In this document: positions 1 through 64,000 of the stretch, piece after piece
Layout: every line of letters starts with the position of its first letter
Numbering within the stretch: position 1 is the stretch's first letter
NCBI RefSeq assembly: GCF_963921235.1
Contig: NC_086108.1
Location: 6,944,001 to 7,008,000, forward strand
Source of the DNA: Mobula hypostoma
Taxonomy: Eukaryota
Length of the DNA stretch: 64,000 nt
Direction of reading: 5' to 3'
The notes under the pieces: generated by a model
What the model was told of the DNA's origin: nothing
Database searches by the model: none
What the model saw: the letters and a program-made list of their open reading frames with translations, nothing else
Position numbers and translations under genes: made by a program

Positions 1-360
1 TGCTCATAAAGCTGCTAGTATGTATTGCCAGCTGTGGGTGTCAGCGAGGTGCTGTGCTTGGTCCTGAGGAATGGCTCTGTCCAGTCATACCACAGTGGGT
101 TGACCTGAGACCCAACTCAGTGTGGGTGGGGGTGTTGGGGGAAATGAGTGATTTGGCTTCCGTAATGCTGATACTAATAAAGAGGAAAGTTACATCAAAT
201 ACCTGATAAGCTGTAGGAAAAAGCTTTGAGTTCTCTCACACCAGCTCATGGTCACTGAAGTGTTGGAGTGATTAAAACCGGAGGGCTAAGTCTTGGTAGA
301 ATTAGGATCTAATTTAGTCTATTGCTGTCACATGAAGCTGACAGGAAACAGTTTGCACAG

Positions 361-730
361 TCATCATCATCATCGTTATGGTGGTCTGATGTGGGCGATC
401 ATGGTCCTTCCATGACCATGATTGTTCTTGGCAGATTTTTCTACAGATGTGGTTTGTCATTGGCTTCTGGGAGGTATCTTTACAAGACGGGTGACCCCAG
501 CCATTATCAATACTCTTCAGAGATTGTCTGCCTGGTGTCAGTGGTCACATAACCAGGACTTGTGATATGTGTCAGCTGCTCATATGACCATCCACCACCT
601 GATCCCATGTTTCCATGCGACCCTGAACCAGGGTGGGAGTGGTTAAACACCTTGCCCAAAGGTGACCTAAAGGCTAGTGGAGAGAAGGAGCACCTTATAC
701 CTGTCTTTGGTAAAGACGTATCCCTACCCT
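361..730 (-). mobile_element. SINE-like element with RTE-type 3' end and (ATG)n tail (other copies about 10400-10745 +, 12570-12690 -, 37400-37750 -, 47075-47455 -)
   Basis: The same ~350 bp unit recurs five times in the window. Its 3' part (GAAGGCAATGGCAAACCAC...TTGCCAAGAACAATCATGG) resembles RTE/BovB-mobilised SINE ends. Confidence 0.7.
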
Positions 731-789
731 GCCTCTCAAAATACCCCAACAAATATAGTCGGCACACAAAAAAACAGAATGCTGGGAAG

Positions 790-1537
790 ATCGCAGTGCA
801 GTGAACATCAGTAAGACGAAAGAGCTTATTGTCGACTTCAGGAAGGGTAAAACGAAAGAACACACACTGGTCCTCATAGAGGGATCAGAAGTGGAGAGGG
901 TGAGCAGTTTCCTGGATGTCAGCATCTCTGAGGATCTAACCTGATCCCAACATATCAGTGCCGAAGAAGGCAAGGCAGCGGGTATATTTCATCAGGAGTT
1001 TGAGGAGTTGGAATGTCACCTAAATCACTCACAAATTTCTACAGATGGACTGTGGAGATCATTCTAACTGGCTGCATCACCGTCTGGTATGGGAGGGGGA
1101 GGGTCTACTGCACAGGATTGAAATAAGCTGCAGAGAGTTGTGAACTCAGTCTGCTCCATCATGGGCACCAGCCTCCGTAATATCCAAGACATCTTCCAGG
1201 AACGGTGCCTCAAAAAGGTGACGTCTATCATTACGGATGCCACCACCCAGGACGTGCCCTCTTCTCATTGCTACCATCAGGGAGGAGGTACAGGAGCCTG
1301 AAGACACACACTCAATGATTCAGGAACAGCTTCTTCCCCTCTGCCATCAGATTTCTGAATGGACATTGAACCCATGAACACTACCTCACTACTTTCTGTT
1401 TTTACGTTTGCACTGTTTATTTAACTATTTATATACAAAATTGACATTTTTTTCTCGATCATGTATTGCATTGTACTGCTGCTGCAAAGTTAACAAATTT
1501 CATGATGTGCCAGTGATAACAAACCTGATTCTGATTC
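790..1537 (+). mobile_element. Rex1/Babar-like LINE, 5'-truncated 3' fragment
   Basis: Decayed RT C-terminal coding (KTKELIVDFRK, NFYRWTVE..LTGCITVWYG), the 3' UTR shared with other copies, and a (CTGATT)n tail. Confidence 0.8.
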
Positions 1538-1984
1538 AGTCTGAGGTAGCATCAAATTAAAGTAACAGTGACAATAACAGAGAGTCAGAGAACGAGGCAG
1601 CCCCACTGGTGGATGTGAGAGAGGTGGCCGGTTCAGGAGTCTGACAGCAAGTGGGGAAGAAGCTGTTCCTGCGTCTGGGTGTGAACTGTGCAGGAGCTGC
1701 AGTACCACTGTCTTCTACAACACAATGTCATCATTTCCAAAAGATCCCACTCGAAGCAATTCTGAGAGTGTAGTGAGAGTTGCTCGATGGGAAATCCAGC
1801 AGGCAAGTTGGGTACAGACTGAATCCGTAAACAGTTTGACAGTGCTGGGCCTCTGCGGGCTGCAGTTTAGAATGACGAAGGGGAACTCATTGAAACTAAG
1901 TGGATGTGCAGCGTATAAGGGGGGAGGTTCTAGATACAGTATAATGGGGGGGGGGTTCTAGATATAGTGTGGATTAGACTGTCC

Positions 1985-2220
1985 CAGCCCTTCGAGCCAC
2001 ACTGTCAAGTAATCCCCTGTTTAACCCTAGTCTCATCACGGGACAATTTACAATGACCAATTATCCTACCAACCGGTACGTCTTTGGACTGTGGGAGGAA
2101 ACCGGAGCATCCGGAGGAAACCCACGTGGTCACGGGGAGAATGTACACACTCCTTACAGACAAGGGTGGGAATTGAACCCGGGTTGCCTGTACTGTAAAG
2201 CATTATGCTATCCACTACAC
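1985..2220 (-). mobile_element. tRNA-derived V-SINE (HE1-like)
   Basis: Reverse complement shows a B box (GGGTTCAATTCC) and V-domain-like GGGTTTCCTCCGGATGCTCCGGTTTCCTCCCACAGTCCAAAGAC. Confidence 0.8.
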
Positions 2221-2349
2221 TAGAGTTAGTAAATCATGGACTGGCTATGTTGGCGCTAGAGCATGGTGACACTCGCAGGCTGCCCTGCACAATACTTGCT
2301 TATTTGATTTGAAGCAAATGTGCATGTGAGAAATAAAGGTAATCTCCGT

Positions 2350-2760
2350 TCTTGGCAATTTACTTGTAAACGTTTCTTCACCATACGAGGAGACAACGTC
2401 AGTGCGCTGTTGATTGTGGTGTGTCCTCCAAACGCTTGTCCTTTGTAGACTTATCAATCAGCTGATTTCAAACACTCAGTTGTGATGTGGGGAGGAAATC
2501 TCATTGCTGATAGGTTGCATGATGAGCTTTGTGCGTTTGTGGTCTGGAGTTTTGCCCACATCAGCTCATAAGTAGGATCAAGGTCTGTGTCTGTTTACAG
2601 AATTATTTGTGGAAAACCACGCTTCTCGGAATTCTCTTGCATGTTGCATGTGTGTGCTTGCACCAGGACTTTCCCTAATGCCCAGCTGGATTAGTCTCTG
2701 CCGGTGAAGGTCGAGAGGGTGGGCATCAGTGAAAGTTGCACAAGGAGACACGGCAGGCAC
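2350..2760 (-). mobile_element. Penelope-like element (family 2): GIY-YIG C-terminus plus pLTR
   Basis: The minus-strand translation AREFREAWFSTNNSVNRH matches the PLE endonuclease C-terminal motif. It is followed by a pLTR with a hammerhead-like motif at about 2365-2405. Confidence 0.7.
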
Positions 2761-3015
2761 AGAGTTTGCCACACAGCCAGTCAGCGACGAGGTTTCCCCC
2801 CACACCTCCGGTGAGTTTCTGAAACGGCGACCACTCAGCTGAGTTAAAAATATATAAGAGACAAGCATGCAGAGGACACACCACAAGTGAACAGTGCACC
2901 CATGATGTCTCCTCGTATGATGATGAAACGTTTGCAAGTAAGTTGCCAAGTTCGGAGAACAACCCACATCGACCCACATCAACCCAAACATCGACTGTCC
3001 GAGCTACACATTTTC
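2761..3015 (+). mobile_element. Inverted pLTR of PLE family 2
   Basis: Inverted copy of about 2355-2520. An inverted pLTR at a 5'-truncation point is typical PLE architecture. Confidence 0.65.
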
Positions 3016-3659
3016 TGAGTTATTTCCAAACCTAACTTCTTTAGCAGAAGTTTTTTGTTAAAAATTTATTAAAATATAGTTGACATTCTTACTAAAATAG
3101 CACCACATAACCCCGGTGATTTCAATAAACTTTTAATTTTGTTTACTGTCAGGCTGACTGATTTATTTAAAAAAAGAGAATTACTGGGAGGCGTGGGTAG
3201 TGTAGAACAAAGAAATGATGGGAGAGCAGCAGAGTTCAGTTGCGAAGTGAGTGGGCAGAAGGAATTGAGAGAAGAGTGCGGAGCCACAGCTAACCCTCAT
3301 ATCAAACTCTAGTTGGCCTCTTCACTGTCTCTATCACTTTCTGCTTTCACTTGAAAGCTCCCTTTTACCTCTGACCTTCCCTCTCTTTATCTTGTTATCT
3401 TGGCAGAGAGTTATGAGTGCACGTTTCTGTTCTGAGTTATCTGCTGTGTTGGAGAACTGGAGGCGGCCTGTGATTTCTCCTGTTGTGACTGGTTATTTCT
3501 CTTGTCAGTCAGGCAGCTTCCGTGCCCTTCACCAAGCCTGACCGATCGAAGCTGAAAAGCTGGTGCGTGATCTGTGTTCCTGGGGTTGTGCTCTCGCATT
3601 GTTGCAAGCCAGTTTTGGACATCCCTGGTGTGGCCAGTGAAAAAGATTTCAGATTGATG

Positions 3660-3915
3660 CACACAAAATGCTAGAGGGACTTGGCAGGTTGGTGATAGGT
3701 GAAGCCCGGTGAGGGAGAAGGTATGTGGGTGAAGGAGGGGTTGATGAGACTTCATCTGGCTTCACCTATCACCTGTGCTGCTTCTCCCTCCCCATCTTCT
3801 TACTCTGGTATCCTCCCCCTTCCTTTCCAGTCCTGATGAAGGGTCTTGGCCCGAAACGTCGACTGTACTCTTCCGTAGATGGAGCCTGATCTGCTGAGTT
3901 CCTTCAGCATCCTTT
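3660..3915. mobile_element. PLE family 1 pLTR fragments (inverted part about 3660-3750, plus-strand part about 3750-3915)
   Basis: Matches the pyrimidine-rich 3' region and hammerhead segment of the PLE at 41724-42960. Confidence 0.7.
3828..3865 (+). ncRNA. Minimal type-I hammerhead ribozyme motif (best-preserved copy)
   Basis: CAGTC-CTGATGA-A-GGGTCTTGGCCC-GAAAC-GTC-GACTG. It has stem I CAGUC/GACUG, core CUGAUGA, stem II GGG/CCC, GAAA, a palindromic ACGU stem III, and a GUC cleavage triplet. Confidence 0.8.
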
Positions 3916-4164
3916 GTGATAACAAGCACGACCCATGGATGTGCTGGGGGCAGCCTGCACGTATCACCACACATTCCAGCACCAACATGGTGTCTAAAAT
4001 GTTCAGCAGAATAACACAGGCAAGCTCCATTCCTCCCTCCTACACACAGACCCACGTGCGCGCACGCAATCCCCCAAGTCGTATCTGGCCTCGAGTCTCC
4101 AGCGGACTCACAGACACTGGTTCTTTGACTCCCCGAGGGCTTCAGATCTCAGGCCCCAGTATCC

Positions 4165-5090
4165 GAATCGTGTTTAGTGTCACTAGCATATGTCGTGAAA
4201 TCTGTTGTTTTGTGGCAGCAGTACATTGCAATACTTAGTAATAAAAAACTGTAAATTCCAATCAGAAATATTGTTAAAAAAATTAAATTAAATAAGTCAT
4301 GCAAAAAAAAATGGAGTTGGTGTTCATGGGTTCAACGTCCATTCGGGAATCTGGCGGAGGGGAAGCCACTGTTCCTAATGTGTTGAGTGTGTGTCTTCAG
4401 GCTCCTGATGGCAGCAGTGAGAAGAGGGCATTTCCTAGGTGATGGGGGTCCTTAATGACGGGTGCTGCCTTTTTGTGGCGTCACCTTTCGAAGGTGTCTG
4501 TGATAGTGGGAGGCCAGTTCCCATGATGGAGCTGACTGAGCTCTCAGCTCTCTGCAGCTTATTTCCGATCGTGTGCAGTGCCCCCTACGTACTAGACGGT
4601 GATTAGTGTGCTCTCCACTGTGGCGGTTGTCTGTCGTGTCCAACAATGATAGGGAACCTGTGTGGGAGAGTTTTTAAAGTGCAAAAGTCTTTGGACTGGG
4701 CAGTTCCTCTCACTGGACCTCAGAAATCTGGGTCCAGTGGTATGAAAAAGCATCTGAAACCGGCTTTTCTTGGCTGCAGTGGATGACCATGAGATCTTCT
4801 GTGCCTTGTCATGCCTTTGGCTCTCCATACTGTGTTGCCCAACTGCCTTCCTGGCCACTGGATCTGACTGTAGATCTCGTCCGCCCAGTCCGCCGGAGCT
4901 GGCTTCACATGCTGAGACAAGCGTGTCTGTACCTCGCCAGATTATGAGGCTGCTGGCTAGTCTCACCTGGTTTCGTTTCATTGTCGAAGCTGCGAGAGTC
5001 TTTGGTGACATACCAGATATCCTCAAACTCCGACTGAAATATAGCCACTGTTGTGCTGTGTTTGTAATTGCATTAACATGTTGGGCCCAC
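4165..5090 (-). mobile_element. Rex1/Babar-like 3' fragment interrupted by a ~370 bp insert (about 4625-4990)
   Basis: WAQHVNAITNTAQQWLYFSRSLRISGMSPKTL and TVESTL lie on either side of the insert, followed by the family 3' UTR. Confidence 0.7.
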
Positions 5091-6164
5091 TTGCCCTTCC
5101 CACTGCTGCTCCCTCGAGGAGGACTGAACTTCTGATTGTCCTTCAAAACAACATGTGCCGTAGTAATTACAGTGAGGAAAAGAAAACTCTATTCCAGGTC
5201 TAAAATGGTTGGAGAGATTTGGTTCCTTTAGAGAGAAACTTTGGGCATATGTTGACGATGTCATTGGAACAGAAGAGTGAGTTGAAGACATCTGGAAAGT
5301 CAGTTCGATTACAAGGACTGAGAGAAAAGGTCAAGGTTTATTTTTGCAATGTGAAGCGACTGGAGTTGGCAAAGCTGCAGCTGGAGTGGGACATTTCAGA
5401 ACAGCTGAGTGGAACTAGTGCAAGTGATGAGTGGGTTATGGTCTCTAGCCAAGGTTCCTGTTGACGCGAATTGTTGTGGGACTCCTGGGGTGTTTAAACT
5501 AAATTTATTTTACTGTGGATTTCTCGTACCTTGCTTTATTTTTGTTCCAGTTCAAATTAAAAGTTCTGAATGAGAACAGGCAGAAGTGTCTGTTCATCTT
5601 CTTTTTAACCATTGTCTTAGGATGGCAAATTGTTTGGGTTGACTAATCTTGCATGTTGCTGTGATCCTTTGCTTTCCTGAGCACAGTTCTACTACAATAT
5701 TTATGTACTTCCATTTTGAAGTATCATTTAGCATCATATGTCGTTAAATATGTCGATTTAAGTGCTGGGTCAATTTGGAAAGGTTGGGTACGGGCCAGAA
5801 CCTAGTGGCGGGGTGCAGGCCCAGATTGTACTGATGTGGCAGGGCCCAGGTCCCTGATGGTTGGACGATTTAGATGCTGGGTCAGATGAATTGAAAAGGC
5901 AGGCTGTCGGGACCAGATGCGAGGGTTGGGATGGTTCCTCTGCTCTGCAGTGGGCTGAACTGAGACTGTAGGTCTGTTCTGGACTTGGTGTCTGCAGGCT
6001 CTGCGACATTTACTCTGCTCTGCTCTGCGCTGAACTGAGGCTGTAGGTTTGTTCTGGCTGCTCCAGGCTTTGTGTCTGAGGACGCACTTTTGTTTTAAAT
6101 GCTGCTGTTTGCCTTTACTGTTTACATGATTTGTTTTTTTTTTCTCTCTGTTTTCTTGCAGGCA

Positions 6165-6640
6165 TTCACAGTAGAACACAGAAGTACAATAGAATCAGTG
6201 AAAAACTGCACACAAAGACTAATAAATTGTGCAAATACAAAAGAAATGAGTAACAATAATAAACAAGTGAATAAATAATACTGAGCACATGAATTGTAGG
6301 GTCGTTGAAAGTGAGTCCGTAGGTTGATTGGCTCAGTGTTGTGGTGAGTGAAGTTATCCACACTGGTTCAGGAGCCTGATGGTTGAGGGGTGATAACTGT
6401 TCCTGAACCTGGTGGTGTGGGACCTGAGGCTCATTGTGGTGAGCGAAGTTATCCACACTGGTTCTGGAGCCTGATGGTTGTGGGGTAAGAACTGTTCCTG
6501 AACCTGGTGGTGTTAAGACTCCTTGATGAGAGCAGAGCTTAGACTGGATGGTGGTGGAGGTCCTGGATAATGGGTGCTGCTTTCTTGTGGCAGCGCTCTT
6601 TACAGATGTGCTTAGTGGTGGGGAACGCTTTGCCTGTGAC
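6165..6640 (-). mobile_element. Rex1/Babar-like 3' fragment carrying a 95-bp tandem duplication (6341-6512)
   Basis: SLRSHTTRFRNSY-type coding end plus 3' UTR. The unit starts at both 6341 and 6436. Confidence 0.75.
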
Positions 6641-6884
6641 TGAAGGAACTAGCCTGAGCTCGGGGCCATATTAACTCCTCCTTGGAGGAGTGCCAGGATG
6701 CGCAGTGCTCCCGTGGTTCGTTCGAAGCATTGTCGTTTCTGATGGAGGGCAGAGCGAAATGGTCTTTGTTAAGGGAGTGGACAAGCTTGCACTGACTCGT
6801 ACTGTTGATGGGCGAGAGCTCTGCTGGACTTCATCGTGGGAAGTTGTATAATTCTCTGCTTGATTTCATTCTGATCCTCACAGC

Positions 6885-7240
6885 TGATCTCATTGAAACC
6901 TATTGAACGTTGAAAGGACTAGGAAGAGTGAATGTGAAGAGGATGTTTCCTATGGTGCGGGAGTCTAGGACCAGAGGTCATCACGACCTCAGAATAGAAT
7001 GGAGATGAGGAGGTATTTCTTCAGCCAGAGAGTGGTGAATCTGTGAAATTTGTTGTGGAGGCCAAGCCATTGAATACATTTAAGGCAGAGGTTGATCTAT
7101 TCTTGATTAGTCAGGGTGTGAAGGGATACAGGGAGAAGGCTGGAGATTGGGGCTGAGGAGGAAAATGGATCGGCCATGATGAGATGGTGAGGCAGACTTG
7201 ATGGGCCGAATGGCCTAATTTGCTCTGATGTCTTATGATT
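6885..7240 (+). mobile_element. CR1 LINE 3' fragment
   Basis: DLIETY, FFSQRVVNL-like coding, the GGGCCGAATGGCCT 3' stem-loop and a TCTTATG tail. Confidence 0.8.
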
Positions 7241-8024
7241 TTACCTCATGATGAGTTGACTTGTCTGGATGGCATGCAAGATGAACTTTTCACTGTACTT
7301 ACTATGTGAAAATAATAAACCAATTTGCTAATTTAATTCCCGGGAAATAGGTGGCTTCTTAGTTCTCCATGTCACTCTTTCCTATGTTTGAATTAATCTG
7401 CCAGAGTTGAAAAATAACTCTGACTTGGATAAGGAATCTTGACAGAGCCAGCCAACTCTAAAATAAATGAACCCCCATCTTCCCACAGCAGTACCGCAGT
7501 GCTGGGACTGTAATTTGAGATCGGCTTGACATCTGATGCCGCCTTTGTTTTAATCCTGCTCCCCGAGTGCCACACACACACCTGAAGTGCTGAGGGCTAA
7601 GTGTTGATTTTCCTTTGGGGAATGCTGTAAGGAAAGCCAGGCTTGGGAGTGGAGATGATGTTATTTTAATTAGAGGGAGGTCGGGTGATCTGGAGCAAGG
7701 GCCTGTTGAAGGGCCGCCCTTAATCATCATTTTGTTTACATTCACACAGTACTTTGGATAATCTGTCGGGCACTTGTGATGTCACATCAGGCAGAAATGG
7801 CAGGGATATGGAGAGACCCAGCTCAAACTTCAAAGGAATGTGTCTGTGGAACTCCATTTGCTGTGAAGCTGGATTTGAATGAATGCAGGTTATTGAATGA
7901 AGCCAGGGTCCTTTAAACTAACATGGTTTATTTGAAAGCACTTGTTTTAAACATTTCTCCCCCTTGGGTGTAGGATTTCAGTAGCTCTCCATGTTAGTCC
8001 TGACAGTGTCAATGCCTTATTCAA

Positions 8025-8330
8025 CTCGATCAGAATCAGGTCTAATTTCACTGGCAACTGTCTTGAAATTTGTTGATTTTGCTGCAGCATTACAATGAAA
8101 TACATGATAAAGTAGGAGAAACTGAACTGCAGTAATTCTATATGTATATTAAATAGTTCTGTTAAAATAAGTAGTGCAAAGACATTTTTTTTTAAGAAGT
8201 GAGATGGTGTTCATAGGTTTAACGTCTGCTCAGAAACAGGATGGTGGAGGGGAAGAGGCTGTTCCCGAATCGAAGAGTGTGTGCCTTCAGGCTTCTGTAC
8301 CTCCTTCCTGATGGTATCAATGAGAAGGGG
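8025..8330 (-). mobile_element. Rex1/Babar-like 3' end
   Basis: Reverse complement of the 1260-1537 type tail (AATCAG repeats). Confidence 0.7.
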
Positions 8331-8339
8331 GTTTAGATC

Positions 8340-8635
8340 TTGCATTCCAATGTATGCTGAGGCTTTATAAGGCCACATTTGAAGAACTGTGAACGGTTTT
8401 GTGCCCCTTACCTGAGAAAGGATGTGCCAACACTGAAGAGTCCTGGTTATACAAGAATATGTGCAGGCTCGAAGGGCCGAATGGCCTACTCCTGCACCTA
8501 TTGTCTATGTTTCTATGAATGATCCCAGGAATGGAAGGGAATGGGGAGTGTTTGGCTCTGGGCCTGTACTTGCTGGAGTTTAGAAGAATGAGGGGAGAGC
8601 TCATTAAAACCTACTGAATATTAAAGGACTAGATC
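8340..8635 (+). mobile_element. CR1 ORF2 C-terminal fragment with a nested 59-bp CR1 tail (8459-8517)
   Basis: LRLYK, PYLRKDV and LGLYLLEFRRMRGELI motifs. Confidence 0.75.
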
Positions 8636-8654
8636 AGGGATCCCCAGTTTTTTT

Positions 8655-9050
8655 TATGTTAGTGAGGTCACCTCTCATTCTTCTGAATTCCAGTGAGTAG
8701 ATGCTCAGAGACATCGAATGGTCCTCGTACGACAAGCCTTTCAATCCCGGAATAATTTTTACGAATCTCCTTTGAACCCTCTCCAATGTCATTACATCCT
8801 TTCTTAGATAAGGTGCCCAAAACTGCTCACAATACTCCAAGTGAGGCCTCACCAGTGCCTTATAAACCCCCAGCATCACATCCTTGCTTTTATATTCTAG
8901 TCTTCTCAAAATGAATGCTACATCTCATTTGGCTTCCTCACCACTGATTCAACCTGCAAATTAACTTTGAAGGAATCCTACACAAGGACTTCAAGTCCTT
9001 TTGCACCTTTTTTGAATTTTCTCTCCATTTAGAAACTAGTCTATGCTTTT
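8655..9050 (-). mobile_element. CR1 ORF2 C-terminal fragment
   Basis: ORF 8634-8909 reads YKALVRPHLEYCEQFWAPYLRKDV...LEFRRMRGDL. Confidence 0.85.
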
Positions 9051-9240
9051 ATGAAGAAAAGGGATTAGCTTGAATATACATTTGACATGGACACGAATGG
9101 GCGGAAGGGCCTTTCTCACTACTGTACAACAGCACAGGAACAGGCTTCCGCAGCCTGCACCGAACACAATGGTGAATTAATCTTAATTCTCTTCATCCAT
9201 ACCCCTCCACTTACTGCATATTCATGTGGCTATCTATTAG

Positions 9241-9960
9241 AACTGGACTACAAAGATTTTGCTTCCTGAATACTTTTGGGTATGTCTTATCATGAAAATC
9301 ACCATGAAAATTTCCCGATCATGCACCATTTTTTAAAAAAATTGCCTATATTTGTTATTTCAATTCAGAACACAAATCAAACAGGTCATCAATGTCAGGC
9401 AATTCAAAGAACTTCTAGTGGGACCGGAGAAAATTGCATGGAAGGCATTCAAGGATGTTGTTGAAAGTTTTCTTGGCAACTACAGAGCTCCAAACTATGT
9501 GCAGCTGGTTGACAACATGCTTCAAGCACACAAAACCATGAGGTGCAACATGTCACTAAAGATTCATTTTCTGCATTCCCGTTTAGACTTCTTCCCTGCA
9601 AATCTTGGCGCTGTCAGTGATGAGCATGGTGAAAGGTTTCACCAGGACATTGCGGTCATGGAGAAACGTATCAGGGCAATTGGAATTCATCAATCCTGGC
9701 TGATTATTGTTGGACACTTAAGCATGAGGCCTCTGACACTGAGCACAAATGAAAATCGTTAATAAAACATTTTTAGCTTAGTTGAACTACTGCTAAGTGT
9801 CAGCACTGTTATGCAATAAAAGTTAATTTCTTGTGTCTCCGAATTCCTACGTGATTCAAGTAGTCTGAAATTTTATTTGTGTTCAGCTTCAAGTGGTCTA
9901 TCATAAACAAAAAAAAATTCTGAGGAAGCAACACTTCTGAAGAAATTTATTTTGCCATTG
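9241..9960 (+). mobile_element. Chapaev3-like (CMC) DNA transposon, internally deleted
   Basis: Transposase C-terminus MSLKIHFLHSRLDFFPANLGAVSDEHGERFHQDI. Degenerate TIRs (AACTGGACTACAAA at the left, ...TTGCCATTG at the right) are flanked by TAG at 9238-9240 and 9961-9963. Confidence 0.75.
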
Positions 9961-10164
9961 TAGCCTTTCAAACACCACTCATATCTGTTGCCATCTAGCA
10001 GCCTGTTCCAGAAACCTCTGCTTTAACCCAGATCTCAGCGTTGTCTAATGCCAATCCTGGAGTTGACAGCATGGAAAGTGGCCTTGTGGCCCAGCTTGTC
10101 CACCCTGACCAAGCTATCAACTTGAGCTAGTCCCATTTCCCTATATTCCTTGTAATCCTCTAAA

Positions 10165-10240
10165 GTTTCCAACTGTTTTTTATGCTGTAGACCAATACCC
10201 TTAAGCAAGGGGTCTGGGGACCCCAGGTTGGGAACCTCTG
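10165..10240. mobile_element. Tiny hAT (Charlie/Buster-type) MITE
   Basis: Right TIR AGGTTGGGAACCTCTG, flanked by CTCTAAA on both sides. Confidence 0.6.
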
Positions 10241-10399
10241 CTCTAAACCATCTAAATGTCTTCTAACCAGTGTACATACCGCTGCCACTTCCTCCGGCAC
10301 CTTGTTCTTTTTACCCACCACCCTCTGAAGCTGATGGCAGAGGGGAAGTTTCAAATCTCACCTTAAGCATGTGCCCTCTAGTTTAGACCCCTCTACCCT

Positions 10400-10745
10400 G
10401 GGTGGTGGGGTGGTATAAGGTGCTCCTTCCCTCCACTATCCTGCAGGTCACCCTTGGGCAAGGTGTAGCACCTGTTTAGCACCCCCCCCCGCCCCCAAAG
10501 ATCTGGGTCATGTGAAGCCATGGGAGCAGCTGGTGCATATCACAAATCCTGGTTATGTGACCACTGGCGTCAGGCAGACAATCTCTGAAGAGTATTGATA
10601 ATGGCTGGGGTCACCTGTCTTGTAAAGACACTGCCCAGAAGGCAATGACAAACCATTTCTGTTGGGAAAAAAAATTGCCGAGAGCATTCATGACCATGGG
10701 AAGACCACGACTGGCCACATTGTACGACACGGCACATGATGATGA
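10400..10745 (+). mobile_element. RTE-tailed SINE-like element inserted in a minus-strand CR1 3' fragment (about 10060-10810)
   Basis: Same family as 361-730. ACCCTGG occurs at both junctions. Confidence 0.7.
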
Positions 10746-11138
10746 CCCTGGGAAAAGAAGTAAGAATATTCAGCTATCAATCTATGCTCCTCAAGGATTT
10801 ATAAACCTCAAGTTATTGTGCAGAATGGACATGAAGGGGAGGAGAGGAATTCGAGTTCATGCAGTAAGGCATTAAATGTGGCTCAGTGTTAGAGGATTTC
10901 ACCTGCATTTATAGTCTGTTCCCTGTAATGTGATCCTTTAATCTGAGCCACCTGGCATTGTTGCCATTTATAACACAGGGGAAAAGGTTTTGCACCCTCA
11001 TTTTAATGCCCCCAAAGCCCTAACTTTGAAATGTAATGAAATGTGCAGTTGCACTGCATGAATCACAGTGGCCATGTGTGTACAGCGAACTCCCAGAGAG
11101 AAGTGTGAGAATGACTGGCTAATCTGACACATATTGAT

Positions 11139-11165
11139 TGTGTGTGTGTGTGTGAGAGAGAGAGA
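11139..11165. repeat. Compound (TG)n(AG)n microsatellite
   Basis: Direct reading. Confidence 0.9.
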
Positions 11166-11834
11166 TTAACTTTACTGCTGTTTGCAACAGATTGTTTAAA
11201 TCCACCGAAGAATGTAGATAGAGCTTTGGTTATTAAATTCTGTTGCATTGCACTGGAGATGTTTAGTCAGCACCATCATTTTATTTCTACTTTTGCCATG
11301 CTTATTTAATTTAAATATATATTTGCTGTAATTTTTTCTATTATTACATATTGCATTCAACTGCAAAGTTAACAAAGTTTGTGACCTATGCCCATGATAT
11401 TAAACCTGATTCTGATTCATTTCTCAGTAACACAATACATCTTTGGCTTTACAATACATCTTACGCTCCCTCACTGCTCTATTTTAAAGTTATCCTTTGC
11501 CCTTGCTCCTAAAAACGATGAGCAGTCCTGTTTCCAACATAAAGACACGAATAGGTCTGTATCATGTTGGTGATGCCAAGAAATCCTCTGCCACCCCTAC
11601 ATCCCATGACTATAACGTTCTCCCCGCTTCCTCAATATGATAGAGGCATCCCATAAATACGTTCTGCAGTCTCACCGCTTTGGGTAGTGGAGTTTCCTCT
11701 GAATTCTCACCTGGCTTGTTAACAACTGTCTGATATTTCCGGATGCTCCCACCTGGTAATGTCTTTCTGTTGATAACCATTCTATAAGCATTTGGGGCTT
11801 CTTTTGACATACACAGCCCTACCTCTGGTTAGAA

Positions 11835-12185
11835 CAGAGAAGACTACAGCATAGGAACAGGGCCTTTAGCCCACAATGTTGTACCAAGCCAACTAAAAAA
11901 GTAAATCAAAAAAAACTCCCAAAAACTAATCCCTCCAAGCTACACATGGTCCATATCCCTCCATCATCTTCATGTTCATGTGTCTATCTAAACGTCTCTT
12001 AAAAGTCTGTAATGTATTTGCCTCAGTGCATTCCAGACATCCACCACTCTCCCAGTAAAAAAACTTGCCCCTCACATCCCCTTTCATCTTCGGTGCATGC
12101 CCTCTGGTATTGGGCATTTTCTATAATGGGAAACAGATACTCCCTGTCTACTCTACCTATGCCTCTCATAATCTTATAAACCTTC
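11835..12185 (-). mobile_element. CR1 LINE 3' fragment
   Basis: VYKIMRGIGRVDREYLFP, TRGH and FKRRLDRHM motifs plus the 3' stem-loop. Confidence 0.8.
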
Positions 12186-13414
12186 CAGCAGTATGCACTG
12201 TTAGTTTGTGCAGGGGTGGTGAACCCCTGGCACATGTGCCCAAGGTGGCACATGCAAGAATTTGGTTGGCGTCCAGTATGCAGGGCTGCTGCCCCTAGAG
12301 TCTTTAAACACCACACATAATGAAAAGATGCATATTGATTATCTTTACTGCCAAATGATTTTTCACAACCCAAGAGCAGTGAGATATTTTCACAGAAAGC
12401 ATCTCGGGCCGGTTTGGTGACAGGTAGGCAATTGCAAGAATATCTACCGTAAGGTAATATGGTTTGAAATCATCGCAGACCTGGTGCACACATCAGGATT
12501 TGGTTAGTAAATGGCTACAATAACAATACTATTTAGATATGGTATTTTTCAATTGTCTTTTTAAAAGATTCATCATCACTATGTGTTATGTCATATGACG
12601 TGGGTGATCACTCTCTTTGACCATGATTGTTCTTGGCAATTTTTTTCTACAGAAGTGATTTACCATTGCCATCTTCTGGGCAGTGTCAATAATTCAGGAA
12701 CAGCTTCTTCCCCTCTGTAATTCAATTTCTGAATGGACATTGCACCGATGAAAACTACCTCACTACTTTTTCTTTTCCTCTCTTTTTGCAGTACTTTTAA
12801 AATATATATCTCTTACTGTAATTTAGTTTTTGTGTGTTGCGTTGTACTGCTACTGCTAAGTTAGCAAATCCGCCAGTGATAGTAAACCTGATTCTGATTC
12901 TTCGGTTCGGTGATGGGGCAGGGTATTCATAAGTCTCAATCCTGAGGGCAGAAGCTGTCACCCGGTCCGGCAGTCCTAGTTCTGATGCTCCGTACAGTTA
13001 ATCTGAGACGTTGCTCAGCAGAGCTGCAGGGAGTTGGTGAGCTGAGAAAATTCACAAGGCAACTGGCTCCTACTATGGTCTTCACACATTTCCCGTTAAA
13101 GATAGATAATTACACAGCAAGTGTTACCTCTCTATTAGCTGTTAACTTCTCTCATCAGTGTTTAACAATCTTGCCAACACTAGAAGCATGATGTATCACT
13201 CCAACCTTGGTGCAGTCTCGACAGTTCCTGATTAGTTGTTACTTTTTAGCGCCGACCACTGGGGTTGCACTGATTTTGTTTTTGGCTGTGGGGCTGGGCC
13301 ACCTGCCACTGAATGTTGTGTCATTTAAATGGTGATACGGAACAATTCCTTAAGGTTGTCTTAGCCAAGTGGAAGGAGGTGGGATAATGCAGATAAGGTC
13401 CGCCACCTCACCTG

Positions 13415-14200
13415 CTGGACATCTTCAAGGAGCGATACCTTAGAAAGGAGGCATCCGTCATCAAGGACCCTCCCCCCAACACCCTCTTCTCATTGCTACC
13501 ATCAGGGAGGAGGTACAGGAGCCTGGAGACACACACTCAGTGATTCAGGAACAGCTTCTTCCCCTCTGCCATCCAATTTCTGAATGGACATTGAACCCAT
13601 GAACACTACCTCACTACTTTTTTTTTCTTTTTTCCACCGATTTACTTTACCTTTTTAATATATACTTACTGTAATTTATTTTTTATAGTTATGTATTGCA
13701 ATGTATAATTCCATCCGTTAGTCTTGGAAGACCATGGATCTGCGCCTGGAAAGTCTTCACTCTCCAGGGCACAGGCCTGGGCAAGGTTGTATGGAAGACC
13801 AGCAGTTGCCCATGCTGCAAGTCGTGTGTGTTGGCGAGTGGCCAAGTGGTTAAGGCATTCGTCTAGTGATCTGAAAGTCGCTAGTTCGAGCCTTGGCTGA
13901 GGCAGCGTGTGTGTCCTTGAGCAAGGCACTTAATCACACATTGCTCTGCGACGACACTGGTGCCAAGCTGTATGGGTCCTAATGCCCTTCCCTTGGACAA
14001 CATCGGTGGCGTGGAGAGGGGAGACTTGCAGCATGGGCAACTGCTGGTCTTCCATGCAACCTTGCCCAGGCCTGCTCCCTGGAAACCTTCCAAGGCTCAA
14101 ATCCGTGGTCTCACGAGACTAACGGATGCCCAAAAATTGCAATGTACTGCTACTGCAAAACAAATTTAATGGCATATGCCGGTGGTATTAACTCTGATTC
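13415..14200 (+). mobile_element. Rex1/Babar-like 3' fragment hosting a SINE insertion at 13706-14135
   Basis: Family 3' UTR, split at the duplicated ATTGCAATGTA. Confidence 0.75.
13833..14130 (+). mobile_element. tRNA-derived SINE with CORE-like central block
   Basis: A box TGGCCAAGTGG, B box GTTCGAGCC, and CORE-like GTGTCCTTGAGCAAGGCACTTAA. Confidence 0.8.
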
Positions 14201-14204
14201 TGTT

Positions 14205-14460
14205 AAATGCTACCAATGGTGTGCATCTCAGATAGCCTCTGACAACCAAGTCCAGCTCCTGGCCTTCATGTGTGGCTTAGCTACTAAGCCTGGTGGAACT
14301 ATTTTTACTGACAGGAGAAGGGGCAAAGGTGGGTTACTGGGGCCTTCAAAAACAAGTTGCTTCAGGCAGTCTGGGCTAATCAGCCAAGATTGGCAGCTCA
14401 TCTAGGAGAAGGAAAACTCTGATCTCAAACCTCCGCTGCCTTGCAGCTGTAACCACTCGT
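14205..14460 (+). mobile_element. RTE-clade LINE 5' UTR-like fragment
   Basis: CTAGGAGAAGGAAAACTCTGATCTCAAACCTCCGCTGCCTTG resembles RTE 5' UTRs; recognised by eye. Confidence 0.5.
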
Positions 14461-14779
14461 AGTGCAATCTACCTTGTTATGATCTTGCACTTTATCGTTT
14501 GCCAGCATTGTGTTTTTTTTTTAGTAGCTTTTACAGTTGATTCTGCATTATTATTGTACCTCTATGTACTGTGTAATGATTTGGTCTGTATGAACAGTAT
14601 TCAAGACAAGCTTTTCACTGTATGTTGGTACATGTGACAATAATAAACCAATTCCAATACCAATACATGATTGGTAGCAGTGCTTTGAGCAGTCTGGGCC
14701 TTGAGTTGTAGAATTCCTTCCCAAAACACATTCCTTTAAGATGCTCAAAACTTAATCAGCCCATTTGCCCTGTTCTCAG

Positions 14780-15900
14780 TGAAGAGCACCTTGGTGTTCA
14801 CATAACAGATAATTTAACCTGGACCCACAACATCGCTTCATTAATCAAACTTGTGTAGATGAGTATACTGACTGACTGCATCACAGCCTGGTATGGAAAC
14901 ACCAATGCCCTTGAATGGAAAATCCCAGAAAAAGTAGAGAATATGGCCAAGTCCATCACAGGAAAAGCCCTTCCCACCGTTGAGCACATAAAACACTGTT
15001 GCGGAAAAGCAGCATCCATCATCGGGGCACCCCACCACCCAAGGCATGCTTTCTTCTCACTGCTGCCATCAGGAAGAAAGTACAGTTACCTCGGGACTCA
15101 AACCACCAGGTTCAGGAAGAGTTACTACCCTTAACCATCAGGCTCTTGAACCAAAAGGGATAAATTCACTCAATTTCACTTGCCCCATTATTGAAATATT
15201 CCCACAACCAATGGGCTGTCTTTAAAGGACTCTTTATCTCATGTTTTCGATATTTATTGCTTATTTATTTATTATTATTTGCCCAGTTTGTTGTCTTTTG
15301 CAGACTGGTTGAACACCTAAGTTGGTGTGATCTTCATAGATTCTGTTACAGTGTTTATTCTTTGGTTTATTGAGCATGCTGGCAAGACAATGAACCTCAG
15401 GGTTGTATATGGTGACATATATGTATGCTGATAATAAATTTATTGTGAAGGCACAGCAGTATCTACACTTGCTGAGTGGACTGAGGCGTGCAAGGCTCCT
15501 CACCCCCATTCTACTAACTTTCTACAGAAGCACCACTGAGAGTGTCTTGTCTAGTTGCATAATTGTGTGGTACAGAAGCTACAAAGCATTACACCGCAAG
15601 ACCCTACAGAGAATGGTAAAAACTAATGGAAGCCGAGAGGATCACCGGGGTCTCCCTACACCCTATTTGTGACATTTGCTGGGAGTGTTGTATACAAATG
15701 GCTCGAAGCCTTGTTGGGGAACCCTACCAGCCAGTCACTAGTCACTAGTTCAGCAAGCTGTTTACTGCACACTGTGTACAATTCAAATTATATTTTACTA
15801 ACTTATTTGTGGTAAGATTTTATTTTGTGGATAGACCGTGGTCTGGAGGAACGTTGTTTCGTTTCGGTGTATATATGTACAGTCAGATGTCATTAAACCT
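14780..15900 (+). mobile_element. Two adjacent Rex1/Babar-like 3' fragments
   Basis: SILTDCITAWYGN...LLPSGRKY and KAQQYLHLL...TFYRSTTESVLSSCI. Confidence 0.8.
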
Positions 15901-17099
15901 GAAGTTCCAGTTTAATTGTCTTTCAAACATACATAGATACAGCCAAAAGAAACAACATTCCTCTGGGCCTAGGTGCAAAACACAGTACGAACAGTAATAC
16001 ACAGCGCAAAGCACATATAGCACATATAAGATACCAGTAAAACATACAGTCACACTAAAGAATATATTTCTAGAGACCAAGGCCCTGAGTGACATGTCCT
16101 ATAAATTGATGGAGCATGGGTGCAATTGGCAAGACCAGGCAATTCTCAGTGGTCTGCAGATAAACGTACATACGTGCGCAATCCCACTTGGTATTCTACC
16201 AATTGACCACTGGAGGGCAGCACCAACAGGAGGGGTAGCCCCTCAACCCAGCATGGATGGCACGCTACACCACCTTCAGCGTCCCCTCTTCTGGACTGCT
16301 GCAACAGGCAAACCTGTGGTTTGAGGCCTAGTCCTCTTTACGACTGAGGCCACGCAGCTCCCCGGTGTCTGTCTTATTGATAAACGAGGGAAACTGACTT
16401 GCAGCATTTTATATTATCAAGAGATTGCAAGAGAAACATCCAAGACAATCACTCGTTGTTGGACTGCCTACCACTTTTGTGCACTGATTCCGATGTCTTC
16501 TTGTAGCAGGCATTAACACGGTCCAGCTTCTCTACCAGCGAGCGTCTCACTGACGGAGTAGACAATTGTCCTGCGATTGTTTATTAAAAAAAGACATAAA
16601 CAGGTTTGGCTGAACTTGAACCTTTCATGTTTTCAAGGATTATCTAAAATGCCTCAGGATGTTTTGTGTGTGGAAAGTGCTACAGACATACACATTGTGT
16701 GTAGGATGTCAGAGAATTACGTAACAACGAAGGTTTCTGTAATGTGGGCCCCAATGAAGTCTGCTTGAACCGATTTGGAACTGGTTAATATAATTGCTTC
16801 TGAATGAAAGTGGTGTGTGGGAAGTTTTTCCTCTTCGTCTGATATGACAGCACGAAACTGTTGTAGGAATCAACAGTCAAATTGTCCAGTCAATCTTTGT
16901 ACAGGTTTGGACATGAGTTTGGCATTAGTCAGACATTAATTTTTTGCCTAGTGTTTTGGGTCCCCGACGTTCATTAACACATCACACCTAACAATATGTT
17001 TTTAATTTTTGAATTTGGGAACACTTTTTAGCTCATTTTTGGTTCTTTGTTTCGTGGCTGCCTGTAAAGAGATGAATCTCAAGATTGTATAATGTATAG

Positions 17100-17510
17100 C
17101 AGCCTGCTATGCTGGTAGCGTTTAGGGCAACAATGAAGATCCTCCATCTCTGACTCTGTTCAGGGCTTCCTTCGTCATATCAGGAGCTTCCCCTCTGTTT
17201 TTACCACTGTCAGTCATGCGAATCCTGGGAGGAGACTCAGGAATACTGTCGTATTCAGCTGTAGAGGATTCTTCATTGCTATAGCAATTCTATTTGACCA
17301 GTCTGGTTCATTAGTCCTGAGCTAAACCTCCAAACCTGGAGGACAGGTGGGCCGCTCTTCATCTGTCCTTTCCCCTTTGACCTGTTTGGCATGGGTGATC
17401 CTACTAAGAGCCAAAACATAAAGCCCTGACTCCAGCCAACATAGCTCTCCGGGTCATTGACACACAAGCGTCCAAACCCCATGACAAGGTTGTGGACTTT
17501 TTGGAGGAAT
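17100..17510 (-). mobile_element. Non-autonomous RTE-derived element (related copies about 39450-39560 and 46315-46690)
   Basis: The reverse complement begins CCACAACCTTGTCATGGGGTTTGG...AATGACCCGGAGAGCTATGTTGG, like RTE/Expander 5' UTRs. It occurs three times in the window. Confidence 0.6.
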
Positions 17511-18019
17511 GTATACGTACTTCGAGAATAAATGTACTTTGACAGAGATTTACCCTTGAATTGGGTTAGCAAGTGTTTCTCTTGAGCAGTTTATATGCCG
17601 TTAGTGTAATTGTCCAGTTTAATTCTTGGAATTTCAGGGTCCTTTGATGCTGCTGATGTGTTGGTATCCAAAGCTACTGCAGAGGCCATGTCACAGGATA
17701 AATGTCCTCATACGAGCTCTTGCTTTGTGTAGTAATCTTAATAGGGCATCATTTCGATTAGTAGTCTGCCAGTTATTTCAGGTTGTTCATATATTTTTTG
17801 GATCTCTGAAGGAAGATCAGCAGATGTGCATTCTAATATCCTGCTGCTTGAGCTTGTGTGTGTGCTGTGCAATAGGATAGAATGCCCCTAGGTATACTTT
17901 ACAGTGGTCTTGTAAGTGTAGGAATAATTACTATTGAACCATTGAAGTAGAAGCTATCTGTAGATTATCAATTCCCCCAATGCTCCAGTAACTTCTATCA
18001 CACCTCACTCCATTGTATT

Positions 18020-20772
18020 TATATTCAATATTCAGGAGGGATAGACATGAAGGAAGGGGAGGTGGGGTGGCGTTGCTGGTTAAAGAGGAGATTAACGCAA
18101 TAGAAAGGAAGGACATAAGCCGGGAAGATGTGGAATCGATATGGGTAGAGCTGCGTAACACTAAGGGGCAGAAGACTGGTGGGAGTTGTGTACAGGCCAC
18201 CTAACAGTAGTAGTGAGGTCGGAGATGGTATTAAACAGGAAATTAGAAATGTGTGCAATAAAGGAACAGCAGTTATAATGGGTGACTTCAATCTACATGT
18301 AGATTGGGTGAACCAAATTGGTAAAGGTGCTGAGGAAGAGGATTTCTTGGAATGTATGCAGGATGGTTTTTTGAACCAACATGTCGAGGAACCAACTAGA
18401 GAGCAGGCTATTCTGGACTGGGTTTTGAGCAATGAGGAAGGGTTAATTAGCAATCTTGTCGTGAGAGGCCCCTTGGGTAAGAGTGACCATAATATGGTGG
18501 AATTCTTCATTAAGATGGAGAGTGACATAGTTAATTCAGAAACAAAGGTTCTGAACTTAAAGAGGGGTAACTTTGAAGGTATGAGACGTGAATTAGCTAA
18601 GATAGACTGGCAAATGACACTTAAAGGATTGACGGTGGATATGCAATGGCAAGTATTTAAAGGTTGCATGGATGAACTACAACAATTGTTCATCCCAGTT
18701 TGGCAAAAGAATAAATCAAGGAAGGTAGTGCACCCGTGGCTGACAAGAGAAATTAGGGATAGTATCAATTCCAAAGAAGAAGCATACAAATTAGCCAGAG
18801 AAAGTGGCTCATCTGAGGACTGGGAGAAATTCAGAGTTCAGCAGAGGAGGACAAAGGGCTTAATTAGGAAGGGGAAAAAAGATTATGAGAGAAAACTGGC
18901 AGGGAACATAAAAACTGACTGTAAAAGCTTTTATAGATATGTAAAAAGGAAAAGACTGGTAAAGACAAATGTAGGTCCCCTGCAGACAGAAACAGGTGAA
19001 TTGATTATGGGGAGCAAGGACATGGCAGACCAATTGAATAATTACTTTGGTTCTGTCTTCACTAAGGAGGACATCAGTAATCTTCCAGAAATAGTAGGGG
19101 ACAGAGGGTCCAGTGAGATGGAGGAACTGAGCGAAATACACGTTAGTAGGGAAGTGGTGTTAGGTAAATTGAAGGGATTGAAGGCAGATAAATCTCCAGG
19201 GCCAGATGGTCTGCATCCTAGAGTGCTTAAGGAAATAGCCCAAGAAATAGTGGATGCATTAGTGATAATTTTTCAAAACTCGTTAGATTCTGGACTAGTT
19301 CCTGAGGATTGGAGGGTGGCTAATGTAACTCCACTTTTTAAAAAAGGAGGGAGAGAGAAACCGGGGAATTATAGACCGGTTAGCCTAACGTCGGTGGTGG
19401 GGAAACTGCTGGAGTCAGTTATCAAGGATGTGATAACAGCACATTTGGAAAGCGGTGAAATCATCGGACAAAGTCAGCATGGATTTGTGAAAGGAAAATC
19501 ATGTCTGACGAATCTCATAGAATTTTTTGAGGATGTAACTAGTAGAGTGGATAGGGGAGAACCAGTGGATGTGGTATATTTGGATTTTCAAAAGGCTTTT
19601 GACAAGGTCCCACACAGGAGATTAGTGTGCAAACTTAAAGCACACGGTATTGGGGGTAAGGTATTGGTGTGGGTGGAGAATTGGTTAGCAGACAGGAAGC
19701 AAAGAGTGGGAATAAACGGGACCTTTTCAGAATGGCAGGCGGTGACTAGTGGGGTACCGCAAGGCTCAGTGCTGGGACCCCAGTTGTTTACAATATATAT
19801 TAATGACTTGGATGAGGGAATTAAATGCAGCATCTCCAAGTTTGCGGATGACACAAAGCTGGGTGGCAGTGTTAGCAGTGAGGAGGATGCTAAGAGGATG
19901 CAGGGTGACTTGGATAGGTTGGGTGAGTGGGCAAATTCATGGCAGATGCAATTTAATGTGGATAAATGTGAAGTTATCCACTTTGGTGGCAAAAATAGGA
20001 AAACAGATTATTATCTGAATGGTGGCCGATTAGGAAAAGGGGAGGTGCAACGAGACCTGGGTGTCATTATACACCAGTCATTGAAAGTGGGCATGCAGGT
20101 ACAGCAGGTGGTGAAAAAGGCGAATGGTATGCTGGCATTTATAGCGAGAGGATTTGAGTACAGGAGCAGGGAGGTACTACTGCAGTTGTACAAGGCCTTG
20201 GTGAGACCACACCTGGAGTATTGTGTGCAGTTTTGGTCCCCTAATCTGAGGAAAGACATCCTTGCCTTAGAGGGAGTACAAAGAAGGTTCACCAGATTGA
20301 TTCCTGGGATGGCAGGACTTCCATATGAAGAAAGACTGGATGAACTGGGCTTGTACTCATTGGAATTTAGAAGATTGAGGGGGGATCTGATTGAAACGTA
20401 TAAAATCCTAAAGGGATTGGACAGGCTAGATGCAGGAAGATTGTTCCCGATGTTGGGGAAGTCCAGAACGAGGGGCCACAGTTTGAGGATAGAGGGGAAG
20501 CCTTTTAGGACCGAGATTAGGAAAAACTTCTTCACACAGAGAGTGGTGAATCTGTGGAATTCTCTGCCACAGGAAACAGTTGAGGCCAGTTCATTGGCTA
20601 TATTTAAGAGGGAGTTAGATATGGCCCTTGTGGCTATGGGGATCAGAGGGTATGGAGGGAAGGCTGGGGCGGGGTTCTGAGTTGGATGATCAGCCATGAT
20701 CATAATAAATGGCGGTGCAGGCTCGAAGGGCCAAATGGCCTACTCCTGCACCTATTTTCTATGTTTCTATGT
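18020..20772 (+). mobile_element. CR1 (HER1-like) LINE, 5'-truncated, near-intact ORF2
   Basis: APE and RT domains, 3' UTR stem-loop GGTGCAGG...GGGCCAAATGGCCT...CCTGCACC, and a (TTTCTATG)2 tail. Confidence 0.95.
18179..20680 (+). CDS. CR1 ORF2 polyprotein: partial APE endonuclease + reverse transcriptase (833 aa open frame, N-terminus lost)
   Basis: Motifs YRPP, MGDFN, LDWVL, SDHN, KSPGPDG, NYRPVSLTS, LDFQKAFDKV, GVPQGSVLGP, KFADDTKL. Upstream endonuclease residues (IFRRDR..GGGVALLVK) lie in another frame, giving one frameshift near 18175. Confidence 0.9.
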   Translation: MGVVYRPPNSSSEVGDGIKQEIRNVCNKGTAVIMGDFNLHVDWVNQIGKGAEEEDFLECMQDGFLNQHVEEPTREQAILDWVLSNEEGLISNLVVRGPLGKSDHNMVEFFIKMESDIVNSETKVLNLKRGNFEGMRRELAKIDWQMTLKGLTVDMQWQVFKGCMDELQQLFIPVWQKNKSRKVVHPWLTREIRDSINSKEEAYKLARESGSSEDWEKFRVQQRRTKGLIRKGKKDYERKLAGNIKTDCKSFYRYVKRKRLVKTNVGPLQTETGELIMGSKDMADQLNNYFGSVFTKEDISNLPEIVGDRGSSEMEELSEIHVSREVVLGKLKGLKADKSPGPDGLHPRVLKEIAQEIVDALVIIFQNSLDSGLVPEDWRVANVTPLFKKGGREKPGNYRPVSLTSVVGKLLESVIKDVITAHLESGEIIGQSQHGFVKGKSCLTNLIEFFEDVTSRVDRGEPVDVVYLDFQKAFDKVPHRRLVCKLKAHGIGGKVLVWVENWLADRKQRVGINGTFSEWQAVTSGVPQGSVLGPQLFTIYINDLDEGIKCSISKFADDTKLGGSVSSEEDAKRMQGDLDRLGEWANSWQMQFNVDKCEVIHFGGKNRKTDYYLNGGRLGKGEVQRDLGVIIHQSLKVGMQVQQVVKKANGMLAFIARGFEYRSREVLLQLYKALVRPHLEYCVQFWSPNLRKDILALEGVQRRFTRLIPGMAGLPYEERLDELGLYSLEFRRLRGDLIETYKILKGLDRLDAGRLFPMLGKSRTRGHSLRIEGKPFRTEIRKNFFTQRVVNLWNSLPQETVEASSLAIFKRELDMALVAMGIRGYGGKAGAGF

Positions 20773-21159
20773 AACAGGCTGCATCCCTGTCTGGTATGGA
20801 GCGGCCACTGCACAGGATCGAAATAAGCTGCAGGAAGTTGTCAACTCAGTCAGCTCCATCATAGACGCTAGCTCCCCGAGCATCCAGGACATCTTCAAGG
20901 AGCGGTAAGCAAAAGATGCAAAAAAAACAAGGATACTTTACTTTCATATTTATTTTAAATATTTCACCTTTTTTAATTGTATGAATATCAGTCCATAAAG
21001 TCAAGTGAAAGAATATAAATGTAAGGTGCATGTTGTTCCTCAAACTCCTCTTAGGATCATCAACAAATGGACCTTTTATAGGAACCTATGTCTAATTCTA
21101 GCCTTATAAGAGAATTATATATTTAACTTAACCAAACATCCAACACTTCTTACATTTAA

Positions 21160-21590
21160 GATTCAAATTCAAGCTTGTTTAATGTCATTTCCAGTACATA
21201 AGTGTAAAGGAAAACAAAATAATTATTACTTCGGATCTAATACAGCACAAAAAACAATAAGATAAAGAACACAATAATAAAAAAAAATCCCACCTTAAAT
21301 ATTAATACATAAAACAGCTTATTTACCTAGATTGACTATGTTCATAAAGTGACGCTCGGCACAGGAGTGTCTGTATGTAAGGTGACTGACAGGAAATGAT
21401 AAAGTAGTGGTGGTTAGGGGTGTGGTGGGGTGGGTTTGCAGGTGGAGGTGTTGATCAGCCTTATTGCTTGGGGAAAGTAACTTTTTTTGAGTCTGGTGGT
21501 CCTGGCGTGGATGCTATGAAGCCTCCTCCCTAATGGGAGTGGGACAAAGCAGAGTGGGTGGAATCGTTCATGATGTTACTGGCCCTTTGC
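21160..21590 (-). mobile_element. Rex1/Babar-like 3' fragment
   Basis: PLPLGRRLHSIHARTTRLKKSYFPQAIRLIN on the minus strand, plus tail. Confidence 0.7.
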
Positions 21591-21999
21591 AGTTTCCACA
21601 TCATGCAGTGCTGTGAGTATAGATGTGCATGAGAGTGCTTTCAAGTGAAAATTGATACAACGCCACTGGACATTAAGCAGCTGACAAAAAGTTTGGTGAA
21701 AAGAGCAAGGAAAGTTTTCTAAGTTTAGTATGGTAATTCCAGAGTATATGCACAGGTGCTATTAATGAAGATATTTGAGATCAGAATTGAGCACGGAGAT
21801 CCAAAGGGTTGTGGTATTGAAGAATGTTGCAGACTTATGGGTGAGCATGGCCATAAAATATTTTAAAAGGATGAGAATTGTAAAATCAAAGTATTGCAGT
21901 GTTGAGAAGCTGTGGATGGGCATAATGTGCAAGCGTTCAGCTTTCTCTCTCATTGTGCATTCTAGATTTGGGCTAAAAGATTTCAAAAGACTATTTCAA

Positions 22000-22200
22000 G
22001 CGGTTGGGTTGAGGTGTTCTCCGATCTTGACAATTTACTTGCAAATGTTTCATGACCATGCAAGCAGACATCATCGGTGCACTGTTGATTGTGCTGTGTC
22101 CTCCAAATGCTTGGCCTTTACATACGTCAAACAGCTGATTGCTCATCTCTACTGAAACTCACTTGTGATGTGGGGAGGAAATATCATCACTGGCTACTTC
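22000..22200 (-). mobile_element. PLE family 2 pLTR fragment with degenerate hammerhead (22040-22081)
   Basis: Homologous to 2345-2510. Confidence 0.65.
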
Positions 22201-22309
22201 AAATGGAAATAAGCAAAATAGTTCTTCATTGGTATGTCAAATGTAATACACAATACTCCCTAGAAGTTTTAAGTTTAAGAGGCTGCATAAATGGAGGTAA
22301 TTGCTGTTT

Positions 22310-22670
22310 GTTTGGGCCTAGAGCGGAAGAGAATTAAAGGAGATTTGACAGAGGTATACAAATTATGAGGGACATAGAGTAACTACAAGCAGGCTTTTTC
22401 CACTGAAGTTGGGTGAGACTACAACATGGGTTAAGGGTGAAAGGTGAAATGTTTAAGGTGACCATGAGGGAGAACTTCACTCAGATGGTGGTGGGAGTGC
22501 GGAACCAGCTGCCAGCGGAAGTGTTGGATATGGGGTCAATTTCAACGTTTAAGTGAAATTTGGATGGGTACATGGATGGGGGTGGTATGGAGTGCTATGG
22601 TCTGTTTGCAGATTAGCATGAACTAAATGGGCCGAAGGGCCCACTTCAGTGACTATGACTCTAAGACTCT
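22310..22670 (+). mobile_element. CR1 LINE 3' fragment
   Basis: LKGDLTEVYKIMR motif, GGGCCGAAGGGCC stem-loop and (GACTCTA)n tail. Confidence 0.8.
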
Positions 22671-23060
22671 ATAACCATGGGAACTTTTTATAACATAGCC
22701 AAGACTCTTAGACACTTAGTGAGGGTTTTTCCACTTTGTTTGTGTACCTTTTCCTTTTTAGAGACTCCAGTTGGTGGAATGGGTTAGGCACTGGAATTTT
22801 CTCCTCATAACCTTTACAGCAATGTTGAAGCTGATGGGGAAAATGTTTCAGTTGAAGACAAAATAGAATCTACTGTAGGTGCTCATTGGAGCTATGAGGC
22901 AGCTTCGACAGATGGTTTAACTTGAGATAGTTTTATGGATGGAAGCTGAAGGTGCTTGTTCCATTAGCTTTGTTGATGACAAAAGTTAAATCTCTCTCCC
23001 ACCATCCACCCCGACTTACTGGCCGCATCTTGCTTTGCCTGCAGCGTGTACTGAAACTAG

Positions 23061-23150
23061 CAGTCCTTGTTGAAGGGTCTCGGCCCGAAACGTCGACTGT
23101 TTATTCCCCTCCACTGATGCTACCTGACCTTAGTTCCTCCAGCATTGCTC
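23061..23150 (+). mobile_element. Short hammerhead-bearing PLE-derived unit
   Basis: CAGTC-CTTGTTGA-AGGGTCTCGGCCC-GAAAC-GTC-GACTG (core mutated), followed by the family downstream sequence. Confidence 0.7.
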
Positions 23151-26100
23151 ACAGCTAAGGGGGTGTGTTGGAAAAGCGAACCACCCTTTATTCTTTTTGT
23201 ATTCTTGTGGATGTTTCTCAGTAAAGCAGCTTCCAATTTAATATCATTGGCATAAGTCATGAAACTTCTTGTTTTGCAGCAGCAACAGATTGCAATGCAT
23301 GATTAAAAAACTGAATTTCAGTAAGAGGGTACATCCTTGGACTATATCTATATGTGAAGCAGTTGATATGTAATGAGAACCTGCATTGGACTAAGTATTC
23401 TGGCACTCCTCTTATTATTTATTGAGATACAGTGGGGAATAGACCGTTACGGCCCTTTGAGCCACGCCACCCAGCGATCCCCTAGTTAACCCTAGCCTAA
23501 TCACAGGACAACTTATAACTTAACCTTTGGTACATCGTTGGACTGTGGGAAGAACATGCAGTGAAATGCATTATATTGCATCGATGACCAACACAGTCTG
23601 AGGATTGTGCTGGGGGCAGCTCACGAGTGTTGTCATGCATTTGGCGCCAGCGTAGCGTGCCCACATCTCACTAACCCGTACGTTTTCCAGTGGCCCAATC
23701 AGTGACAGGAGCGGGCCACAGCGACGAGGTCTCTCACTGGTCAGTGACACTTGTTTAAAAGTACAGAAAGGACAAGCAGAGTGGCTGTTGGTGAGACTAG
23801 GAGCATCAGGCTTTGGCTCAAAGGAGGCTTCAGCTCGAAAGAGTTGTTGGCTCAGGGTAAGCTTTTGTTAAGGTTCCCTTTTTTCTTTCTTACTGTACCT
23901 ACTGTAGTAAATGGCTGTTGTATGTTCTGAGAGTCCTGGGAGACCCAGAACCTCCCAGAGAACTACATCTACTTGACATGCAGTTTCTCGAAGACTGTAC
24001 TAGGGATCTGGAGCAGCAGCTGGATAGCCTTCGGCTTGTTGGGAGAGTGAGGAGATAATCGATCAGAGTTACCAGGAAGTACTCACCCCCTAACTTGCAG
24101 GAGGCGAGTAGCTGGGTGGCTGTCAGGAGAAATGGTAATGTGAATAGGCAGTTAGTGCAGAGCACCCCTGTGGCCATTCTCCTCAAATAAGTATACTGCT
24201 TGGGATACTGTTGTGGGGGATGACCTCCGAGGGAAATGTCACAGAAACCAGGTTACTGGCACTGACCATAGGTCCATGGTGCAGAAGGGAAAGAGGAAGA
24301 AGAGGGGACGGCAGTGATAAGGGACTCGGTAGTCAGGGGAACAGAAAAAGCCATTCTGTGGATGTGAACCCGAATGAGACAGCCAAATGGTATCTTGCCT
24401 CCCTGGTGTCAGGGTCAGGGATGTTTCTGAATGGGTCCACAGCATTTTGGAGGGAGAGGGAGAGCAGCCAAATCTCTTGGTACATATTGGAACCAATGAC
24501 ATAGGAAGGAAAAGCAAAGAGATCCTGAAAAGAGAATTTCAAGAGCTAGGTAGAAAGCTGTGAAGCACAACCTCCAGGGTAGTAATTTCTAGATTGCTGC
24601 CTGTGCCACACGCCAGTGAGGATAGAATCAGGATGATTTGGCATGGCTGGGAAGCTGGTGCAGTGGGCAGGTCTTCTGGTTTTTGGATCACTGGGATCTC
24701 TTCAGGGGGAAGTATGAACCATTCAAAAGTACCTGAACCCATGAGGAACCAATATTCTCGCAGGCAGGACTGTTAGAGCTGTCGGGGAGGTTTTAAATTA
24801 ACTTGGCGGGGGGGGAGGGGTGGGGGTGGAAACCAGAGTGAAGGGACTCAGGATAGGACGGATGGTAAAAAAGCCAAGAAAGTGACACTCAGGAAGGCCA
24901 GGCAAATGATAGGGCAAAATTGCAGCCAGCAGGGTGAGTATCAGTGCATTAGGGATGCAGAATCAATAAGGGGAGCAAATACAGCACTCAGTGCACAAAA
25001 TATAGGAAATAAGGTGGATGATCTTGCTGCACTGTTACAGATTGTCAAGTATGATGTGGCCATCACTGAATTGTAGTTGGGAGCTTGTATTGGAGGGATA
25101 GGAAGGTAGGAAGGGGGTAGCATGGTAAAGAATGGCATGAAATCAGTAGAAAGATGTGACATAGGATCAGAAGGTGTTGAATCCTTGTGGGTTGAATTAA
25201 GAAACTGCAAGGATAAAAGGACCCCGATGAGTAGCAGGGATGTGGACCACAGATTACAACGGGGAATAGAAAAGGCGTGTCAAAAGGACAATGTTATGAT
25301 AGTCATGGGAGATTTCAACGTGCATGTCAATTGGGAAAATCAGATTGGTAATGGATCTCAAGAGAGTGAGTTTTTTGAATGCCTACAAGATGGCTTTTTA
25401 GAGCAGTTTGCTGTTGAGGCTACCAGGAGATCAGCTATACTGGATTGGGTGTTATGTAATGAACCAGAGGTGATTAGGGAGCTTGAGGTAAAAGAACCCT
25501 TAGGAGGCAGTGATCACAATATGATTGAGTTCAACTTGAGATTTGGTAGGGAAAAAGTAAAGTGACATAGCAGTATTTCAGTGGAGTAAAGGAAATTTAC
25601 AGTGGTATGCAAGAGGAGTTGGCCAAAATAAATTGGAAGAAGATGCTGGCAGGGATGACAGCAGAGCAGCAATGGTGTGAATTTCTAGGAAAATTGAGGA
25701 ATGTGCAGGATAGATGTATTCCAAAAACAAAGAAATAATCAAATGGCAAAATAGTACAACCATGGCTGACAAAGGAAGTCAAAGCTAATGTAAAAGTAAA
25801 AGAGAGGGTATACAACAAAGCAAAAATTAGTGGGAAGACAGAGGATTGGGAAGCTTTTAAAAACCTACAGAAAGCAACTAAAGAGTCACTAGGGAAAAGA
25901 TGAAATATGAAAGCAGGCCAGCAAACATAATCAAAGTGGATAGTAAAAGCTTTTTCAAGTATGTAAAAAACAAAAGAGAGATGAGAGTGGACCTAGGACC
26001 ACTAGAAAATGAGGCCAGAGAAATAATAACAGGGGCCAAGGAGATGACAGATGAACTAAATGTGTATTTTGCATCAATCTTCACTGTGGCAGATACTAGC

Positions 26101-26554
26101 AGTGTGCCTGTTGTTGAAGGGTGTGAGGGAAGAGAAGTGAGTGCAGCTACTATTACAAGGGAGAAGGTGCTCAAAAAGCTGAAAGACCTCAGGGTACATA
26201 AGTCACTCAGGCCAAATGAACTATACCCTAGGGTTCTGAAAGAGGTATTGGTAGAGATTGTGGAGACATAGTAATGATCTTTCAAGAATCATTGGACTCT
26301 GATATGCTGCCAAGAGACTGGAAAATTGCAAATGTCACTCCACTCTTTAAGAAAGGAGGCAGCAGAAAGGAAATTATAGACCAGTTAACCTGACCTCAGT
26401 GGTTGGGAAGATGTTAGAGTCAATTGTTAAGGATGAGGTTATGGAGTACTTGGTGACACAGAACAAAATAGGATAAAGTCAGCATGGATTCCTTCAGGGA
26501 AAATCTTACCTGTCGAACCTATTGAAATTCTTTGAGGATATTACAAGTAGGATA

Positions 26555-27449
26555 TTTGTTATTCGTTATTTGTTGTATTCTTTTTTCATGGTAACACGTC
26601 GAAGCTGCACCCTCTCCAACATGCTGGTGGAGAGAGTTTAATTTGGGTTTTTAGTGCTGGAAATACAGTTTGTAGTTACATTTGGACACGACTCATTAGC
26701 GGGGCAGCATTATGGTCGTATTGTTTATTCCAGGGACCAGCTGATTGCGCTTATGCCGGCCGGTTTAGCGAACAGAGCGGCAGACACCCCTGCTGAAATC
26801 TGGAGGAAAACACACAGAGGATGCAGAGGGGGATCGCAAAGGCGAGGAAAGAGGACCGGGTCGAGACAACAGAGACTTATGGAGAAGAGGAGTTTGGTGG
26901 GTAATAAAATGGACGAGTTGACGGTGCTAGCCAGGAGTCAGAGAACATTTCGGGAGAGCAGTGTTATGTGTTTTACTGAAACGTGGCTTCACGAGGACAT
27001 ACCCGACCAAAACTTTTCCATGGAGGGCTTTCAGACTGTTTGGGCTGACCGGAAGTGCACTGAGAGCGGTAAGCGTAAAGGAGTTGGGGGCTTGCTGTTC
27101 TGGTTAACGATGGATGCTGCAATCCTGGGCATATTACGATCGAGGAACGTGTTTGTAGCCCGATATTGAACTTTTTGCTGTTGGACTCCAGCCATATTCC
27201 ACCGAGATACAACACTGGGCGTCATGGGAGGTTGTTCCTGCCTGTGGCCATCGAACTTTGCAGCTCCTCCCGTGAAGGGTCAGACACCCTGAGCCAGTAG
27301 GCTGGTCCTGGACTTATTTCCATCTGGCATAGTTTGCATATTGTTTGTTTGTGGTTTTTGTATTGTTATATTTATGCTCTATACTTGGTTGGTGCAGCTG
27401 TAATGAAACTCAATTTCCCTCGGGATCAATAAAGTATGTTTGTCTGTCT
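26555..27449 (+). mobile_element. Internally deleted Rex1/Babar- or L2-like LINE nested in CR1
   Basis: APE N-terminus (NKMDEL...VMCFTETWLHEDIPD) joined to a 3' end with AATAAA and (TCTG)n. The host CR1 resumes at GATAGATAAAGGG, with GATA duplicated. Confidence 0.75.
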
Positions 27450-27691
27450 GATAGATAAAGGGGGTGTAGTGGATGTTGTATATTTGGACTTTGACAAGGT
27501 GCCACACATGAGGCTGCTTACCAAGTTAAGAGGAAAGTTACTGGCGTGGTTACATCATGGGTAGGAAGTAGCAAGGGGGAATAAAAGGACACTTTTCTGA
27601 TTGGCTGCCAGTGACTAGTGGTGTTCTGCAGGGGTCGGTGTTGGGACTGCTTTTTATGTTGTATATCAATGATTTAGATGATGGAATAGAT

Positions 27692-28458
27692 ACTTTATAC
27701 TTTATTGTCACTAAACAATTGATACTAGAACGTACAATCATCACAGCAATATTTGATTCTGCGCTTCCTGCTCCCTGGATTACAAATATTAAATCTTAAA
27801 AATAGTAAAATTAGTAAATATTAATAATTTAAATTATAAATCATAAATAGAAAATAGAAAAATGGAAAGTAAGGTAGTGCAAAAAAAAACTGAGCGGCAA
27901 GTCCGGATATTTGGAGGGTACGGCCCAGATCCAGGTCAGGATCCATTCAGCAGTCTTATCACAGTTGGAAAGAAGCTGTTCCCAAATCTGGCCGTATGAG
28001 TCTTCAAGCTCCTGAGCCTTCTCCCGGAGGGAAGAGGGACGAAAAGTGTGTTGGCTGGGTGGGTCGTGTCCTTGATTATCCTGGCAGTACTGCTCCAACA
28101 GTGTGCAGTGTAAGGTGAGTCCAAGGACGGAAGATTGGTTTGTGTGATGTGCTGTGCCGTGTTCACGATCTTCTGCAGCTTCTTCCGATCTTGGACAGGA
28201 CAACTTCCATACCAGGTTGTGATGCACCCTAGAAGAATGCTTTCTACAGTGCATCTATAAAAATTAGTGAGGGTTTTAGGGGACAGGCCAAATTTCTTTA
28301 GTTTTCTCAGGAAGTAAAGGCGCTGGTGGGCCTTCTTGGCAGTGGACTCTGCTTGGTTGGACCAAGTCAGGTCATTTGTGATATTGACCCCGAGAAACTT
28401 AAAGCTTTTGATCTGTTCCACTTGCACACCACCGATGTAAATTGGGTTGTGCCGTCCG
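27692..28458 (-). mobile_element. Rex1/Babar-like 3' fragment nested in CR1 RT
   Basis: 163-aa ORF FKFLGVNITNDLTWS...KKAHQRLYFLRKLKK...FFPTVIRLLN. The host reads DDGID-[insert]-FVAKF. Confidence 0.9.
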
Positions 28459-29819
28459 CTTTGTTGCCAAGTTTACAGATAATACGAAGATTGGAGAGGC
28501 TGCAGAAGGATTTAGACAGATTAGGAGAATGGGCAAGAAAGTGACAATTGAAATACAATGTTGGAAAATGCATGGTCATGCACATTGGTAGTAGAAATAA
28601 ATGTACAGACTATTTTCTAAATGGGGAGAAAATCCAAAAATCTGAGGTGTAAAGGGTCTTGGGAGTCCTTGTGCAGAACAACCTAAAGGTTAATTTGCAG
28701 GTAGAGCTGGTGGTGAGGAAAGCAAATGTCATGTTAGCATTCAATTTCAAGAGGTCTAGAATATAAGAGCAGGATGTGGTGCTGAGCCTATATAAGGCAC
28801 TGGTGAGGCCTTGAGCATTGTTCACCTTGTGAACAGTTTTGGGCTACTCATCTAAGAAAAGTTGTGCTGGCATTGGAGAGAGTTCACAGGAGGTTCACCA
28901 GGATGATTCTGGGAATGAAAGTGAGGAACAATTGATAGCTCTGGCTCTGTACTTGCTGGAATTCAGAAGGATGAAGCGGGGCGGGGGGGAATCTCATTGA
29001 AACCTTCCAAATGTTGAAAGGCCTAGACATGGTAGATGTGGAAAGGATATTTCCTGTGGTGGGGGAGTCTAAGACAAGAGGGCACAGCCTCAGGATAGAG
29101 GGGTGTCTTTTTAAAACATGTGGAGAAATTTCTTTAGCCAGAGGATGGTGAATATATGGAATTTATTACCACAGGCAGCTGTGGAGGCTAGGTTGTTGAG
29201 TGTATTTAAGGCAGAGCTTGATAGGTTCTTGAATGGATATGGCAAAGGTTACTAGGGAAAAGGCCGGGAAGTGGGGCTGACCGAGGGGAAAAATTGGATC
29301 AGCCATGATTGAATGGCAGAACAGACTCAATGGGCCAAATAGCCTAATTCTGCTCCTATGTCTTATGGTCTTTGGACTGTGAGAGGAAACCAGAGCACCT
29401 CCTTACAGGCAGTGGTGGGAAATGAACCTGGGTGTAAAGTGTTGTGCTAACGACTATGCTACCATGCCACTCATCTAGTGTGTATGTAGATTGGACCCTT
29501 GAAGGACCCCCTTTCAAATGCACACAAGTTGATGCCTTCAGCAAGGGCAAAGATCTTGGTCGGAGCAAGAAGGCTGCGAGTGAACGGCTGATTTTTCAGA
29601 GCGAAGGGAGTTTTTTTTACTGCTCGGGGTAAAAGATAGGCGAGACTGCGCAGGTGCGTGACGTCAGCCAGAAGTGCGCGAAAGGTTTAAAAACAAGACC
29701 GCCGTATCTAGCGGGCAGCAGAGTGAGAGGCGGCAGAGTGGTAGGGCTTTGGCTCAACGGGCTTAGGCAGTAATGAGGCGAGGTAGGTTTAACTGTGTTA
29801 ATTGCGGAAAGGAGGTAGC

Positions 29820-30753
29820 ATGAGTGTGAGGCCAGTTTTCTGTGCTCAGTGTCAGATGTAGGGTATGGTGGAGTGTCCCAGCCTCGTGGACAACCATATC
29901 TGCACTAGGTATGTCGAGCTGAAGCTCCTGAGGGACCGAGTTAGGGAACTGGAGATGCAGTTCGATGACCTTTGCCTGGTCAGGGAGAGCGAGGAGGTGA
30001 TAGAAAGGAGTTATAGGCAGGTAGTCACACTGGGGCCACGGGAGACAGATAGGTGGGTCACAGTCTGGACCGGGAAGGGGAAGAGTCAGGTACTAGAGAG
30101 TACCCCTGTGGCTGTACCCCTTGATAAAAAGTACTCCTACTTGAATACTGTTGGGGTGGGGGGACAGCCTACCCTGGGGGAAGCGGCAGTGGCCGTGCGT
30201 CTGGCACAGAGACTGGCCCCGTGGCTCAGAAAGGTAGGGAAAGGAAGAGGATGGCAGTAGTGTTAGGGAACTCTATAGTTAGGGGTCAGACAGGCGATTC
30301 TGTGGATGCAGGAAAGAAACTCTGATGGTAGTTTGCCTCCCAGGTGCCAGGGTCCGGGATGTTTCGAATCGCATCCACGATATCCTGCAGTGGGAGGGAG
30401 AACAGCCAGAGGTCATGGTACATATTGGTACCAATGACATAGGTAGGAAAAGGGAAGTGGTCCTGAAAAAAGACTACAGGGAGTTAGGAAGGAAGTTGAG
30501 AAGCGGGACCTCAAAGGTAGTAATCTCAGGATTACTGCCTGTGCCACGTGACAGTGAGTATAGGAATGGATGAGGTGAAGGATAAATGCGTGGCTGAGGG
30601 ATTGGAGCAGGGGGCAGGGATTCAGATTTCTGGATCATTGGGACCTCTTTTGGGGCACACGCCTGTACAAAAAGGACAGGTTGCACTTGAATCCCAGGGG
30701 ACCAATATCCTGGCGGGGAAGTTTGCTAAAGCTAGTGGGGAGAGTTTAAACTA
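29820..30753 (+). pseudogene. CR1 ORF1: zinc finger/coiled coil + SGNH (GDSL-like) esterase domain, disrupted
   Basis: CAQCQM..HICTRYVEL, LRDRVRELEMQFDDL, LGNSIVRG, CLPGARVRDV, VHIGTNDIG, KDRLHLN motifs, with stops and frameshifts. Confidence 0.85.
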
Positions 30754-30879
30754 GAATTGTTGCGGGGTGGGAACCGAACTGAAGAGACTGGGGAAGAGGA
30801 GGTTGGCTCACAAATAGAGAAAGCTTGGAGACAGTGTGAGACAGAGGATAAGCAGGTGATAGAGAAGGGACGCGCTCAG

Positions 30880-33645
30880 ACCGAAGGTTTGAGATGTGTC
30901 TGTTTTAACGCAAGGAGTGTTGTGAACAAAGCGGATCAGCTTAGAGTGTGGATAAGTACTTGGAGCTATGATGTAGTGGCCATTACAGGGACTTGGATGG
31001 CTCAGGGACAGGAGTGGTTACTTCAAGTGCCGGGTTTTAGATGTTTCAGAAAGGACAGGGAGGGAGGCAAAAGAGGTGGGGGTGTGGCACTGTTGATCAG
31101 AGATAGTGTCACGGCTGCAGAAAAGGTGGACGCTATGGAGGGATTGTCTACGGAGTCTCTGTGGGTGGAGGTTAGGAACAGGAAGGGGTCAATAACTTTA
31201 CTGGGTGTTTTTTATAGGCCGCCCAATAGTAACAGGGATATGGAGGGGCAGATAGGGAAACAGATCCTAGAAAGGTGTAATAATAACAGAGTTGTCGTGA
31301 TGGGAGATTTTAATTTCCCAAATGTCGATTGGGATCTCCCTAGAATGAGGGGATTAGATGGGGTGGAGTTTGTTTGGTGTGTTCAGGAAGGTTTCTTGAC
31401 ACAAAATGTAGATAAGCCTACAAGAGGAGAGGCTGTACTTGATTTGGTATTGGGAAATGAACCTGGTCAGGTGTCAGATCTCTCAGTGGGAGAGCATTTT
31501 GGAGATAGTGATCATAATTCTGTCTCCTTTACAATAGCATTGGAGAGAGATAGGAACAGACATGTTAGAAAAGAGTTTAATTGGAGTAAGGGGAATTATG
31601 AGGCTATCAGGCAGGAAATTGGAAACAGATGTTCTCAGGGAAAAGTACAGAAGAAATGTGGCAAATGTTCAGGGGATATTTGTGTGGAGTTCTGTATATG
31701 TACAGAATGAGACAGGGAAGTTATGGTAGGGTACAAGAACTGTGGTGTACAAAGGCTGTAATAAATCTAGTCAAGAAGAAAAGAAAAGCTTACGAAAGAT
31801 TCAGAGAGCTAGGTAATTATAGAGATCTAGAAGATTATAAGGCTAATAGGAAGAAGCTTAAGAAGGAAATTAGGAGAGCCAGAAGGGGCCATGAGAAGGC
31901 CTTGGTAGGCAGGATTAAGGAAAACCTCAGGCATTCTACAAGTATGTGAGGAGCAAGAGGATAAGACATGAAAGGATAGGACCTATCAAGTGTGACAGTG
32001 GAGAGTGTGTATGCAACCGGAGGAAATAGCAGAGGTACTTAATAAATACTTCAGTATTCACTATGGAAAAGGATCTTGGTGATCGTAGTGATGACTTTCA
32101 GCAGACTGAAAAGCTTGAGCATGTAGATAATAAGAAAGAGGATGTGCTGGAGCTTTTGGAAATATCAAGATGGATAAGTCGCCAGGATCGGATGAGATGT
32201 ACCCCAGGCTACTGTGGGAGGCGAGGGAAGAGATTGCTGAGACTCTGGCGACGATCTTTGCATCATTAATAAGGACGGGAGAGGTTCTGGAAGATTGGAG
32301 GGTTGCGAATGTTGTTCCTTTATTCAAGAAAGGGAGTAGAGATAGCTCAGGAAATTATAGACCAGTGAGTCTTACCTTATTGGCTGGTAAGTTGGTGGAG
32401 AAGATCCTGAGAGGCAGAATTTATGAACATTTGGAGAGGTATAATATGATTAGGAGTAGTCAGCATGGCTTTGTCAAGGGCAGGTCGTGCCTTACGAGCC
32501 TGATTGAAATTTTTAAGGATGTGACTAAACACATTGATGAAGGAAGAGCAGTAGATGTAGTGTATATGGATTTCAGCAAGGCATTTGATAAGGTACCCCA
32601 TGCAAGGCTTATTGAGAAAGTAAAGAGGCATGGGATCCAAGGGGACATTGCTTTGTGGATCCAGAACTGGTTTGCCCACAGAAGGCAAAGAGTGGTTGTA
32701 GACGGGTCATATTCTGCATGGAGGTTGGTGACCAGTGGTGTGCCTCAGGGATCTGTTCTGGGACCCTTACTCTTCGTGATTTTTGTAAGTGATCTGGATG
32801 AGGAAGTAGAGGGATGGGTTAGTAAGTTTGCTGATGACACAAAGGTTGGGGGTGTTGTGGATAGTGTGGAGGGCTGTCAGAGGTTACAGCGGGACATTGA
32901 TAGGATGCAAAGCTGTGCTGAGAAGTGGCAGATGGAGTTCAACCCAGATAAGTGTGAAGTGGTTCATTTTGGTAGGTCAAATATGATGGCAGAATATAGT
33001 ATTATAGAATATAGACTCTTGGCAGTGTGGAGGATCAGAGGGATCTTGGGGTCTGAGTCCATAGGACACTTAAAGCAGCTGCGCAGGTTGACTCTGGTTA
33101 AGAAGGCGTACGGTGTATTGGCCTTCATCAATCGTGGAATTGAACTTAGGAGCCGAGAGGTAATGTTGCAGCTATATAGGACCCTGGTCAGACCCCACTT
33201 GGAGTACTGTGCTTAGTTCTGGTTGCCTCACTATAGGAAGGATTTGGAAGCCATAGAAAGGGTGCAGAGGAGATTTACAAGGATGGTGCCTGGATTGGGA
33301 AGCATGCCTTATGAAAACAGGTTGAGTGAACTCGGCCTTTTCTTCTTGGAGTGATGAAGGATGTGAGGTGACCTGATAGAGGTGTATAAGGTGATGAGAG
33401 GCATTGATCATGTGGATAGTCAGAGGCTTTTTCCCAGGGCTGAAATGGTTGCCAGGAGGACACAGGTTTAAGGTGCTAGGAAGCAGGTACAGAGGAGATG
33501 TCAGGTGTAAGTTTTTTTACTCAGAGTGGTGAGTGCGTGGAATGGGCTGCAAGCAATGGTGGTGGACACGGATACAATAGGGTCTTTTAAGAGACATTTA
33601 GCTAGGTACATGGAGCTTGGAAAGATAGAGGGCTGTATGTAAGCC
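30880..33645 (+). pseudogene. CR1 ORF2 (APE endonuclease + RT), disrupted
   Basis: FNARSVVNK, YRPP, MGDFN, SDHN; DFSKAFDKV, GVPQGSVLGP, KFADDTK. Split across several ORFs. Confidence 0.92.
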
Positions 33646-34357
33646 TAGTCATTTCTAAGGTAGGGACATGTTCAGTACAACTTTGTGTGCCAAAGGGCCT
33701 GTATTGTGCTGTAGGTTTTCTATGTTCTATGTTCCCTCAGCTTTAATAAGGATAAGCACTTTACTAGTACAGCCTGCTGATTAGCATTTCCCCTTAGATT
33801 ACATTATTCATTTTACTAATGAGGAATCTGACATCAAAGCATGAAGACAAATGAATATAAATGTTTTAACTTTATGGATTCTCCTGCTTGCCTGGCGGGT
33901 AAGTATATCATGATTCTGTCTGACACGATCAGAAGCAAAATGTGAGATCGTGGCTATTTTAGTCTCCCTTTCCTGAGCAAGCTTGCAGCTCTTTCACATG
34001 TTTGGATCATTTGTTCTCCTCCCATTAATCTCTCCTAAAGTCATTGCTCATGTTGAAGGCCCAGAATCTCCTGAAATCTGGTGCTGCTTTGGGTGTGCTC
34101 TATAGTCAAAGTTCAAAGTAAATTTATTATCAAAGTATCAGCATATCAGAATCAAAATTGGGTTTAATATCACTGACCTATGTCGTGAAATTTGTTGTTA
34201 AGTGGTAGCAGTACATCGCAATACATAATAAAAATTGTGAATTACAGTAAGCTTCCCACCACAGTCTGTAAGGAGTTTGTATGTTCTCCCCATGACCCTG
34301 TGGGTTTCCTCTGGGTGCTCTGGTTTCTTCTCACATTCCAAAGACATAGTGGCTCAA

Positions 34358-35180
34358 AGGTTCAATTTAATGTCAGAGAAATATATACAATATACATCCT
34401 GAAATGCTTTTTCTTCGCAAAACAGCCACAAAAACAGAGAAGTGCCCCAAAGAATGAATCATAGTTAAATGTGAAAACTCCAAAGCCCCCCCCCCACCCC
34501 AGCACCCCACTCTCGCGCGATATGGTGGTGAGCAACAATTCCCCCCTCCCCCCACCGGCAAAACAAAAGGCACTCCTGCTACCGAGCGCAAACATGAGCT
34601 AAGCAATAGTAAAGACTCAGACCTTGCGGTTATCCCGAAGACTATCGCAATTCATCCGGCATTCGGCAACCCACAGATTCTCTCTCTCCCTCATAAGGGA
34701 GAGGGAGGTGTCCCCCATTTTCACAGCAAGCAGGAGACATAACAACAACCCGCTGGTTTACGATGTTAAAAAGTGTGTTTTGTCTCTTTTTTAAAAGCTC
34801 TGTGCCCGAAAATCGCAAAGATCTCGGGTCTTCGGGCCCACAGCGAAAGATTTTCCAGCCTCCCCGACAACACATGAGTCTCCTGCTGTGATACCAACCC
34901 TCGATCCGCCCGTCTCCAGAGCCCCAAGATCTTAGGCTTCCAAACACTAAGCCACCTCGCAGGCCGACCTCTTGACATGCTGAACATCGGCCTGTCCTGA
35001 ATCCCTGAGAACGGTTCCCATTCCCGCGAAGAACCGAAGTCAGCGTGTAATTCCAGGTCAGGGTCTTCAAAAGAACCCTGAAGGGGAAAAATAAAGATAT
35101 TAAAGATGGAAATAGAGCTGTTTCCGAAGATGCAAGCAAGGAGTCACCGTTTAGCGCCATCTTAACTCCGCCTCCATCTC
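34358..35180 (-). mobile_element. Non-coding ~820 bp element with AAGATGGCG 5' start and Rex1/Babar-like tail, inserted in a V-SINE (34255-34350 and 35180-35285)
   Basis: The V-SINE halves flank it, and its tail is shared with 49625-49850. Confidence 0.65.
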
Positions 35181-35299
35181 TGGTTGATAAGTGAACTGGT
35201 CATTGTAATTTGTGCTGTGATTAGGGTAGGGTTAAATTGGGAATTGCTGGGCAGTGGGAATTGAAGGGCCTACTCCCCATTATGTCTTAATATATAGTG

Positions 35300-35935
35300 T
35301 GTGTGTGTGTTATATGTCTATATATAATTTTCTTACAGGCTCTCAGAGTAAAAAAAAACATAATAGAATTAATGAAAAAGTGCACATCACAAGATGGACA
35401 ATTAACCAATGTGCAAAAGCCAACAAACTGCAAATACAAAAAGAGGATAAACAGATAATAAATAAGCAATAAATATTGAGACCATGAGATGAAGAGTGCT
35501 TGAAAGTGAGTCCACAGATTGTGGGAATAGTTCAGTGTTGGGGTGAATGATTCAGGAACCTGATGGTTGAGTGGTAATGACTGTTCCTGAACCTGGTGAT
35601 GTGGGTTCTATGGCTCCTGTACCTCCTTCCTGATGGCAGCAGAGAGAGAGAGACAGAGAGAGAGCATGTCCTGGGTGGTGGGGGGTCCCTGATGATGGAT
35701 GCTACTTTCCTATGACAGCGTTCCATTTAGATATGCTCACTGGAGGGGAGGGCTTTACCCATGATAGACTGGGCCATATCCACTACTATTTGTGGGCTTT
35801 TCTGTTCAAGGACATAGGTGTTTCCATACCAGGCTGTAATGTTACCAGTCAGTATCCACTCCACTGCACATCTATAGAAGTTTGTGAGAGTTTTAGATGA
35901 TATACTAAATCTTTGCAAACTCCAAAGAAAGTTGC
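35300..35935 (-). mobile_element. Rex1/Babar-like 3' fragment
   Basis: KTLTNFYRCAVEWILTGNITAWYGN and LLPSGRRYRS. Confidence 0.8.
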
Positions 35936-36149
35936 GCTCTATTCTCCATACTAAAAGGTAACTCTCGCTACTGCGCCTACACTCTGCACCATCTAAAATA
36001 TGGGTTACTAGTTATTTGCCAAGGATACTCTAACTCTGAAACCTCTACTGCCTCAGCAAGCACGGGGGGGCCACCACTGTCTACACACTATTCTGACTTG
36101 GACAAACACTGCTAAGTAAAAATCCTAGCAGAATTGTGGTGGTCATAAA

Positions 36150-36775
36150 CATGCCTTTCTGCAGATGCTGGAAATCCAGAGCAAGACGCACAAATTGCTG
36201 GAAGAATTCAGCATATTAGGCAACATCTATAAAGTTCAAAGTAGATCTTATTATTAAGTACATATATGTCACCATATACAACCCCGAGATTCATTTTTCT
36301 GCGGGCATACTTAGCAAATCGATAGAATAGTAACTATAGTGGGATCATTGAAAGGTCCACCAGAAGCCAACAAACTGTGTGAATGAAAATATAAATAAAT
36401 AGTAATAAGTAACGAGAACATGAGATAATGAGATAGAGTCCTTTAAGTGAGATCATTGGTTGAGCGGAACATCTCAATGGATGAGCAAGTGAATGTAGTT
36501 ATCCCCTCTTGTTCAATAGCTGGACGGTTGAGGGGTAGTAACTGTTCCTGAACCTGTGTTGCAAGTCCTGAAGCTCTTGTACCTTCTACCTGGTGGCAGC
36601 AGGTAGAAAAGAGCATGGCCTTGGGTGGTGAGGATCACTGATGGTGGATGCTGCTTTCCTACGACAGGAGTTCCCAACCTTTTTTGTGCCATAGACCCCA
36701 GGTTGGGAGCCCCTGATATACCGAAAGGAGTATAGAGTGAACATTTTGGACTGAGACCCTTCATCAGGACTGTGG
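36150..36775 (-). mobile_element. Hammerhead-bearing PLE unit split by a Rex1-like fragment (about 36232-36664) and a hAT MITE (36665-36715)
   Basis: The PLE halves lie at about 36150-36230 and 36725-36772. Confidence 0.7.
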
Positions 36776-39090
36776 TAGTAACTTTATGGGAGGGTCTGTG
36801 ATGGGCCAAGAATGAGGCACGTGGACAATGAATCTTTGCCGCCTTGGTGATGCTCATATCCTGCACATGGATGGAGTGGTGTACAGTGTAGCAGCCCGTA
36901 CAGCAGGGACAGACTGAGCGCTGTCCATGTGGAGTTTTAAATTCTTTGCATTTGTTTCCCGCGGGTGCTCCGGTTTCCTCCCACATCCCAAGGACAAGCC
37001 GGTAGGCTAATTGGCTACCGTAGGCTACCCAGTACAGATAAGGGTCAGACAACGTTCAAGGAGGAATTGATGGCATGAAATGACCATAGGAAGAGGCTGA
37101 GAGTCCATGAGCTAGTGGTCTTTAGGGGATTGGAGGTAGCGAGGGTTAATAACCTCAAGTTCCTTGGAGTAATGATATCCAGTGATCTGTCCTGGAACCA
37201 GCATGAAAGAGCCTTCTCAAAGGAGGCACAGCTGCCTTCTTAGAAACTTGCGTAGATCAGGCATGTCACCTAAAACTTCGCTAAACTTCTGTAGATGTGC
37301 AGTGGAGTGACTGATGGTTTGAATAGCTTGCTTCTGACTCTTGATGCACAAGTCAAAGAGGAATAATTTTACAGGTTTTTAATGCTGATTCATTCACTCA
37401 TTATGTGCCATGTCATATGACGTGGGCGATCATGGTCTTTGACTGTGATTGTTCTTGGCAAATCTTTCTACAGAAGTGGTTTGCTATTACCTTATAGGCA
37501 GTGTCTTTCCAAGAAGGTTGACACCAACCATTGTCAATACTCTTTAGAGATTGCCTGGTGTCAGTGGTTGCATAAACAGGACTTGTGATATGCATCGGTT
37601 TCTCACGTGACCCTCCACCACCTGCTTCCATGGCTTCATGTGACCCTGATGGATGGAGGTGCTACACCTTGCCCAAGGGTGACATGCAGGCTAGCAGAGG
37701 GAAGGAGCGCCTCCCATCTCCTCTGATAGAGGCATATCTGCACTCTGCCAACCATTCAATGCCTATATCCCTGGCTAACACGTACCAGAATTGAGAATTG
37801 GCAGCTGTACTTTACAGCGACTGTTAACATCTTTCAACATGAATGAGTTCTTTTCACAATTGCTTTGAAACCATGCCTCCTCTCAAGTATGGAACCAGAG
37901 CAGGAGGTTTCCAGTCTGACCTGCAGCCTGTGCTGAATGAGCCGATTCATTGTGCAAAAGATCTTCTAGATAAGATAATCATTTATATTTTGGTGCCTCT
38001 ATTAAGGCAGGAAAGGCTGGTTGAGTACAAGTAACAGCACGTTGCTGGAGTCTGCATCCCATCATCTTGAAATCGTGGCTGTGAGCGTTCTCATAATTGT
38101 TTAAGGGCCAGAAATAAACTACTACTTGTCTCTTTTTTTAAAGAGAAGAAATCCGCCCTTGGTGTTGGCAGGGGAAGGAGGGTGGAATTGCTTTTATTGC
38201 TTTCATATTTATTTACTCTCAATCTTGGGTGGTGGTTTGTTGGAATTGTGGCTGTCAAAGCTTAAAAGAAAACTTACCAGCTTGGCAAATCCAAAAGTAC
38301 ATAGTTTAGAGGGTTGCATTTTGAGTCAATAGAGCTTGTTTGCTTAAAACAAGCTGTTTCTTTTCAGTGAAGATGTTCTGATGCTGAAATATTAACAGTT
38401 TAGTAAGTATTATTACATTTCAAAAGCAACAACTGATGCCCAACTCTTGTTTTGAAAGCTGCATTGAATCTGCTACTCCAGCAAAGTGTTCTTGCTGCTT
38501 AAGATATACACTTCTCAAAGATTCAAAGTACATTTATCGTTAAAGCATGTATACAGAATACAACAGAGATTCATTCTCCCGCAGGCGGCCACACAACAAA
38601 GAAACACCATGGAACCCGTTCAAGAAAGCATCAAACACCCAAAGCGCAAAAAAAGAACAATTCTGCAAATGGCATAAAGCAAGTGGACAACACATCAAAC
38701 AGAAGTACAGTAGTATTCAGTTTAATTCAGTTCAGCACCATACCACTAACTAATGCAAGGCACAGGGCAAAGATTCTTCGATAAAGCACCCTGGATCGCA
38801 TCAATCGCCCTGTTCAAACTGCCCAGAAACAGCAAAAAAAAGTAACTAGAATCTGGGAACATATGCAGCAAGAACCTCAAAGGCCCTCATAATGCATTCC
38901 ACAACCTCGCCGATCAATCCTTGCAATGTGGATCCCAAGACTCCTGCACTTTTCTCCAACAGCAGCTAGCAAGAGGGAGAGGAAGATCGATCAAACGCAG
39001 GCAAATGGCACCGAACACTAGAGTTTATTGAGGTCCATCATAATTCAGTAGATTTCATATGCTATATAGTCCAACATGCTGTATGCTTTG

Positions 39091-39145
39091 CAGGGTTCCC
39101 AACCTGGGTCCACAGACATGGCATAAAAAAGGTTGGGAACCCCTG
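39091..39145. mobile_element. Tiny hAT-type MITE (55 bp)
   Basis: TIRs CAGGGTTCCCAACCT / AGGTTGGGAACCCCTG. Confidence 0.7.
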
Positions 39146-39204
39146 CTTAGAAAATAAGAAATGTGTGATTGTTAAGCAGACTTGGATGGAGAGAAATAAG
39201 AATG

Positions 39205-39985
39205 ATTCCTGAGGAAGGGTTTCAGCCCACAGCATTGACTGTTTATTGATTTCCACAGATGCTGCCTGACCTGCTGAGTTCCTCCAGCACTCTGTGTGTG
39301 TGTGTGTGTGTGTGTGTTGCTTTGGATTTCCAGCATCTGCAGAATTTTTCGTGTTTAATACATTTCTATAGCATCTTTCACATTCCTCGATATGTCCCAA
39401 AGAGCTTTGCCACCAAGCATGCCATTTTGTGGCATATTATGCCCACTACACCGTTAGCATTGAGGGCAGCTGTGGTATAGGTGACCCTCCCAAGAGCCAA
39501 AGCACGAGGCCTTGATTCCAGCCAACATAGCTCTCCAGGTCACCAAGGCACGCAAGCCTCCAAACCCTATGTCAAGTTTGCAGTCATCTTGGAAGATTAA
39601 CAAGTTAGTTAACTTGAGGGAAGCACAATCATGCACGTGGCAGGAACACTATCTGTTATACAAACACAAGAAATCTGTAGATGCTGGAAATCCAAAGCAA
39701 ATGGAGGAGCTCAGCAGATTAGGGAGCATCTATGAAAAAGAGTAAACAGTTGATGCTTTGGGCTGAGACCCTTCTTCAAGACTTCATCTGTTAATCTGAC
39801 TTGGTGGTATAGGGTATGGTGGTGAAAGGACCAGAAAAAACCTTTCCTTCCAGTCCTGGAGAAAGGGTCATGGCCTGAAACGTCGACTGTTTATTCTTCT
39901 CCATAGATGCTGCCTGACTTGCTGAGTTCCTCCACCATTCTGTGCGTGTGTTGCTTTGGATTTCCAGCCAAATTTCTTGTGTTCC
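39205..39985. mobile_element. Cluster of three short hammerhead-bearing PLE units (39205-39355 +, 39660-39785 -, 39851-39985 +)
   Basis: Each matches the 42820-42955 segment. A (TG)n expansion lies at 39293-39316. Confidence 0.75.
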
Positions 39986-40869
39986 TGCAAAATATCTTCT
40001 CACTTCAAAAGCCAAAAAAAACATGATTTTCTGCATCTGCCTGGGATCTAAAGGTTTGTCAAATGCAAGTGGCTGAAGAGGTATTTTGGATAGAATAGAA
40101 CTTAATTGTCATTGCTCAAGACAATGAGATTGTGATGACACTCCAATCCATGCAAAACATATACTTACAATGCGTGTGATATGGCTTAATAAAAAAGCCC
40201 CATGTTTACATGCAGCCAGTGACTTTGATAGTCCATAACACTCAAAGGCCACTGGCAAGTCATAGATTCTTTCAAGGAACCAATCATTATGCACATGGTT
40301 CAAAAGCTATGTTTTTTTCACCCTTTCTGAACTTTACCTTGGCTTGCTTATCCCCATTTTTAATCACAAAATATAAAGAAAAGACTTACCTATTTTATGC
40401 GAGTGCAGCAATTTTATACCAAATTCTAAAAATATTTCCACTTACTGAAATTGCTCCTTATAGTGAGACACTATTGATTTGTCCAAGTTTGTCTGTTAGA
40501 GGTGGTGGTTAGTGGTTTGTCATTACCCTGATTGGAGACTAACGTTTCTGTACCAAAGCAGTTTTTGTTCTATAAATGGATGTTTATAATCACACTTGTG
40601 CCCTCAGGCACTCCGTCCGATCTGCAAAATCTCTGGTTTGATCTCTCTGCTGAGTTGGCTGATTTGACCTAGATACTACGGAATTCCAATCGTACTTATC
40701 ATGTGTGTCCTTCTCCAATGAAAACAGTCTCTCTCCATTTAAAGCAACACACACAAAATGCTGGAGGAACTCAGCAGGTCAGGCAGCATCTGTGGAGAAG
40801 AGTAAACAGTCAAGCCGAGACCCTCCATCTATTCTGTTTTAGTGTTCGTGATTTTAAATATCCCTATCA

Positions 40870-40949
40870 TAGAGGTTCCCAATCTTTTTTATGCCATGGA
40901 GCCTCACCATGAATTGACAGGTCCATGGACTCCAGATTGGGAACCCCTG
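40870..40949. mobile_element. Tiny hAT-type MITE with 8-bp TSD
   Basis: TIRs flanked by CCCTATCA / CCCTGTCA. Confidence 0.75.
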
Positions 40950-41114
40950 CCCTGTCAGATCCCATTGCAAATACCTCTCTTCCAGTAGAACAACTGCCTA
41001 TGTGGGTCCTGTTGCATGCACCTCATACAGCTCCCGAAGCCAGCCGTGGCAGGCTACACACATAAAAATTGCTGGTGAACGCAGCAGGCCAGGCAGCATC
41101 TCTAGGAAGAAGTG

Positions 41115-41151
41115 CAGTCGACGTTTCAGGCCGAGACCCTTCGTCAGGCTG
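41115..41151 (-). ncRNA. Minimal hammerhead ribozyme motif in a short PLE unit (about 41055-41151)
   Basis: Reverse complement CAGC-CTGACGA-AGGGTCTCGGCCT-GAAAC-GTC-GACTG. Confidence 0.7.
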
Positions 41152-41185
41152 GTAGCTTTTCTGGCTGAGGTTATCAAATTTGATA

Positions 41186-41475
41186 GGGTGGCACTGTAGT
41201 GTAATGGTTAGCACATCGCTTTACAGTGCAGGTGACCTGGGTTCAATTCCAGCTGCTGTTTGTAAGGAGTTTATACGTCCACCTTGTGACTGCATACATT
41301 TCCTCCTGGTGCTTCAGTTTCCTACCACAGTCCAAAGATTCACCGGTTGGTACGTTAATTGGTCATTGTAAATTGTCCAGTGACGAGGTTATGCTTAAAT
41401 TAGGGATTGCTGGGAGGCGTGGCTTGAAGAGCCAGAAAAGGGCCTTCTCCGCACTGAATCTCAATAAAATAAAAA
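41186..41475 (+). mobile_element. Full-length V-SINE (HE1-like); a second decayed copy follows at about 41490-41720
   Basis: tRNA head (GGTGGCACTGTAGTGTAATGG...GGGTTCAATTCC), V-domain, CR1-like 3' stem-loop and (AATAA)n. Confidence 0.8.
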
Positions 41476-41723
41476 TATTGAGCTTGAGATCTAGTGGGAC
41501 AATTGCTCAGATTCTGTATAGAGCAACAAATTTGCCAGTAGGTTCCTGCTGCTGTCTGTAAAATTTTGTACATTCTCCCGTGGCCACGTGAATTTCCTCA
41601 GGGTGTTCCGGTTTCTTCCCACAGTCCAAGGATGTACTGGTTACTAGGTTAATTAGTCACATGGGTATAACTTGGTGGCACGTTACTGTGCTGTAGCTCT
41701 AAATAGAATAAAATAAAACCCAG

Positions 41724-42960
41724 ATGTGTCTCCGCTGCATCTGCTCTCAGGTTGAGGCTTTTCATTCCAGGACGAGGGAGGTGTCCTCCTTTTTTAAAGA
41801 AAGGGGCTTCCCTTCCTCCACCATCAACTCTGCTCTCAAACACATCTCCCCCATTTCACACACATCTGCCTCACCCCATCCTCCCACCACCCCACTAGGA
41901 ATAGGGTTCCCCTTGTCCTCACCTACTACCCCACCAGCCTCTAGGTCCAACATATAATTCTCTGTAACTTCCGTCACTTCCAACGGGATCCCACCACCAA
42001 GCACATCTTTCCCTCCCCCCCCCTCTGCTTTCTGCAGGGATCGCTCCCTATGCGACTCCCTTGTCCATTCATCCCTCCATCCCTTCCCACTGATCTCCCT
42101 CCCGGCACTTATCCTTGTAAGCAGAACAAGTGCTACACATGCCCTCACACTTCCTCCCTTACCACCATTCAGGGCCCCAGTCAGTCCTTCCAGGTGAGGC
42201 AACGCTTCACCTGTGAGTCGGCTGGTGTGATATACTGCGGCCGGTGCTCCCGATGTGGGCTTCTATATATTGGTGAGACCTGACACAGACTGGGAGACTG
42301 TTTTGCTGAACACCTATGCTCTGTCTGCCAGAGAAAGCAGGATCTCCCAGTGGCCACACATTTTAATTCTACATCCCATTCCCATTCTGATATGTCCACC
42401 CACGGCCTCCTCTACTGTCAAGATGAAGCCACACTCAGGTTGGAGGAACAACACCTTATATTCCGTCTGGGTAGCCTCCAACCTGCTGGCATGAACATTG
42501 GCTTCTCTAATTTCCGTTAATGCCCCTCCCCCCTTCTTACCCCATCCCTTATTTATCATTTTTTTTATTTTTTCCACGTTCTTTCTCTTTTTTCTCCCTC
42601 TGTCCCTCTCACTATATCTTCCTCTGATGCTCCCCTCCCCCTTTCTTTCTCCCTAGGCCTCCCGTCCCATGATCCTCTCTCTTCCCCAGCCTGGTATCCC
42701 TTTTGCCAATCAACTTTCCAGCTCTTGGCTCCATCCCTCCCCCTCCTGTCTTCTCCTATCATTTTGGATCTCCCCCTCCTCCTCCCACTTTCAAGTCACT
42801 TACTATCTCTTCTTTCAGTTAGTCCTGACGAAGGGTCTCGGCCTGAAACGTTGACTGTACCTCTTCCTATGGATGCTGCCTGGCCTGCTGCATTCCACCA
42901 GCATTTTGTGTGTGTTGCTTGAATTTCCAGCACCTGCAAATTTCCTCGTGTTTGCATTCC
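41724..42960 (+). mobile_element. Penelope-like element (family 1, Neptune-like), 5'-truncated: RT thumb/linker, Cys-rich linker, GIY-YIG endonuclease, pLTR
   Basis: LRCICS...FFKERGFP; GTYPCKQNKCYTCPH...FTCESAGVIYCGRCSRCGLLYIGET; PVATHFNS; LEEQHLIFRLGSLQP.GMNI. Confidence 0.9.
42821..42856 (+). ncRNA. Hammerhead ribozyme motif in the PLE pLTR
   Basis: AGTC-CTGACGA-AGGGTCTCGGCCT-GAAAC-GTT-GACT. Confidence 0.75.
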
Positions 42961-43059
42961 TAGACTTTATCTATTTACACCACTTAAAACACTCAAACTT
43001 GGAATAATTCTGATAAATCTGTCTTAAAAAGAGATTTACCATTTTAGAACCATGGAACA

Positions 43060-43770
43060 GTACTGAAATATATATAGAACACAGAACAGTATAACACAGG
43101 AACAGGCCATTCGGCCCACAATGTTGTGCCAAACCAGCTGAAAAGCAAATCAAACACTCCCCTCCACACTAATCCCTCCTACCTACATAATGTCCATATC
43201 CCTCCATCTTCCTCACATCCATGTGCCTATCCAAATGTCTCTTAAAAGCCTCCATACCAGGCAGCACATTTCAGGCATCCACCACTCTCTGAGTTAAAAT
43301 ACTTACCCTCGCATTCCCTTTGAACCTACCCCCTCTCCCCTTCAATGCATGCCCTCTGGTATTAGCCATTTCAACCCTGGGAAACGGATACCCTCTGTCC
43401 ACTCTATCTATTCCTCTCATAATGTTATAAACCTCTATCAGATCTCCCCTCAGTCTCCAGCACTCCAGAGAAAACAACCCAAGTTTATCTAGCCTGTTGT
43501 GATTGCACATGCCCTCGAAACTAGGCAAACCTGGTAAACCACTTCTGTACCCTCTTCAAAGCCTCAACATCCCTCCTATAGTGGGGCAACCAAAACTGTA
43601 TACAATACTCCAGATGTAACCTAACCAGAGTTTTATAAAGTTGCATCATAACCTCTTGGACTTCTGAACTCCATGCTTCAACTAATAAAAGCAAGCATTC
43701 CGTAAGTCTGCTTAACCACTCTATCGATTTGTGTAGCTACTTTCAAGGAACTATAAACTTGGACCCGAAG
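43060..43770 (-). mobile_element. CR1 LINE 3' fragment
   Basis: RLDKLGLFSLE..RLRGDLIEVY..TRGH plus the 3' tail. Confidence 0.85.
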
Positions 43771-43979
43771 ATTGAAGAGGAAGAAGTATTTTTTAGGAGA
43801 GGGTTTCTAGTGAGCTTCCACAGACCACCTTATTCTATACACACACCAAGTCTGTGGGCAGAGATTGAAAGCAGAGTTTTCCCCTACCTTCAGCTCTCTG
43901 TTGTTACATTACAAGACATTCCAAGTATACAGCTTCAGGATATAAGGGTGTTCAGGATATAAGGGTGTCCCTTTGGAAC

Positions 43980-44965
43980 TCCAAGTCAAGTCACTTTTTA
44001 TTGTCATTTCGACCATAACTGCTGGTACAGTACACAGTAAAAACGTGATAACGTTTTTCAGGACCATGCTGCTACGTGAAACAATACGAAAACTACACTG
44101 AACTACGTAAAACAACGCAAGAACTACACTGGACTACTGACCTATCCAGGACTGCATAAAGTGCACAAAACAGTGCAGGAATTACAATAAATAATAAACA
44201 AGATGATAGGCACAGTAGAGGGCAGTAGGTTGTGTCAGTCCAGGCTCTGGGTATTGAGGAGTCTGATGGCTTGGGGGAAGAAACTGTTACATAGTCTGGT
44301 CGTGAGAGCCCGAATGCTTTGGCCTTTTGCCAGATGGCAGGAGGGAGAAGAGTTTGTATGAGGGGTGCGTGGGCTCCTTCATAATGCTGTTTGCCTCACG
44401 GATGCAGCGCATGGTGTAAATGTCTGTAATGGCGGGAAGAGAGACCCCGATGATCTTCTCAGCTGACCTCACCAACCGCTGCAGGGTCTTGCGATCTGAG
44501 ATGGTGTAATTTCCAGACCAGGTCGTGATGCAGCTGCTCAGGATGCTCTCAGTACAACCTCTGTAGAATGTGGTGAGGATGGGGGGTGTGGGAGATGGAC
44601 TTTTCTCAGCCTTCACAGAAAGTAGAGATGCTGCTGGGCTTTCTTTGCTATGGAGCTGGTGTTGAGGGACCAGGTGAGATTCTCCACCAGGTGAACACCA
44701 AGAAACTTGGTGCTCTTAATGATCTCTACGGAGGAGTCATCGATGTTCAGCAGAGAGTGGTCGCCCCGTGTCCTCCTGAAGTCAACAACCATCTCTTTTG
44801 TTTTGTTCACATTCAGAGGCAGGTTGTTGGCTCTGTACCAGTCTGTTAGCAGCTGCACCTCCCCTCTGTATGCTGACTCATCGTTCTTGCTGATGAGACC
44901 CACCACAGTTGTGTCATTGGCGAACCTGATGTGGTTCGAGCTGTGTGTTGAAGCACACAGATGCT
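43980..44965 (-). mobile_element. Rex1/Babar-like LINE RT fragment
   Basis: RFANDTTVVGLIS, LNVNKTKEMVVDFRR and KKAQQHLYFL, with a (TGACT)n tail. Confidence 0.9.
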
Positions 44966-45037
44966 GAGATGCAGACAAATTTCTTCAGCTGGATTGGTGG
45001 TCAGTCTGTGGAAGGTGTTGCCACTGAGGGCTGTGGA

Positions 45038-45697
45038 GGTGAGTGAAGTTATCCACACTAGTTCAGGAGCCTGATGGTTGTGGGGTAATAACTGTTCCTG
45101 AACCTGGTGGTGTGGGACCTGAGGCTCATTGTGGTGAGTGAAGTTATCCACACTGGTTCAGGAGCCTGATGGCTGTGGGGTAATAACTGTTCCTGAACCT
45201 GCTGGTGTGGGACCTGAGGCTCATTGTGGTGAGTGAAGTTATCCACACTGGTTCAGGAGCCTGATGGTTGTGGGGTAATAACTGTTCCTGAACCTGGTGG
45301 TTTGGGACCTGAGGCTCATTGTGGTGAGTGAAGTTATCCACACTGGTTCAGGAGCCTGATGGTTGTAGGGCAATAACTGTTCCTGAACCTGGTGGTGTGG
45401 GACCTGAGGCTCATTGTGGTGAGTGAACTTATCCACACTGGTTCAGGAGCCTGATGGTTGTGGGGTAATAACTGTTCCTGAACCTGGTGGTTTGGGACCT
45501 GAGGCTCATTGTGGTGAGTGAAGTTATCCACACTGGTTCAGGAGCCTGATGGTTGTAGGGCAATAACTGTTCCTGAACCTGGTGGTGTGGGACCTGAGGC
45601 TCATTGTGGTGAGTGAACTTATCCACACTGGTTCAGGAGCCTGATGGTTGTGGGGTAATAACTGTTCCTGAACCTGGTGGTGTGGGACCTGAGGCTC
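45038..45697. repeat. Tandem array of about 7 x 95 bp derived from a Rex1/Babar-like 3' end
   Basis: The unit GGTGAGTGAAGTTATCCACACTGGTTCAGGAGCC...GACCTGAGGCTCATTGT starts at 45038, 45133, 45228 and so on. Confidence 0.95.
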
Positions 45698-46159
45698 CTG
45701 AAAAACCTCCACGATGGTGGCATCAAGAAGAAGGTGGGGGGGGGGGGTCCTTGATGATAGTTGCTACTTTCCTGTGACAATGTTCCTTGTAAGTGAGCTC
45801 AATGGTAGAGAGGCCTTTGACTGTGTTTCCACTATTTAACATAGAATCATAAGATCTAATCCTAACGCACGATGGCTAAATTTGCATCTAAACAATTCAG
45901 AGTGGTGATATACAGCTGGTTAAGGATAAATCCCTCTGGGCATAACTTGGGAACTACTTACTTCAAAGTAGGTCGAGAGAAGGTCAAAGTTTGTGACTAT
46001 AACTGTAAATGATCTTGTCAATAGAAAAATTGTATTAATAAATCACACCTACTACTTTGCATATTATTGACTGAACTGTCCAAGTCGCTTTAGTTGATGG
46101 GTTGCCTGGGCAAATACCTTAAGGTATTCACCCTGTGGTGGGTGACCTAAGAGCCATAG

Positions 46160-46790
46160 TAGCATAGTGGTTATTGCAATGCTACAATGCATTCTGGAGT
46201 ATGGAGTTCAATTCTGGTGCTCCTCTGTGCGTTCTCCCCGGTGCCCCAGTTTCCTTCCACAGTCCAAAGATGTACCGGGTCAATGAATTGGTCATTGTGA
46301 ATTGTCCCTTGATTACTTATTGCCCGTTATGCCACTGGTGTTTGGGTCCATCTCTGGCTTCATTCCTCATGTCAGTAGCTTCTTGGTTTTTACTACTTGG
46401 GTCATGCAGGTCCTGGGTGGAGACTCAGGAATAACATCACACTCAGATGTAGAAGAAATTTTCAGTGCAGTTTCTGGAACAATTTTTTGACCAGGCAGGG
46501 TTGTTAGCTCTGAGCTGAACTCCCTGAACCTGGAGGACTGGTGGACCACTGTTAGTCTGGCCTCTACCCTCTGGCCTGTTTAGTATGGTGACTCTACCAA
46601 GAGCCAAAACATAAAGCCCTGACTCCAGCTCTCAGGGTCATCGAGGCACGCAAGCCTCCAAACCATGACAAGGTGGTGGTCCTCTTGAAGGTGTCCCGTG
46701 ATTAAGCTACGGTTGACTGGATTTGTTGGTGTTGCTGGGGTGTGTGGTTGGAAGGGCCTACTCTGTACTATATTGCTAAAATAAAAATAA
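46160..46790 (+). mobile_element. V-SINE split by an RTE-derived element (about 46315-46690, minus)
   Basis: GTGAATTGTCCC occurs before the insert and GTCCCGTGATTA after it. Confidence 0.7.
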
Positions 46791-47844
46791 AAGAAGGACA
46801 GAATTCAAAAGTATTTCATCCAATAATGTTCCAAGTGGTAAAAGTATTGACTTCATTTTGGAGATACTGGAGATGTAAACTTGGATGTGGATGATGGTAG
46901 GTGGTGAAATTTACTGTCTTTATAGAGTGTTCTGCAGAAGATGCACTTGGTTGGGGGCTGCACTAGCAATTTTTGTTCTTCTACCTTCACCATACCACAA
47001 CTATGAATGTTTCCTGGCACAGTGGTAGAGTTATGCAGCAGGGAAATTGGCCCAACACATGCATGTCAACCGAGATCATCATCATCATCATCAGCCAGGT
47101 CTTATGATGTGGGTGATTATGGTCTTGTGACCATGATTGTTCTTGACGAATTTTTCTACAAAAGTGGTTTGCCATTGCCTTCTGGCCAGTGCTTATGCAA
47201 GGTGGGTGACCCCAGCCATTGTCAATACTCTTCAGAGATACTCAGTGGTCACATAACCAGGACTTGTGATATACACCAGCTACTTCTACAACTGTCCACC
47301 AGCTGCTCCATTGACTTCATGTGAGCCTGATCAGGGTGTGTGTGGGGGTGTGTGGTCTAAGCAGGTGCTGCACCTTGCCCAAGAGTGACCTGCAGGCTAG
47401 CTGAGCAAAGGAGCACCTTACTCCTCCTTTGGTAGAGATGTATCTCCACCCTGCCACTCAATTTGCCTGTATCGGAACCATGTTTCCTTTCTATGCAAGT
47501 AAGGACTTGTCTAAATCTTGTTTAAACATTGTCATTACTCCTACGTCGACAGTTCCTTTTATCCACTGCCCTGTGTGTGAAAACGTTCCCTCTTGGGACC
47601 ATCTCAAACCTTTCCCCTCTCACTGCAAATTTTTCCCTCTAGTTTTGGACTCCCCTGTCGTGGGAAAGATTTTGATCATCCACCTTATCTCTACACACTC
47701 CATGATTTTATATGTCTTTATAAGGCCACCTCTCTGCCTCCTATGCTTCTGTGCTAGAGTGATGGGTGGAGAAGGTTGCAGCCTGTCTGTCTATAATGCA
47801 CGTGACTACAGAGTGGGAAATAGTTATTTTTTTACTTGGTGATG

Positions 47845-48087
47845 TAGTTTGGAACAGGTCCTTCCAGCCCGATGAGCCACACCGCCCATGAACCCAACTA
47901 CTTATCCCTAGCTTAATCACAGTACAATTTACAATGACCAATTATCCTACTTTCCTGTACGTCTTTGGACTGTGGGAGGAAACCAGAGCACCTGCAGGAG
48001 ACCCTGGGAGGAATGTGCAAACTCCTCATGGATGACACCGTGAGCTGTGATAGTGCCACACTAACTGCTACACTACTGTGGCACCCT
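47845..48087 (-). mobile_element. V-SINE (HE1-like)
   Basis: Homologous to 41186-41475. Confidence 0.75.
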
Positions 48088-48664
48088 AAATGTTCCATTC
48101 TCTTAATATTGTTTTGTCTCCCTGAATGATTAGAGAACAAATCTGGGTCTCCTCAGCTCCCTGAAAGTGGCTGCACTGGTTGATAGGGTGAAGAAGGCCT
48201 ATGGCATGCTTGCGATCTAGGTAAAGTTCCAACACAAATCTTCCGATATCCACCTGCCCCCTGAAAATTAGAAGTCTATTTTGGAAAGTGAACTCTTCCT
48301 CGTCTCCTGCAGTTGCAAGCACGGACAAGCCATGTGCAGTCAATTATGCAAACGTGCCCTGAGTTCATTTAGAATTCAGGTTGAGGGCACCCAGGCTGTT
48401 GTGCTCTTGGTTGGCTTTGTTCCAAGATTCCCGTTGTTTCACAGGAATATTGCTGACCTGCATTTCAGCAACTTTCCTCTGAATGTCTGCACTTCCATGT
48501 GATTGATGTGTAGTGCCACTTGCACTTTGAGTACTCAGTTCTTTAATAAATGATTTCCAAATCTCCTCATTTCCTTGGTGAGCAATCTTTAATTATAGAC
48601 AGATAGAGTTAAGTTCAATAAGAGAACACTCAGTTGAGCCTTTCTGTTGGGAAAACACTTCCAT

Positions 48665-49290
48665 TTTAAAATTGACCTATGCTTCTGCCAAAAAAAGAGG
48701 GATCACCCGGTGGGCACCCATTTCAATTCTACTTCCCATTCCCATTCCAACATATCAGCCCATGGCCTTCTCTACTGCCACGACAAGGCCACACTCAGGT
48801 CAGAAGAGCAACATCTTATATTCTGTCTGGAAAGCACAGATTTCTTGAACTTCTGGTAAATGTTCCTCCTCTTCACCCTTCACCCATTTCCATTTCTCTC
48901 TCTCTCTTTTCATATCTCCTCACCTGCCCATCACCTCCCACTGGTGCTCCTCCTCCCTCCCTTTCTTCCATGTTTTCCATGTTTCCTGTCAGATTACCCC
49001 TTCTCCAGCCCTTTATCTCTTTCAACAATTGACTTCCTAGCTCTTTGTCTCACCCCTCCCCCTCCTGATTTTCACCTATCACCTACCACCTTGTACTACT
49101 ACTTCCTTCCCTCCCCCACCTTTTTGCACTGAATTCTCATTTTATTCCTCCAGTCCTGATGAAGGGTCTCAGTCTGAAACGTCAACTGTTTAATCATTTC
49201 CAATAGATGCTGCCTGTCATGCTGAGTTCCTCCTGCACTTTGTGTGTGTTGCTTTGGATTTCCAGCATCTGCAGATTTTTGTGTGTTTTA
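48665..49290 (+). mobile_element. PLE family 1 3' fragment with hammerhead motif at 49151-49188
   Basis: PVGTHFNSTSHSH...EEQHLIF, and CAGTC-CTGATGA-AGGGTCTCAGTCT-GAAAC-GTC-AACTG. Confidence 0.8.
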
Positions 49291-49624
49291 TATATTTGTT
49301 TTTTTTGAAATGAGATTTTAAGGGTGTGAACTGAACTGGGTGGGTTTAAGTTTGAGATACTGCCCAGTGCGTGACATTATTGTGACTGCAAATACGTATT
49401 GTATCTGAATGGCGGTCTACCACATCCTTCCCTATGATGTGGGTAACAAACTGCCTCGATGTAGTTCCATTGAAGATATTAGTGAAGTGTTTTGATTGTG
49501 TTTGAGCACCTTAACACAAAAATGTTAAAAGAGATGCTGAGAAGGGAGGCTGTTTGGCTTCTTGATCCATTGCTGACTTTCTGAAAGAGCAATTCAGTGA
49601 GTTCCATGTGCATGTATTTCTTTG

Positions 49625-50259
49625 GTTCAATGGTTCAATCTAATATCAGAGAATGTATACAACCTGAAATTACTTTTCATTGACATCCACGTAACAGAAA
49701 AAAGCCCGAAGAATGAATGACAGAAAACATCAGAACCCCAAAGCCGCTCCTCCCCCCCACACATAAGCAGCAGCAAATGCATCGACCTCCCCCCGCCCCC
49801 CCACCATGCAAGCAATAGCAAAGCCCCCAAAGAAATCTTGACCTAGAGTCCAATGAAAACTATTGCCCAACCCAACACTTTGGTATCTCAAACAGCCTCT
49901 CTCTCACTAGTGAGGGAGAGAGAGATTGCTCCTGCAACAACGACGAGAGTGGGAGACCAGAAGCTCGCTGGTTCAGTATCATAATTGTCTGCTTTGCTTC
50001 TGTAAGTTCCCCCAACTCAAGGATCGACAGGCTTTTACTCACCATCATAGAGAGAGAGGATCGCTCGAGTGCAAGGGCCTTCTGCTAACAGTAGCGTACA
50101 CCACCTGCTGTCTCGATGTTTCAGTCTCCTATGAAGCTTCAGTCGGTGATATCGGCGACGAACCAGGTCACCCATGGGGCCCCACGCCGGTGGTGCACGT
50201 CTTTCACACTGCACCTGGAGATAACAAAACACCCAGCCGGTCGTTTGAGATGCAGCTGT
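49625..50259 (-). mobile_element. Non-coding element sharing its tail with 34358-35180
   Basis: Shared (TTGAACC)n-type tail and 3' ~200 bp. Confidence 0.6.
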
Positions 50260-50648
50260 AGATTCATTTTCTGCATTCCCGTTTAGACTTCTTCCCTGCA
50301 AATGTTGGTGCTGTCAGTGACGAGCATGGTGAAAGGTTTCACCAGGACATTGCAGTCATGGAGAAACTGTATCAGGGCAACTGGAATCCATTGGACACTT
50401 AAGCAAAATGCTTCAGACGCTGAGTACAAATGAAGATCATTACAAAATATCTTAGTTGAATTATTGTAAAGCATCAGCACTGTTATGCAATGTGATGCAT
50501 TATATTCAATAAAAGTTAATTTCTTCTCCAAATTCCTGTGTGATACAAGTAGACTGAAATTGTATTTGTATTCAGCTTCAAGCAGTCTATCATAAACAAA
50601 AAAAATTTCTGAGGAAGCAACACTTTTGTCAAAGTTTGTTGTCCAGTG
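50260..50648 (+). mobile_element. Chapaev3-like transposon 3' fragment
   Basis: IHFLHSRLDFFPANVGAVSDEHGERFHQDI. The right end TTTGTTGTCCAGTG gives a TIR of CACTGGACAACAAA. Confidence 0.75.
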
Positions 50649-52234
50649 TAATTGCTGCCACTGTGATTGAGGAAGGTAGCTCACTATCAAGTTGATGAAG
50701 AAAGGGCAAAAGATGTTGACCTTGTTGAAGCTGCATCCCAAACAATGAACCTTTGAAAGTTGATATTAATTCTGCTTCCTCTGTTTCTTTACACAGTGCA
50801 TTCCAGTTGACAGAAACTTGCTGTGGAAAATGTTTCCACGTGCCACCACCTGCTTTTCTGCCATGCATCGTCAGTAGATGTTCTCTTCATAGCGAGCCAC
50901 TGCTGGCTTTGGTTGACCCATTCCATGAGCCTTTTCACAGCCTGTCAGGCCTTCAACTGTTCCCTTTATAAAATTATCTCTTAAAGGCGGAATGTAGAAA
51001 TCTACTTGTGTATTTGGACAGATCTTCTTAAAACAGCAATTTGCTCAAAAGAGTAAAGTTTTGTTCGGTTGTAAACTTGTAAAATGTTCCATTCCAGTTT
51101 ATGACTTTGGTAAAGCAATGTTGTTACCTGGGAGTAAAGGTGTTCAAAGTAAATTTTATTAAAGTACATGTATGTCACCACATAGAACCCTGAAATTCTT
51201 TTTCCTGTGGGCATACTCAGCAAATCTATGGAATAGTAACTACAGGATCAATGGAAGATCAACCAGACTGCAGAAGTCGACAAACTGCAGGAGACAACAG
51301 ATAACGAGAACATGAAGTAACAAGATAAAGAGTCCTTAAAGTGAGATCATTGGCTGGGGAACATATCAATGAATGGGCAAATGAGTGTAGTTATCCTCTT
51401 TTGATCAAGAGCCTGATGGTTGAGGGGTAGTAACTTCCTGAACCTGGTGGTGAGAGTCCTGAGGCTCTTATACCTCCTCCTTGATGGTAGCAGCGAGAAA
51501 AGAGCAGGTACAAGAGCCTCAGGCGAGTATTCAGCCCATCTAGCCTATTTTGCTCATTTAGATCACAGTTGATCTATTTCCTGTGTCCCGTTTCAATTAG
51601 TATTAGTTTTAAGTAGATTTAATCACTGCTTGTACCCTTCTGAATTATAGCAGTTTTAAAAAAATATTCAAGATCGTCAAAGTATATTGATTAATTAGAA
51701 AATTATTCCTTTAGGCTTTTAAGAGGTGAGTGGTTTAAGCACTAAACTTTCCTTGGAGAAAGGAATCTCATCAATCATCTTGTTTCCAACTGGGGCTGGC
51801 TTAAAAGAACAGATTTCGCTCGTCACTTGGAATGTCAGTAGATTAAGTTCTTAAACGTTTCCTCTGCTCCAAGTTCTAAATAGATTGTGTATTTCTTGCA
51901 GATAAATAATCATTTATTTAATTTATGTGGGGGAAAAAGGTATTTCAACCTTCAGGAATTTTGTGTCCGCTCTCCTTGCTTCCTTGCTGTAGGTGTATGT
52001 GTTCAACATTTTTAGACTTGTTTTTTTTAAAACCTAATTTCCTCAATGTGATACAAGAAATCCACCATTTGTGCATACTTATTCTGTGACTCTGCATAGG
52101 ACTATACGTGCCATGGTATTTTTATCCATAGCTATACACTGAAATGGACAATCTTCCCTACTGCTCACTATGAATCAGAATCAGGTTCATTATCACTGAC
52201 GTATGTTGTGAAATTTGGGGGCCACTTTTTGACG

Positions 52235-52780
52235 ATTTTATTGCCATCTGCTAAAAGCAGGACTTCCCATTGGCCAAACATTTTAATTCCCATTCTCATT
52301 CCTGTTCTGACGTGAGAACCTTTGGCCTCCTCTTGTGCCAAGATGAGGCCACCCTCAGGGTGGAGGAGCAACACCTTGTATTCCATCTGGGTAGCCTCCA
52401 ACCAGACGACACAAATATAGATTTCTTTGAGTAAACAAATTCCCTCCCCCCCCTCACCTTCCTCTGTTCCCCACTCTTAACCTTTTACCTCTTCTCACCT
52501 GCACATTACTTACCCCTGGGACCCCTCCTCCTAGAGTCCTCTCCTATCAGATTCCTTTTCCTCCAGCCCTTGACCGGTCCCACCCACCTTGCTTCACCTG
52601 TCACCTTCCAGCTAGCGTCCTTTCCCTCGCCAACCTTTTCATCCCCTTTCCAGCCCTGAAGAAGGGTCTCCGCCCGAAATGTTGACTATATGTCCATTTC
52701 CATAGAAGCTATGGAGTTTTTCCAGCATTTTGTGTGTGTTGCTCTGGATTTCCAGCTTCTGCAGACTTTCTTGTATTTAT
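52235..52780 (+). mobile_element. PLE family 1 3' fragment with degenerate hammerhead (52651-52687)
   Basis: EATLRVEEQHLVFHLGSLQ plus pLTR. Confidence 0.8.
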
Positions 52781-54579
52781 GTCGTGAATTTTGTGGTTTT
52801 GCAGAGTAATACAATGCAACATTTTTAAAAATGATTATAAGTTACAAAATATATTAAAAATTAGTGCAAAAAGAGAATAATAGTGAGGCAGTGTTCATGG
52901 ACTCTTATTCCCTTTGCCCTCATCTAGTTATCCAAGTCATTCACCTCAGCAACCCATCTCTCATCTTGTGTTGCTGTTGCTGGTTGCATAGTTATTGTTG
53001 TTCTGCTGAACACTGTGTTCATGTCCGAACTTACGGGCTGCCCCCAGCACATCATTCAGTGTGTGTTGGTTGTTAACGCAAATGACTCACTTCACTATAT
53101 TGGAAACCACTATATTTAATAATACTTTTTATAAGATTTGTACTTTTTAATAAACTCATATATTTTTCACAGTATGTGATGGTTCATCCCCACTCAATGG
53201 CAGAAAGTGGTATAGCAGCTAAACTGACGGTTTATCACCTTTCTCATTTTTCATTGGCTAAGTATTAGCCCATTACCCATGTGATGTAATTGTTTTAATT
53301 ATGTAGCCTATTAGCTAGTTTATTCCTAACTAAGGAATTTCTTATCTTACGATGGATTTTTCCATCATAATGCAAATTAGTGATGGATTTTTCAGAGGCG
53401 CCATCTTTGGTCTTTGCATTCTAAGCATTGTTTCACAGCTTTTTATTTAGTTTGCTTTGTATTTGTATGTCTGTTTCTACTCTAAAATAAAATTATCATT
53501 AGAATTAAGACTGCTCGCCCTGTTGGCTCCCAGAAGACCCTAATGATCAGGAAGTAAACAGAGATACGACGACTATAAATTTTGATGTACATGTGATAAA
53601 TACATCTAAATCTTAGCAACTTTCTTATCTACTCAGTCTGTACATTCATTCACAGTGGTGTCTAAGATTTTAGGATGGGGTTCAGTTGATCAAAAGTCTG
53701 CTTGTGTCTGCCCGTTCCTGGGTCAGAAACTGGCTCTGTGGCATGTGAAGGGTTTTCTAGATCTTGTGACATTTTCAGCTTATTTGCACTGGGAACTTGC
53801 TGACAAACAGTTTGATTGTAATTAATGAGTGGAAACTTTTTTTTACACACTGGGCAAATCTTGGAAGAGGCTGTAAACGGCAAGTATGTCCACATCCTTA
53901 GATGAAAGGTTGATTGGAAATGGCTATATGCAGCATTTTGTCAAGAGGCTTGGAGACAGCTCACCTGCCTGATTACATTGCAATAGCCTGTCTTCGTTGG
54001 GTGTCGGTTTGCAGAGAGGATTTTTTCCAACATTCACATTGACAAAAGCTAAATACAAGGCTGTAGTTTGGAGATTTGGGTTTAACTAAAATTAACTTGA
54101 GTTCTTAAATCACGAAGGATTTCTAATAGATTCTCAAATGTCACCATTTAGAGCTGAATTTTAGGGTCATGGGTAAGATACATTAAAAAAAACATGGTGC
54201 ATCTTCTCTTCCTTGATTGTATTACAGAAAAGCAAGAACAAGAGACCCTTTGCCCCTTGAGTATTCATTGGCTAACCTACCACCTCTGTGTTGTGTATTT
54301 AATATTTCAGTAATATTTGAGTAATCCTGTATCAATATTTGATTAGACATTCTTGTTCTTTTAAATAATTCATTATGGGTTATATGTATAAATATTTGAA
54401 CTGCACATATCATCATGCTACCGCACAATGGCATGTGCAATTCACATCATCGCTTCCTCACTAGCCTCCGTAGTATCCAGGACATCTTCAAGGACCAATA
54501 CCTCAAAAGTGGCATCAATTATTAAGAATCCCAATCACCCAGGTTATGCTGTCTTCTTATTGCTACCAGGAAGGAGGTA

Positions 54580-54831
54580 TATTTTCTTTTCTTGCTGGCG
54601 GTTTGATGTTTATTTTTAGAAGCTTTTTGTATGACACATGGCTCCGGGGTTGTACACCTAATGGGTTCTTTTTTTTCTCACTTTTTCTGCTTAGTAGGTT
54701 TTTTTTGTTATCACAAATTTTTTTTCAATCTTTAAGATAATGTCTTTTTCGAGACATTGTAAGTGTTGTTACTTCAATGTACGTGTGTTATTTCTTTTGT
54801 ATAACATAACAATAAAAAGATTTGAAAAGGA
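54580..54831 (+). mobile_element. T-rich retroposed 3' end (L1/Tx1-like) with 12-bp TSD
   Basis: AGGAAGGAGGTA at 54568-54579 and 54832-54843. AATAAA and a purine-rich tail end the insert. Confidence 0.65.
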
Positions 54832-56129
54832 AGGAAGGAGGTACAGAAACCTGAAGGCGCACACGATGATTCAGGAACAGTTTCTTCCTCTCTGCCATCA
54901 ATTTCTGAATGGACATTGAATCCAGGAACACTATCTCACTACTTTTTTTTCCTCTCTTTTTGCACTAATTATTTAATTTAACTAACGAAGGGTCCCGGCT
55001 TAAAACGTCGACTGTACCTCTTCCTACAGATGCTGCCTGGCCTGCTGCGTTCACCAGCATTTTTTGTGTGTGTTGCATATATATGTAATTCACAGTTTTT
55101 TCTCTCTATTATGTATTGCATTGTAATAAATTTCACAAAATATGCCAGTAATATTAAACCTGTTTCTGATAAGTGTGTATCTTAAAGTAAACACGAAGTT
55201 AGACCCGCATTCCGGGAGTCCCGTGTCTGCCTTTGAATTAGTTTAATGTTTTGAAGTGATAAAACATAACCTCTATCATTTGGGAATGGCACCTCCAAGT
55301 CACACACCATCTCGAGTTTAAAATATTGTCATTCCCTCATTGCCATTGGGTGTAAATCCTGAAATTCCTCTGTTCCTCACACTACGAGTGTCTTCCATCG
55401 CGTGGCTGCAGCTGATTAGTAAGTGACATCCAACACCACTGCCAAGGCAAAAAGAGAGTGCAATTGCTGCCAACAATGCCCATATCACAAGGAGAAAATT
55501 TAAAAGAGGAATTGTCAGATTGAGTCATATCTTGATTTCATTTACCCCTGCCCCACTGTGGTGAACATTTTGCTATATTTAAGTAGCAAGAATTGTTTCC
55601 TTTCTGTGTTGACCATGTCTGTTCAGGGAGAGAGATTCCTAGTTTCCACTACTGCTTATGAAGAATACCATCATCAGGGACCCCCGCCATTCACGGCATG
55701 CTCTCTTCTCGCTGCTGCCATCAGGAACCACACCACCAGGTTCAGGAACAGTTACTACCCCTCAACTATCAGGCTCTTGAACCAAAGAGGATAATTTCAC
55801 TCATCACAACACTGAACTGTTCCCACAGCTTATGGACTCACTTTCAAGGACTCTTCATCTCATGTTCTCAATATCTATTGCTTATTATTATTATTGTTTT
55901 TTCATTTTGTATTTGCACAGTTGGCTGTCTTTTGCACATTGGTGGTTTGTCCATCCTGTTGTGTGCATTCATTTATTGATTCTATTGTCTTTCTTGTATT
56001 TACTGTGAATGCCCGCAGGAAAATGAATCTCGGGGTTGTGTGTGTGTATATATATATAAAAATTTACATTGAATTTTGAATTGCCATTGCAGTAAGCAAC
56101 TTTGAACTATGAAATTGGAAACATACACC

Positions 56130-56390
56130 TTAGGTCCCCTCCTATCCACCACTCTTCAATCAGATTTCTTCCTCTCCAGCCCTTTATCTTTCCTACCCAC
56201 CTGGATTCACCTATCACCTTTGAGCTATCCTTCTTCCCCTGCCTGCACCTCTTTTTTAATTCTGGCATCTTCCTTCTTCCTTTACAGTCCTGCAGAAAGG
56301 TCTCAGCCTGAAATGTTGACTGTTCGTTTATTTCTATAGATGCTGCCCAACCTGCTGAGTTCCTCCAGCATTTTGTGTGTGTTGCTACAG
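56130..56390 (+). mobile_element. PLE family 1 pLTR fragment with degenerate hammerhead (56285-56322)
   Basis: Homologous to 48990-49250. Confidence 0.75.
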
Positions 56391-56789
56391 GTTTTATAGT
56401 TTTTTTGGTCGAGTAGTACAAGGTATTCAGATTCTAAGCCTTGAACTTACTATTTCAAAGCTGATTTGAGATCCAAAGCCTCCATTTTTGGCAAGCGTAG
56501 TGTTTCTTTAACTTGGCAGAAAGCAGTGGGTGGTTCCAGTTTTATTGCTTTGCGTGGAGTTCTCTCACTGTCAGTTGAAAATCTCATTTAATACAGTGGT
56601 TATCCACTTGGCAGGCTTCCTTATCAGATGACCTCGATATCACCAGGATACTTTGTTGTGAAAGGAGAAAAAATGTAACATTTAGGAGTTTGTGCACTCC
56701 CAGCACTGAGCAGAGCTTTATTCAGAACTTTCCTGGTTACGGGAGAACTTTTAAGATTATTTGTAATTTAAGTTAATTAGTTAAGTTAG

Positions 56790-57792
56790 ACAACCTCTCC
56801 TCCTCCACTCTTAGCCTGAACACTGGCGTGCCTCAAGGCTGTGTGCTGAGCCCTCTTCTGTACTCCCTTTTCACCTATGACTGTGTTCCTGTACCTGGTT
56901 CTAACTCCATAATCAAGTTCGCAGACGACACCACGGTGGTTGGTCTGATCAGAGGGGATGACGAGACGGCCTACAGGGACGAGATCCAGCACCTGGCTGC
57001 GTGGTGTGCCGACAACAATCTGGCCCTTAACACCCAGAAGACCAAGGAGATCATTGTGGACTTTAGGCATGCCAGGAGTCACACTCACGTCCCCATCTAC
57101 ATCAACGGAACTGTAGTGAGCGTGTATCAAGCTTCAAATTCCTTGGTGTCCACATTTCCGAGGATCTCACCTGGTCCCTGAACTCCTCCATCCTGATCAA
57201 AAAGGTGCAATAGCGTCTTTATTTCCTGCGGAGCATGAAGAAAGCTCACCTCTGTCCCGGGATACTGACGGACTTTTACCGCTGTACCATTGAGAGCATC
57301 CTCACCAACTGCAACTCAGTGTGGTATGGCAATTGTCCCATATCGGACTGCAAAGCACTCCAGCATGTGGTGAAAACTGCCCAGCGGATTATCGGCACCC
57401 AATTGCCCAGCATTGAGAACATCTACAATAAAGGCTGCCTGGGCAGGGCGAAAAGCATTATCAGGGATGCATCTCACCCTAACCATGGACTTTTTACTCT
57501 CCTCCCATCCGGTAGGCGCTACAGGAGCCTCCGCTCCCGCACCAGCAGGCACAGGAAGAGCTTCTTCCCTGAGGCTGTGACCCTGAACCTCACATCACAG
57601 CGCTAAGCAGTATTGCACCCATATTGTATGTCTCAGTACTTTTATATTTGTGCGCTGTAGCACTTTTTTTAAATTCGCAGTTATTTTGTAAATAACACTA
57701 TTCTTTGCATTTCTGGTCAGATGCTAAATGCATTTCATTGGCTTCGTATCTGTACTCAGAACAATGACAATAAAGTTGAATCTAATCTAATT
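56790..57792 (+). mobile_element. Rex1/Babar-like LINE RT fragment
   Basis: GVPQGCVLSPLLYSLFTYDC, IIKFADDTTVVGLI, DFYRCTIESILT and a (AATCT)n tail. Confidence 0.92.
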
Positions 57793-57839
57793 TATTTAAA
57801 GGATATTTATTGTCAAAGTACATATATGCCACCATGTTA

Positions 57840-58100
57840 TTGAGATACAACGTGGAATAGGCCCTTCCGGCCCCTAGAGCTATGCCACCCGGCAATCACC
57901 CAATTTAACCCTAGCCTAATCACGGGACAATCTACAATGACCAACCGATACGTCTTTGGACTGTGGGAGGAAACTGGAGCACCCAGAGGAAACTCACACA
58001 GTCATGGGAAGAACGTACAAACTCCTTACAGGCAACGGCGGGATTTGAACCCTGGTTACCTGTACTGTAAAATGATGTGCTAACCACTATGCTACTGGGC
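57840..58100 (-). mobile_element. V-SINE (HE1-like)
   Basis: Homologous to 1985-2220. Confidence 0.75.
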
Positions 58101-58178
58101 CACCCCATATTTTACCCTGAGCTTCATTTTCTTGCAGGCATTCACAGTAGAACAAAGAAATACAATAGAATCAGCAAA

Positions 58179-59690
58179 CAGATTGATAAAGGTAGAGCAG
58201 TGGTTGTAGTGTTAATGGATTTCAGTAAGGCATTTGATAAGGTTCACTATGTGAGGCTCATTCAGAAAATAATGAAGTTTGGGGGGATCCAAGGAGACCC
58301 TGCTTTGTGGATCCAGAATTGGCTTGCCCACAGAAGGCAAAGGATGACTGTAATTGGTTCGTATTCTGCATGGAGGATAATGACCAGTGATATTCCGTAG
58401 GGATCAATTCTGATTTTTATACATGACCTGGATGAGGAAGTAGAAGCGTGGGTTAGAAAGTTTGCTGATGACACAGAAGTTGGGAGTGTTGTGGATAGTC
58501 TGGAGGGTTGTCAGACATTACAGCGGGAAATGGATAGGATGCAGAACTGGGCTGGGAAGTGGCAGATGGAGTTCAACCCAGATAAGTGTGAAGTAGTTCA
58601 TTTCAGTAGGTCAAATTTGAAGGCGGAATATAATATTAATGGTAAGACTGTTGGCAGTGTGGAGGATCAGCAAGATCTTGGAGTCTCTGTCCGTAGGACA
58701 CTCAAAGCTGCTGCACAGGTTGACAGTGTTGTTGAATTGAATTGACCTTATTTTTTACATCCTTCATATACATGAGGAATAAAAATCTTTACATTACGTC
58801 TCCGTCTAAATGTGCAATCATAGTAATTTATAATAAATAGAACAGTCAATGTAACATAGAAATACACTCAAATCAGCGTGATGGTCTGGTGGAAGAAGCG
58901 GTCCCAAAGTCCCGGCTTTTATGCTATGGTACCGTTTCCTGGTGGTAACAGTTGGAATAGATTGTGGTTGGGGTGACCTTTGGGCCCTTTTTTCACGCCT
59001 GTCTTTGTAAATGCCCTGAATCATGGGAAGTTCGTAACTACTGATGCGCTGGGCTGTCCGCAGTTGTATGGTGTGTTGGCCTTCATCAACTGTGGGACTG
59101 AGTTCAAGAGCCATGAGGTAATGTTACAGCCATATAAGACCTTAGTTAGACCCCATTTGGAGTATTGTGTTCAGTTCTGGTCACCTCACTAGAGGAAGGA
59201 TGTGGATACTAGAGAGAGAGTGCAGAGGAGATTCACAAGGATGTTGCCTGGATTGGAGAGCATGCCTTATGAGAATAGGTTGAGTGAAATTGGCCTTTTC
59301 TCTTCCAACGACAGAGGATGAGGTGACCTGATAGAGGTGTAAAAGATGATGAGAGGCATTGATCGTGTGGGTAGTCAGTGTCTTTCTCCCAGGGCTGAAA
59401 TGGCTTACACGAGGGGGCGTAGTTTTAAGGTGCTTGGAAGTAGGTACAAGGAGTATGTCAGAGTTAAGTTTTTCATGCAGAGATTGGTGGGTGCGTGGAA
59501 TGCACTGGCAGCAGCAGTGATAGAGGCAGATACAACAGGGTGTTTTAAGAGACTCTTAGATAGGTACATGGAGCTTAGAAAAATAGAGGGCTATGTGGTG
59601 GGGAAATTCCAGGCAGTTTCTAGAATAGGTTACATGGTTGGCACAACATTGTGGGCCGAAGGGCCTGTAATGTGCTGTAGGTTTCTATGA
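58179..59690 (+). mobile_element. CR1 LINE RT/3' fragment with a nested Rex1-like insert (about 58733-59065, minus)
   Basis: MDFSKAFDKV, KFADDT, WQMEFNPDKCEVVHF and LVRPHLEYCVQFWSP, plus a TTTCTATG tail. Confidence 0.9.
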
Positions 59691-60224
59691 TAACTACACA
59701 CAAACAAAGACTGACAAACCAACAATGTGCAAAAGAAGACAAACTGTGGAAATACAAAAATAAATGTATGTAATACTGAGGACATGCGTTGTAGAGTCCT
59801 TGAAAGTGAGTCTTTGAAGGACTTGCGGAATCACATTCTGTTCCTGACACTGTAACTTCTTATTCTTGTGTTCTCTGTAACAATTCGTCTCAGCCTGTCA
59901 CCACTCCTGCTTTTCTATTTGTCTCATTCCTTGATAGTTCCCCTTACTCGCCATTGGCACTGTGCCATCAGTTGCCATGAATTCCATTATCCAGGACCTC
60001 CTGAGCGAACTTTTCACCTTCTACTTCCTCTTGAAAGCCGTCATTATAACTGTCAAGTTCCAAAGCTTTAGTCCGTTCTCCTGTGCCCCTTGTGGTTCTT
60101 TGCAGTACCTCAGATTTTATCTGTGAAAACCAGAAGTTTTCCTCAGGAAAGCATTTTAATTCCCATTCATGACTGGGATTAGCATGATCCATTTAAATGA
60201 ACAGCCAAGGATCAAATGTGGAAG

Positions 60225-61055
60225 AAGATGGCACCAGCAAACAACACGACCAAAGGTGGTATCCTTCAGACCATTCACAAGACTATTTTTACTGTTCCTT
60301 TCAAATATGAGTCTGTTACTATTGGAGCCTGGTGTGTTTTCGGGCCAATTAAGCGATCTGGTGCTTTGCTGCCTGCGAGGGAGTTCGGTGAAGTTTTGAG
60401 TGGAGTGTGCAGTCTGGAAGCCAAGAAGCCTGATGATGAGGTGAGAGTCCATGGTCAGCTCCGTTTCTTACCGATTAATGCGTTGAGCAAGATTGAAACC
60501 AATGAAGACAGGAGCGGAAGGCGAGCAGGTGTTCAGCACTGTCTGCCTGCATTTGACCGGTCGCGCGCTCGCTCACTCGCTGCCACCGGAGGAAGGTGCC
60601 TGCATCTGACTGGTCTCTCTCTCCGTCTCGTTCAATGCTGCCAGAGGATTATGTCAGAGTCTTGGGTCTCGGGCAAGGTTTAATCAAAGCAGTTTGTAGA
60701 TTGGACTCTGTAGTTCATGTTATAGTGTGTTTCTGGTTTCTGGTTACTCTTTTTTTATTGCTATTTTCTGCAATTTTGTTCAGGGCAGACTGACTCTGTG
60801 GCCTACAGTCAACAAAGGACACAGTGCAAAATTGAACTGAACAGTCCCAGACTGTTTTGATAACTCTGTGGTTTGATGTTTTATATTTTGTGATTTTTGC
60901 CATATCCATGATTTGTTTTTTTTTGTGCGTTGGGTGTTTGATGTTTTCTTTGAATGGAATTCGCAGTTTCTTTGTTTCGTGGCTGTCTGTGGGAAGATGA
61001 ATGCCAGGGCTGTATATTGCATACATAATTTAATATTAAATGTACTTTGAAATGA
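60225..61055 (+). mobile_element. Non-coding ~830 bp element with AAGATGGC start and Rex1/Babar-like tail (related tail about 38515-38700, minus)
   Basis: Starts AAGATGGCACC and ends GAAGATGAATGCCAGGGCTGTATA...TAAATGTACTTTGA. Confidence 0.6.
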
Positions 61056-61099
61056 GAAATACAGTAACAAAATCACTAAAAATTTCAGCAGATCCCAAC

Positions 61100-61980
61100 A
61101 GGTAAACCAGCTAAGAGGCGTAGATTGGATAAATGTAAGCAGGCTTTTTCCACTAAGGTTGGATGAAACCAGAAGAGGTCATGGATTAAGGGTGAAAGGT
61201 GAACTATTTAATGGGAACATGAGGAGAAACCGTGAGATTGTGGAACGAGTTGCCAGAGAAAGTGGTAGGTGCAGGTTCGACTTCAGCTTTTAAGAGAAAT
61301 TTGGATAGGTTACATTGATGGGAGGGATAAGGAGGGCGATGGGACTGGGCAGATGAACAGTTTGGCACAAAGGGCCAGTTTCTGTGTTGTAGTGTTCTAT
61401 GACTTTATCCATAACTCAGTGAAGCAATGTGCTTAGATTTTGAATGTTGTTCAGAAGAGAAGATGTACAGACTACCTGGATTAGAGATCATGTCCTATTA
61501 CAGGGGTTCCCAAGCTTTGTTATGTCATGGACCAATATCATTAATAGACCCCAGGCTGGGAACCCTTGTCTTATGAGAGAAGGTTGAGCAAACTAAGACA
61601 CTTCTCTGTAAAACAAAGGATAAGAGGTGATTTAATAGAGGTGCACAAGATACAAGGCATAGTTTGAGTGAACAGCTGGAGACTTTTTCCCAAGGCACAA
61701 ATGGCTATTATAAGGGGACATAATTTTAAGGTAATTGGAGGAAAGTGGGGGGAGGGTGTTATCAGAAGTATTTTTTTTTACATAGAGTGGTGGGTGTGTG
61801 GAATGCACTGCCGGGGGTGGTGGTAGAGGCAGATACATTAGGGACATTTAAGAAACTCTTAGATAGGCACACGGATGGTAGAAAATGGAGATCTATGGGG
61901 GCGGGGAAGGGTTGGATTGATCTTAGAGTAGGTTAGGGTTAGCACCACATTGTGCACGGAAGGGCCTGTAATGTTCTAAG
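61100..61980 (+). mobile_element. Two CR1 3' fragments; the second contains a hAT MITE at 61501-61568
   Basis: CR1 C-terminal motifs (RVVGVWNALPG, FKKLLDRH). The MITE is flanked by TCCTATTA / TCTTATGA. Confidence 0.8.
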
Positions 61981-62254
61981 TTCATCAGAGTATCTTTATA
62001 TCCCACGGAATTCCTGTAATTCCTTTCACCATCAATCCTTCTTCCTCGTGCCTCATCTCTTAATATTTCATCTTCTCGATATTCGAGCTCTGCCCTCCAG
62101 ACTGTATTTTATAATTGTTTATGGGATGTATGCTGTTGATAAGTGCTGTATATATTGTGTACCCCTGAATTGCCCTTTCTAGTGCTGTGGGACTGCAGTC
62201 ACATTCAGGTCAAGCCAGGTAAGGACAGCAGATTTCCTTCCCTCAAGGAAGTCA

Positions 62255-63585
62255 AAGTTCAAAGTAAATTTTATTATCAGAGTAAATATATGCCATCACA
62301 TACAACCCTGAGAGTCATTTTCTTGTGGGCATACGCAGCAAATCTAGAGAATAGTAACTATAACAGGATCAATGAAGTTAAACCAGAGTGCAGACTATGC
62401 AAAAGCAAATGTAAATAAATAGCAATAAATAATGAGAAAATGAAATAGCACGGTAAAGAGTTCTCAAGTGAGATCATTGATTGTGGGAAACATCTCATGG
62501 GTGGGCAAGTGAGTGTAGTTATCCCCTTTTCTTCAACAGCCTGATGGATGAGGGGTAGGAACCATTCCTGAACCTGGTGATGCAAGTTCTGAGGCTCTTG
62601 TACCTTCTGCCTAATGACAGCAGCAAGAAGAGAGCATAACCTAAGTGGTGAGGATCTCTGATGATGGATGCTGCTTTCCTACAACAATATTTCATGTAGA
62701 TGTGCTCAACAATTGGGAGGGCTTCACTCGTGATGTGCTGGGCCGGATCCACTACCTTTTGTCGAATTTTCCATTTAAAAGCATTGATGTTTTCATACCA
62801 GGCTGTGATGCAGGCAGACAATACACTAGACATCTATAGAAGTTTGTCAAAGTGTTGGAAGTCATGCTGAATTTCTGCAGACTCCTAAGGGAGTAGAGCC
62901 GTTGCCGGGCTTTCTTCGCAATTGATTTTTTTTCGACATTCGTGTAGTATTGTAGGTGGTGTTGCTCAGAGAAACTTTTGACACCAGATTTATTGAGCTA
63001 ACTGAATATAAATTTTCCTGCATTCCTGGTGGAATTTTTCTTCTAATTATCACACAGCAGGTGTTTGGTAACATTCTTGAAATTCCTTGCTGTACTTGTT
63101 GTCTACACTTCTCTCTTTTAGAATTGGAATCAGGTTTAATATCACCGGCATATGTCATGAAATTTGTCGTCTTTGCGGCAGCAGTACAATGCAATACACA
63201 ATAATAGGAAAAACATGAATTACTGTATGTGTGTGTGTATGTATGTATATGTGTAAATATATATTATAGTTTAAGTAAGTAGTACAAAAATAAAAAAGCA
63301 GTGAGGTAGTATTCATGGGTTCAATGTCCATTCAGAAATTGGCCGGCAGAGGGGAAGAAATGGTTTCTGAATCATTGCGTGTGTGTCTTCAGGCTTCTGT
63401 ACCTCCTCCCTGATGGTAGCAGTGAGAACAAGGCATGATTTGAGTGATGGGGTTCCTCAATGATGGATGCCACCTTTTTGAGGAATTGCTCTTTGAAGAT
63501 GTTCTGGATACTACAGAGGCTAGTGCCCACAATGGAGATGACTAAGTTTATAACTCTTTGCAGCTTATTTCAATCCTGTGCAGTA
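62255..63585 (-). mobile_element. Two Rex1/Babar-like 3' fragments (about 62255-62920 and 63120-63585)
   Basis: SVLSACITAWYE...RFRNGSYPSSIRLL and the family tails. Confidence 0.8.
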
Positions 63586-64000
63586 ACCATAAGATATAGA
63601 AGCAGAAGTAGCCCATTCGGCCTGTGGAGTCTGCTCCGCCATTCAATCATGGGCTGATCTAATTCTTCCAGTCGTCCCCACTCCCCTGCCTTCTCCCCAT
63701 ACCCTTTGATGCCCTGGCTAATCAAGAACCTATCCATCTCTGCCTTAAATGCACCCAGTGACTTGGCCTCCACAGCCACTCGTGGCAACAAATTCCACAG
63801 ATTTACCACCCTCTGACTAAAGTAATTTCTCTGCATCTCTGTTCTCAGTAGACATCCTTCAATCCTGAAGTCGTGCCCTCCTGTCCTTGGCTCCCCTACC
63901 ATGGGAAATAATTTTGCCATATCTAATCTGTTCAGGCCTTTTAACATTCGGAATATTTCTATGAGATCCCGCCCCCCCCCCCCAATTCTCCTGAACTCCA
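63585..64000 (-). mobile_element. CR1 LINE 3' fragment
   Basis: MLKGLNRLD..LFPMVGE..FSQRVVNLWNLLP, 3' stem-loop and TCTTATGG tail. Confidence 0.88.

Follow-up and report, generated by a model that had tools for sequence, protein, structure and literature searches.

The window analysed here is a 64,000-nt stretch of the Mobula hypostoma genome (GCF_963921235.1, NC_086108.1, positions 6,944,001-7,008,000 of the forward strand). It carries 13 copies of a hammerhead ribozyme motif, all likely 3' fragments of one Penelope-like element (PLE) family of Neptune type. The coding part of the family is seen as a broken, 5'-truncated frame at 41725..42520 (+), which holds the end of a reverse transcriptase (RT) thumb, a CX4CX2C linker and a GIY-YIG-type endonuclease, and which is interrupted by two internal stops and by frame changes. 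A pyrimidine-rich spacer (42521..42819, +) leads from the endonuclease stop to a hammerhead at 42820..42857 (+), which passes our descriptor with a GUU triplet and belongs to subfamily B, and the remainder of the terminal repeat follows at 42858..42954 (+). The first-pass annotation had set this motif directly after the GIY-YIG ORF, but the endonuclease frame stops at a TAA at 42518-42520, 300 nt upstream.

The other copy matching the descriptor is an intact minimal type-I motif at 3828..3865 (+), whose cut is predicted to fall after 3860. The 3' PLE fragment that holds it (3753-3918) adjoins, at its 5' end, an inverted piece of the same element (3660..3752, -), a pyrimidine tract joined to the tail end without the ribozyme. 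Two fragments run from the endonuclease C-terminus to the long tail: 48675..49290 (+), in which the motif (49151-49188) has an intact core and damaged stems, and 52254..52779 (+), in which the motif (52651-52688) has intact core boxes and damage to stems I and III. The fragment at 56121..56390 (+) retains 164 nt of pyrimidine tract before a motif (56285-56322) with a broken first core box. The short copy at 23061..23146 (+) begins at stem I, and both an insertion and a substitution disrupt its first core box. That at 36716..36772 (-) has a broken GAAA box, and that at 39207..39357 (+) combines a broken GAAA box with a long 3' tail. The short copy at 39660..39783 (-) has a broken core and lies head-to-head, with 57 nt between, with one at 39841..39983 (+), which includes 10 nt of the upstream pyrimidine tract and has a broken first core box. 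Without the 5' strand of stem I, the short copy at 40741..40834 (-) also bears an 8-nt deletion across the GAAA box. Subfamily B is further represented by a short copy at 41050..41152 (-), with GUC and core intact and a 1-nt deletion in stem I, and by a 97-nt copy at 54982..55078 (+), which lies inside another repeat, begins at the core and has both boxes broken.

When the window was searched with a profile, all 13 motif positions given in the first-pass annotation were recovered, at E-values from 4.9e-9 to 2e-38; the same profile found no match at E<=1 in the reversed window. The profile was trained on 10 of the 13 copies, with those at 23061, 36772 and 40834 outside the training set. Coordinates in that annotation are motif starts on the plus strand and low ends on the minus strand, where the motifs span 36735-36772, 39746-39783, approximately 40797-40834 and 41115-41152. 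A possible fourteenth insertion at 36157..36233 (-) was ruled out, as it is the tail half of the 36772 (-) copy, separated from it by later insertions. Weak profile matches at 773-841 (E 0.06) and 26791-26827 (E 0.4) were excluded from the count. Eight tandem repeats were detected in the window and none contains the ribozyme unit, so there is no array of the kind that defines retrozymes. Among copies on the same strand, the smallest separations are 318 and 646 nt, and these are between independent insertions that have decayed.

Both the consensus and the site of the predicted cut (after C3860) were borne out, and anatomy and homology alike support the identification of these motifs as minimal type-I hammerheads belonging to a PLE terminal repeat. 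The consensus fold has a 5-bp stem I, an extra A after position 9, a 4-bp stem II and a palindromic ACGU at 15.2-16.2 with no helix III loop, and the majority consensus has CUGANGA, GAAA and UH. Helix I is 5 bp in both 3828 and 42820 (type-I closure), the extra A between 9 and 10.1 is found in 13 of 13 rows, and the position of the closing pair G10.1-C11.1 is GC in six, GU in five and AU in one of 12. Four copies had been credited with the core and an NUH triplet. Core and UH do survive in 3828, 41152, 42820 and 49151, and also in 52651 (5/13), but the whole fold (core plus stems I-III, by descriptor) is retained in two of 13, 3828 and 42820, rather than four. The 41152 (-) copy has lost one base from the 5' strand of stem I, and in 49151 a G1.1>A change breaks the pair beside the cut and stem II is weak. 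In natural flanks, 3828 has stem I/II pair probabilities of 0.82-0.91, whereas stems I and II of 42820 are predicted not to form (p=0.01). At the last position of the 42820 triplet, GUU, C occurs in about 80% of family contig depth.

It is extremely improbable that the likeness to a hammerhead is a chance property of an ordinary repeat end. Such a reading could draw on the Rfam search proposed in the first-pass annotation, which returned no hammerhead family among three matches at E<=5, and on covariation, which was not beyond that of shuffles (0.132, against 0.125 for shuffled data, 218/500; the alignment had 14 rows, some of them shifted at stem I). The Rfam result means that the proposed check is blind to these motifs. 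Against chance, 60 shuffles yielded no descriptor match and the window yielded two, stem II was paired in all cells counted in the alignment used for covariation, and all four diagnostic traits of Cervera and de la Pena 2014 except covariation are present, with the location as published (PMC4209133).

The window peptide matches ray and shark proteins down to E 4e-99. It has no Pfam match of its own, and its GIY-YIG assignment rests on these homologues: Pfam GIY-YIG was found in six of seven scanned and RVT_1 also in two, with only one above the curated cut-off. In P0007 and P0009, RVT_1 lies at 1-121 and GIY-YIG at approximately 355-432, which places the endonuclease C-terminal to the RT. The linker, CKQNKCYTC in the window peptide, precedes the endonuclease, and its C58 and C63 are invariant in nine rows; in the same nine-row alignment, endonuclease Cys 98/101/104 are invariant and His residues are mostly conserved, a pattern that may correspond to the CCHH motif of Neptune endonucleases. 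Judged from the linker and domain order, the family is likely Neptune-type, with the proviso that Nematis has the same linker. In a zebra shark homologue the frame continues into LMKGLRPKRQL, identical at 9 of 11 residues to the ray motif frame, LMKGLGPKRRL, which suggests that the motif is kept in shark relatives. The 64-kb window has neither a full-length element nor a 5' pseudo-LTR; only the 3' repeat occurs. Two alternative 3' ends (42919-42920 and 42954-42955) appear both as loose ends in public contigs and among the window copies, and the resulting optional 35-nt tail, together with the inverted 5' piece at 3660-3752, agrees with the insertion structure published for PLEs, in which the tail is 30-40 bp.

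The expectation that the ribozyme would be better conserved than its flank held at the family level and failed among private changes, in statistics that rest on 13 copies. Excluding CpG positions, 16/327 ribozyme positions and 90/690 flank positions were mismatched (p=4e-5), and the difference lay in variants shared between copies (4/327 vs 60/684, p=1e-6), as private changes were equally frequent in ribozyme (12/327) and flank (26/684; p=1.0). The signal came largely from the pyrimidine stretch just after the motif; without it, p was 0.03 for shared changes and 0.12 for all changes. CpG positions in the core and stems were 25-36% mismatched. A ribozyme that is conserved between subfamilies and accumulates private mutations at the rate of its flank points to selection on the mobile parent and not on the inserted copies. 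With whole folds in only two of 13 copies and decay the same as in adjoining DNA, the copies are likely inert relics and not cutters of host RNA. We hold with considerable confidence that the 13 motifs are minimal type-I hammerhead motifs in the 5'-truncated tails of one very abundant, likely Neptune-type PLE family, the inserted copies being likely inert relics in neutral decay.

The first-pass annotation had suggested that intact same-strand copies in a host pre-mRNA might cleave it by pairing. We regard such long-range pairing and cutting as highly improbable. Two descriptor-passing copies do lie on one strand, and two sequencing runs presumed to be RNA contain family sequence (17,675 and 10,602 contigs). 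The ray proteins P0003, P0005 and P0011, annotated with host-gene names, contain the element's peptide, which implies that copies lie within gene models elsewhere, and Xenopus retrozymes are under-represented in introns. Yet 3828 and 42820, the only intact same-strand pair, are 39 kb apart. ViennaRNA predicts their active dimer to be less stable than two monomers by 6.7 kcal/mol, and than an inactive duplex by about 16, a comparison that is indicative only, as it ignores core tertiary energy; a rough chain model would add about 11 kcal/mol for the loop, and 42820 is the copy predicted to misfold in its own flanks. The rates of private mutation give no sign of selection on copies once inserted, and the 9:4 strand split is not significant (p=0.27). 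Published minimal hammerheads are described as weak even as dimers (PMC4209133), eight of nine Xenopus dimers were uncleaved, and the anole RNA-seq is reported to have no reads ending at the cut site (PMC11167929). Taken together, PMC4209133 and PMC11167929 describe PLE hammerheads as slow even as dimers, with the one tested alongside its protein requiring that protein. As to host genes in the window, none of 150 frames of at least 50 aa in non-repeated DNA matched Pfam at E<=0.01. Splice sites were also scanned for crudely, with 19 candidates as the outcome; no homologue was found for the two best-looking on the minus strand, 50043-50214 and 60018-60120, and the former had no Atlas match above 0.80. 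These searches, which may overlook short exons, identified no host gene.

The 5' ends of the copies bear on how the relics were made. Eight of 13 lie in the interval from -10 to +8 relative to the first stem I base (no more than 19 nt from the 5' edge of the ribozyme), and none lies at +9 to +60 or at -74 to -11. Under a uniform model this has p of about 1e-5, for a range picked once the results had been seen. In 7/7 cases, 40-nt pieces consisting of tail only were detected, a rate that is optimistic because the pieces came from window copies, five of the seven in the training set. These observations, and upstream flanks of the short copies that are mutually unrelated, would fit a separate non-autonomous mini-element of 90-150 nt (SINE-like or retrozyme-like), or a specific RT stop at the ribozyme edge, in place of random truncation. 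We nonetheless consider this unlikely. Long and short copies alike include members of both subfamilies and of both 3' end types, and the short ones have no private leader or diagnostic changes in common and form no tandem array in the window. The proposal would account for how the copies are truncated and nothing more, and it can hold alongside the reading of them as relics. Loose contig ends at 42821 (652 in one set) were a mixture of unrelated flanks and the subfamily A tract, which has diverged (agreement 0.4). The combination of pyrimidine tract and CAG at stem I could suggest a splice acceptor, for which a Drosophila element offers a precedent (PMC4209133). This idea was set aside: crude scores were 7.6-10.9 in four of six copies and 4.1 and -1.5 in the others, and the short copies have no upstream exon in common.

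We put forward, tentatively and as less likely than not, a broader version of the truncation idea. On this view no hammerhead load so far described exceeds that of the ray lineage, with about 10^5 copies competent to fold and up to 10^6 relics, mostly arising from RT stopping specifically at the 5' edge of stem I. Fold-back of the cDNA on its own CAGTC/GACTG could cause the stop, and the fold, while not cutting, would then influence insertions and give rise to a 90-150 nt ribozyme-only mini-element.

For the relics themselves, we propose the following origin. In an active tandem parent, the motif in the pseudo-LTR would be cut after GUC only as a dimer, through pairing of ACGU between two copies, probably with help from the element's protein, judging from published PLEs. 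The element's endonuclease would nick DNA and reverse transcription would begin, presumably primed at either of two sites, separated by 35 nt and lying about 65 and 100 nt downstream of the cut site. Uncut RNA is copied through the ribozyme, as is shown by the 13 of 13 copies that span the cut site. Copying would usually stop early, the commonest stopping point being the 5' edge of stem I. After insertion, the solitary copies lose CpG heavily and mutate equally in and outside the ribozyme, as the counts above show. In the anole element, ribozyme mutants are reported to leave insertion unaffected and the main substrate is uncut RNA (PMC11167929).

The class to which these motifs belong is known, and what is added is a ray family of that class. 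Like the minimal hammerheads of Cervera and de la Pena 2014 (PMC4209133), the ray motifs are type-I with a helix I of 4-5 bp, an extra nucleotide at 9/10.1 and G10.1-C11.1; both are palindromic at 15.2-16.2, lie in a terminal repeat, mostly persist as solitary truncated copies and include opposite-strand pairs 100-700 bp apart. The ray helix II has 4 bp, in contrast to 7-8 bp in the Schistosoma motifs of that paper, two supplement files of which, when searched, contained no shark or skate terms. Neptune PLEs (Craig et al. 2021, PMC8557442) share with the ray family a C-terminal GIY-YIG after the RT, a CX2-5CxxC linker, inverted 5' pieces and a 30-40 bp optional tail, although here only 5'-truncated copies are seen and the clade is assigned by the linker that, in the same source, Nematis shares. 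In Anolis Poseidon (Frangieh et al. 2024, PMC11167929), likewise, two alternative 3' ends follow the ribozyme by about 100 nt and uncut RNA is copied; Poseidon lacks the zinc-finger-like linker of the ray family, and the open frame from an ATG within the core described for it was not seen in the ray copies. Non-LTR retrozymes, reported from one chondrichthyan genome (Li et al., bioRxiv 10.64898/2026.07.22.740005), are also type-I hammerhead units from PLE terminal repeats, but by that account are tandem arrays of at least two units, whereas the ray copies are all dispersed. The openly accessible literature that was searched, subscription journals, Repbase and bioRxiv supplements aside, listed no dedicated shark or ray description.

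The large genomic load proposed for the family is supported by public contigs, 247,320 of which align to it. By extrapolation the genome may have 10^5-10^6 copies, a load that probably exceeds the 4,000-9,000 reported in PMC4209133 for coelacanth and Xenopus. Depth added up over contigs (11.5 million in the motif bin against 12 in a flank bin, one set) is not a copy number, and no evidential weight attaches to the lack of coverage of the 16-nt flank bin 42995-43010 in three other sets. Were distant copies truly to cut host transcripts, this would represent a genome-wide cost of retroelements, and nothing here supports that. Rfam is shown to miss such motifs, and their high copy number makes this genome suited to asking what PLE hammerheads do: 10^4-10^5 intact copies would give power on intronic strand depletion, post-insertion selection and the position of 5' junctions.

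Hammerhead motifs of the Penelope-like retroelement (PLE) family were found at 13/13 of the places listed by the first-pass annotation, using a pattern search and a print-out of the window. The claim of about 13 dispersed motifs was also borne out by a profile trained on 10 of the 13 copies, which recovered 13 motif copies at E values between 4.9e-9 and 2e-38. The same profile also picked up an additional tail fragment, a short inverted fragment and two marginal matches, with zero matches in the reversed window used as a control. The family makes up 3,828 of the 64,000 bases (6%), and nine copies lie on the plus strand and four on the minus strand (p=0.27). The additional tail fragment, at 36157-36233, belongs to the 36772(-) copy as its second half and has been separated from the rest by later insertions. 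At 39660-39983, two decayed copies stand head-to-head with 57 nt between them and may stem from one inverted insertion event. The pieces at 41050-41152(-) and 41725-42954(+), both of subfamily B and 88% alike over 100 nt, are divergently oriented and separated by SINE-like repeats; they are possibly a single insertion with an inverted 5' piece. Other repeats in the window include a young LINE insertion at 18149-20680 (+) with an open 843-residue frame carrying endonuclease and RT domains, presumably CR1-like, further LINE fragments on the same strand at 25110-33216, and a 95-bp tandem repeat at 45038-45697 (6.9 copies at 96%), with 1.8 copies of that unit at 6339-6513.

The majority sequence of the copies reads as a type-I hammerhead: stem I is CAGUC/GACUG, an extra A follows the CUGANGA box, a four-base loop caps stem II (GGGU/GCCY), and C-G-U-C comes after GAAA, which makes helix III the palindrome ACGU without a loop. 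An excerpt of PMC4209133 gives the type-I fold, extra nucleotide and loopless palindrome as traits of PLE minimal hammerheads. A strict descriptor matched twice in the window (3828 and 42820) versus zero times in 60 shuffles. Core and triplet had been described as kept at 3828, 41115, 42821 and 49151; core boxes and UH are retained in 5/13 copies, but the whole fold only in those two. The 41152 copy is missing one stem I base, the 49151 copy has lost the pair beside the cut, and stems I and III are damaged in the 52651 copy. In natural flanks, stems I and II of 3828 are predicted to be kept (0.82-0.91), and 42820 is predicted to misfold (0.01). Across copies, 79% of cells are paired (100% in stem II), and covariation of paired positions was not above shuffles. 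The Rfam search proposed in the first-pass annotation detected no hammerhead in the window. A long hairpin at 51450-51536 (+), weakly matching Rfam MIR6201 (33 bits vs a cut-off of 69), is probably an inverted repeat.

Non-CpG mismatches to the majority sequence were rarer in core and stems (16/327 cells) than in the flank (90/690; p=4e-5), and CpG positions of core and stems were mismatched at 25-36%. With copy extents slightly shorter than in that count, shared changes differed between ribozyme and flank (4/327 vs 60/684, p=1e-6), but private changes did not (12/327 vs 26/684, p=1.0). Much of the shared flank excess sits in the pyrimidine stretch immediately 3' of the motif; without it, p was 0.03 for shared changes and 0.12 overall. 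In our interpretation, the motif was maintained in the parent lineages (two subfamilies, of 10 and 3 copies) and decayed neutrally after insertion, although with n=13 selection on one copy is possible.

Contigs of four public sequencing runs were aligned to 41690-43010 at 80% likeness (247,320 contigs in run X1; 224,810 in run X5). Loose ends with unrelated flanks numbered at least 572 in X1 and at least 472 in X5 behind 42954, and at least 461 in X5 behind 42919, 35 nt away; the window copies terminate near the same two 3' positions. The 35-nt stretch between them is the optional PLE tail, which an excerpt of PMC11167929 links to two reverse-transcription start sites. The predicted cut site is spanned by all 13 copies, which fits the anole PLE, for which the same excerpt describes uncut RNA as the main template. 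An inverted piece, another PLE trait at insertions, adjoins the 3828 copy. Counted from stem I and read by eye, the 5' ends lie at -1095, -476, -397, -164, -75, -10, 1, 1, 1, 2, 3, 6 and 8, and none of the 13 lies at the predicted cut site. Eight of the 13 fall within 19 nt about the first base of stem I (23061, 36772, 39207, 39783, 39841, 40834, 41152 and 54982), a cluster with a post hoc probability, for the window copies under a uniform model, of about 1e-5. A splice-acceptor-like pyrimidine tract plus CAG ends within stem I at 3810-3831, 49135-49154, 52635-52654 and 56270-56288 (+), the same position as the end of the Drosophila Penelope intron.

The 42821 copy had been placed directly after a GIY-YIG ORF. 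A GIY-YIG-type frame does lie upstream, but it is broken: between about 41725 and its TAA (42518-42520) it changes frame and is interrupted by two stops. Translated through stops with X, it gave a 191-residue query with matches to 14 of 173 candidate proteins; those from Mobula (83%) and Hypanus ranked highest, followed by ones from three sharks, which points to a myliobatiform ray as the likely host. The window peptide itself had no Pfam match; GIY-YIG was matched in 6/7 homologues scanned with Pfam, two of them also with RVT_1 upstream. The peptide contains a CX4CX2C linker, and such a cysteine linker is given as a Neptune/Nematis trait in an excerpt of PMC8557442. Copies at 48675 and 52254 also start in the endonuclease tail. 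A zebra shark homologue continues into LMKGLRPKRQL, with 9/11 residues equal to the ray motif's frame, a hint that the hammerhead motif is old. Ray gene models under host-gene names (P0003, P0005 and P0011) include this retroelement's peptide and are likely annotation artefacts or exonised copies.

That intact same-strand copies in a host pre-mRNA would pair and cut it, as had been suggested, we consider very improbable. The search for a host gene within the 64-kb window found none, and the intact copies 3828 and 42820 are 39 kb apart. The sole gain of an active dimer over two monomers is the four-pair helix III, and ViennaRNA predicts the dimer to be less stable than the monomers by 5.5-7.9 kcal/mol and than an inactive duplex by about 16 kcal/mol, and the loop would cost some 11 kcal/mol more; these energies ignore tertiary energy, so true dimers would score poorly too. 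Published PLE hammerhead activity is low, dimers included, in the excerpt of PMC4209133, and 8/9 published Xenopus dimers were without cleavage. According to the excerpt of PMC11167929, the anole ribozyme depended on its protein, and no RNA-seq reads ended at the cut site. Two exon-like stretches lie on the minus strand. That at 50043-50214 (172 nt) has a good acceptor, the donor GTGAGT and a frame open over 57 residues, and a homologue search for it found none; for that at 60018-60120, the overlapping 61-residue frame likewise returned no homologue.

At one copy per 4.9 kb, and with the 3.68 Gb of a related stingray's genome (bioRxiv 10.1101/2025.06.08.657570, in excerpt), hand arithmetic from this one window gives, with a wide range, about 7.5 x 10^5 copies and, at 2/13, about 10^5 intact ones; an excerpt of PMC4209133 counts about 4,000 in coelacanth and 9,000 in Xenopus. 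The very large genomic load anticipated earlier agrees with this extrapolation and, in kind, with the contig numbers, which are not a copy count. A non-LTR retrozyme, an element reported in one chondrichthyan (bioRxiv 10.64898/2026.07.22.740005, in excerpt), was ruled out because the window holds no tandem array of the unit. The papers listed by our literature search included none devoted to this ray PLE hammerhead family. On every feature testable in sequence, the ray motif is a PLE minimal hammerhead, and by analogy it would work like one; the ray family is a new addition to an already known class.
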